From Euprymna scolopes (taxonomy: Eukaryota), in assembly GCA_053919585.1 (NCBI GenBank), contig CM132790.1: a stretch of DNA of 64,000 nucleotides. One strand, written 5' to 3'. Both the position numbers and the translations under genes were made by a program. Under the pieces are notes generated by a model, which was not told where the DNA came from, did not search any database, and saw only the letters and a program-made list of their open reading frames with translations. Below, in pieces: positions 1 through 64,000 of this stretch. How positions within the stretch are numbered: position 1 is the stretch's first letter; each line of letters begins with the position of its first letter.

Positions 1-12475: not shown

Positions 12476-13793
12476 AAAGATGGCGAAACCTATCTACGTT
12501 GTAATGAAATGTTAACTGAAGAAAAGCTGGACTTTTCTAGATGTTGAGATAGACAACATCTATAGCAGTGATGAATCTATTAATGATGTTGACACTCCAC
12601 CAAAAATTGACCATGTATTAATAGTGGAGGGGGGGGGCAGGACGATAATCGATAGTGACAAAAATTCTTGAAAGAAAGTCAAAATTCTTTCATGACGCTT
12701 AAAAAGCCGAGTTTTATAACAACCTCTGTGTGCTGAAAGAAAAAAAAGAACTCTTTAACTTGCATTTTCTTAAAGCCAGCGACTTATTAGCAATTAGCAA
12801 TTCAGCCAGGGAGTTCAAGGAGATTCCCAATCTTGACAGATGCGCTCTTGTCAAGTTGTCAAGCCCAGTAGCCTAGGGAATCATCATAATTACTGGCAGC
12901 AGTACCTAGACGATCCTTTTCAGAACTAAGTACCAAACTATCTATGGGATGCAAATCGTTTTTTTAAGGACGATTCAAGTGATCTGAATGTGATACACAC
13001 GTCATTCTACTGCTATCTGCCTTCTGAAACTTCCCTCTCAGCCTGTAACTCCAGTTCCTGCAACACCAGATCCAGTGGTTCCAGCTACCTATCGATGTGC
13101 GCCTCCTTGCTCCAGTGCTCATCGACGTCTACCTCCTTGTTGCAGTGCCCACTGATGTCCAGCTACCTGTTCCAGTGCCCACTGACGTCCAGCTGCCAGT
13201 TTCGGTGCCTGTCGACGTCCAGTACCCTGTTGAGGTCCAGCTACCTATTCCAACATCAGATCCCATCTATACGACTTGTACCAACTTGAGGCACGTCATC
13301 ATACTTTAGGGACGCCTGAGCTTCAATCTAGTGAGGCGCCCATCTTCGCTCTGAAACGATCCAGATACACGGTTTTTGTTGCCTTACGATTTATTGTTTT
13401 TTCTGTGGTAAATAAAATACACGATTTCTATTGTCTGTAACTATGCATCTATATTTTTCATCTTAGTTGTACGGTCGATTGGTACCTCACCTATCAGCCT
13501 GCTGCAACAGTTGTCTGTCTACTTCACATTTTACAGGTCTGGAAGAGTTTCCTCTTTTCCTCCTGTTGGACATGTATGTATGGAACCCAAGAACAAAAAA
13601 TTTTTTTTTTCTTTTGATGTTATGTAACCGTGATCTTTCGATCCTAAGGGAGTAGAGTTTGTAATAATTCATTCGTGTCAAAATATACCTGATTGTGTGT
13701 TTAGTTGTAAAATATATTTTTTTTACTTTATGTCTGTATGCATATGTGGAAGGAAATGTGGTGTCTATGAAAACGCATTTGATGTTCTCTAGA

Positions 13794-13830
<37 letters not shown>

Positions 13831-13880
13831 GAGTGTCACTGCTTATCAAGGTTCAGATGCTACTCGAGGATAATAGTTAG
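13794..13880 (-). mobile_element. Isolated 3' tail of a CR1-related LINE/SINE with an (ATT)n tail
   Basis: cttatcaaggttcagatgctactcgaggataatagtta resembles the tail of the LINE at 14583-14620 (cttatcaaggcccggaagccactcagggataatggtta). Confidence 0.5.
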
Positions 13881-14557
13881 ACATCTCAGTGATAATTGGT
13901 AATGATGGAAATTGGGTACGGTCTGATTATTAAAGAGGACGGCTTAACAAGAACTTGTTTACATAAACTTGAAAATGACCATATTGTAATCAGTTGAGAA
14001 GTAGCCATACAATATTATATTCTACAGACTGGAAGTTCTAGGAAAGAAACTTTATTTATGGAATTTTCGTTTAGTTTTACACACAGATACAGAGTAAGAA
14101 AAATTGTTGATAGTGATTATAGCTAGACGAGTGTTTGTTCTAACATTTTACTGGGGAGGGCATAGATCGAAGCTCAGTCGAGCACCTGTCACAAAAATAA
14201 CGATACAACAGAGTAGGTTCTGTAGTTGAACTGTTTTATAATTTAGGAATAGTATGTTTCTAACTTAATACTAAGTTTGTGGCTATTGTAAACTGTATAT
14301 TACTAAATCTAACAGATAATTTTGTCTCACACATGTAATGCACATTTAGTGCAAAAATATAATAAATATCGTTAGGGAATATCATAAGTAATGCATGGTG
14401 ATTGTATTTGGATGAGTGTATTTGAAACTGTAAAAAAGAAATATATCACTAATATTGATAAATTAAAAATCTTGTTTTATTGTAGATATTTATCTTAATG
14501 ACACAAAAAATATATGCTAAAATATTTATCACTTTTGAGATTCAGTTATTTTTTAAA

Positions 14558-15320
14558 TTTTTTTTTTACACGGTGGTCACCACTTATCAAGGCCCGGAAG
14601 CCACTCAGGGATAATGGTTATTGCAAGTACAGTACGTTAGTGTGGAGATTTAATGAAGTGTTTACTTAAGAGGGCGGTTCATTAGGGATTTGTTAATGTT
14701 GGACTTGAACACATCCAAGTTGTAGTCAGGTGGGAAGCAGGCAGACGGAACAGAGTTCAACAGGCGTGCAGTTCTAAGAAAGAAGCTTTGTTCATTGAAT
14801 CCACCTTTTGATTTAGGCACGGATAAAGAGTGGGGGAAATTTTTCACAGTGGATTCAGCTAGACGGGTGTTTTTCGTGAAAGATTGGCGAGGGGGGACCA
14901 GAGATTGGAGTTCAGACGAGCACCTGCCATGGAAATAACGATAAAACAAGGATAGGCTCGCAACGTCTCTTCTGTGGGAGAGAGGTTGCAGGGTAGAGAA
15001 AAGGGCCCCCCCCCCACTAAGCCACAAAGTCTATTTTGTACTCTGTCAAGGCAGGATAGGCTGTTTTTAGCAGCTCCTGCCCAGATATGGCAGCAGTATT
15101 CCATCCTTGGACGTACTTGGCTTTTATATAGATAGAGAATTGCATCAGTAGTGAGATATTTTCTGGAGCGGTAGAAGGATCCCACCATCTTTCCAGCGAC
15201 CTTGGCAACAGACTTGATGTACGTGTTCCATTTCAGATCAGAAGTAAAGGTCAAACCCAGAAGCTTGTCAAAACACGGGGCTTCTCCTAAACGAGAGCCA
15301 TCCATTTCAATTGATGCCAG
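14558..15320 (-). mobile_element. 5'-truncated CR1/L2-clade LINE (C-terminal part of ORF2)
   Basis: LLGLTFTSDLKWNTYI..LYKSQVRPRMEYCCHIW..LDRVQ followed by LQPLSHRRDVASLSLFYRYFHGRCS. Frameshift at a homopolymer near 15005-15015. Poly(A) tail appears as a T run at 14558. Confidence 0.92.
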
Positions 15321-15329
15321 ATGGGTTAT

Positions 15330-17210
15330 GTTTGATAAACTTTCATTTTAATCGTTCTAATAAGCAGCAATGTTCAATTAAGTCAACAAATGAACTATCT
15401 ATTATTAAACTACTATTTATCACTCACATCCGCTATATTTTATGTCGTTTGCTACTCCGCTTTAATTTTATATTTTGTATCTGTACACTGTTTAAAGCTT
15501 ATGCTGCATGTTGAATATTGCAAATATATTTGTAGATTGTCTTTTTGTATTGATAGGTGGTTTCTTAAGATGGGAATGTTTTTAGCATCTAATTAAAGAA
15601 TTGTATAATTTTAGTTAGAGCATGAGTAAGTTCGTATGTTCGTCATGTGTGAAAAATCATGCATTGCAGTCATTTTTTAGTTTAATTCGTCTCTTTAAAG
15701 AGTTATTGTCTACATATGGATTATGTCTTTTTTAAGATTGATTTAATGAAGTCCAGTGAGTAGACTTGTTGCGTCAATTTTTCATAGATATAATCATGGA
15801 AGTACGAGCAAATAAATTTGATGCATATGATAATACTAAAATGTTCCGTATTTGTTAATTCAGGAAATGCTTGCATGTAAGAATTCTGTACAAGCTTGGA
15901 TACTTTCCTTATGCAGGATGTCTGTATAGAAAGACATATACATCAATGATAACTAAATGTGCTTCTTCTGGGAGTGTAAGTATTTGTTTTAGTGTGTTGA
16001 AGAAATGGTTGGTATCTTGAATATGAACTCGGATATATGTAAATAGAATGTTTATGTTATCAATATCGATCCTGTGAGTTTGACGACTTTTGGATACTGC
16101 AATTTTAATTGGATGGATTTTAACGGAAGGATTTTAAGAGTTTGTAGATGTAATTTGTGCAGTTATGGTTAGTTTTAGTATAGATGATTTTTTCATATGT
16201 GAGTTTTGAAAGTTTGTGTAATTTAGAGGTATTATAAAATATTATCTGATGAATAGGAGTGAGATAATTAGTGATTTTTTTAGTGAGGACAAAGTTTTTG
16301 TATTGGATTAGTTCTGTTTGGTATATATATAATCTGTTTGGTATATATAATCTGTTTGGTATATATATATATATATATATATCTATATATATATATATAT
16401 ATATATATTGAATCGTATAGAATTAACCAGAATATATTAATAAAGGAAATCCAAAACTATATTAGTAATGTATAAAATCTATTATTAAAAAAAAAAATGT
16501 ATATATATATATGAATATTTTTAACTTTTATATATTTTTAATTTTAAATAAATAAGAATATAAATATATATAATACTAATCATAGTAGGGGGTGATAAGT
16601 AGTAAAATAGATTAATCCTAATCTTATAAATACAAGACTGGTAAATTAAAAAATATATCCATGTTGAATTAACATAAATAGTCTAATTAAATTAATAACG
16701 AGTAGGAAAGTAGATCTAATATCTGTAACATTTTTTTTTGTTCTTGTAATTAAGGGAGGTGGTGTTTGATCAACACTGCTGAGGAGCCATGGATTAATTT
16801 AATCTTTTGTTTTTAAATCCCTGAAACAGTGTTTTATGGTAAACAACTGATGACCTCTTAAATTAATATTAGGAATGTAGTAAATTCGAGAGAGAAAGTT
16901 GATACATTGATTGCAGGTGACTTAATTACTTACTGACTAAATAGTTTTCTAACGAATGATAAAAATATAAACATTAAATAAATTTTTTTTATATAGTTTT
17001 AAAGGTTAAAAAACTTCCAAGACTATATATATAGAGAGTGGAAGGTTGTTTTATTTGTAAGAACCTTGGAATTGTAGTTCTGCTTTAGTGGTATTTTTAT
17101 TGTTTATTATTTTAATTGTCCCACCTTTTTCAGCCATTATGATGATTATTTATTTGTATTTTGGATTAATATATTGGTAGTACATTACTCTAGATCTAGT
17201 GTCTGAAAAG
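15330..17210. mobile_element. Highly decayed LINE remnants (endonuclease-like on minus, RT-like trace on plus)
   Basis: Minus strand has DTLIAGD-like (~16920) and LDL.F-like (~16715) traces. Plus strand has AYDNTKMFR near 15823, similar to YADDTK. Many stops. Confidence 0.35.
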
Positions 17211-17430
17211 GGTGTCACGAAGCATGCAGTAAACATGCATTTAAAATATTTAAATTAATGCTAACATTTTATAAAACAGTTCCTAAAATTTTAAGATATA
17301 CGGCTATATTTTTCTTAATTCAAAAATTTAAATACTTAATTAATATACTCAAATATATTTAAATATAAATATAACTTTATTAAGAATTCATATAATGTAA
17401 ATGGTCGCTAAGAAAATTTATAATGAATAC

Positions 17431-17528
17431 TGGTGCTGGTGTTGTTACTTCAGGAGTTGTTATTGTTACTTTAGAAGTTGGTCTAGCAGTTTGAAGTGTT
17501 GTTTCACTTAGTGCTGATGTTGAAATTG
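17431..17528 (-). pseudogene. Probable dead PTS exon (pseudoexon): ISTSALSETTLQTARPTSKVTITTPEVTTPAP
   Basis: Open PTS-coding stretch in the same intronic context as live PTS exons. The acceptor reads ttttcAA instead of ttttcAG and the donor CCA|GTATTC is out of phase (98 nt). Confidence 0.55.
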
Positions 17529-18461
17529 TTGAAAAGATATTTTAATTGAAAACATTTTTAATGATTAGCCTATTATTGCATTTAAGCTGAGTTTATGAAA
17601 CTATACACAAAAATATACATTAGTTTTGGGATTGAGTTATATTTGAATATAAATCTATATTATTCCTCATAATTAGCTGCAAATTATAATTAGCTGGACA
17701 AGTCATCAGTATATCACTTAACAGTCTATTTATCTTATTCTTTCTCATTAGATCAACTAAGAGTATAAGCGAGCACTAAAGAGTATAAGCGATTTTCTCT
17801 CCAGTTTATATATGCAGTTTATTTGAAAAAAAATTGTTTTCAAATTAGTTAGAAAAAGATTACGTCTCTTCTCTTTTATATTACAGAAATAATATAGAAG
17901 AAAAGATATATTTTAGTTATGCAAGAAGAATTGATACATCTAAAGACGTGCAATGAGAATTAAAAGTAATTTGCTTTAAAATCAAAATCAGAGAATTCTC
18001 CGCTCTTAATGAAAATTTCAGTATTTATTAATTAATTAATAAATTACTTCGAATTTGAAGTATTTATTTTATTATATAATATAAAGATTTTTTTCGGATA
18101 AATTCAATTACTTTTCCTCCTCCCCTAATATCAAGGCAGAAATAGTTTCGTTATACCCATAGGCGAAACTAAACGCCTATCTTTATAAAGAAATAATGCC
18201 CGATGATACAAATGAGGAAAATATTTAAGGATGGCCTCGTTAGGAAAAATTACTAAAAAAAATTGCTAATTTAAATGTAAAAAATGAAGTCAAAATGGAT
18301 TAAATAATTGTAATGGTTGTGATCCAAGGGATTAAGAGAAGTAGTTGTTTTAGAAAGTAAAAGGTATATATTGGTGTTAATATATAATCAATAAGTCTAT
18401 TTGCATCTCTAATTTTACATTTCCCGGGTGAATGTGTACATTGACAGCTGCACTATTACTA

Positions 18462-18641
18462 NNNNNNNNNNNNNNNNNNNNNNNNNNNNNNNNNNNNNNN
18501 NNNNNNNNNNNNNNNNNNNNNNNNNNNNNNNNNNNNNNNNNNNNNNNNNNNNNNNNNNNNNNNNNNNNNNNNNNNNNNNNNNNNNNNNNNNNNNNNNNNN
18601 NNNNNNNNNNNNNNNNNNNNNNNNNNNNNNNNNNNNNNNNN
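18462..18641. other. Assembly gap (N run)
   Basis: Run of N bases. Confidence 1.
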
Positions 18642-18699
18642 TTGGAGGAGGAATCCCTTTCCACCTTGTTCTATCTCTATCTAGGTATGGTTAAGTAGA

Positions 18700-19045
18700 G
18701 CTTAGGTGACTCTCAAGACCCTCTACCAATTGAGTTTTTGGCCTTCCTCTAATTGTTTTCCATTCTGTTACTCCGTACGTTCAGCTGTTGTTAGTATATC
18801 TCGAAAACTGACCTGACCATTTATATTTTGCTGTTAAACTGGTGGTAATGTTGTTTACTTGCGTTGTCTGGTACGAGTATTTTTTTTCTTTCACGTAGCC
18901 TAATGCCGAGCAACAATGCATTCGATTTTACATTGTGCCGCTTTTAGCGTTTCTATTGCTGCATTATCAACTAAACATGTTTCGCTAGCATATGTCATAA
19001 GAGACATGATGCATTCATTGAACACTTTCTGCTTAATGTTCGCAG
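18700..19045 (-). mobile_element. RTE-clade LINE 3' fragment
   Basis: Degenerate translation KQKVFNECIMSLMTYASET..LKAAQ..LLGIRLRER..KYKWSG..VTEW..RGRPK, typical of RTE ORF C-termini. Confidence 0.7.
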
Positions 19046-20736
19046 TAAAATTTCAAATGTATAACATTCATGATCTCAGCTAACTAATATCTTGTAAACA
19101 TTTTGCATAGTCCTTTGTGTAGTTTTGTAGTCCGATGCCGGCTGATTGATTCAAACGAAAACATTTTGGTTGAAAGGATTTCATTTGCATTTGTGCAACT
19201 GACAGATATCACAAACACACCACATCATTTGTTGTGAAATATTAAAATTTATTTTACCATTTCATAAAAAAATATTTTTCAATGTGAAAATATGCAGCCA
19301 CATTTATGCTTATTATGCAAAATTATTCTTTAATAATTACTAGCTGAACCTACTCGGCATTTCCCGGGATGTAACGAAGTTATTTCAGTTTTTAATCTTT
19401 ATTTCTTTGCACTTCTTAAAATTTGAACTAGACAGCTCCTATTGCACCGTTAAATTCATACTGCGTTATTTCCTGATAAATTTTTATTTTTAGGTAATTA
19501 TTTTATTTTTAAATTCTTAATATTATCGATCCTTTGGCCAGAAATGAGTAATTAATTAAATAAATTATCAATAAGAATGTTATTATATTGTCTAGAACAT
19601 GATGCAACATTAGAAAATGAAAATGTGCTAAACAGAAGCAGTGAAAATGATATTTGGTCTGAATTTGAAAATCTGACAAGGTAACTTTATATGGTAAATA
19701 GAACTAGAATGAGTAAATGAACTTATAACAACTGCAAAAGTCATTTGGTGGGAAAATAGCATATTCTGCTAAATCTGTTTGACCTAATTTTATGCAGAAG
19801 AGAAGAACTGCATGTCTCAGAAATACTATGGGCTAAGTTAATATCGATTGTTATACAAATAGGAGCAATAAACAATATGCTACATAAAAAATCTCATGAA
19901 TTCTAAAGATTATGTTTTGTATGAAAAACACTATCACTCAGCAAAGGCAACGTTTCAACTGTCTAAATCGATGTTCAATCATAAGCAAACGCAAAAATAT
20001 GTATATTTATATATTTAGATATCAATATATATGCATAGGTGAATGTATGCGAACGTATAGAAATACTCGTACAATTGCTGTGGAACAGTAATTTTTCAAA
20101 TTTTATTTTCAAATAACTTCATAATATTAACCTCTGAAAGAAACTACATAATTTTTTTATTACTCGCCCATAATGATCAGTAATGGTGGAATTTCGGTAG
20201 GGTTTAATTATTTAAGATAACAACAACAAGTACATTCACATTAGACTTAAAACGACCATGTTATAGTAAGCTGGGAAGCAGCCCCACGGTATTATGTTCT
20301 ACAGATGGACAGTTCAAGGAAAGGAACCTTGCTCATAAAATTTTTGTTTAGTTTTAAATACAGATAGAGAGTAAGGGAAATTCTTGACAGTTGTTGTAGT
20401 TAGACGAGTATTTGTTGAGAATGTTTTAAAATATATATAATTCAGCAATACATACGATTTGAATGTGAAAATTAATGCCTGTGAAATTCATTATTGTTTA
20501 AAGCACCTTAAATATCATAGAAGTGAAACGATATATTTAAGGAAATCTCAGAACTAATTAAATTTCGGTATTTGTAAGAATCTGTGTTTAATTTGGAACA
20601 GGAGAGGAGAAATAATTCGTATTGGAACTGAGGATAAGTATGCAGTCTTAAATGACAACTTTCTTTTGACTATGTTCTGAATTTTACATCAATAATGAGG
20701 AAATTGTCTTTAAATAAATGAAACATTGCTACTCAC

Positions 20737-20941
20737 TTGTTTCTTTGATACAAAGCTTAACAGAGGTTTTCACTTCAACGGGTTTATTAGGATTTTTAGG
20801 AACGATTGTAATTCTTAATACTGTCGCATCTGTATCAGGTGGAATGTTGACAAGTCTATTAGGTTTTACTGACACTTTAGTTGGTGTGAATGGAAGTCCT
20901 GCTGGAGTAGTTTCTACTCCAGGTACACCTGTAGTGGTTGC
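20737..20941 (-). CDS. Module exon 2 (205 nt), divergent fifth copy: ATTTGVPG...TVLRITIVPKNPNKPVEVKTSVKLCIKET
   Basis: tttcatAG acceptor and GTGAG donor, phase 0-1. Same length as and homologous to 39772-39976. Confidence 0.9.
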
Positions 20942-21390
20942 CTATGAAAATACAGAAATGACAAATAATATAAACAAATTCCAAATCTAATGATTAATAC
21001 AACTCAGGTAAACACATCTATTACATTTTATGAGCCAAAAATACAACAGAAAAAGCGTAGTATTATAAATATATATATATATATTACCCATTTTACAAAT
21101 GGAATTATTCTTATCACAGTTAGTGTTTAAAAAACAAATATAATCATTAAAATTTTGTTTGCAGTTTAAATCTTGAAACATGCAGAACAACACATTTTCA
21201 TTAATAAACATATGTTAGAGCATTCTCTGGAGACAAAATAAAATCTATTGCATAAAAATGCATCTAACAAAATGGAATAATATACAATAGTAAATACCTG
21301 AAGTAACAATTTTAACAGAAAGAAGAAATATTTTGTTTACATGTTTGATATTAAAAAAAAAAAAAAACAAACAAATAAACTTGGTAGTTG

Positions 21391-21742
21391 AGGACTGTGT
21401 TATCGTCGGAATTTTCCTGGCAATTAACATAAAACGCCGGAGAGTGCCGAACGGATGGCCAATTTTTAAAAATGAAAAATGTATTATTTCTGACATTACG
21501 TATCAATGAAATATTAATTGAAAAATGAAAGCAATATTCTTTTTGTTGTTACGAAAAAACACAATACATAATTATTAGACAATTTTTTTATGAAAATTTA
21601 AGAAAATTCCAATTCAAATTAAACAAAAAACTATCATTGTAAGGTAAGTTTAATGAATAAACATTTATTTTTTGAATAACAAACAGCAGAGAACAAACAG
21701 ATTTATTTTTTTTAATAGGAATTTTTTGTTCAGATGAAGATA

Positions 21743-21810
<68 letters not shown>

Positions 21811-21957
21811 CCGATGAGAGAAAATAAGTATTTGCTTAAATGACGTTGGCTGTTGCGATTTCATTGCCTCAGCCTTTTTACACCTTTCGACACCTTTCAG
21901 AATCTTTTCGGCGTTTTATGTAGACTGCTCAGAAAAATCTGACGATAGCATGGCCCT
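21391..21957. mobile_element. Old MITE with ~65-bp imperfect TIRs
   Basis: ggactgtgttatcgtcggaattttcctggcaattaacataaaacgccg matches the reverse complement of cggcgttttatgtagactgctcagaaaaatctgacgatagcatggccc. Confidence 0.6.
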
Positions 21958-23901
21958 TGTTCTGCATAAGTATCAAAAACTTATATAATTTATTTATTTT
22001 AGTTTTACGGTGGACAGAAATGCAATCGTGTTCACATGTATGTCGTAACTATAATAACTATATTGTCATAATGACAATGATTCATACACATTTTGTGTTT
22101 TGTTTTTGTGGCAGTAGAGTGGAGGGGTGTTGCGGATATTACAAAGCAAGACTATTATAATTACATATACCTTTTATGAGACATTGATTAAAGAAGTTAT
22201 TCTTTCAAGTCAAAATCTATTGAATGCGATGCTTTCCTTAAGGTAAGGGTGAAACAACCACTTTATATTAGGTGCTAATTTGAGAATTTTATTTCTTAAC
22301 TGATAACTCTTGACTGATAAGCCATTAAGCAGTGAAGGATGATAATGGGAGTGTAAAGTTGTACATCTATTTTTGAACGGTGTCGTTATATGTTAACGGA
22401 CCCAACACGTTGTAGACTCTGTCGTGAGGAAACAGAAGAAAGGATAAACTCGAAGCACTTTCTTTTTTTTTTTTTTTTTTTTTTTCTTTACAAAAACCTT
22501 TATATCTAGCGTTTCCACCAACGCATTTTTTTCTAAATATTTAAACAGTTCATTTCTCCTTTTCCGGTGCGTATGACTTTTCGTCCCTACTCTGACGCCA
22601 TCCACGTCTCGAATCCCTCTTCTCTGAATACTTATGTCTCGAACAAATCCTTTTCTGTTTTCCTACGCCTCGAACACGTCTCAAATCCTCTACGTCTCAA
22701 ATACGTGCTTCTCTGAACGTGCGTCCTTTTTATCTCTGTTGTGACGTCACATTGCGCAGGAGGCTTGGTCATTTGCATATGGCTGCTACCGCTAACGCAG
22801 TGTTAGCGGCTTTGTTACAAAATGTCTGCCTTTTTTGCGCCACGTGGGGGCTTGGCTGTCCTCTGATTCACCAGCTGTTTTACAGGCACTGTAGTAGTCA
22901 GCCAGGGAAAAGGAGAAGGCTGACGGTTGGTTGGTTGTTTGGGGATTGAAGTCCTTTGTATTTCTTTCGTGCACATTTTCAAATCAGTTCCAGAAGATTG
23001 TTCTTGTAGATAGGATAGGTTTGGGGCTCAGTTTGTAGGTCTACTCGATTCGTCAACGTATTTTACTCTCTCCTTAAAGTAACCCCCCCAAGAAAAGCTT
23101 TAAAAGGAGATAATAAAGAAAAGAATATTAGGGCGAGTAAACCCTAATGTATTTTAAATTTACTTAAACCGGTTAACCAGAAGATTCGACCGACTAGCCT
23201 TACGAGGTCATCGGCCATTAATAGGAAATCTATTGAAAAGAATACTATGTTCAAGAAAGAAGGAAAATCAAAACGAGATAATCAAACCCGAAATGATTTA
23301 AAGAGTGAATAACCTTAATCAGAAGAGAAAAAGATGAATATTTAACGATTACAATCAGCAAAAGAATTTAGTTAGAACTGATTTACTTAAAAAAAAGTAA
23401 ATATTGGAGCGAAAAGACTGAAAAGAAAGACTTTTATAAATACATTTTATGAAAAACAGTTTTATATTAAATTTTTATTGCGTGTTCTTTATTTTCAGCC
23501 TTCAGACCAATATTGTTGGTTTTTTGCGGGGGGGGGAGTCATTAGTTTTTCGGTAGAAAAACGAAATTAAATCTCGTTTTCCTCAATTTTTGTCGTTCTG
23601 GGCGATAATTCATTCAAGAATTGTCTCTTATTTAGAAACTCCCTTTTTATGCATTTTATGTTTTCTGTGTTTATTAATTGTTACTTAACTTTGTTAACCG
23701 TCCCTTGGAAAATAAAACAACGTGTTTTATTTCTTTTTAACATAATTGGACTTAATTACTTTCTGGGTCTAGTTTGTTGTTTCTCCCTTTTTATTGCTCC
23801 TTTGTTGTTTCCCTTTTTTCATTTATTGTTACTAAAAGACAGATTTAGATGACGAAACTAAAATCTCATTACTATGTATACGAAGAGCAGTAACAATTTA
23901 C

Positions 23902-24146
23902 CTGTGCAGTTGTAAGAAACTCAACAACGTATTCTTGGACATTAGTTGCATCGACCAGCGCAATTACACCTCCATCTTTCATCAAATCTCCAACAGTAAT
24001 TGTAACCACCCTGTCGTCTTGTGTATCTGTTCTCCATCCAGAACCATTTGGTCTGATATCTCCTGGAATTCCACTTGGTTTCAGTGTAATAGAATCATCT
24101 GGCAATACTGTCTCATCGCCCATACTTTCCATTAGTTGACATGTCG
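23902..24146 (-). CDS. Module exon 1 (245 nt), divergent fifth copy: TCQLMESMGDETVLPDDSIT...GW...NVQEYVVEFLTTAQ
   Basis: tttccAG acceptor and CAG|GTAAAT donor, phase 1-0. About 70% amino-acid identity to 40219-40463 by manual count. Confidence 0.92.
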
Positions 24147-24492
24147 CTGGAAAGAAATAAGCAGAATTGCAGACCTGACAATTTGTAAGCGACACCGTCT
24201 TTCAATTGATTTAATTTTCCTATTAAATAAAAATTGTACGTCTCGAATTTCGTAAATACAATATTTAATATGACATTATAAACTTCTGTAAAAGAAGCGA
24301 AACATTTAATAGGAAAACTTTTATAATGTTATTCGAGTGTTTAATGTGTTTAACTACAAATCTTATCTAATTTAAAAGTAAGATATGTTCAAAAACTTTG
24401 AAAATATCTATCACACACTGTATTACTTTTCAATAAACTTTTCGGCTTAGAAAAAAAATAATTCAGCGACTTTCTGATTAAAAAAAGCATAC

Positions 24493-24594
24493 GTTTTAAT
24501 GTGGTTGACAGAGATGGTACAGATGTAGTTATTTCTTTGGGTGAAGTCCAAGAAATTGTTACTTTTGAGATTGGTTGCTCTGTCGGTGGCGTAC
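24493..24594 (-). CDS. 102-nt PTS linker exon (TPPTEQPISKVTISWTSPKEITTSVPSLSTTLK)
   Basis: ttattaatAG acceptor and GTATGC donor, phase 1-1, open frame. Confidence 0.82.
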
Positions 24595-24693
24595 CTATTA
24601 ATAAAAATAAAAAGTTAACATTATACAAAACATAATGTTGTTAAACATAATATCAAATGTGTTACAATGCGAAATTTTCAGATTAGAACATGC

Positions 24694-25871
24694 GGTACTC
24701 TAGCTTAATTTGATCCAGATTCTCGGGGATTCCCATCAAGCATGGATCGGGTGAGACCGGTTTAAGCCGAGCGTTGTAACAGACACAGACTAATTTAAAA
24801 ACAAACAAACCGGAAAAATATCAATGCAAACAATAAAAAAAAATAAAAACCCACCTTTAAAGGACTGAAAATATGCTTATTTTCTTTATTTAAAAAAAAT
24901 TTTTTTTTGCAAAATATTTATCAATGAAAAGCTTTTTTCTTTTCCCTTCAAGAAAAGATGAAAGTTTTATTTTTTAAGCGTAAATTGTTAGGTGTATGTA
25001 CAAGTTTTTTTTTTCAAGACTTTATGTTCAGTCATATTTTTTTTGGGGGGGGGGTCCACAGAAATTTTTTATATATATTGTTTTAAAAATACATAAAAAT
25101 ATGTTTACAAAAAGCGTAAATTGTTAGATGAAAGTACAGGAAAAAAAATTTTTTTTTCAAGAAAACTTAATATTTTTATTATTTTTTATTTCATTTTTTT
25201 TACGGCTGTTCATTGCCGGCGGAAGGATTTTCTCGAAATGAGGATATTTCCTTAGGAATCTTTTACTTCGGTCGACTGTTGAAACGCCCATCGATGTCAA
25301 AGAGAGAGGGAGATGGAGTAGAGGAAATGGAAGGAGGCTCCCCAAGAATCGAGTAGCTTTTAGAAATGTGATTTATGATGGAGACAAAAGAATCGTTTCC
25401 GAATTTTTTGTCTCCACATAAATTCAAGTAAATATGTACCCAGAAGATGGTCTCGCATTCTTGCTTGTTTCACTGTTTTGCTTCCTTCCCACATTTCGGC
25501 GTGGCTCGCTGTTACCTTCATCGCGGGGTCAACAAAATGCATACTTATGATTCACTGCCAGATGGTTGGTGGAATCCTTCTCCTCCTACTTTGTTATAGG
25601 CCCTTCCAACAGTCGGATATACGACTGTAGTCCCTGGCAGAATGTATTTGCTTATAATTGGAAGGAGGGGTTCGACATTGCGATTTAGTACGGTCACCAA
25701 AAAAAGAACTCTTATCGGTGACGTAAAAAAAAAAAAATTAAAATAAAATAAAAAGTCGATTTAGTATTTCAACATTTGAACAACGCTCGATTTAAACCGA
25801 TGATTGCCGGTCTCTCCCAATCCATGCTGGACGGGAATTCCCGAGAATCCGGGTCAAATTATGCAAGAGTA
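24694..25871 (-). mobile_element. Merlin (IS1595/ISXO2-like) DNA transposon relic with ~85-bp TIRs
   Basis: TIR ggtactctagcttaatttgatccagattctcgggg... matches ...cccgagaatccgggtcaaattatgcaagagta. Minus remnants at ~25370-25710 read LLPIISKYILPGTTV, VNH, FVDP and HLLGTYLLEFMWR. Confidence 0.85.
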
Positions 25872-27001
25872 AGATGAATAAGATGATCTTAATAAACTAA
25901 CAGCCATTTCCGTTATAGAAGTCTTTGTAAATGGTGTGTAATATTTTATTGTGAATTCAATTTAATGTCTAATGTCCATTTAAAAGTTTGTTAGTTTAAT
26001 TGACATGAAATATTTTGAAAGTATTGATTGGCATTTCCTGATATAAAATTTTAAAATTCTATATGACAAGCGTATTTAAGCGTATTTTACGACTAGTAAA
26101 TAATAAATTAAAAAAAATGATAACGTTTATAAAATGAGAAGAATTAAATTTAACTATCATATATGCAGAATAACTTAGTTTAAAAAACGTTTAAGAAATA
26201 GCATAGATTAAGTGAACAGTAATTGTTACTAATAAGGTCAAATAAGCCATTTCGTCAGACAAACTTTCACAAACTAACAGATACACATGGTTCTTATATG
26301 GTAACAATAAATGACTCGGAGAAAACATTTAAACATATGTATCTTGGTGTATAACGCGCAAGCATTTACGTATATAGTGTGATTGAAAAATTGATGGCAT
26401 GACTTCAAGATAATTTTCTATGTGTAAGAGTTTCTTTGTGTGTCGGTGGCTTTATTATATAACACGCCATTATTAGCCTTATTTATTTATAGTCCGTTTC
26501 CTCCACTGCTTTTGATTTGTGCTAACGTTTATTTTTAGCGTAATCTGTTACGTTGAGATGAGAAAGGCGAACATTCGCAGGATGCCATAGGGATCCATAT
26601 GTTGTAATAATCAACAATAAGAGACTTCTGTCGACTGTGACAATCAGATCTTTCTGTGGGGTACAATGTTTTTATATTTTTGCATAAATACGTCTGATAA
26701 AGTACTGTGAAATAAAAATAAATATGTGTTACAGAAATGTCATGGACTTCGGTGGAAATAGATTGTCATGAAACAGCACAGTTGAAGGTGTATAAGAACT
26801 TGCCTAATAACAATTATAATATATAAATAATTATAAAACGAACGAAAAAATTCAAAAGATGAGTGAAAGCAACTATCATTGTACTATAAATATAAGCTTA
26901 TTGTTTCAGGCCAGAACAAGTAACAACAAAGTTATAACATGATGAATAAATGTTGGAACATAAACGAATAAATACACAAATATATGTAAATAGATATAAA
27001 C

Positions 27002-30000
27002 ATGGTGCTAGTATTGTAACTACAGGAGCTTCCTTTGGGATACCTGGATATTGTGTTGTTGCACCAGGAGCTCGTGTTCGGAGAGCTGGAGGTTGTGTTG
27101 CTGAATCAGGACCAATCGTAGGGATGCCTACACGTTGTGTTGCTAATGATGGAGCTGGTGTTGGGATAGCTGAAGGTTGTTTTGTTGCACTATGAACTGG
27201 TGTTGCACTAGGAGCTTGGGTTGGGACACTTTGAGGCTGTGTTGTTGAACCAGGACCTGGGGTTGGAATACCTGGATGTGGTGTTGCTACTACAGGAGGT
27301 GGTGTTGAAACATCTAGAGGTTGTGTTGTAATAGCAGTAGCTGATGTTGCGATACCTGGATGTTGTATTGTAGGACCAGGAGCTAATGTTGGGAAAGCTG
27401 AAGATTGTGTTGTTGCACCAATAGCTAGTGTCGAAATACCTGGAGATTGTCTTGTTACACCAGAAACAGGTGTTGAGATAACTGGGAGTTGTATTATTGC
27501 ATCAGAAGCTCGTGTTGGGATAGCTGGAGGTTGTGTTGTTGCACCAGAAGCTGGTGTTGGCATATGTGGAGGTTGCGTTGTGACTCCAGATGCTGGAGTT
27601 GTTACAACTGTATGTTCAGTTGATGCACCAGAACTTAGCATTGATCTATCAGGAGTTGATTTTGTTATACCAGTAGTTGGTGTTAGGGTACTTGGAAGTT
27701 GTGTTGTTGCACCATTAACTGAAATTCGGATATCTGGAGTTTGTGCTGTTGCACAAGGAGTTTGTGCTGGGACACCTGGAGTTGTTACACCAAGATTTGG
27801 TGTTGGGATAAATAGAGATTTTGTTTTTGAAACAAGAGCTGGGGTGGAGATATATGGAGGTATTATTGTTGCACCAGAAGTTGGTGTTAAAATACTTGGA
27901 GGTTGTGTTGTTGTCCGATAAGATAGTATTGGGACACCTGCAAGTTGCGACTTTGCACTAGGAGCTTGTGTTGGCATACTTGGAAGTTGTGTTTTTGCAC
28001 CAAGTCCTGGTGTTGGGACACCTGCAGGTTGTAGTTTAGCTCTAGGGGCTGGGGTTGGGACACTTGGAGTATGAATTGATACACCAGAAACTGATGTTGA
28101 GATAACTGGAGGTTGTATTATTGCATACGAAGCTGATGTTGTGATAGCTGGAGGTTGTGTTATTGTATCAGAAGCTGGTGTTGGGATAGCTGGAGGTTGT
28201 ATTATTGTATCAGAAGCTGGTGTTGGGATAGCTGGAGGTTGTATTATTGTATCAGAAGCTGGTGTTGGGATAGCTGGAGGTTGTATTATTTTATCAGACG
28301 CTGGTGTTGGGATAGCTGGAGGTTGTATTATTATATCAGAAGCTGGTGTTGGGATAGCTGGATGTTGCATTATTTTATCAGACGCTGGTGTTGGGATAGC
28401 TGGAGGTTGTATTATTTTATCAGACGCTGGTGTTGGGATAGCTGGAGGTTGTATTATTTTATCAGACGCTGGTGTTGGGATAGCTGGAGGTTGTATTATT
28501 GTATCAGAAGCTGGTGTTTGGATAGCTGGAGGTTGTATTATTTTATCAGACGCTGGTGTTGGGATAGCTGGAGGTTGTATTATTTTATCAGACCCTGGTG
28601 TTGTGATAGCTGGAGGTTGTATTATTGTATCAGAAGCTGGTGTTTGGATAGCTGGAGGTTGTATTATTGTATCAGAATCTGGTGTTGGGATAGCTGGAGG
28701 TTGTATTATTGTATCAGAAGCTGGTGTTGGGATAGCTGGAGGTTGTATTATTGTATCAGAAGCTGGTGTTGGGATAGCTGGAGGTTGTATTATTATATCA
28801 GAAGCTGGTGTTGGGATAGCTGGAGGTTGTATTATTTTATCAGAAGCTGGTGTTGGGATAGCTGGAGGTTGTATTATTTTATCAGAAGCTGGTGTTGGGA
28901 TAGCTGGAGGTTGTATTATTATATCAGAAGCTGGTGTTGGGATAGCTGGAGGTTGTATTATCTTATCAGAAGCTGGTGTTGGGATAGCTGGAGGTTGTAT
29001 TATTGTATCAGAAGCTGGTGTTTGGATAGCTGGAGGTTGTATTATTTTATCAGATGCTGGTGTTGGGATAGCTGGAGGTTGTATTATTGTATCAGAAGCT
29101 GGTGTTTGGATACCTGGAGGTTGTATTATTGTATCAGAAGCTGGTGTTTGGATAGCTGGAGGTTGTATTATTTTATCAGATGCTGGTGTTGGGATAGCTG
29201 GAGGTTGTATTATTGTATCAGAAGCTGGTGTTGGGATAGCTGGAGGTTGTATTATTGTATCAGAATCTGGTGTTGGGATAGCTGGAGGTTGTATTATTGT
29301 ATCAGAATCTGGTGTTGGGATAGCTGGAGGTTGTATTATTGTATCAGAATCTGGTGTTGGGATAGCTGGAGATTGTATTATTGTATCAGAAGCTGGTGTT
29401 GGGATAGCTGGAGGTTGTGTTATTGTATCAGAAGCTGGTGTTGGGATAGCTGGAGGTTGTGTTATTGTATCAGAAGCTGGTGTTGGGATAGCTGGAGGTT
29501 GTATTATTTTATCAGAATCAGGTGTTGGGATAGCTGGAGGTTGTATTATTGTATCAGAATCTGGTGTTGGGATAGCTGGAGATTGTATTATTGTATCAGA
29601 AGCTGGTGTTGGGATAGCTGGAGGTTGTATTATTTTATCAGACGCTGGTGTTGGGATAGCTGGAGGTTGTATTATTTTATCAGACGCTGGTGTTGGGATA
29701 GCTGGAGGTTGTATTATTGTATCAGAAACTTGTGTTGGGATAGCTGGAGGTTGTATTATTGTATCAGAAGCTGGTGTTGGGATAGCTGGAGGTTGTATTA
29801 TCTTATCATACACTGGTGTTGTGATAGCTGGAGGTTGTATTATTGTATCAGAAGCTGGTGTTGGGATAGCTGGAGGTTGTATTATTGTATCAGAAGCTGG
29901 TGTTGGGATAGCTGGAGGTTGTATTATTGTATCAGAAGCTGGTGTTGGGATAGCTGGAGGTTGTATTATTGTATCAGAAGCTGGTGTTGGGATAGCTGGA

Positions 30001-33000
30001 GGTTGTATTATTGTATCAGAAGCTGGTGTTGGGATAGCTGGAGGTTGTATTATTGTATCAGAATCTGGTGTTTGGATAGCTGGAGGTTGTATTATTGTAT
30101 CAGAAGCTGGTGTTGGGATAGCTGGAGGTTGTATTATTGTATCAGAATCTGGTGTTGGGATAGCTGGAGGTTGTATTATTGTATCAGAAGCTGGTGTTGG
30201 GATAGCTGGAGGTTGTATTATTGTATCAGAAGCTGGTGTTGGGATAGTCTGAGATTGTATTTTTGTATCAGAAGCTGGTGTTGGAGCATGTGGATGTTGC
30301 ATTGTGACTCTAGAAACTGGACTTGAGACAGCTGTACATTCAGTTGATGTACCAGAACCTGGCATTATACTCCCAGGAGTTGGTTTTCTTACAAGAGTAG
30401 GTGGGATTGAGACACCTGGAAGTTGTGTTGGTTCATCGGAAGCTGGCATTTGCATACTTTGTGGAAATGTTGTTGCATAGAGAACTGGAGTTGGGATAAG
30501 TGAAAGTTGAGTTGTTGCACCTGGAGTTGTTAGCACATCTGAGATCTGTTTTGTTGCCTGACGTGCATGTGTTGGAACAGCTGGAGGTTGTGTTGTTGCA
30601 CCAGGAGCTAGTGTTGGGACTCGTGGAGGTTGCGTTGTAACTTTGGAAGCTGGAGTTGAGACAGATGTACATTCAGTTGGTGCACGAGAACCTGGCATTA
30701 GCTTAGCAGGAGTTAGTTTTCTTACACTAGTAGTTGGTGTTGGGACACCTGGAGGTTGTGTTGTTTCATCGGAAGCTGGCCTATGCATACTCGATGGATG
30801 TGTTGTTGTATGGAGAGCTAGGGTTGGGATAGGTGGAAGTTGAGTTGTTGCACCTGGAAGTAGCGTTGGCACACCTAGAATCTGTTTTGTTGCATGAGGT
30901 GCATGTGTTGGGACACCTGGAGATTGTGTTTTTGTACCAGGAGCTAGGTTTAGAACACCTGGAGGTCGTGTCATTGCACCAGGTGCAGGTGTTGGCACAC
31001 CTGGAGGTAGTTTTGTTAAACCACGAACTAGGCTAGGGGCACTTAGAGCTTGTGTTGTTGCACTAATAGCTGATGTTGGCATATCAGGAGGTTGTACTAT
31101 TGAACCAGGAACTGGTGTTGGGATATCTGGAAGTTGTTTTGTTGCAGGAGTAATTGATGTTGGGATACCAAGAGATTGTGTTATAACAGCAGTAGTTGAG
31201 GCTGGGAAACCTGGTGGTTGTGATGTTACATCTGAAGCTTGGCTTAATACACCTTGATGTTGTTTTGTGGCACTAGGAGCTGACGTTGGGATTAATGGAG
31301 GTTGTGTTTTTGAAGCAGAATTTAGGATTTTAACACCTAGAGGTTTTGTTGTAGCACAAGAAACTGATGTGGGGATAATTGTGAGTTGTGTTGTTGAACT
31401 AGAAGCTGGTATTGGCACGTCTGAAGATTGTGTTTTAACACCAGGTGCTTGTGTTGGGACACCTGGAGATTGTACTTTTAGTCTATGAACTTGAGTTGGG
31501 ACAACTGATAGTTCAATTGTTACACTGGAAGTTAGTGTTTGCATATCTGAAGGCTGTGTAGTTGCATGGGGAATTAAGGTTGAGACAGTTAGAGGTTGAG
31601 TTATTGCACCTGGAGCTGGTGTTGGCACACCTGGAAGTGTTGGTGTTAGCATATCTGGAGGTTTTTTTATTGAACCAAGAGCCAGGGTTCTGACCCGTGG
31701 AGTTTGTGTTGCTGAAGTAGGAGCTGGTGTTGAAATATGTATAGGTTGTCTTATATGAGAAACTAGTGGTGGGACATCTGGAGGTTGTGGTTTTGAATTA
31801 GGAGCTGGGGTTGTGACACCTAGAACTTCTGTTGTTGCACTATGAGCTGATGTTGTCATACCTGGAGGTTGTGCTGTTGAACCAGGAGCTGGTGTTAGGA
31901 TACCAAGAGCTTGTGTTGTTACACCAGCAGCTAGTGTTGGGAAACCTGGTGATTGTACTGTTACACCTGGAGCTTGGATTAGGACACCTCGATGTTGTGT
32001 TGTTGCCTTAGGAGCTGGGGTTGGGACCCATAGAGGTTGTGTTTTTGAAGCAGGAGCTAGAGTTTTGACACCTAGAGATAGTGTTGTTGCACAAGAAACT
32101 GATGTTAGGATACTTGGAATGTGTGCTGTTGCACCAGAAGTTGGTCTTATGATACCTGAAGTTTGTATTGTTGCTGGTGTTGGTGCTCCTACAGGTTGTA
32201 TTGTTGCAACAGGAGCTGGTGTTGGCACACCTGAAAGCTGTGTTTTTACATTAGGTGCTCGTGTTGAGACACCTGGGGGTTGTGTTGAGACACCTGGGGG
32301 TTGTGTTCTTACTCTAGGAACTGGCGTTTGCATACCCGGAAGTTGTGTTGTTGCATGGAAGACTATGGTTGGGAGAGATGCAGGTTGAAGTGTTGCACTT
32401 AGAGTTGATGTTGACTCATCTGAAAGTTGTTTTAGTGCATTAGGAGTGTGTGTTGGGTCAGCTTGAGGGTGTGTTGTTGAACCAGGAGCTGGACTTGGGA
32501 CACCCAGGGGTAAAGTTATTACACCAGGTGTTGGTCTTTGCACACCTTGAGCCTGTGTTGTTGCACCAAGAGCTAATGTTGGCATACCTGGAAGTTGTAC
32601 TGTTGAACAGGGAGCAGTTGTTGGGATACCTGAACGTTGTTTTGTTGCAATAGAAACTTTAGTTGGCATACCAAGAGCTTGTATTGTTATATTGACAGCT
32701 GGGGTTGGGAAACCTGGTGGTTGTGCTGTTACACCTGGAGCTTGAGTTAATACACCTTGATGTTGTGTTGTTGCACTAGGAGATGGTGTTGGGACCCATG
32801 GAGATTGTGTTTTTAAAACAGGAGCTGAGGTTTTGACACCTAGAAGTTGTGTTGTAGCACAGGAAACTGATGTTGGGATACTTGGAGGTTGTGTTATTGA
32901 AGCAGAAGCTGGTGTCAAAACACCTGGAGGTTGTGTTTTTTCACCAAGAGCTGGTGTTGGGACACCTGGAGGTTGTTCTCTTGCATTAGGAGCTGATGTT

Positions 33001-33364
33001 TGGATACCTGGATATTCTGTTGTTACACTATATGCTTGGGTTGGGATAGCTGAATGCTTTGTTAGTCTAGGAGCTGGTGTTGGGATATCTTTAGGTTTTG
33101 TTGTTGCACTAGAAGCTGATGTTGGGATAACTGAAAGTCGTGTTGTTGCATGAGGAGCTGGGATTGGAGCACCTGGAGCTTGTGTTGGTGCTCCAGGAGC
33201 TGGGGTTGGGACACCTGGATGCTGAGTTTTTGCATCAAGTACTGGTATTGGAATACCTGAAGGTTGTGTTGTTTGTTGAGGAGCTGTTGTTGGGACACCT
33301 GCAGGCGGCGTTGTTGTCTTTGTTAGGGCTGGTGTAGTTAAACCTGATACTTGTGCTGTTACAG
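27002..33364 (-). CDS. Giant Pro/Thr-rich mucin exon (6,363 nt, 2,121 codons)
   Basis: Core of the 2163-aa ORF. Acceptor atttttcAG|CT GTA ACA. Donor is either CCAT|GTTTAT at 27000-27001 (weak) or CCAG|GTATCC 42 nt earlier (exon end 27044); both are phase 1. Confidence 0.9.
28130..30290 (-). repeat. 42-bp coding minisatellite, ~51 copies of PPAIPTPASDTIIQ
   Basis: Plus-strand unit gaagctggtgttgggatagctggaggttgtattattgtatca repeated in tandem without visible indels. Confidence 0.97.
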
Positions 33365-35226
33365 CTGAAAAATATTTTATTTCAATCATATTAATAGTTA
33401 ATCTGATTAGAAATGTGATGATAAAGTACTAGTATTAAAAGAAACTATTATTAAAACTGTATTTGTGTCTTGAATTGTACATTTTCTAGGATAGTGTGTA
33501 GATTGTGAACTGCCTCATTTCTAAATCAAATAAATGTATATCAATTGATAATTGTTGATTTTAATTTACTGATATATTTTGTGCTTTAAATTCTTGTTTG
33601 ATAGCGATCAAGTGATTCAGATGATAACATATTTATGTATAAGATGTGATTTGTATTCATGCAACCAACACATTTTAGACACTCACTCTACTAAGTTATT
33701 GTAAAATATTTCAATCCATTCTGCAGATTAGTAAAATTACTAGATAAATAGGCATCCTAAGACAGGTAAAATTCATTTTCCAAACAGAACCATTTTTCCC
33801 TGCCTTGATGTTTCCTCACAAAGATTAAAATCAATGTATTATGACAATAAACCTTATGTATAGAATCCTTATTCCAATTTTGGTCAAACTCAATTAAAGA
33901 ATTGAAATGTTTCAAAATGTCTAGAACTTATTGCTTAAGCTTAAGGTGTCTTTAAGAAGAAATTGAACCCAGAGAATCTTGCTTGATTGGTGTCTTATGA
34001 CCATGGATAAAATTTCATGAAATTCTTAAATATATGAATATTCAAATCACAGGTTATTTCCATCGGTGTCTGCTAAACTCTTTTAACATACTCCAAATAA
34101 ACTGAAAGTTGGGGAATATTGTGTACCAGGAGAAACCTTCACATGCTTTCCCACAGTGACTTAGTCCAAAATATATTGTAGGCTACATTGCATTGTAGAG
34201 AACCTACTGTTTATTTTATAAAATTATTTTTATATATAACGTCTTGAATTAAAGTTTAAAATGCAAAAGTCAAGTATCATGGTTCAATGTGCTCTTAACA
34301 CAAACATTGATTTGAATGCGCCACTGTCATACCAAAGAATCTACTGTTAATTTTATAATGGAAGTTTAAAATAAAAATGTCAAGTATCATTGTTCAATTG
34401 TGCATTAAGAAGAAACATTCATTGCGAACGTGCTTCTGTCATATCAAAGAACCTACTATTGACTTTATATGTTGGGTGTTTCTGTTTGTGTGCTAATAAA
34501 ACTTCTCAATTGCCCTTGTGTTGTTAGGCTGTATAAAATGTTAACTTTGGTCAAAATCGCCTGTTCTTTTTTTCCATTGGATTTTTTTCGATTATCGATA
34601 CTTATTGAAGACATTCAGATGTAAAATGTATCTAAGAACACTGCCGAATACATAAAGTGAATTTGTGTGAAATTTCATAAAAATCGATCCAGACACAGAT
34701 AAAGTTGATTTTATATAATAGTAGAGAAACATATATTTTATATATGTGACAATATTCAAGTAAATTAATTTTTGTTATATAAAATGCTTCTTTAATAATT
34801 ACTAACGGTATCTTTATGGTGTTGTCCGAGATTTAGTTGCATTATTTTAACTTTTAGTTTGTTTGCAAATATCTAAATTGGAAGTAAACAGATTCTATTT
34901 AATTTTTCAATTTTAGAAAATACTTTTTCCGTTTCTTAATTCATATTTGCTGTTGATAAGCTAACATTTTATATAATCATTCGTATGGACTGTATAAGTA
35001 AGTTTTCAAATAGCTATGTACGTTATTTTATTGCTCGGGACATGAAAAACAATAAGCATGAAAATTATCAATGAAAAGGTAAGTCAACATTTGCTTCATA
35101 AATTATAGTCGAGTCTGACTTTAAAAATCCGACAATGCAACTTTATATGTTGGATAAACCCAGAATGATTAAATTGAATTATCATATCTGCAAAAATCAT
35201 TTGAATGGGAAATTAACATGGTTAAC

Positions 35227-36933
35227 TGTTGTAGGGGCTTATCTGTTTGTTAATAATGGACTCTTCCTACTATAAAGACTGGGAGAATGTGCCTCTTGAC
35301 GTTATAAACAACTGTTGTAGTGTAGCCTTATGGAGAAAAATAAACTCTTATTATAAAGACACTAATATTAAACCTTTCAGCATTATTCACAAGTTATGCA
35401 CACTTGGTAATCAGGCTGCTGATTACAAAAGTTTGAAATCTTTACTTTTCCTATCAAAGTCGCACCAACAATTTTCCAGCAAGTTATGGACACTTTGCTG
35501 GAGGAACTTCATTTTTACGATCGCTTACTGACATGAAATCTTAATAAATAGTAAAAGTATTGAAACGCTGGAAACATGCCCAAAGTGTGTTTTCACAAAT
35601 ATGGGACTATGGGCTCAAAATAAAAATAAGAAGAATGTGATTTCTTCATGAAAGAACTCAAATATCTGGGTCATATCATAGATAAAGACGACAGGTGGCC
35701 AGATTCTGAATGGACCACTACAATTAAAGAGATGTCATCTATTAAAAGGTTACGTCTATGAAGAGTTTCCTGAGATTAGAAAATTATTACCAAGCATTTA
35801 TTGCACACAGTTCTCCATCTTTTACTGAAAAACTTTATAAAAATAAGGTTTGGAAATTGACACTCATTGTTCAAGAATACATGTGAACTTTGATGGACCG
35901 TAAGAAGAGTTCTGCTATCTTATTATAGTAGATAGTTACATAAAATTGCTAGAATGATTTAGATGTATGGAAAACATTACATAGGAAATGATAAACCTCT
36001 GGCATGAATTGTTGGTCTGATTTGGGGTTTGATCAATGATTGATAACAGAACTCAATTAACGTTGACTGATTTTGAAGTGCTGTGTAACAATTTCCAAAT
36101 AAAACACATTAGCACCTCTCTGTACCATCCCTGTTAAAACGGCCAGGCAAAGTGTTTTGATCGACACCCTAAAAAACTCCTAAAACATCGCGGCACGCCT
36201 AGAGAAAAGGCCTTAAAGCAATTTTTATGAGTGTATAGGATGATACTAAGCACAAAGATAACTCTTCATTATATCCAGCAGAATTGGTGTTTGCTCGAAA
36301 AATGAAGATCAGTATTTTTAAAAAATTGCTGCCTAAACAAAACATGGGCGAACATCTAAAGTACCAAAGAATCAGTACATTTCAGGTGAAAAGATGTTTT
36401 TTAAGATATGTAAAACAATACATTCTTTTGAGTATATGTTACTATAGAAAAGAATATCGGAAATATAGTCTACATAATCTGAGGCTCTCAGTAATCAAAT
36501 TAGAAAGCAGCCCTTAGATGAAACTTACAGTACGTTACAGGAACATGTAGCAATAGATGCCATTTATGACACCTTAGACCTGGAAGTATTTAAAACAGCC
36601 CCAGAAGAGCAACACTCCTAAAGAAAACAAAAGTTGTTAGACCTTATCAGGATCAACCCAAAGAGAAAATGATACCGAGACTCCTGCAAAGTTAAGGTCT
36701 GGGAGGGAGGTTGTTGTAGTGCTCATCTTACAAATAATAATGAATGCTTCCTATTACTATAAAGACATGAAGAACTTACCTTACAGCGTTATGCACAAAG
36801 TACGCATACATGGCAGTTGGACTGATGTATAACCATTCTTTTTATTTGTTTTATTTATTTTCCTGTTTAGTATATTTTGTTTCAAGTAAATCTAAAATTG
36901 TGTCTTTCTTTATGACCCTTCTTGTGTACAACA
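35227..36933 (+). mobile_element. Decayed Ty3/Gypsy element with LTRs
   Basis: 3' LTR TGTTGTAG...TACAACA at 36712-36933 is preceded by the PPT gggagggagg. Related TGTTGTAG starts occur at 35227 and ~35312. Pol traces KYLGHIIDKD and integrase-like YHP..NGQA. Flanks ttaac / ataac suggest a 5-bp TSD. Confidence 0.8.
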
Positions 36934-37291
36934 ATAACTGAATATGTTATGCTTAATCTTATGTCAAAGAGAATATCAGTATGTCACTGAAATGCAATGG
37001 GTAAACTTAATCGCGATTGCTATATAATATGATAAATTAAAGTAAATAATATTATGTTTGGCATATGACAACGATGAAAAGATAATTTTTTATTAGTATC
37101 GAACATTATTATGCAGCAAATACAATGTTTAAACGGAATTCTTCTATGGACATGCATAGAAAAGCATACAAATATACACAGACATATGCATATTTAAATA
37201 TCAACATCTATGCATATACAAATATATGAGAATTTGGAAATACAAGATATATACTGCAAAACCTTCAAACTTTTTTTATTTTTCAAATAAC

Positions 37292-38628
37292 TTTTTTTAT
37301 ACTGCTTTTTCACCCTAAACGAGGCACAATACCACTTGGGCCTAACGGGCTACTATGTAGGATCAAATTTGCAAGGATACTAAATAGGGAGTTGAGCAGC
37401 AGAATGTCTGTTCATATTACATTTGAACTTCTGCATGTCATTACAGTCAGGATAGCAGGAACTCGAGAGGAAATTTCAAAATATAACCGTTTGGGAAAAT
37501 AAATTATTTGAGTAGAAGGCTTTTAAGCATCTAGGAATGTTTATAGTTTAAGAGTGGGATTTTTCTGCTTGTTGGGTTAGTCAAGAGTATTTACATCGAT
37601 TGCTAAATATGCTTGCAGTTTGCCAGAGCATTTTCTATTAAAATACTTGTAAAATAGGCACATGGAGGCAATATTGAGGCAGTGGGACAGAGGTTAGAAT
37701 TTGGTTGACAGTGCAGGACCTATTAGGTTGGCGACTCTATTTTGAACCCTGTATAGGAGTGAGAAAATAGTAGCAGATTAACTATCCCAGATGTGACAAC
37801 AATACTCCATGCATAAGCGAATGGTGGCCTTGTAGAAGTACAGGATACTCTCGGACATGAGTAATTTTCTAGCATGATAGAGAGAGCTCATCTTCTTCCC
37901 AGCAGCTTGGCAATGCCCTCAATATATGTGCTCTAATTCATGTTCCCTGTGAACATTTAACCAAGGAATTTGAATGAAAAGATTTCAGGTAGCGCATCAT
38001 TAGTCATGGCTATAAGTGGCTGAAAAGATTTCTTGTAATTATTAAAGGAAATAAGCTTAGTCTTAGCAGCATTGAATGTTACCATCCATTTATGACTTTG
38101 GTCCACCACAGACTGGATGGCTTCCTCTTAAGTTTCAGCCATTTCCTTAGATATGTGTACATTTGTTTTCCCGTCATGTCTGTTACAGAGCATGGTGTCA
38201 TCAGCAAATATGGAAATCTCAGAGAAATATGGCATCCCTGTGCCTGTTTTACAAGTACTTTAATGGAAAGTGTTCAGACAGACTCAAATTACTGGGTCTC
38301 CTCAGCATAAATGCCTGCGACAAACCCAACTGGAAATTCAACTTATAAATAGTGCAACAAACAGCAAAATCCCACCCCCACATTATAAAGATTCCTAGAT
38401 GCCGGAACGCCTTCTACTCAAATAGCTGCTTTCAAACTGCTAGACTTATTTCCCTCCCAGGCCCCTGCTTCCCTGGCTCTATTGATATGTAGAAGTTCAA
38501 GTGTAATGTGAATAGACATTTTGCTACCCAACTCCCTACACTGTGTCCGTGCAAATTTCGTCCCAAATAGTAGCCCCTTACGTCTTAGTGGTACTGTGCA
38601 TATTTGGGGTGAAAAATCAGATAAAAAA
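37292..38628. mobile_element. Two CR1-clade LINE fragments joined head-to-head (minus ~37292-38225, plus ~38225-38628)
   Basis: Minus part has the RT motif ISIFADDT (intact in the copy ORF 61538..61816). Plus part reads ASLCLFYKYFNGKCS..KIPRCR. Both end in the same tail tagtagccc...gggtgaaaaa. Confidence 0.82.
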
Positions 38629-39771
38629 GGTTAGTTTCACATAGTGCTAAGATACCTGGGAAATTTGCTAGGAGAAATGATTCTACATAGTTTAAGTTTA
38701 AATAATTTCAACTGTTACCCTGAAAAAATACTGAATCAATATGCACAGTTAAATGTTTTAGGTTATTGCTTTCATAAAATTACTTAGTATTTTGTACCAT
38801 CTTCAAATATAATAAAAGTGAAGTGATTATATGCAAGAGAATGTTGGAGCAAACTTCAGAAATAATTAAATTTTAATATTTGTTAAAATTTGTGTTTAAT
38901 TTTAAAAAAAGGTAATGTAGTAATATTCATTCTGACGTGACAGATTTGTTTTGACAATTAGGAATTTACATTGAAATTGAAGAAATAATGCACACTTGCA
39001 TCGTTGACTTATTGTGTCAAAATAATAAAGAGTCATATAGGTAGGGACTCTTGCATGCCACACATTTTAAAGCCTTTTACCTGTATTTTTTGTTCAAAAG
39101 GAGACACAAAAAATCCAGGCAGTGCTGTTTTAATCTCAAAATGTAAGCGACTCCAGTTGATGGAGAGTGATAGTTCTGGGCCAGATAGTGGTTAGATATT
39201 TCAAATGGGAAAATCAGGATTTGAAAGAAAAATATTTCAATCACTTGGGCTTAAATATGATACTCCGTTCTCTCCCTCCCTCTTTCTATCTTTCTCTATC
39301 TCGGTCGTGTTTTGCCTAAAAGTGAAGAATTGTAAATTAGTTAGCGTTTAGATGCACCTCGTGATGGTGTGGTCACTAGCTAAGCACAAAGTTCGAGCTC
39401 AGAGTAAATAATCGTTCTTACATGCTTAAAAAAATTTCTAAATATATAAGAAAATGTATGTTGCTCATTTTATATAGCATTTGATGATAGAAGATTTGGC
39501 ATTTTAGAAATAACGAAAACAGAGACCTCAGAAAAATCCCAACAAAACGCAGGTGGCATAATGTAAATGATTTTGATTAAAGATGATGTGCTTATCAACT
39601 TTAAGTAATAAATGTAGGGAGCTGGGCGTAACATCAGTAGAAATATCAAGAACATACCAAGCTTACCCTCCAGCAGCAAACTATCGAGTTATATTGGGTT
39701 GATAATACTCTGCATTTTAAATCCAACACAATGAGGGATTTGTGTTTAATAAATGAAACGTTATTACTCAC

Positions 39772-39976
39772 TTGTTTCTTTGATACAAAGTTTAACAGAA
39801 GTTTTCACTTCAACAGGAAACTGAGGATTTCTAGGAATAATTGTAATTCTCAGTACTGTTTCATCTGTACCAGCTGGAATGTTGACAGGTTTGTTATAAT
39901 TTGCTGTGACCTTAGTTGGTGTAGGTATTAATCTTGCTGGAGTAGTTTCTGCCAGAGGTACACCTGTAGTCACTTT
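39772..39976 (-). CDS. Module exon 2 (205 nt), cassette copy 1
   Basis: ttctacAG acceptor and GTGAG donor, phase 0-1. Reads KVTTGVPLAETTP...VLRITIIPRNPQFPVEVKTSVKLCIKET. Confidence 0.92.
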
Positions 39977-40218
39977 CTGTAGAAAACACAGTAATAATGT
40001 ACAATTATAAGAAGTCAATATAAAATATAAAGTAAAACACAGGTGACGATGTAAAATAGCGTTTACTTTCGGTTTCAATCAGCCAAGTGAAATACACGTT
40101 TGACGTGACATTGAGTAAACTAAAAAACAATAAGGTAACAGAATTTTTCATGCCATACTTGCGTTAAACTAAGAACGTAATAAATGTGCTATGTACGTTA
40201 GGAGATGTAAAAATTTAC

Positions 40219-40463
40219 CTGTGTAGTTGTCAGAAATTCAACAAGGTATTTTTGAACATTATCTGTATCGATAAGCTGAATTACACCGCCACCTGTCATC
40301 GAATCTCCAACCGTGATTGTGACCACTCTGTCTTGTTGTGTATATGTTAACCATCCAGGACCACTTGGTCTGATGTCTCCGGGATTTCCACTCGGTTCCA
40401 ATGTAATAGCACTATCAGGCAATACAACATCATCATCCATCCCTTCCAAAAGTGTACACGTCA
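40219..40463 (-). CDS. Module exon 1 (245 nt), cassette copy 1
   Basis: ttcctcatAG acceptor and CAG|GTAAAT donor, phase 1-0. Reads TCTLLEGMDDDVVLPDSAIT...GPGW...NVQKYLVEFLTTTQ. Confidence 0.92.
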
Positions 40464-41361
40464 CTATGAGGAAAGAGTTAAGCAAAAATTAAAATCGTCA
40501 AAAGCTGGTAGTTTTGTCAATTTGTCTGTTGAGAATTTTGACTTGGAACATGCACATTGAGAAAAATAGATAAGAGAAACTTGAAAAAATGCCGTATAAG
40601 CTGTGAGAATATATTTGATTATATCAACAAGTATATACTTTTGATTTAATTTAGTGAACTTATAACAAACGGAAAAAACTTTTCTAAAATTGCAAAGTTA
40701 GGTCCTTTTAGACTTTATGAAAATAACATATATTTGTGCTTTAGTGGCCAACACAGATAAATTATGAGCTAAAAAAAGAAATAGATGTTTATGCCTAGAA
40801 AATAGAGATGTATGTGTGCAGAAATATATTATTTAAAATATATATATATGGTTGTTGTGTGGTTGTATTACGTTTGGTATATTCAAAAAAAAAATATATT
40901 GAAATGTAAATTATATTAGTTTAATATATACATGGTTTATCAATAAACACAGTTTGAAGTGTAAAGTTATTGCTCTCAGGAATTTCATTAGTATCTTTAT
41001 ATTACCCTCAAATATAAAAATCTGCTGTGATATATGCTAGGGTATATTTAAGAAAATTTCAATATAATAATATTTAAATATTCATCTAATTTAGTGTTCA
41101 ATTTTTGTAAGATAAACATAGTTATTTCCAGTTCTACATAGCAACAAGCATATTCTTTTGATTTAATTTAGTGAAATTATTAAAAAAATGAAGATTAATT
41201 TCTAAAATTGCAAAGTTAGATCCTTTTAGAGTTTATGAAAGTAACATATACTTTTGCATCAGTGGCAAAAACAGGTAAATTATAGGCTAAAAACGAAATA
41301 GATGTTTATGCATATAAACAGAGAGACATGTGTGTAGAGACATAGGGATTGAAATATATAC

Positions 41362-41487
41362 CTGGAGGTTGTGTTGTTACCGTAGGAGATGGTGGTGGAA
41401 CACCTGCAGTTGTCGTTGTGGCACCTGGTGCTGGTGTTGACCTTGCTGGTACTGATGTAGTTACACCTGGTCCTGGTGTTGATATAG
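41362..41487 (-). CDS. 126-nt PTS mini-exon (3 x 42 bp)
   Basis: ttttcAG|CT...CCAG|GTATAT, phase 1-1. Reads ISTPGPGVTTSVPARSTPAPGATTTTAGVPPPSPTVTTQPP. Confidence 0.88.
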
Positions 41488-42324
41488 CTGAAAAATATTT
41501 TTATATTAAGCATATTAACAGTGATTCTTATTAGAAAAGTCAATTGACGGCTTACGCAGAAGTCATCTTAACAAGAAATTGAAACTCAGAGAAACTTGTA
41601 ATTCGTGTCTCATGACTAAAAAAGAATTCAAATGCAGGTGTAGAATACATCAATTTACAAATTGAAGGCTGAGCTACTTGTGTCTGTATACTGTCTTAAA
41701 ATACTCCTAAATAAAATGAAATTTTTCAAACATTTATTATTGATGTCTAATTCTTATTGTTAAAATCTGACAAAAATCACAGATATCCACATTTAAACAA
41801 TGACATCCTTGCCTTTTTTTTCTTTTTTTTTTTGCTTTACACAAAATTCGATTGAACTAACGGTTAAATTCATTGCAGAAACTTATGACTTGCAAATTTT
41901 TTCAAATTATATAATGATTAATTTCTTAATAACGATTCATGGAAAATGCACAAATTTACACAGATGTATGCATATGTAAATATTAATATCTATGCATATG
42001 AGAATCCATGAGATTTTTGAAATTCAACTTATAAATAGCGCAAAGGTATTTAGTTTGGTATATTCAAAAAATATAAATATAACACTGAAATGTAACTTAA
42101 TGAGTTTAATATATACATGGTTTATCAATATACACAGTTTGAAGTGTAAAGTAATTGCTCTTGGGAATTTCATTAGTATCTTTATATTACCCTCAAATAA
42201 AAAAATCTGCTGTGGTATATGCTAGGGAATATTGAAGAAAATTTACAAAATAATTACATTTAAATATTCATCTAATTTAGTGTTCAATTTTTGTAAGATA
42301 AACATAGTTATTTGAAATATATAC

Positions 42325-42492
42325 CTGGTGGTTGTGTGGTTGCACCAGGAGGTGGCGTTGTGAAAACTGGAAGTTTTATTGTTGACATAGGAGTTGGCAT
42401 TGGGATACCTCCAGATGTCGTTGTTGCACCTGGTGCTGGTGTTGACCTTGCTGGTACTGATGTAGTTACACCTGGTCCTTGTGTTGATATAG
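42325..42492 (-). CDS. 168-nt PTS mini-exon (4 x 42 bp)
   Basis: tttgcAG acceptor and CCAG|GTATAT donor, phase 1-1, open frame. Confidence 0.88.
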
Positions 42493-44513
42493 CTGCAAAA
42501 TATTTTTATATTAAGCATATTAACAGTGATTCTTATTAGAAAAGTCAATTGACGGCTTATGCTGAAGTCATCTTAACAAGAAATTGAACCTTAGAGAAAC
42601 TTGTAATTAGTGTCTCATGACTAAAAAAGAAATCAAATGCAGGTGTAGAATATATGAATTTACAAAGTGAAGGTATAGTTACATGTATCTGTATACTTTC
42701 TTAAAATACTCCTAAATAAAATTAAATTTGGCAAACATTTATTATTGATGTCTAATCATTATTGTTAAATCTGAAAAAAACTGAAATTTGGAAAATATTT
42801 ATTATTGATGTCTAATCCTTATTATTAAAATCTGACAAAAATCACAGATATCTACATTTAAACAATAACATCCTTGCATTTCTTTTTTGCTTTACATACA
42901 ATTCGATTGGACTAACGGTTAAATTCATTACAGAAACTTATGCCTTGCAACTTGTTTCATATTATATAATGATTAATTTCTTAATAACGATTCATGGAAA
43001 ATGCACAAATGTACACAGATGTAAGCATATGTAAATATCAATATCTATGCATATGAGAATCCATGAGATTTTGGAAATTCAACTTATAAATAGTGCAACA
43101 AACAGCAAAATCCCACCCCCACATTATAAAGACTCCTAGATGCCGGAACGCCTTCTACTCAAATAGCTGCTTTCAAACTGCTAGACTTATTTCCCTCCCA
43201 GGCCCCTGCTTCCCTGGCTCTATTGATATGTAGAAGTTCAAGTGTAATGTGAATAGATATTTTGCTACCCAACTCCCTACACTGTGTCCGTGCAAATTTC
43301 GTCCCAAATAGTAGCCCCTTACGTCTTAGTGGTACTGTGCATATTTGGGGTGAAAAATCAGATAAAAAAGGTTAGTTTCACATAGTGCTAAGATACCTGG
43401 GAAATTTGCTAGGAGAAATGATTCTACATAGTTTAAGTTTAAATAATTTCAACTGTTACCCTGAAAAAATACTGAATCAATATGCACAGTTAAATGTTTT
43501 AGGTTATTGCTTTCATAAAACTAATTAGTATTTTGTACCATCTTCAAATATAATAAAAGTGAAGTGATTATATGCAAGAGAATGTTGGAGCAAACTTCAG
43601 AAATAATTAAATTTTAATATTTGTAAAAATTTGCGTTTAATTTAAAAAAAAAGTTAATGTAGTAATATTCATTCTGACGTGACAGATTTGTTTTGACAAT
43701 TAGGAATTTACATTGAAACTGAAGAAATAATGCACACTTGCATCGTTGACTTATTGTGTCAAAATAATAAAGAGTCATATAGGTAGGGACTCTTGCATGC
43801 CACACATTTTAAAGCCTTTTACCTGTATTTTTTGTTCAAAAGGAGACACAAAAAATCCAGGCAGTGCTGTTTTAATCTCAAAATGTAAGCGACTCCAGTT
43901 GACGGAGAGTGATAGTTCTGGGCCAGATAGTGGTTAGAAATTTCAAATGGGAAAATCAGGATTTGAAAGAAAAATATTTCAATCACTTGGGCTTAAATAT
44001 GATACTCCGTTCTCTCCCTCCCTCTTTATATCTTTCTCTATCTCGGTCGTGTTTTGCCTAAAAGTGAAGAATTGTAAATTAGTTAGCGTTTAGATGCACC
44101 TCGTGATGGTGTGGTCACTAGCTAAGCACAAAGTTCGAGCTCAGAGTAAATAATCGTTCTTACATGCTTAAAAATTTTTCTAAATATATAAGAAAATGTA
44201 TGTTGCTCATTTTATATAGCATTTGATGACAGAAGATTTGGCATTCCAGAAATAACGAAAACAGAGACCTCAGAAAAATCCCAACAAAACGCAGGTGGCA
44301 TAATGTAAATGATTTTGATTAAAGATGATGTGCCTATCAACTTTAAGTAATAAATGTAGGGAGCTGGGCGTAACATCAGTAGAAATATCAAGAACATACC
44401 AAGCTTACCCTCCAGCAGCAAACTATCGGGTTATATTGGGCTGATAATACTCTGCATTTTAAATCCAACACAATGAGGGATTTGTGTTTAATAAAGGAAA
44501 CGTTATTACTCAC

Positions 44514-44718
44514 TTGTTTCTTTGATACAAAGTTTAACAGAAGTTTTCACTTCAACAGGAAACTGAGGATTTCTAGGAATAATTGTAATTCTCAGTACTG
44601 TTTCATCTGTACCAGCTGGAATGTTGACAGGTTTGTTATAATTTGCTGTGACCTTAGTTGGTGTAGGTATTAATCTTGCTGGAGTAGTTTCTGCCAGAGG
44701 TACACCTGTAGTCACTTT
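44514..44718 (-). CDS. Module exon 2, cassette copy 2
   Basis: Same boundaries and 205-nt length as copy 1. Confidence 0.9.
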
Positions 44719-44960
44719 CTGTAGAAAACACAGTAATAATGTACAATTATAAGAAGTCAATATAAAATATAAAGTAAAACACAGGTGACGATGTAAAATA
44801 GCGTTTACTTTCGGTTTCAATCAGCCAAGTGAAATACACGTTTGACGTGACATTGAGTAAACTAAAAAACAATAGGGTAACAGAATTTTTCATGCCATAC
44901 TTGCGTTAAACTAAGAACGTAATAAATGTGCTATGTACGTTAGGAGATGTAAAAATTTAC

Positions 44961-45205
44961 CTGTGTAGTTGTCAGAAATTCAACAAGGTATTTTTGAACA
45001 TTATCTGTATCGATAAGCTGAATTACACCGCCACCTGTCATCGAATCTCCAACCGTGATTGTGACCACTCTGTCTTGTTGTGTATATGTTAACCATCCAG
45101 GACCACTTGGTCTGATGTCTCCGGGATTTCCACTCGGTTCCAATGTAATAGCACTATCAGGCAATACAATATCATCATCCATCCCTTCCAAAAGTGTACA
45201 CGTCA
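44961..45205 (-). CDS. Module exon 1, cassette copy 2
   Basis: Same boundaries and 245-nt length; one V>I difference from copy 1. Confidence 0.9.
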
Positions 45206-46106
45206 CTATGAGGAAAGAGTTAAGCAAAAATTAAAATCGTCAAAAGCTGGTAGTTTTGTCAATTTGTCTGTTGAGAATTTGGACTTGGAACATGCACATT
45301 GAGAAAAATAGATAAGAGAAACTTGAAAAATGCCGTATAAGCTGTGAGAATATATTTGATTATATCAACAAGTATATACTTTTGATTTAATTTAGTGAAC
45401 TTATTACAAACTGAAAAATTTTTCTAAAATTGCAAAGTTAGGTCCTTTTAGACTTTATGAAAATAACATATATTTGTGCTTTAGTGGCCAACACAGATAA
45501 ATTATGAGCTAAAAAAAGAAATAGATGTTTATGCCTAGAAAATAGAGATGTATGTGTGCAGAAATATATTATTCAAAATATATATATGGTGGTTGTGCGG
45601 TTGTATTAAGTTTGGTATATTCAAAAAAATAAAAATATAATATTGAAATGTAAATTATATGAGTTTAATATATACATGGTTTATCAATATACACAGTTTG
45701 AAGTGAAAAGTTATTGCTCTCAGGAATTTCATTAGTATCTTTATATTACCCTCAAATATAAAAATCTGCTGTGATATATGCTAGGGTATATTTAAGAAAA
45801 TTTCAAAATAATTACATTTAAATATTCATCTAATTTAGTGTTCAATTTTTGTAAGATAAACATAGTTATTTCCAGTTCTACATAGCAACTAGCATATTCT
45901 TTTGATTTAATTTAGTGAAATTATTAATAAAAATGAAGATTAATTTCTAAAATTGCAAATTTAGATCCTTTTAGAGTTTATGAAAGTGACATATACTTTA
46001 GCATCAGTGGCAAAAACAGATAAATTATAGGCTAAAAACGAAATAGATGTTTATGCATATAAACAGAGAGACATGTGTGTAGAGACATAGGAATTGGAAT
46101 ATATAC

Positions 46107-46232
46107 CTGGTGGTTGTGTTGTTACCGTAGGAGATGGTGGTGGAACACCTGCAGTTGTCGTTGTGGCACCTGGTGCTGGTGTTGACCTTGCTGGTACTGA
46201 TGTAGTTACACCTGGTCCTGGTGTTGATATAG
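46107..46232 (-). CDS. 126-nt PTS mini-exon
   Basis: AG/GT boundaries, phase 1-1. Confidence 0.87.
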
Positions 46233-47344
46233 CTGCAAAATATTTTTATATTAAGCATATTAACAGTGATTCTTATTAGAAAAGTCAATTGACGGCTTAT
46301 GCTGAAGTCATCTTAACAAGAAATTGAACCTTAGAGAAACTTGTAATTAGTGTCTCATGACTAAAAAAGAAATCAAATGCAGGTGTAGAATATATGAATT
46401 TACAAAGTGAAGGTATAGTTACATGTATCTGTATACTTTCTTAAAATACTCCTAAATAAAATTAAATTTGGCAAACATTTATTATTGATGTCTAATCATT
46501 ATTGTTAAATCTGAAAAAAAAAACTGAAATTTGGAAAATATTTATTATTGATGTCTAATCCTTATTGGTAAAATCTGACAAAAATCACAGATATCCAAAT
46601 TTAAACAATGACATCCTTGCCTTTTCTTTTGTGCTTTACACAAAATTCGATTGAACTAACGGTTAAATTCATTGCAGAAACTTATGACTTGAAACTTATT
46701 TCAAATTATATAATGACTAATTTCTTAATAACGATTCATGGAAAATGCACAAATGTACACAGATGTATGCATATGTAAATATCAATATCTATGCATATGA
46801 GAATCCATGAGATTTTGGAAATTCAACTTATAAATACTGCAAAAGTTTAAAGTTCGTTATATTAAAAAAAATATAACACTGAAATGTAAATTAATGTGTT
46901 TAATATATATATATGGTTTATCAATATACACAGTTTGAAATTAAAAGCTGTTGCTCTGAGGAATTTCATTAGTATCTTTATATTACCCTCAAATATAAAA
47001 ATCTGCTGTGATATATCCTAGGGAATATTGAAGAAAATTAAAAAAAATATATATATTTAAATATTCATCTAATGTTGTGTTAAATTTTTATAAGATAAAC
47101 GTAGTTATTTTCACTTCTATATAGCAACAAGCATATTCTTTTGATTTAATTTAGTGAAATTATCCAAAAAATGAAGATAAATTTCTAAAATTGCAAAGTT
47201 AGATCCTTTTAGATTTTATGAAATTAACGTATGCTTTGGCTTCCGTGGCAAAAACAGGTAAATTATAGGCTAGAAACGAAATAGATGTTTATGCATATAA
47301 ACAGAGAGAAATGTGTGCAGAAACATAGGAATTGAAATATATAC

Positions 47345-47512
47345 CTGGTGGTTGTGTGGTTGCACCAGGAGCTGGCGTTGTGAAAACTGGAGGTTTTATT
47401 GTTGACATAGAAGGTGGCGTTGGCATACCTTCAGCTGTCGTTGTGGCACCTGGTGCTGGTGTTGACCTTGCTGGTACTGATGTAGTTACACCTGGTCCTG
47501 GTGTTGATATAG
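47345..47512 (-). CDS. 168-nt PTS mini-exon
   Basis: AG/GT boundaries, phase 1-1. Reads ISTPGPGVTTSVPARSTPAPGATTTAEGMPTPPSMSTIKPPVFTTPAPGATTQPP. Confidence 0.87.
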
Positions 47513-48186
47513 CTGAAAAATTTTTTATATTAAGCATATTAACAGTTATTCTTATTAGAAAAGTCAATTAATAGCTTATGCTGAACACTATCTAAGAACA
47601 CTGCCGAATACATAAAGTGAATTTGTGTGAAATTTCATAAAAATCGATCCAGACACAGATAAAGTTGATTTTATATAATAGTAGAGAAACATATATTTTA
47701 TATATGTGACAATATTCAAGTAAATTAATTTTTGTTATATAAAATGCTTCTTTAATAATTACTAACGGTATCTTTATGGTGTTGTCCGAGATTTAGTTGC
47801 ATTATTTTAACTTTTAGTTTGTTTGCAAATATCTAAATTGGAAGTAAACAGATTCTATTTAATTTTTCAATTTTAGAAAATACTTTTTCCGTTTCTTAAT
47901 TCATATTTGCTATTGATAAGCTAACATTTTATATAATCATTTGTATGATCTGTATAAGTAAGTTTTCAAATAGCTATGTACGTTATTTTATTGCCCCGGA
48001 CATGAAAAACAATAAGCATGAAAATTATCAATGAAAAGGTAAGTCAACATTTGCTTCATAAATTATAGTCGAGTCTGACTTTAAAAATCCGACAATGCAA
48101 CTTTATATGTTGGATAAACCCAGAATGATTAAATTGAATCATCACATCTGCAAAAATCATTTGGATGGGAAATTAACATGGTTAAC

Positions 48187-49878
48187 TGTTGTAGGGGCTT
48201 ATCTGTTGGTCAATAATGGACTCTTCCTACTATAAAGACTGGGAGAATGTGCCTCTTGACGTTATAAACAACTGTTGTAGTGTACGCCTTATGGAGAAAA
48301 ATAAACTCTTATTATAAAGACCGGAATATTAAACCTTTCAGTATTATGCACAAGTCATGCACACTTGGTAATCAGGCTGCTGATTACAAAAGTTTGAAAT
48401 CTTTGCTTTTCCTATCAAAGTCGCACCAACAATTTTCCAGCAAGTTATGGACACTTTGTTGGAGGAACTTCATTTTTACGATCGCTTACTGACATGAAAT
48501 CTTAATAAATAGTAAAAGTATTGAAACGCTGGAAACATGCCCAAAGTGTGTTTTCACAAATATGGGACTATGGGCTCAAAATAAAAATAAGAAGAATGTG
48601 ATTTCTTCATGAAAGAACTCAAATATCTGGGTCATATCATAGATAAAGACGACAGGTGGCCAGATTCTGAATGGACCACTACAATTAAAGAGATGTCATC
48701 TATTAAAAGGTTACGTCTATGAAGAGTTTCCTGAGATTAGAAAATTATTACCAAGCATTTATTGCACACAGTTCTCCATCTTTTACTGAAAAACTTTATA
48801 AAAATAAGGTTTGGAAATTGACACTCATTGTTCAAGAATACATGTGAACTTTGATGGACCGTAAGAAGAGTTCTGCTATCTTATTATAGTAGATAGTTAC
48901 ATAAAATTGCTAGAATGATTTAGATGTATGGAAAACATTACATAGGAAATGATAAACCTCTGGCATGAATTGTTGGTCTGATTTGGGGTTTGATCAATGA
49001 TTGATAACAGAACTCAATTAACGTTGACTGATTTTGAAGTGCTGTGTAACAATTTCCAAATAAAACACATTAGCACCTCTCTGTACCATCCCTGTTAAAA
49101 CGGCCAGGCAAAGCGTTTTGATCGACACCCTAAAAAAACTCCTAAAACATTGCGGCACGCCTAGAGAAAAGGCCTTAAAGCAATTTTTATGAGTGTATAG
49201 GATGATACTAAGCACAAAGATAAATCTTCATTATATCCAGCAGAATTGGTGTTTGCTCGAAAAATGAAGATCAGTATTTTAAAAAATTGCTGCCTAAACA
49301 AAGCATGGGCGAACATCTAAAGTACCAAAGAATCAGTACATTCCAGGTGAAAAGATGTTTTTTTAAGATATGTAAAACAATACATTCTTTTGAGTATATG
49401 TTACTATAGAAAAGAATATCGGAAATATAGTCTACATAATCTGAGGCTCTCAGTAATCAAATTAGAAAGCAGCTCTTAGATGAAACTTACAGTACGTTAC
49501 AGGAACATGTAGCAATAGATGCCATTTATGACACCTTAGACCTGGAAATATTTAAAACAGCCCCAGAAGAGCAACACTCCTAAAGAAAAACAAAAGTTGT
49601 TAGACCTTATCAGGATCAACCCAAAGAGAAAATGATACCGAGACTCCTGCAAAGTTAAGGTCTGGGAGGGAGGTTGTTGTAGTGCTCATCTTACAAATAA
49701 TAATGAATGCTTCCTATTACTTACCTTACAGCGTTATGCACAAAGTACGCATACATGGCAGTTGGACTGATGTATAACCATTCTTTTTATTTGTTTTATT
49801 TATTTTCCTGTTCAGTATATTTTGTTTCAAGTAAATCTAAAATTGTGTCTTTCTTTATGACCCTTCTTGTGTACAACA
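48187..49878 (+). mobile_element. Duplicated copy of the Gypsy relic
   Basis: Near-identical to 35227-36933 including its flanks. Confidence 0.8.
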
Positions 49879-50236
49879 ATAACTGAATATGTTATGCTTA
49901 ATCTTATGTCAAAGAGAATATCAGTATGTCACTGAAATGCAATGGGTAAACTTAGTCGCGATTGCTATATAATATGATAAATTAAAGTAAATAATATTAT
50001 GTTTGGCATATGATAACGATGAAAAGATAATTTTTTATTAGTATCGAACATTATTATGCAGCAAATACAATGTTTAAACGGAATTCTTCTATGGACATGC
50101 ATAGAAAAGCATACAAATATACACAGACATATGCATATTTAAATATCAACATCTATGCATATACAAATATATGAGAATTTGGAAATACAAGATATATACT
50201 GCAAAACCTTCAAACTTTTTTTATTTTTCAAATAAC

Positions 50237-51573
50237 TTTTTTTATACTGCTTTTTCACCCTAAACGAGGCACAATACCACTTGGGCCTAACGGGCTACTA
50301 TGTAGGATCAAATTTGCAATGATACTAAATAGGGAGTTGAGCAGCAGAATGTCTGTTCATATTACATTTGAACTTCTGCATGTCATTACAGTCAGGATAG
50401 CAGGAACTCGAGAGGGAATTTCCAAATATAACCGTTTGGGAAAAGAAATTATTTGAGTAGAAGGCTTTTTAGCATCTATGAATGTTTATAGTTTAAGAGT
50501 GGGATTTTTCTGCTTGTTGGGTTAGTCAAGAGTATTTACATCGATTGCTAAATATGCTTGCAGTTTGCCAGAGCATTTTCTATTAAAATACTTGTAAAAT
50601 ATGCACATGGAGGCAATATTGAGGCAGTGGGACAGAGGTTAGAATTTGGTTGACAGTGCAGGACCTATTAGGTTGGCGACTCTATTTTGAACCCTGTATA
50701 GGAGTGAGAAAATAGTAGCAGATTAACTATCCCAGATGTGACAACAATACTCCATGCATAAGCGAATGGTGGCCTTGTAGAAGTACAGGATACTCTCGGA
50801 CATGAGTAATTTTCTAGCATGATAGAGAGAGCTCATCTTCTTCCCAGCAGCTTGGCAATGCCCTCAATATATGTGCTCTAATTCATGTTCCCTGTGAACA
50901 TTTAACCAAGGAATTTGAATGAAAAGATTTCAGGTAGCGCATCATTAGTCATGGCTATAAGTGGCTGAAAAGATTTCTTGTAATTATTAAAGGAAATAAG
51001 CTTAGTCTTAGCAGCATTGAATGTTACCATCCATTTATGACTTTGGTCCACCACAGACTGGATGGCTTCCTCTTAAGTTTCAGCCATTTCCTTAGATATG
51101 TGTACATTTGTTTTCCCGTCATGTCTGTTACAGAGCATGGTGTCATCAGCAAATATGGAAATCTCAGAGAAATATGGCATCCCTGTGCCTGTTTTACAAG
51201 TACTTTAATGGAAAGTGTTCAGACAGACTCAAATTACTGGGTCTCCTCAGCATAAATGCCTGCGACAAACCCAACTGGAAATTCAACTTATAAATAGTGC
51301 AACAAACAGCAAAATCCCACCCCAACATTGTAAAGATTCCTAGATGCCAGAACTCCTTCTACTCAAATAGCTTCTTTCAAACTGCTAGACTTATTTCCCT
51401 CCCAGGCCCCTGCTTCCATGACTCTATTGATATGTAGAAGTTCAAGTGTAATGTGAATAGACATTTCGCTACCCAACTCCCTACAGTGTGTCCGTGCAAA
51501 TTTCGTCCCAAATAGTAGCCCCTTATGTCTTAGTGGTACTGTGCATATTTGGGGTGAAAAATCAGATAAAAAA
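50237..51573. mobile_element. Duplicated copy of the head-to-head CR1 pair
   Basis: Near-identical to 37292-38628. Confidence 0.8.
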
Positions 51574-52716
51574 GGTTAGTTTCACATAGTGCTAAGATAC
51601 CTGGGAAATTCGCTAGGAGAAATGATTCTACATAGTTTAAGTTTAAATAATTTCAACTGTTACCCTGAAAAAATACTGAATCAATATGCACAGTTAAATG
51701 TTTTAGGTTATTGCTTTCATAAAATTACTTAGTATTTTGTACCATCTTCAAATATAATAAAAGTGAAGTGATTATATGCAAGAGAATGTTGGAGCAAACT
51801 TCAGAAATAATTAAATTTTAATATTTGTTAAAATTTGCGTTTAATTTTAAAAAAAGGTAATGTAGTAATATTCATTCTGACGTGACAGATTTGTTTTGAC
51901 AATTAGGAATTTACATTGAAATTGAAGAAATAATGCACACTTGCATCGTTGACTTATTGTGTCAAAATAATAAAGAGTCATATAGGTAGGGACTCTTGCA
52001 TGCCACACATTTTAAAGCCTTTTACCTGTATTTTTTGTTCAAAAGGAGACACAAAAAATCCAGGCAGTGCTGTTTTAATCTCAAAATGTAAGCGACTCCA
52101 GTTGATGGAGAGTGATAGTTCTGGGCCAGATAGTGGTTAGATATTTCAAATGGGAAAATCAGGATTTGAAAGAAAAATATTTCAATCACTTGGGCTTAAA
52201 TATGATACTCCGTTCTCTCCCTCCCTCTTTCTATCTTTCTCTATCTCGGTCGTGTTTTGCCTAAAAGTGAAGAATTGTAAATTAGTTAGCGTTTAGATGC
52301 ACCTCGTGATGGTGTGGTCACTAGCTAAGCACAAAGTTCGAGCTCAGAGTAAATAATCGTTCTTACATGCTTAAAAAAATTTCTAAATATATAAGAAAAT
52401 GTATGTTGCTCATTTTATATAGCATTTGATGACAGAAGATTTGGCATTTTAGAAATAACGAAAACAGAGACCTCAGAAAAATCCCAACAAAACGCAGGTG
52501 GCATAATGTAAATGATTTTGATTAAAGATGATGTGCCTATCAACTTTAAGTGATAAATGTAGGGAGCTGGGCGTAACATCAGTAGAAATATCAAGAACAT
52601 ACCAAGCTTACCCTCCAGCAGCAAACTATCGGGTTATATTGGGCTGATAATACTCTGCATTTTAAATCCAACACAATGAGGGATTTGTGTTTAATAAAGG
52701 AAACGTTATTACTCAC

Positions 52717-52921
52717 TTGTTTCTTTGATACAAAGTTTAACAGAAGTTTTCACTACAACAGGAAACTGAGGATTTCTAGGAATAATTGTAATTCTCAGTA
52801 CTGTTTCATCTGTACCAGCTGGAATGTTGACAGGTTTGTTATAATTTGCTGTGACCTTAGTTGGTGTAGGTATTAATCTTGCTGGAGTAGTTTCTGCCAG
52901 AGGTACACCTGTAGTCACTTT
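52717..52921 (-). CDS. Module exon 2, cassette copy 3
   Basis: 205 nt with AG/GT boundaries; E>V difference (PVVVKT). Confidence 0.9.
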
Positions 52922-53163
52922 CTGTAGAAAACACAGTAATAATGTACAATTATAAGAAGTCAATATAAAATATAAAGTAAAACACAGGTGACGATGTAAA
53001 ATAGCGTTTACTTTCGGTTTCAATCAGCCAAGTGAAATACACGTTTGACGTGACATTGAGTAAACTAAAAAACAATAAGGTAACAGAATTTTTCATGCCA
53101 TACTTGCGTTAAACTAAGAACGTAATAAATGTGCTATGTACGTTAGGAGATGTAAAAATTTAC

Positions 53164-53408
53164 CTGTGTAGTTGTCAGAAATTCAACAAGGTATTTTTGA
53201 ACATTATCTGTATCGATAAGCTGAATTACACCGCCACCTGTCATCGAATCTCCAACCGTGATTGTGACCACTCTGTCTTGTTGTGTATATGTTAACCATC
53301 CAGTACCACTTGGTCTGATGTCTCCGGGATTTCCACTCGGTTCCAATGTAATAGCACTATCAGGCAATACAATATCATCATCCATCCCTTCCAAAAGTGT
53401 ACACGTCA
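53164..53408 (-). CDS. Module exon 1, cassette copy 3
   Basis: 245 nt with AG/GT boundaries; SGTGW variant. Confidence 0.9.
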
Positions 53409-54302
53409 CTATGAGGAAAGAGTTAAGCAAAAATTAAAATCGTCAAAAGCTGGTAGTTTTGTCAATTTGTCTATTGAGAATTTTGACTTGGAACATGCAC
53501 ATTGAGAAAAATAGATAAGAGAAACTTGAAAAATGCCGTATAAGCTGTGAGAATATATTTGATTATATCAACAAGTATATACTTTTGATTTAATTTAGTG
53601 AACTTATTACAAACTGAAAAATTTTTCTAAAATTGCAAAGTTAGGTCCTTTTAGACTTTATGAAAATAACATATATTTGTGCTTTAGATAACAGATAAAT
53701 TATGAGCTAAAAAAAGAAATAGATGTTTATGCCTAGAAAATAGAGATGTATGTGTGCAGAAATATATTATTCAAAATATATATATGGTGGTTGTGTGGTT
53801 GTATTAAGTTTGGTATATTCAAAAAAATAAACATAATATTGAAATGTAAATTATATGAGTTTAATATATACATGGTTTATCAATATACACAGTTTGAAGT
53901 GAAAAGTTATTGCTCTCAGGAATTTCATTAGTATCTTTATATTACCCTCAAATATAAAAATCTGCTGTGATATATGCTAGGGTATATTTAAGAAAATTTC
54001 AAAATAATTACATTTAAATATTCATCTAATTTAGTGTTCAATTTTTGTAAGATAAACATAGTTATTTCCAGTTCTACATAGCAACTAGCATATTCTTTTG
54101 ATTTAATTTAGTGAAATTATTAATAAAAATGAAGATTAATTTCTAAAATTGCAAATTTAGATCCTTTTAGAGTTTATGAAAGTGACATATACTTTAGCAT
54201 CAGTGGCAAAAACAGATAAATTATAGGCTAAAAACGAAATAGATGTTTATGCATATAAATAGAGAGACATGTGTGTAGAGACATAGGAATTGGAATATAT
54301 AC

Positions 54303-54428
54303 CTGGTGGTTGTGTTGTTACCGTAGGAGATGGTGGTGGAACACCTGCAGTTGTCGTTGTGGCACCTGGTGCTGGTGTTGACCTTGCTGGTACTGATGTA
54401 GTTACACCTGGTCCTGGTGTTGATATAG
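54303..54428 (-). CDS. 126-nt PTS mini-exon
   Basis: AG/GT boundaries, phase 1-1. Confidence 0.87.
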
Positions 54429-55537
54429 CTGCAAAATATTTTTATATTAAGCATATTAACAGTGATTCTTATTAGAAAAGTCAATTGACGGCTTATGCTG
54501 AAGTCATCTTAACAAGAAATTGAACCTTAGAGAAACTTGTAATTAGTGTCTCATGACTAAAAAAGAAATCAAATGCAGGTGTAGAATATATGAATTTACA
54601 AAGTGAAGGTATAGTTACATGTATCTGTATACTTTCTTAAAATACTCCTAAATAAAATTAAATTTGGCAAACATTTATTATTGATGTCTAATCATTATTG
54701 TTAAATCTGAAAAAAAACTGAAATTTGGAAAATATTTATTATTGATGTCTAATCCTTATTGGTAAAATCTGACAAAAATCACAGATATCCAAATTTAAAC
54801 AATGACATCCTTGCCTTTTCTTTTGTGCTTTACACAAAATTCGATTGAACTAACGGTTAAATTCATTGCAGAAACTTATGACTTGAAACTTATTTCAAAT
54901 TATATAATGACTAATTTCTTAATAACGATTCATGGAAAATGCACAAATGTACACAGATGTATGCATATGTAAATATCAATATCTATGCATATGAGAATCC
55001 ATGAGATTTTGGAAATTCAACTTATAAATACTGCAAAAGTTTAAAGTTCGTTATATTAAAAAAAATATAACACTGAAATGTAAATTAATGTGTTTAATAT
55101 ATATATATGGTTTATCAATATACACAGTTTGAAATTAAAAGCTGTTGCTCTGAGGAATTTCATTAGTATCTTTATATTACCCTCAAATATAAAAATCTGC
55201 TGTGATATATCCTAGGAGATATTGAAGAAAATTTAAAAAAAATATATATTTAAATATTCATCTAATGTTGTGTTAAATTTTTATAAGATAAACGTAGTTA
55301 TTTTCACTTCTATATAGCAACAAGCATATTCTTTTGATTTAATTTAGTGAAATTATCCAAAAAATGAAGATAAATTTCTAAAATTGCAAAGTTAGATCCT
55401 TTTAGATTTTATGAAATTAACGTATGCTTTGGCTTCCGTGGCAAAAACAGGTAAATTATAGGCTAGAAACGAAATAGATGTTTATGCATATAAACAGAGA
55501 GAAATGTGTGCAGAAACATAGGAATTGAAATATATAC

Positions 55538-55705
55538 CTGGTGGTTGTGTGGTTGCACCAGGAGCTGGCGTTGTGAAAACTGGAGGTTTTATTGTTGACA
55601 TAGAAGGTGGCGTTGGCATACCTTCAGCTGTCGTTGTGGCACCTGGTGCTGGTGTTGACCTTGCTGGTACTGATGTAGTTACACCTGGTCCTGGTGTTGA
55701 TATAG
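55538..55705 (-). CDS. 168-nt PTS mini-exon
   Basis: AG/GT boundaries, phase 1-1. Confidence 0.87.
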
Positions 55706-56746
55706 CTGCAAAATATTTTTATATTAAGCATATTAACAGTGATTCTTATTAGAAAAGTCAATTAATAGCTTATGCTGAAGTCATCTTAACAAGAAATTGA
55801 ACCTTAGAGAAACTTGTAATTAGTGTCTCATGACTAAAATAGAAATCAAATGCAGGTGTAGAATATATGAATTTACAAAGTGAACGTATAGCTACATGTA
55901 TCTGTATACTTCCTTAATATACTCTTAAATAAATATTTATTATTCATGTCTAATCCTTATTGTTAAAATCTGACAAAAATCACAGATATCCACATTTAAA
56001 TAATGACATCCTTGCATTATTTTTTGCTTTTCACAAAATTCGATTGAACTAACGCTTAAATTCATTACAGAAACTTATGCCTTGCAACTTATTTCAAATT
56101 ATATAATAATTAATTACTTAATAACGATTCATGGAAAATGCACAAATGTATACAGCATATGTATATGCATATGTAAATATCAATATCTATGCATATGAGA
56201 ATCCATGAGATTTTGGAAATTCAACTTATAAATAGTTCAAAGGTATTTAGTTTGGTATATTAAAAAAAATATAAAGATAACACTGAAATGTAAATTAATG
56301 AGTTTAATATATACATGGTTTATCAATATACACAGTTTGAAGTGTAATGTTATTGCTCTCAGGAATTTCATTAGTATCTTTATATTACCCTCAAATATAA
56401 AAATCTGCTGTGATATATGCTAGGGAATATTGAAGAAAATTTAAAAAGAAATATATATTTAAATAGTCATCTAATTTAGTGTTCAATTTTTGTAAAATAA
56501 ACATAGTTATTTACAGTTCCACATAGCAACAAGCATATTCTTTTGATTTAATTTAGTGCAATTATTAAAAAAATGAATATTAATTTCTAAAATTGCAAAG
56601 TTAGATCCCTTTAGAGTTTATGAAATTAACATATACATTTGCATCAGTGGCAAAAACAGGTAAATTATAGGCAACAAACGAAATAGATGTTTAGGCATAT
56701 ACAGAGAGAGACATGTGTGCAGAAACATAGGAATTGAAATATATAC

Positions 56747-56914
56747 CTGGTGGTTGTGTGGTTGCACCAGGAGCTGACGTTGAGATACCTGGAGGTTGTG
56801 TTGTTACGCTAGGAGATGGTGGTGGAACACCTGCAGTTGTCCTTGTGGCACCTGGTGCTGGTGTTGACCTTGCTGGTACTGATGTAGTTACACCTGGTCC
56901 TGGTGTTGATATAG
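56747..56914 (-). CDS. 168-nt PTS mini-exon (variant ...PSPSVTTQPPGISTSAPGATTQPP)
   Basis: AG/GT boundaries, phase 1-1. Confidence 0.87.
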
Positions 56915-57961
56915 CTGAAAGATATTTTTATATTAAGCATATTAACAGTGATTCTTATTAGAAAAGTGAATTGATGGCTTATGCTAAAGTGGTCTTCACA
57001 AGAAATTGAAACTCAGAGAAACTTGTAATTAGTGTCTAATGACAAAAAAAGAAATCAAATGCAGGTGTAGAATATATGAATTTACAAATTGAAGGTATAG
57101 CTACTTGTGTCTGTGTACTTCCTTAAAATACTCCCAAATAAAATGAAATTTGGCAAACATTTATTATTGATGTCTAATCCTTATTGGTAAAATCTGACAA
57201 AAATCACAGATATCCAAATTTAAACAATGACATCCTTGCCTTTTCTTTTGTGCTTTACACAAAATTCGATTGAACTAACGGTTAAATTCATTGCAGAAAC
57301 TTATGACTTGAAACTTATTTCAAATTATATAATGACTAATTTCTTAATAACGATTCATGGAAAATGCACAAATGTACACAGATGTATGCATATGTAAATA
57401 TCAATATCTATGCATATGAGAATCCATGAGATTTTGGAAATTCAACTTATAAATACTGCAAAAGTTTAAAGTTCGTTATATTAAAAAAAATATAACACTG
57501 AAATGTAAATTAATGTGTTTATATATATATATGGTTTATCAATATACACAGTTTGAAATTAAAAGCTGTTGCTCTGAGGAATTTCATTAGTATCTTTATA
57601 TTACCCTCAAATATAAAAATCTGCTGTGATATATCCTAGGAGATATTGAAGAAAGTTAAAAAAAAATATATATTTAAATATTCATCTAATGTAGTGTTAA
57701 ATTTTTATAAGATAAACGTAGTTATTTTCACTTCTATATAGCAACAAGCATATTCTTTTGATTTAATTTAGTGAAATTATCCAAAAAATGAAGATAAATT
57801 TCTAAAATTGCAAAGTTAGATCCTTTTAGATTTTATGATATTAACGTATGCTTTGGCTTCCGTGGCAAAAACAGGTAAATTATAGGCTAGAAACGAAATA
57901 GATGTTTATGCATATAAACAGAGAGAAATGTGTGCAGAAACATAGGAATTGAAATATATAC

Positions 57962-58129
57962 CTGGTGGTTGTGTGGTTGCACCAGGAGCTGGCGTTGTGA
58001 AAACTGGAGGTTTTATTGTTGACATAGAAGGTGGCGTTGGCATACCTTCAGCTGTCGTTGTGGCACCTGGTGCTGGTGTTGACCTTGCTGGTACTGATGT
58101 AGTTACACCTGGTCCTGGTGTTGATATAG
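57962..58129 (-). CDS. 168-nt PTS mini-exon
   Basis: AG/GT boundaries, phase 1-1. Confidence 0.87.
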
Positions 58130-58804
58130 CTGAAAAATATTTTTATATTAAGCATATTAACAGTTATTCTTATTAGAAAAGTCAATTAATAGCTTATGCT
58201 GAACACTATCTAAGAACACTGCCGAATACATAAAGTGAATTTGTGTGAAATTTCATAAAAATCGATCCAGACACAGATAAAGTTGATTTTATATAATAGT
58301 AGAGAAACATATATTTTATATATGTGACAATATTCAAGTAAATTAATTTTTGTTATATAAAATGCTTCTTTAATAATTACTAACGGTATCTTTATGGTGT
58401 TGTCCGAGATTTAGTTGCATTATTTTAACTTTTAGTTTGTTTGCAAATATCTAAATTGGAAGTAAACAGATTCTATTTAATTTTTCAATTTTAGAAAATA
58501 CTTTTTCCGTTTCTTAATTCATATTTGCTATTGATAAGCTAACATTTTATATAATCATTTGTATGATCTGTATAAGTAAGTTTTCAAATAGCTATGTACG
58601 TTATTTTATTGCCCCGGACATGAAAAACAATAAGCATGAAAATTATCAATGAAAAGGTAAGTCAACATTTGCTTCATAAATTATAGTCGAGTCTGACTTT
58701 AAAAATCCGACAATGCAACTTTATATGTTGGATAAACCCAGAATGATTAAATTGAATCATCACATCTGCAAAAATCATTTGGATGGGAAATTAACATGGT
58801 TAAC

Positions 58805-60514
58805 TGTTGTAGGGGCTTATCTGTTGGTCAATAATGGACTCTTCCTACTATAAAGACTGGGAGAATGTGCCTCTTGACGTTATAAACAACTGTTGTAGTG
58901 TACGCCTTATGGAGAAAAATAAACTCTTATTATAAAGACCGGAATATTAAACCTTTCAGTATTATGCACAAGTCATGCACACTTGGTAATCAGGCTGCTG
59001 ATTACAAAAGTTTGAAATCTTTGCTTTTCCTATCAAAGTCGCACCAACAATTTTCCAGCAAGTTATGGACACTTTGTTGGAGGAACTTCATTTTTACGAT
59101 CGCTTACTGACATGAAATCTTAATAAATAGTAAAAGTATTGAAACGCTGGAAACATGCCCAAAGTGTGTTTTCACAAATATGGGACTATGGGCTCAAAAT
59201 AAAAATAAGAAGAATGTGATTTCTTCATGAAAGAACTCAAATATCTGGGTCATATCATAGATAAAGACGACAGGTGGCCAGATTCTGAATGGACCACTAC
59301 AATTAAAGAGATGTCATCTATTAAAAGGTTACGTCTATGAAGAGTTTCCTGAGATTAGAAAATTATTACCAAGCATTTATTCCACACAGTTCTCCATCTT
59401 TTACTGAAAAACTTTATAAAAATAAGGGTTGGAAATTGACACTCATTGTTCAAGAATACATGTGAACTTTGATGGACCGTAAGAAGAGTTCTGCTATCTT
59501 ATTATAGTAGATAGTTACATAAAATTGCTAGAATGATTTAGATGTATGGAAAACATTACATAGGAAATGATAAACCTCTGGCATGAATTGTTGGTCTGAT
59601 TTGGGGTTTGATCAATGATTGATAACAGAACTCAATTAACGTTGACTGATTTTGAAGTGCTGTGTAACAATTTCCAAATAAAACACATTAGCACCTCTCT
59701 GTACCATCCCTGTTAAAACGGCCAGGCAAAGCGTTTTGATCGACACCCTAAAAAAACTCCTAAAACATTGCGGCACGCCTAGAGAAAAGGCCTTAAAGCA
59801 ATTTTTATGAGTGTATAGGATGATACTAAGCACAAAGATAAATCTTCATTATATCCAGCAGAATTGGTGTTTGCTCGAAAAATGAAGATCAGTATTTTAA
59901 AAAATTGCTGCCTAAACAAAGCATGGGCGAACATCTAAAGTACCAAAGAATCAGTACATTCCAGGTGAAAAGATGTTTTTTTAAGATATGTAAAACAATA
60001 CATTCTTTTGAGTATATGTTACTATAGAAAAGAATATCGGAAATATAGTCTACATAATCTGAGGCTCTCAGTAATCAAATTAGAAAGCAGCTCTTAGATG
60101 AAACTTACAGTACGTTACAGGAACATGTAGCAATAGATGCCATTTATGACACCTTAGACCTGGAAATATTTAAAACAGCCCCAGAAGAGCAACACTCCTA
60201 AAGAAAAACAAAAGTTGTTAGACCTTATCAGGATCAACCCAAAGAGAAAATGATACCGAGACTCCTGCAAAGTTAAGGTCTGGGAGGGAGGTTGTTGTAG
60301 TGCTCATCTTACAAATAATAATGAATGCTTCCTATTACTATAAAGACGTGAAGAACTTACCTTACAGCGTTATGCACAAAGTACGCATACATGGCAGTTG
60401 GACTGATGTATACCCATTCTTTTTATTTGTTTTATTTATTTTCCTGTTCAGTATATTTTGTTTCAAGTAAATCTAAAATTGTGTCTTTCTTTATGACCCT
60501 TCTTGTGTACAACA
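58805..60514 (+). mobile_element. Duplicated copy of the Gypsy relic
   Basis: Near-identical to 35227-36933. Confidence 0.8.
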
Positions 60515-60872
60515 ATAACTGAATATGTTATGCTTAATCTTATGTCAAAGAGAATATCAGTATGTCACTGAAATGCAATGGGTAAACTTAGTCGCGATTG
60601 CTATATAATATGATAAATTAAAGTAAATAATATTATGTTTGGCATATGATAACGATGAAAAGATAATTTTTTATTAGTATCGAACATTATTATGCAGCAA
60701 ATACAATATTTAAACGGAATTCTTCTATGGACATGCATAGAAAAGCATACAAATATACACAGACATATGCATATTTAAATATCAACATCTATGCATATAC
60801 AAATATATGAGAATTTGGAAATACAAGATATATACTGCAAAACCTTCAAACTTTTTTTATTTTTCAAATAAC

Positions 60873-62181
60873 TTTTTTTATACTGCTTTTTCACCCTAAA
60901 CGAGGCACAATACCACTTGGGCCTAACGGGCTACTATGTAGGATCAAATTTGCAATGATACTAAATAGGGAGTTGAGCAGCAGAATGTCTGTTCATATTA
61001 CATTTGAACTTCTGCATGTCATTACAGTCAGGATAGCAGGAACTCGAGAGGGAATTTCCAAATATAACCGTTTGGGAAAAGAAATTATTTGAGTAGAAGG
61101 CTTTTTAGCATCTAGGAATGTTTATAGTTTAAGAGTGGGATTTTTCTGCTTGTTGGGTTAGTCAAGAGTATTTACATCGATTGCTAAATATGCTTGCAGT
61201 TTGCCAGAGCATTTTCTATTAAAATACTTGTAAAATAGGCACAGGGAGGCAATATTGAGGCAGTGGGACAGAGGTTAGAATTTGGCTGACAGTGCAGGAC
61301 CTATTAGGTTGGCGACTCTATTTTGAACCCTGTATAGGAGTGAGAAAATAGTAGCAGATTAACTATCCCAGATGTGACAACAATACTCCATGCATAAGCG
61401 AATGGTGGCCTTGTAGAAGTACAGGATACTCTCGGACATGAGTAATTTTCTAGCATGATAGAGAGAGCTCATCTTCTTCCCAGCAGCTTGGCAATGCCCT
61501 CAATATATGTGCTCTAATTAATGTTCCCTGTGAACATTTAACCAAGGAATTTGAATGAAAAGATTTCAGGTAGCGCATCATTAGTCATGGCTATAAGTGG
61601 CTGAAAAGATTTCTTGTAATTATTAAAGAAAAAAAGCCTAGTCTTAGCAGCATTGAATGTTACCATCCATTTATGACTTTGGTCCACCACAGACTGGATG
61701 GCTTCCTCTAAAGTTTCAGCCATTTCCTTAGATATGTGTACATTTGTTTTCCCGTCATGTCTGTTACAGAGCATGGTGTCATCAGCAAATATGGAAATCT
61801 CAGAGAAATATGGCATCCCTGTGCCTGTTTTACAAGTACTTTAATGGAAAGTGTTCAGACAGACTCAAATTACTGGGTCCCCTCAGCATAAATGCCTGCG
61901 ACAAACCCAACAAACAGCAAAATCCCACCCCCACATTGTAAAGATTCCTAGATGCCGGAACGCCTTCTACTCAAATAGCTGCTTTCAAACTGCTAGACTT
62001 ATTTCCCTCCCAGGCCCCTGCTTCCCTGGCTCTATTGATATGTAGAAGTTCAAGTGTAATGTGAATAGACATTTTGCTACCCAACTCCCTACACTGGGTC
62101 CGTGCAAATTTCGTCCCAAATAGTAGCCCCTTACGTCTTAGTGGTACTGTGCATATTTGGGGTGAAAAATCAGATAAAAAA
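60873..62181. mobile_element. Duplicated copy of the head-to-head CR1 pair
   Basis: ORF 61538..61816 contains ISIFADDT..KWMVTFNAAKT; plus fragments at 61744-62045. Confidence 0.82.
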
Positions 62182-63326
62182 GGTTAGTTTCACATAGTGC
62201 TAAGATACCTGGGAAATTTGCTAGGAGAAATGATTCTACATAGTTTAAGTTTAAATAATTTCAACTGTTACCCTGAAAAAATACTGAATCAATATGCACA
62301 GTTAAATGTTTTAGGTTGTTGCTTTCATAAAACTAATTAGTATTTTGTACCATCTTCAAATATAATAAAAGTGAAGTGTATATATGCAAGAGAATGTCTG
62401 AGCAAACTTCAGAAATAATTAAATTTTAATATTTGTAAAAATTTGCGTTTAATTTAAAAAAAAAAGGTAATGTAGTAATATTCATTCTGACGTGACAGAT
62501 TTGTTTTGACAATTAGGAATTTACATTGAAATTGAAGAAATAATGCACACTTGCATCGTTGACTTATTGTGTCAAAATAATAAAGAGTCATATAGGTAGG
62601 GACTCTTGCATGCCACACATTTTAAAGCCTTTTACCTGTATTTTTTGTTCAAAAGGAGACACAAAAAATCCAGGCAGTGCTGTTTTAATCTCAAAATATA
62701 AGCGACTCCAGTTGACGGAGAGTGATAGTTCTGGGCCAGATAGTGGTTAGAAATTTCAAATGGGAAAATCAGGATTTGAAAGAAAAATATTTCAATCACT
62801 TGGGCTTAAATATGATACTCCGTTCTCTCCCTCCCTCTTTCTATCTTTCTCTATCTCGGTCGTGTTTTGCCTAAAAGTGAAGAATTGTAAATTAGTTAGC
62901 GTTTAGATGCACCTCGTGATGGTGTGGTCACTAGCTAAGCACAAAGTTCGAGCTCAGAGTAAATAATCGTTCTTACATGCTTAAAAAAATTTCTAAATAT
63001 ATAAGAAAATGTATGTTGCTCATTTTATATAGCATTTGATGACAGAAGATTTGGCATTCCAGAAATAACGAAAACAGAGACCTCAGAAAAATCCCAACAA
63101 AACGCAGGTGGCATAATGTAAATGATTTTGATTAAAGATGATGTGCCTATCAACTTTAAGTGATAAATGTAGGGAGCTGGGCGTAACATCAGTAGAAATA
63201 TCAAGAACATACCAAGCTTACCCTCCAGCAGCAAACTATCGGGTTATATTGGGTTGATAATACTCTGCATTTTAAATCCAACACAATGAGGGATTTGTGT
63301 TTAATAAATGAAACGTTATTACTCAC

Positions 63327-63531
63327 TTGTTTCTTTGATACAAAGTTTAACAGAAGTTTTCACTTCAACAGGAAACTGAGGATTTCTAGGAATAATTGTA
63401 ATTCTCAGTACTGTTTCATCTGTACCAGCTGGAATGTTGACAGGTTTGTTATAATTTGCTGTGACCTTAGTTGGTGTAGGTATTAATCTTGCTGGAGTAG
63501 TTTCTGCCAGAGGTACACCTGTAGTCACTTT
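63327..63531 (-). CDS. Module exon 2, cassette copy 4
   Basis: 205 nt with AG/GT boundaries. Confidence 0.9.
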
Positions 63532-63773
63532 CTGTAGAAAACACAGTAATAATGTACAATTATAAGAAGTCAATATAAAATATAAAGTAAAACACAGGTG
63601 ACGATGTAAAATAGCGTTTACTTTCGGTTTCAATCAGCCAAGTGAAATACACGTTTGACGTGACATTGAGTAAACTAAAAAACAATAGGGTAACAGAATT
63701 TTTCATGCCATACTTGCGTTAAACTAAGAACGTAATAAATGTGCTATGTACGTTAGGAGATGTAAAAATTTAC

Positions 63774-64000
63774 CTGTGTAGTTGTCAGAAATTCAACAAG
63801 GTATTTTTGAACATTATCTGTATCGATAAGCTGAATTACACCGCCACCTGTCATCGAATCTCCAACCGTGATTGTGACCACTCTGTCTTGTTGTGTATAT
63901 GTTAACCATCCAGTACCACTTGGTCTGATGTCTCCGGGATTTCCACTCGGTTCCAATGTAATAGCACTATCAGGCAATACAATATCATCATCCATCCCTT
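63774..64000 (-). CDS. Module exon 1, cassette copy 4 (5' end beyond the window)
   Basis: CAG|GTAAAT donor. Reads EGMDDDIVLPDSAIT...EFLTTTQ. Confidence 0.9.

What the first reader, a model, noticed from the sequence alone, without database searches (positions are those of the whole stretch)
34630..64000. Very recent intragenic cassette amplification gives four near-identical modules with variable linker number
Units of ~8.5, ~4.5, ~10.6 and >5.8 kb are almost identical even across introns and dead transposons, while the fifth module at 20.7-24.1 kb is only ~70% identical in protein. A nested ~1.2-kb exon+intron unit (spacings 1235, 1209, 1215, 1238 and 963 bp) sets linker length at 2 or 4 mini-exons (98 versus 210 aa). 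Repeat scales therefore run from 42 bp to 1.2 kb to 5-11 kb, and all preserve frame. Copy-number polymorphism is plausible.
Basis: seen in the sequence. Interest (0 to 1): 0.7.

Follow-up and report, generated by a model that had tools for sequence, protein, structure and literature searches.

The report
Amplified domain cassettes in giant mucin gene
A huge mucin-like gene of a probable cephalopod has recently multiplied a two-exon, discoidin-like domain plus its small Thr/Pro-rich spacer exons into at least 14 near-identical in-frame copies (four of them in this window), much as the human LPA and DMBT1 genes have done.

Summary
Units of 8.4, 4.5, 10.6 and more than 5.8 kb are 98-99% identical through introns and dead LINE pieces. 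The mini-exon spacings are 963 to 1238 bp, and the linkers are 98 or 210 aa. The module at 20.7-24.1 kb is about 70% identical in protein.

The gene lies on the minus strand. All cassette exons are symmetric in phase, so any copy number keeps the frame.

"Four modules" is an effect of the window edge. The array runs on for another 113 kb and holds 14 intact modules, at window-scale coordinates 34629-177561.
- Ten modules differ by only 0-0.4%.
- Three of the four in the window (M1, M2, M4) are the older type, at 1.2-2.1%.
- Blocks of 19-32 kb are duplicated at 99.5-99.75%.
- One intact LINE insertion was copied to three linkers.

Together these point to repeated unequal crossing-over.

A spliced transcript contig joins mini-exon, exon A and exon B exactly at the predicted sites. 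Contig depths in one DNA run scale with the assembly's copy numbers, which argues against over-assembly. No raw DNA reads were available, so copy-number polymorphism remains untested.

A homologue of the module folds like a discoidin (F5/8 type C) domain, although Pfam gives no match. The locus holds at least 88 such modules over about 840 kb.

This is a new member of a known kind, comparable to LPA KIV-2 and DMBT1.

The parts
34629..64000 (-). In-window part of the tandem cassette array. Unit junctions are at 43072, 47589 and 58207. The array continues to about 177561 on the window's scale (C8:104647561).
40219..40463 (-). Module M1, exon A (245 nt, phase 1 to 0).
   Evidence: AG/GT intact
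39772..39976 (-). Module M1, exon B (205 nt, phase 0 to 1). A 242-nt intron separates it from exon A.
44961..45205 (-). Module M2, exon A.
   Evidence: The spliced X9 contig joins 45205 to a mini-exon donor and 44961 to 44718.
44514..44718 (-). Module M2, exon B.
53164..53408 (-). Module M3, exon A. This is the young type, identical to M8 over 2.9 kb.
52717..52921 (-). Module M3, exon B.
63774..64000 (-). Module M4, exon A. It runs 18 nt over the window edge, to 64018.
63327..63531 (-). Module M4, exon B.
41362..41487 (-). Mini-exon S (126 nt, 42 aa, phase 1-1). Other S copies are at 46107-46232 and 54303-54428.
42325..42492 (-). Mini-exon La (168 nt, 56 aa, phase 1-1). Other La copies are at 47345-47512, 55538-55705 and 57962-58129.
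56747..56914 (-). Mini-exon Lb (168 nt), the third exon of the four-exon linker.
37601..38516 (.). Two truncated LINE reverse-transcriptase fragments in opposite orientations, inside the long intron and copied along with the unit.
27044..33364 (-). Giant Thr/Pro-rich exon (6321 nt, 2107 codons, about 150 units of 42 nt, phase 1-1). Its acceptor and donor contexts match those of the mini-exons. It lies directly downstream of M1 in the gene.
20738..24144 (-). Diverged fifth module. Exon A is at about 23902-24144 and exon B at about 20738-20935, with a roughly 3-kb intron between them.
   Evidence: An X9 transcript contig joins an exon-B end to the exon at about 7540.
1..5250 (-). Second giant Thr-rich exon (18-nt, 6-aa repeat). 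It runs off the window start.

Best explanation
The stretch is the 3' part of a 143-kb tandem array inside a very large mucin-like gene on the minus strand.

Each cassette holds a two-exon, 150-aa module with a discoidin-like fold, a long intron carrying dead LINE pieces, and two or four small Thr/Pro-rich spacer exons. Each spacer exon sits in its own 1.2-kb unit. Every exon or exon pair starts and ends in phase 1, so any number of cassettes or spacer units can be gained or lost without breaking the frame.

The array grew, and is kept uniform, by repeated unequal crossing-over between misaligned cassettes, often in blocks of two or three modules. This gave 14 modules. Ten of them are 0-0.4% apart, and the older variants sit at or near the edges.

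Shown here: the repeat anatomy, the intact frames and splice sites, splicing of spacer exon to exon A to exon B, stronger conservation of exons than introns, and the fold of a homologue.

Inferred: the recombination mechanism, the recency on a population time scale, and the product. The product would be a secreted, heavily O-glycosylated protein that presents many identical binding domains on glycosylated spacers.
For: There are 14 modules, all with AG/GT sites and open frames. Ten of the 14 have identical coding sequence.

All 55 mini-exons examined are intact and phase 1-1.

Pairwise divergence over 2.9 kb is 0-0.4% among M3 and M5-M13, 1.2-2.1% for M1, M2 and M4, and 0.9% for M14.

Multi-module blocks: 32.5 kb at 99.5% and 19.3 kb at 99.75%.

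One 3155-bp intact LINE (APE+RT) sits at the same site in three linkers, with the copies 99.6-99.8% identical. That means one insertion followed by block duplication.

Variable sites number 3 of 450 in exons against 97 of 2388 in introns, Fisher p = 6.5e-5.

An X9 transcript contig of 531 nt at depth 92 joins a mini-exon donor to exon A and exon A to exon B at the predicted bases. The mini-exon to module depth ratio is 2.9, against 2.9-3.1 in the genome.

There are no N runs between 18642 and 204000 on the window's scale.

In run X1, contig depth per assembled copy is 16.6-22 for elements of multiplicity 10 to 41, against 12.5 for an M2-specific contig.

Fold: the AlphaFold model of the Octopus homologue has pLDDT above 90 over the module. 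VIA-align gives Z 11-12.5, rmsd 3.0 A over about 126 residues, against neuropilin b1/b2, factor VIII C2 and DDR domains. Both module exons align in order to that homologue.
Against: No raw DNA reads or long reads were available, so the copy number is not verified read by read. The tool itself warns that contig depths are not copy numbers. My single-copy anchor rests on one short contig, and run X1 may be the very sample that was assembled.

The two poly-A RNA runs with raw reads showed almost no expression (2 and 22 reads, the latter on a transposon). Transcript support therefore comes from contigs of one run.

The junctions from exon B to the next spacer exon, and between spacer exons, were not seen in RNA.

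Polishing with multi-mapped reads could make copies look more alike than they are.

All three exonic differences are non-synonymous.
Confidence: 0.8

Rival explanations
1. Assembly artefact. The true array is much shorter, and haplotypes or collapsed and re-expanded repeats were strung in tandem.
For: Block pairs at 99.5-99.75% are as alike as alleles. An unplaced 37-kb contig (C531) duplicates window 1-25260 at 98.7-99.9%, so haplotype separation near this locus was imperfect. No raw DNA reads were available to test the point.
Against: Two haplotypes can at most double an array; they cannot make 14 copies with three linker types. There is no gap anywhere in the array. Most copies carry private variants. 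X1 contig depths scale with assembled multiplicity, and the module contig is about 20 times an M2-specific contig. That implies 0.76 to 1.5 times the assembled number, not fewer. Seven runs from three studies hold more than half of the sampled words.
Confidence: 0.08
2. An old array kept uniform by short-tract gene conversion, with no recent gain of copies.
For: Edge copies (M1, M2, M14) and M4 are 1-2% diverged, so the array itself is older than its core. Other sub-arrays of the same module family in the locus show that arrays persist.
Against: Identity runs unbroken for 19-32 kb across several modules, introns and transposons. A single LINE insertion is present at the same site in exactly three linkers, with flanks that match over tens of kb. 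Linker size classes follow the blocks. These are signs of block duplication, not of patchy conversion.
Confidence: 0.1
3. The modules are exons of several tandem genes rather than of one gene.
For: The gene ends were not found. The module family spans about 840 kb on one strand, which is large for a single transcription unit.
Against: Within 26901-201404 every predicted exon is phase-compatible, with no terminal or first exon in sight. Transcript contigs join a spacer exon to a module, and the diverged module to the next downstream exon.
Confidence: 0.07

Closest known systems
Human LPA kringle IV type 2 repeat (PMC6314250)
   Same: A multi-kb tandem unit (5.6 kb) holds two exons that together encode one domain. 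Copies are near-identical through the introns and the frame is kept at any copy number. LPA has 1 to more than 40 copies per allele.
   Different: This unit also carries 2 or 4 spacer exons and transposon debris, varies from 4.7 to 18 kb, and shows multi-module higher-order blocks. The domain is discoidin-like, not a kringle. Polymorphism has not been shown here.
Human DMBT1 / salivary agglutinin SRCR-SID array (PMC4851238)
   Same: A mucin-like secreted glycoprotein with a regular array of binding domains separated by short Ser/Thr/Pro-rich spacer exons. Both one-domain and four-domain blocks vary in copy number (7-20 domains), and the mutation rate is very high.
   Different: In DMBT1 the domain is SRCR. 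From my own knowledge (not checked here), each SRCR domain is one exon. In this gene the domain is a two-exon discoidin-like module, the spacers are 98 or 210 aa made of 126/168-nt exons, and giant Thr/Pro-rich exons of 6.3 kb and more than 5 kb lie in the same gene.
CysD-PTS alternation in gel-forming mucins MUC2/MUC5AC/MUC5B (from my own knowledge, not checked here)
   Same: Small globular domains interrupt long O-glycosylated repeat regions, and the number of domain-plus-PTS segments varies.
   Different: In those mucins the central region is one giant exon. Here each element is a separate exon with its own intron.
Octopus bimaculoides uncharacterised protein LOC106867630 (XP_052821907, P0014)
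   Same: The same module (48% identity over exon A, and collinear over exon B), followed by a Thr-rich mucin tail.
   Different: The record shows a single module. No array is known, and the protein has not been studied.

Membership tests
Intragenic multi-kb exon-cassette tandem repeat (LPA KIV-2 / DMBT1 type) | Head-to-tail multi-kb units, each with whole exons and introns | tested here: met
   14 units of 4.7-18 kb.
Intragenic multi-kb exon-cassette tandem repeat (LPA KIV-2 / DMBT1 type) | The unit's coding length is a multiple of three with matching phases, so copy number changes keep the frame | tested here: met
   450, 126 and 168 nt, all phase 1 at both ends.
Intragenic multi-kb exon-cassette tandem repeat (LPA KIV-2 / DMBT1 type) | Near-identity extends through the introns | tested here: met
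   98-100% including introns and transposon pieces.
Intragenic multi-kb exon-cassette tandem repeat (LPA KIV-2 / DMBT1 type) | The cassettes are spliced into the mRNA | tested here: met
   the X9 contig joins a spacer exon to exon A to exon B at the predicted sites. The other junctions were not seen.
Intragenic multi-kb exon-cassette tandem repeat (LPA KIV-2 / DMBT1 type) | Copy number differs between individuals | tested here: inconclusive
   depth in one run fits 0.76 to 1.5 times the assembled number. There were no raw DNA reads and no second individual.
Discoidin / F5/8 type C domain (Pfam PF00754) | Sequence match to the Pfam model | tested here: not met
   no Pfam family at E up to 1 for either exon; none for full-length homologues P0014 and P0016. 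The joined module itself was not searched, by instruction.
Discoidin / F5/8 type C domain (Pfam PF00754) | Eight-stranded beta-sandwich that superposes on solved discoidin domains over the whole domain | tested here: met
   on the Octopus homologue: Z 11-12.5, rmsd about 3.0 A, about 126 of 142 residues. The top 30 rows are almost all neuropilin b1/b2, factor VIII C2 and DDR.
Discoidin / F5/8 type C domain (Pfam PF00754) | One Cys near each end of the domain (the N-to-C disulfide of discoidin domains, from my own knowledge) | tested here: met
   Cys at position 2 of exon A and in the conserved C-terminal motif of exon B, in all copies and paralogues. The bond itself was not tested.
Gel-forming mucin | Long Pro/Thr/Ser tandem-repeat coding regions | tested here: met
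   a 6321-nt exon of 42-nt repeats and a second exon of more than 5 kb of 18-nt repeats.
Gel-forming mucin | VWD/C8/TIL assemblies and a cystine-knot end in the same gene | not tested
   The gene ends were not located. More distant proteins with this module carry TIL and VWC domains or are named VWFD proteins.

The most novel reading that the evidence does not exclude
The whole 840-kb, one-strand cluster (C8:104046370-104882905) could be one or very few giant genes. It holds at least 88 discoidin-like modules in five or more separately homogenised sub-arrays. Module and spacer numbers would then differ between individuals, giving each animal its own set of mucin isoforms with different valency for a glycan or microbial ligand, as DMBT1 does in humans.
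Probability: 0.2. Interest if true: 0.7.

Novelty: new member of a known kind. Interest (0 to 1): 0.45.

Why it matters
This is a clean non-vertebrate example of a protein built by very recent exon-cassette amplification at four nested scales: 42 bp, 1.2 kb, 5-18 kb and 19-32 kb.

The copies are less diverged (0-0.4%) than the likely allelic divergence nearby (about 1%). The array is therefore expected to vary in the population and to challenge assemblers and annotators.

The amplified unit is an unannotated domain family with a discoidin-like fold, tied to mucin-type proteins in molluscs and flatworms. The locus would be a natural system for asking how domain valency in mucus proteins evolves.

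It adds no new principle beyond LPA and DMBT1.

Tried and rejected
- The repeat finder on the whole window was swamped by the 18- and 42-nt arrays, so I used self-BLAST instead.
- Pfam gave no match for either module exon or the mini-exons.
- The ESM Atlas feature search gave only scores of 0.82 or less to unnamed bacterial clusters, which is no lead.
- I first read the high share of words held by small runs as a sign of multi-copy DNA at low coverage. I dropped this when one search showed that the "million letters" are contig totals, not read amounts.
- The RNA runs with raw reads (X19, X16) were nearly empty on the stretch. The plan to estimate copy ratios from variant shares in RNA reads therefore failed.
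- The flank 33450-34628, which I hoped was single-copy, has a second copy beyond the array at 99% and is half transposon. It could not serve as a depth control.
- The unplaced contig C531 looked like a second haplotype but ends at window 25260, short of the array.
- C531 spans the two N runs of the window. I did not read or use its letters there.
- By instruction, the joined (spliced) module was neither searched nor folded. I searched the exons separately and folded a database homologue instead.
Full report
**Coordinates.** The window is G000:C8:104470001-104534000, in a genome of 5.9 Gb and 925 contigs. I joined the window to the next 140 kb (L001-L014). Positions above 64000 are on that extended scale (C8 position minus 104470000).

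**Observation.**
- 34629-41776 matches 47589-54716 at 98.0%.
- 34629-40445 matches 58207-64000 at 98.2%.
- 38331-41776 matches 43072-46520 at 97.7%.
- 43072-47585 matches 51276-55779 at 98.8%.
- 46516-53390 matches 57136-64000 at 98.5%.

The units therefore start at 34629, 43072, 47589 and 58207, and measure 8443, 4517, 10618 and more than 5793 bp. The 4.5-kb unit lacks the 3.7 kb that corresponds to 34629-38331. The shared sequence includes two truncated LINE fragments at 37601-38516.

**Strand and exon model.** The coding strand is minus. The reverse complements of the 18-nt and 42-nt tandem repeats read as Thr/Pro-rich peptides, and the long open frames are all on the minus strand. Reading the DNA gives the following exons.
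- Mini-exon S is 41487..41362: 126 nt, acceptor AG, donor GT, phase 1 at both ends.
- Mini-exon La is 42492..42325: 168 nt, with the same contexts.
- Module exon A is 40463..40219: 245 nt, phase 1 to 0.
- A 242-nt intron follows.
- Module exon B is 39976..39772: 205 nt, phase 0 to 1, with a consensus-like donor.

The module is therefore 450 nt (150 aa). The linkers are 98 aa (S+La) or 210 aa (S+La+Lb+La). The mini-exons are three or four 14-codon units. Spacings between mini-exon ends are 963, 1238, 1235, 1209 and 1215 bp.

The giant exon just downstream of M1 is 33364..27044. It has 6321 nt (2107 codons, 150.5 units of 42 nt) and the same acceptor and donor contexts as the mini-exons. The fifth module at 20738-24144 is 69% (exon A) and 73% (exon B) identical in protein.

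**The array is larger than the window shows.** A search of the whole genome with the 722-nt module found 14 copies at 99-100% between C8:104509767 and 104646830. On the extended sequence, all 14 modules (M1-M14) have intact AG/GT sites, a 242-nt internal intron and open frames. Ten have identical coding sequence. Only three nucleotide positions vary, and all three changes are non-synonymous. All 55 mini-exons examined are intact.

The linkers going upstream from M1 are 2, 2, 4, 2, 2, 4, 4, 4, 4, 2, 4, 4 and 4 mini-exons. The 14 modules and 13 linkers encode 4270 aa in one frame. The array spans 34629-177561.

Upstream of the array lie, in order:
- a single Lb-like mini-exon;
- a truncated second copy of the giant exon with its intron (178154-184736, 98% to window 30874-37384);
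- eleven La mini-exons at 1208-bp spacing, with a stronger 2416-bp period (98.1% against 94.0%).

**History of the copies.** Over a 2.9-kb core shared by all 14 units, M3 and M5-M13 differ by 0-0.4%, and M3 and M8 are identical. M14 is 0.9% from them, and M1, M2 and M4 are 1.2-2.1% from the others. Three of the four in-window modules are therefore the older type.

Long matches reveal duplicated multi-module blocks:
- 84185-116637 = 127423-159918, 32.5 kb at 99.5%;
- 108002-127262 = 140644-159918, 19.3 kb at 99.75%;
- 46516-74609 = 108588-136709, 28 kb at 99.1%.

A 3155-bp LINE with an intact 1005-aa ORF (endonuclease plus reverse transcriptase) sits at exactly the same site in the linkers after M7, M11 and M13. 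The copies are 99.6-99.8% identical. That means one insertion followed by block duplication. This pattern is what repeated unequal crossing-over produces, and it is hard to obtain from short-tract conversion alone.

Exons are about six times less variable than introns among the copies: 3 of 450 sites against 97 of 2388, Fisher p = 6.5e-5. The coding parts are therefore under constraint.

**Is it real DNA and a real gene?** There is no N run between 18642 and 204000. Only contigs were available for DNA runs, and raw reads only for RNA. I laid four runs on 39700-45699.
- The two poly-A RNA runs were nearly silent.
- Run X9 holds a 531-nt contig (depth 92) that reads: last 79 nt of a mini-exon, then exon A, then exon B. 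It is joined exactly at 41362/45205 and at 44961/44718 (ends GT..AG on the coding strand).
- Another X9 contig joins an exon-B end at 39772 to sequence that translates to a peptide found in the minus-strand frame at about window 7540. It has 2 mismatches in 43 nt, which fits the diverged module. The transcript therefore continues downstream.
- The X9 depth of the mini-exon contig (264) is 2.9 times that of the module contig (92). This matches the genomic ratio of 31-mer multiplicities (40.7 against 12.9-14).

In DNA run X1, a 2178-nt unspliced contig (depth 245.7) carries the majority letters of M3 and M5-M13. I divided the depths of six X1 contigs by the multiplicity of their 31-mers in the assembled 204 kb. 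This gives 16.6-22 per assembled copy for multiplicities from 10 to 41. A contig specific to M2 has depth 12.5.

Depending on whether that M2 variant is homozygous, X1 holds about 0.76 to 1.5 times the assembled number of copies, not a small fraction of it. This is weak evidence for three reasons. The tool warns that contig depth is not copy number. The anchor is a single contig. And X1 may be the assembled sample itself.

**What the module is.** Neither exon hits Pfam, and the ESM Atlas gave nothing useful. A profile of exon A from nine paralogues (A1) found only 40 representatives among 1.84 billion proteins. They include an uncharacterised Octopus bimaculoides protein, a chiton "mucin-2-like" protein, Macrostomum VWFD proteins, and metagenome proteins that carry TIL and VWC domains.

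Instead I folded the Octopus homologue P0014 with an alignment of family members (A2). Its module (residues 17-160) has pLDDT above 90.
- Foldseek's best hits are factor VIII C2, the DDR2 discoidin domain and neuropilin b1 (E 7e-4).
- VIA-align gives Z 11-12.5, rmsd about 3.0 A over about 126 residues, for whole discoidin domains.
- Both window exons align in order to that module, at 48% and 37% identity.

The module is therefore discoidin-like in fold but fails the sequence test for PF00754. Two earlier notes (s1-288468, s1-259257) proposed the same reading.

**Wider locus.** The exon-A profile finds at least 88 modules on C8 between 104046370 and 104882905, all on the minus strand. They fall into several separately homogenised sub-arrays: two with a 2.5-kb period, this one, and about 24 modules at roughly 7.5-kb spacing that begin only about 19 kb upstream of the last mini-exon I mapped. 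Cassette amplification has therefore happened repeatedly here. Whether this is one gene is open.

**Organism.** It is coded in the tools. I infer a mollusc, probably a decapodiform cephalopod, from three things: the closest named homologue is from Octopus, a "mollusc metagenome" RNA run holds part of the stretch, and the genome is 5.9 Gb with more than 40 large contigs.

**Timing (inference).** The unplaced contig C531 is collinear with window 1-25260 at 98.7-99.9% and is probably the other haplotype. If so, allelic divergence here is about 1%, more than the 0-0.4% among the ten young copies. That places the last expansions within the time scale of current polymorphism and makes copy-number variation likely. 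C531 does not reach the array. It spans the window's two N runs, and I did not read its letters there.

**Comparison with known systems.** The closest parallels are two human genes.
- LPA KIV-2 is a 5.6-kb unit with two exons (160 and 182 bp) encoding one kringle, present in 1 to more than 40 copies per allele (PMC6314250).
- DMBT1 is a regular array of SRCR domains separated by SID spacers. One-domain and four-domain blocks vary in copy number, giving 7-20 domains, and the mutation rate is 0.7-2.7% per generation (PMC4851238).

The present array combines features of both: a two-exon domain, spacer exons and multi-domain blocks. It adds transposon-laden introns and a different domain.

**Verdict.** This is a new member of a known kind and of moderate interest.

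Noticed in passing
C8:104046370-104882905 (outside the window): There are at least 88 copies of the module's exon A, all on the minus strand, in five or more separately homogenised sub-arrays. These include nine identical copies at 2.5-kb spacing and about 24 at roughly 7.5-kb spacing. A few further copies lie on C13 and C12.
   Followed up: partly
Extended scale 94226-97380, 137489-140643 and 166160-169314 (L004 and later loci): An intact 3155-bp LINE (1005-aa ORF with endonuclease and reverse transcriptase) lies in the gene's orientation, inside a linker intron. It is present three times because the block around it was duplicated.
   Followed up: yes
Extended scale 178154-184736: A second, truncated copy of the giant Thr/Pro-rich exon with its upstream intron (98% to window 30874-37384) lies just upstream of module 14. 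Its 3' end joins a mini-exon unit and has no obvious GT donor at the break, so it is unclear whether it is still an exon.
   Followed up: partly
Extended scale 184738-198020: A run of eleven 168-nt mini-exons at 1208-bp spacing has a two-unit higher-order period: 98.1% identity at offset 2416 against 94.0% at offset 1208.
   Followed up: partly
L022 (C23:120729595-120730304): An isolated 711-bp piece of the module (exon A, the 242-nt intron and the start of exon B) lies on another chromosome at 97.6-97.9% identity. It is a DNA-level copy, not a retrocopy.
   Followed up: partly
C531 (L026-L029), against window 1-25260: An unplaced 37-kb contig is collinear with the window's first 25 kb at 98.7-99.9%, and is probably the other haplotype. 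It spans the window's two N runs, but its letters there were not read.
   Followed up: partly
Window 43100-43300: A short interspersed repeat has a contig depth of about 41,500 in DNA run X1. It also drew the only reads of RNA run X16.
   Followed up: no
Window 10000-12200, minus strand: Open frames that look like gag and protease pieces of an LTR retroelement lie in a GC-richer stretch (44%), between the diverged module and the downstream Thr-rich exon.
   Followed up: no
Run X7 (organism B): A DNA run labelled as a different organism holds 56% of the sampled 31-letter words of 33450-43449, as much as runs of organism A. This suggests a very close relative or a labelling difference.
   Followed up: no

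What the first reader, a model, noticed from the sequence alone, without database searches (positions are those of the whole stretch)
39772..40463. The repeated ~150-aa module looks like a highly divergent discoidin/FA58C domain
Spliced module: TCTLLEGMDDDVVLPDSAITLEPSGNPGDIRPSGPGWLTYTQQDRVVTITVGDSMTGGGVIQLIDTDNVQKYLVEFLTTTQ|KVTTGVPLAETTPARLIPTPTKVTANYNKPVNIPAGTDETVLRITIIPRNPQFPVEVKTSVKLCIKET. It has exactly two Cys, one at each end. The motif order C..GM..hPD..IT / R..GW / V..Y.V.F / hRI.h.P / terminal strand-C parallels the FA58C consensus (C..LGM..IPD.QIT..RL..W..V..Y.V.YS..RIRI.P..LR.EL.GC), which is closed by an N-to-C disulfide. The WLQVDL and TQG signatures are missing, so Pfam may not detect it. 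FA58C domains are known in insect hemolectin and SCO-spondin and bind glycans or lipids. A cross-linking or lectin role here is inference.
Basis: inference. Interest (0 to 1): 0.8.

Follow-up and report, generated by a model that had tools for sequence, protein, structure and literature searches.

The report
Hidden discoidin-type beads in octopus-like mucin
The repeated 150-residue unit is a real, transcribed protein domain with the fold of the discoidin (clotting factor V/VIII C-type) domain; sequence searches miss it, and it is strung between sugar-carrying linkers in a giant mucus-like protein of a mollusc.

Summary
On the minus strand, 40463-40219 and 39976-39772 are two exons with canonical splice sites. 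Together they encode one 150-codon, phase 1-1 module with exactly two Cys, one near each end. PolyA RNA contigs show the exon A-exon B joint and the joints to flanking 126/168-nt Pro/Thr/Ser mini-exons. The window holds five copies: four are 97-100% identical and one is 69-73% identical.

I could not pass the spliced window sequence by reference, so I folded its Octopus bimaculoides homologue (37% identity, full length, E 3e-29) with a 62-row family alignment. The model has pLDDT 87.7 and pTM 0.82. An unbiased PDB-wide structural search returns only galactose-binding-domain-like folds, led by neuropilin b1/b2, factor VIII C1/C2, DDR1/2 and discoidin I (Z 11-12). A longer family member gives Z 13-14.5, and all top 50 matches are discoidin domains. 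By alignment ranges, the two Cys fall on the canonical N-to-C disulfide.

Sequence methods fail: Pfam, PDB profile searches and hhalign find nothing. It is therefore a Pfam-invisible discoidin subfamily, found in about 28 clusters, of which the named ones are octopus and chiton. A binding or cross-linking role is inference. The scan noted the same module type at other loci of this genome.

The parts
40219..40463 (-). Module copy 4, exon A (245 nt; N-terminal Cys, GM..PD..IT, DIRP.G.GW, NV..Y.VEF)
   Evidence: Canonical AG/GT sites; homologous joint seen in RNA contigs; exon-level homologues in 20+ database clusters
39977..40218 (-). 242-nt phase-0 intron inside the domain, at the start of the Thr/Pro-rich loop
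   Evidence: GT..AG; 'skips 242' joint in RNA contigs on the paralogous copy
39772..39976 (-). Module copy 4, exon B (205 nt; Thr/Pro-rich loop, last three strands, C-terminal Cys)
   Evidence: Logan homologue P0043 at 84% identity
44514..45205 (-). Module copy 3 (exon A 45205-44961, exon B 44718-44514)
   Evidence: tblastn 99-100%; RNA contigs of 530 and 537 nt span PTS-exonA-exonB-PTS
52717..53408 (-). Module copy 2 (exon A 53408-53164, exon B 52921-52717)
63327..64000 (-). Module copy 1 (exon B 63531-63327; exon A 64000-63774, cut by the window edge)
20737..24146 (-). Diverged module copy 5 (exon A 24146-23902, exon B 20941-20737, about 3-kb intron)
   Evidence: 69% / 73% identity, canonical splice sites, dN/dS 0.57 against copy 4
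41362..42492 (-). Two Pro/Thr/Ser linker mini-exons (42492-42325, 168 nt; 41487-41362, 126 nt), phase 1-1. Equivalents lie at 47512-47345, 46232-46107, 58129-57962, 56914-56789, 55705-55538 and 54428-54303
   Evidence: blastn copies, splice sites, RNA joints
26901..33428 (-). Open frame of 2176 aa: giant Pro/Thr/Ser/Ala-rich exon made of 42-nt repeats, between module copies 4 and 5
   Evidence: T+S+P 45%
1..5250 (-). Second giant Thr-rich open frame (1750+ aa, 18-nt and 252-nt repeats), running off the window
   Evidence: Thr 34%

Best explanation
The module is a strongly diverged discoidin-type (F5/8 type C-like, galactose-binding-domain-like) beta-sandwich of about 145 residues. It is very probably closed by a disulfide between its first and last strands. 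Its middle part is replaced by a short Thr/Pro-rich, probably flexible and O-glycosylated loop, which begins exactly at the internal intron. It is encoded by two exons bounded by phase-1 introns. It is repeated as a folded 'bead' between Pro/Thr/Ser linker exons in a giant, transcribed, mucin-like gene of a mollusc, probably a cephalopod.

Shown: the exon structure, transcription, repetition, family membership and fold. Inferred: the beads act as ligand-binding or self-associating nodes (glycan, lipid or protein ligands bound by the loops at one end of the barrel, as in other discoidin domains). In that reading they tie the extended glycosylated chains into a network, much as CysD domains do in vertebrate gel-forming mucins or the discoidin domains of echinoderm adhesive proteins. 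The confidence given (0.75) is for the identity of the domain and the gene architecture; the binding or cross-linking role alone I would put at about 0.35.
For: Gene structure and transcription.

Family: a profile search of 1.84 billion representatives gives 38 hits. About 28 are real, including Octopus bimaculoides XP_052821907 and XP_052834281 and the chiton Liolophura sinensis 'mucin-2-like', which has 7 modules between PTS stretches.

Fold: the AF2 model of the octopus module has pLDDT 87.7 and pTM 0.82. Foldseek against PDB puts the DDR2 DS domain, FVIII C2 and neuropilin b1 on top, with probability 1.0. VIA-align gives Z 11-12. A PDB-wide search independent of Foldseek gives only GBD-like folds, with neuropilin on top. 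The second model, of a longer family member, has pLDDT 87.4 and Z 13.2-14.5, and all 50 top entries are discoidin domains at 14-19% identity.

Disulfide: Cys at model residues 4 and 140 lie within the range 4..143, which aligns to FVIII C2 2173..2329 and NRP1 b1 274..427. The C-terminal Cys is invariant in the 30 full-length family modules, and the N-terminal Cys is the consensus residue at its column.

Independent support: the nearest named clusters by protein-language-model features carry PF00754.

Context: relatives combine the module with TIL, VWC and a bona fide PF00754 domain. AFDB look-alikes are CTCK-domain and 'mucin-5AC-like' proteins. The window module is 37% identical to the modelled homologue over its full length, E 3e-29.
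Against: No sequence-based method links the module to FA58C. Pfam finds nothing for the exons, for whole homologues or for any of 62 family members at E<=10. Profile searches of PDB sequences find nothing relevant. hhalign against the one genuine FA58C domain available gives probability 6% and 0.6%.

For the octopus model, DOC and IFT25 domains score almost as high (Z 11) as discoidin domains. The window's own spliced sequence was not folded.

dN/dS of 0.57 between the two copy types shows only moderate constraint. Nothing tests ligand binding. The ends of the gene (signal peptide, VWD, CTCK) lie outside the window.
Confidence: 0.75

Rival explanations
1. The module has the general galactose-binding-domain-like jelly-roll fold but is not a descendant of the FA58C/discoidin family. 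It could be closer to DOC/APC10-, CBM- or PITH-like domains, or have converged on the fold.
For: All sequence and profile comparisons with FA58C fail. In the unbiased search with the octopus model, HERC2 DOC and IFT25 reach Z 11.0 against 12.1 for neuropilin.
Against: The longer family member gives discoidin domains only in its top 50, at Z 13.2-14.5. Identity to discoidin domains is 14-19%, against 8-11% for DOC, IFT25 and CBM. The terminal Cys pair, the extracellular mucin/VWC/TIL/CTCK context and the phase 1-1 exons fit animal FA58C domains, not the cytosolic DOC/IFT25 domains.
Confidence: 0.12
2. The fold call is right but the beads bind nothing. They are inert, disulfide-stabilised, protease-resistant spacers or folding units that break up the glycosylated chain.
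For: The family's most conserved motifs (DIRP.G.GW, GNV) correspond to core, not loop, positions of the fold (correspondence is inference). dN/dS is 0.57 between copy types. The canonical middle part of the domain is replaced by a Thr/Pro loop.
Against: Discoidin domains studied so far are binding modules. For example, sea urchin Nectin and sea star Sfp1 carry discoidin domains; the Nectin domains are described as binding galactose and GlcNAc residues, and a cohesive role is proposed for Sfp1 (PMC7037938). The domain has been kept across octopus, chiton and unnamed metatranscriptome organisms.
Confidence: 0.3
3. The discoidin-like model is an artefact of a shallow alignment, and the real fold is different (Ig-like, CUB, SEA or novel).
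For: The alignment has only 62 rows, many of them partial, with Neff about 4. The ESM Atlas model of the whole octopus protein is poor, pTM 0.42.
Against: Two separately predicted members, about 20% identical to each other, give the same fold with pLDDT 87-88 and pTM 0.82-0.83. All five AF2 models of each are alike in confidence. No Ig, CUB or SEA fold appears among 48,161 chains compared.
Confidence: 0.04

Closest known systems
F5/8 type C (discoidin, FA58C; Pfam PF00754) domains of neuropilin b1/b2, coagulation factors V/VIII C1/C2, DDR1/2, lactadherin, retinoschisin and Dictyostelium discoidin I/II
   Same: Same beta-sandwich fold (Z 11-14.5, 124-138 residues aligned, rmsd 2.5-3.5 A). Similar size. 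A Cys at each end in the position of the closing disulfide. Extracellular, multi-domain context.
   Different: No detectable sequence-profile match. The WLQVDL and TQG signatures are absent in the window's copy; chiton and metatranscriptome relatives keep weaker forms, Y-I-Q-L-D-L and G-N-V. The segment after the Y.V.F strand is replaced by a Thr/Pro-rich loop of low model confidence. The domains are repeated many times between mucin-type linkers.
CysD domains of vertebrate gel-forming mucins (MUC2, MUC5AC, MUC5B)
   Same: Small folded, disulfide-containing domains that interrupt long O-glycosylated PTS regions. They are thought to give non-covalent cross-links (established knowledge, not tested here).
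   Different: Unrelated fold and sequence. CysD has about 10 Cys, whereas this module has two. This is an analogy of role only.
Multi-discoidin adhesive and cohesive proteins of echinoderms (sea urchin Nectin, sea star Sfp1)
   Same: Secreted proteins with several discoidin domains. The Nectin domains are described as binding galactose and GlcNAc residues, and Sfp1 is credited with cohesion of the secreted material (PMC7037938).
   Different: Their discoidin domains are described as canonical F5/8 type C domains and are not separated by long PTS linkers. There is no evidence that the present gene is expressed in an adhesive organ.
SCO-spondin / hemolectin-hemocytin type proteins (VWD-C8-TIL, LDLa, FA58C, TSP1, CTCK)
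   Same: In O. bimaculoides the homologous gene lies, on the same strand, between products with TIL-VWD-C8-TIL-LDLa and TSP1/TIL domains. Metatranscriptome relatives combine the module with TIL, VWC and one canonical FA58C.
   Different: None of these other domains lies in this window. Whether the octopus neighbours belong to one gene is not known. Here the module is multiplied and alternates with PTS.

Membership tests
F5/8 type C (discoidin) domain | Distorted beta-barrel/jelly-roll of the galactose-binding-domain-like superfamily, about 150 residues | tested here: met
   AF2 models of two family members (pLDDT about 87.5) match discoidin domains best, at Z 11-14.5. Tested on a 37%-identical homologue, not on the window's own sequence.
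F5/8 type C (discoidin) domain | Disulfide joining a Cys at the very start to a Cys at the very end of the domain | tested here: inconclusive
   The module has exactly two Cys. The C-terminal Cys is invariant in the 30 full-length family modules and the N-terminal Cys is the consensus residue at its column. They are model residues 4 and 140, inside the aligned range 4..143 = FVIII C2 2173..2329 and NRP1 b1 274..427. Those domains' disulfide positions are from memory. The distance was not measured because no coordinates were returned.
F5/8 type C (discoidin) domain | Match to the Pfam PF00754 profile at or near its gathering score | tested here: not met
   No hit at E<=10 for the window exons, whole homologues or any of 62 family members. 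In P0039, Pfam finds a true PF00754 domain at 171-285 but not the modules.
F5/8 type C (discoidin) domain | Signature motifs (W-L-Q-V-D-L ... T-Q-G; P...L-R-x-E-L-x-G-C), recalled from memory | tested here: not met
   Absent in the window's copies (V-V-T-I-T-V ... D-T-D-N-V; K-L-C-I-K). Weak counterparts occur in relatives (Y-I-Q-L-D-L ... V-T-G-N-V).
F5/8 type C (discoidin) domain | Profile-profile similarity to a genuine FA58C domain | tested here: not met
   hhalign against P0039:150-300 gives probability 6% and 0.6%. Only a single-sequence template was available, so this is a weak test.
F5/8 type C (discoidin) domain | Ligand binding through loops ('spikes') at one end of the barrel | not testable with these tools
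   Needs coordinates and binding assays.
Mucin-like (PTS) secreted glycoprotein | Long tandem-repeated Pro/Thr/Ser regions | tested here: met
   Open frames of 2176 aa and 1750+ aa made of 42-nt and 18-nt repeats, plus 126/168-nt PTS mini-exons.
Gel-forming mucin (VWD-C8-TIL assemblies, CTCK) | N-terminal VWD assemblies and a C-terminal cystine knot for covalent polymerisation | not testable with these tools
   The gene runs off both ends of the window and none of these domains lies in it. There are leads only: the octopus neighbours, AFDB CTCK look-alikes and an unchecked scan note on another locus.
Mucin CysD domain | About 110 residues with about 10 conserved Cys | tested here: not met
   Two Cys only; different fold.

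The most novel reading that the evidence does not exclude
Molluscs, and perhaps other spiralians, build a class of giant mucus or adhesive proteins from a lineage-specific, Pfam-invisible discoidin bead. This bead would play the part that CysD domains play in vertebrate gel-forming mucins. Its internal, intron-marked loop would be a hot-spot where mucin-type sequence can be inserted inside the fold: short here, reportedly long in a paralogue 309 kb away. That would make it a protein domain designed to carry a glycosylated loop.
Probability: 0.3. Interest if true: 0.6.

Novelty: new variant of a known kind. Interest (0 to 1): 0.45.

Why it matters
It gives a fold and a testable role to a domain that annotation pipelines leave blank. 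The octopus proteins are 'uncharacterized' and the chiton protein is called 'mucin-2-like' only for its linkers. It shows that some molluscan mucin-like giants are strings of discoidin-type beads. It also points to concrete experiments on what holds cephalopod mucus or adhesive secretions together. A Pfam or InterPro model built from the family alignment would annotate these genes across molluscan genomes.

Tried and rejected
1. Fishing for a database protein that holds the window's own spliced module, so that it could be passed by reference. I searched with the 104-aa exon-B open frame and found only one 79-aa Logan fragment. I therefore did not fold the window's own sequence and did not type it in.

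2. Collecting FA58C sequences for a proper profile-profile test by searching with the genuine FA58C domain of P0039. There were no hits at E<=1e-5, so hhalign could only use a single-sequence template.

3. PDB sequence searches with two family profiles and three single modules. They gave only chance hits: ribosomal L23, flavivirus E, NS3.

4. Ten of the 38 representative hits. P0015, P0025, P0026, P0032, P0034, P0035, P0037 and P0038 are unrelated bacterial repeat proteins matched on short stretches, and I discarded them.

5. Literature searches for a described mollusc or cephalopod mucin with discoidin domains found nothing specific.

6. Reading the gene as a 'split domain with PTS inside'. 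I rejected this for this window because RNA contigs join exon A directly to exon B.

Full report
WHAT IS THERE

The finding's coordinates are exact. On the minus strand, 40463-40219 (245 nt) and 39976-39772 (205 nt) are two exons with AG acceptors and GT donors, separated by a 242-nt intron. Exon A starts with two bases of a split codon and exon B ends with one. The pair is therefore a 450-nt, 150-codon, phase 1-1 unit.

The window holds five copies. Four are nearly identical: 97-100% in protein, with introns 99.6-100% identical. One is diverged, at 24146-23902 / 20941-20737, with 69% and 73% identity and dN/dS 0.57 against copy 4.

Between the copies lie 126-nt and 168-nt Pro/Thr/Ser mini-exons and two giant Pro/Thr/Ser-rich open frames of 2176 and 1750+ residues, built of 42-nt and 18-nt repeats. 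All 17 exons examined have canonical splice sites. Fifteen consecutive exons join into a 910-residue open frame.

TRANSCRIPTION

Contigs of two polyA RNA-seq runs, 530 and 537 nt long, run from linker exon to exon A to exon B to linker exon. They give the joints 44961/44718, 44514 to 41487, 42325 to 41487 and 41362 to 45205. The domain is thus contiguous in the mRNA, and the linkers lie between domains, as beads on a string. These joints are on the neighbouring, nearly identical copy. Two raw-read runs of the same species label showed almost no reads here, so expression is tissue- or sample-specific.

FAMILY

Pfam finds nothing in either exon. I searched 1.84 billion cluster representatives with a profile of exon A and got only 38 hits. 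Ten of them are unrelated bacterial repeat proteins.

The real hits fall into three groups:
- Exon-sized open frames from uncurated assemblies. They share the exon A boundary and read on into intron.
- Two Octopus bimaculoides proteins, and a chiton (Liolophura sinensis) 'mucin-2-like' protein with seven modules between Pro/Thr/Ser stretches.
- A set of JGI metatranscriptome-type proteins. In these, two to five modules follow TIL and VWC domains at the C-terminus.

One of the JGI proteins, P0039 (4511 aa), also carries a canonical Pfam F5_F8_type_C domain directly before a weak copy of the module. Pfam sees that domain but not the modules.

The window is therefore molluscan, most likely cephalopod. 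In O. bimaculoides the homologous gene lies between same-strand products with TIL-VWD-C8-TIL-LDLa and TSP1/TIL domains, a SCO-spondin-like neighbourhood. I cannot say whether these belong to one gene.

FOLD

The spliced window module has no reference, and I did not type it. I folded the octopus module P0013:15-160 instead. It aligns with the window module over the full length at 37% identity, E 3e-29. I used a 62-row family alignment that includes the window's exons.

The model is confident: pLDDT 87.7, pTM 0.82, nine strands, and one low-confidence stretch in the Thr/Pro-rich middle. The structural searches gave:
- Foldseek against PDB puts the DDR2 discoidin domain, factor VIII C2 and neuropilin b1 on top.
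- VIA-align gives Z 11-12 over 124-131 residues.
- A PDB-wide comparison that does not depend on Foldseek finds only galactose-binding-domain-like folds. Neuropilin b1/b2 leads at Z 12.1, then discoidin I, the HERC2 DOC domain and IFT25 at Z 11, then DDR1 and factor VIII at Z 10.9. There is no Ig, CUB or SEA fold.
- A second model, of the longer metatranscriptome type (pLDDT 87.4, pTM 0.83), gives Z 13.2-14.5. All top 50 entries are discoidin domains, at 14-19% identity.
- Protein-language-model neighbours with a Pfam name carry PF00754. Atlas structures of neuropilin and factor V-like proteins match at TM 0.67-0.69.

The two Cys are model residues 4 and 140. The aligned ranges are 4..143 against FVIII C2 2173..2329 and NRP1 b1 274..427. 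This places the Cys where these domains have their N-to-C disulfide (those positions are from memory). The C-terminal Cys is invariant in the 30 full-length family modules, and the N-terminal Cys is the consensus residue at its column. I could not measure the distance.

WHAT FAILS

Every sequence-level test of FA58C membership is negative:
- Pfam on 62 members at E<=10.
- PDB sequence searches with profiles and with single modules.
- hhalign against the only true FA58C sequence I could reference: 6% and 0.6% probability, although the G-x-G-W motifs align in register.

They are plausible only in the light of the fold. Relatives keep intermediate forms of the signatures, Y-I-Q-L-D-L and V-T-G-N-V in the chiton.

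Compared with canonical domains and with the longer relatives, the cephalopod type has lost about 25 residues after the Y.V.F strand. In their place it carries a Thr/Pro-rich loop, which starts exactly at the internal phase-0 intron.

HOW IT PROBABLY WORKS

Shown: a transcribed, giant, mucin-like gene in which discoidin-type beads alternate with Pro/Thr/Ser linkers.

Inferred: the protein is secreted and heavily O-glycosylated. The beads are disulfide-closed binding or self-association nodes that tie the chains into a network. This would be analogous to mucin CysD domains and to the discoidin domains of sea urchin Nectin and sea star Sfp1. The Nectin domains are described as binding galactose and GlcNAc residues, and Sfp1 is credited with cohesion (PMC7037938). 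An inert spacer role cannot be excluded.

NOVELTY

The fold is known. The family is a diverged, unannotated subfamily found in few lineages. Earlier notes of this scan describe the same kind of module elsewhere in this genome: at the window's own far edge, 309 kb upstream with a long loop inside the fold, and on another piece with VWC and CTCK ends. I checked only the first of these myself.

Noticed in passing
window 10000-12200 (minus strand): GC-richer block (0.44) with retroelement-like open frames: a CCHC-type zinc-knuckle stretch and an aspartic-protease-like motif (A-L-V-D-T-G-C). It looks like an LTR-retrotransposon remnant inside an intron of the mucin-like gene.
   Followed up: no
window 14665-15347; also 37957-38109 and 61541-61840 (minus strand): LINE-type reverse-transcriptase fragments. 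One fragment recurs in each tandem unit, so the element was already there when the units were duplicated.
   Followed up: no
window 39772-53408: The three complete near-identical copies differ by 1-3 substitutions, all non-synonymous, while their introns are 99.6-100% identical. The cause could be very recent duplication, gene conversion or an assembly effect. The unit lengths differ (4.7, 8.2 and 10.6 kb) with the number of linker mini-exons (2, 2, 4).
   Followed up: partly
window 23621-23680 (minus strand): A weak, partial exon-A-like fragment (45% identity over 20 residues) inside the 3-kb intron of the diverged copy. It may be a decayed duplicate exon.
   Followed up: no
P0039 (JGI contig, locus L002 4001-17536), residues about 520-3500: About twenty copies of a shorter (about 115-residue) Cys-to-Cys module (C-x-K-x-M-K ... 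A-C) separated by Thr-rich linkers. It may be a reduced relative of the module studied here. Neither my profile nor Pfam recognises it.
   Followed up: no
L001 (O. bimaculoides CM046602.1, 7748395-7779607): The octopus homologue (module plus PTS exons, many assembly gaps) lies between same-strand gene models with TIL-VWD-C8-TIL-LDLa and with TSP1/TIL domains. This may be one large SCO-spondin-like gene split by the annotation.
   Followed up: partly
window 43186-43379: Very high RNA contig depth (thousands) with loose ends on both sides and a fixed T>C difference at 43231. This behaves like a highly expressed dispersed repeat in the intron, not like part of this gene.
   Followed up: no
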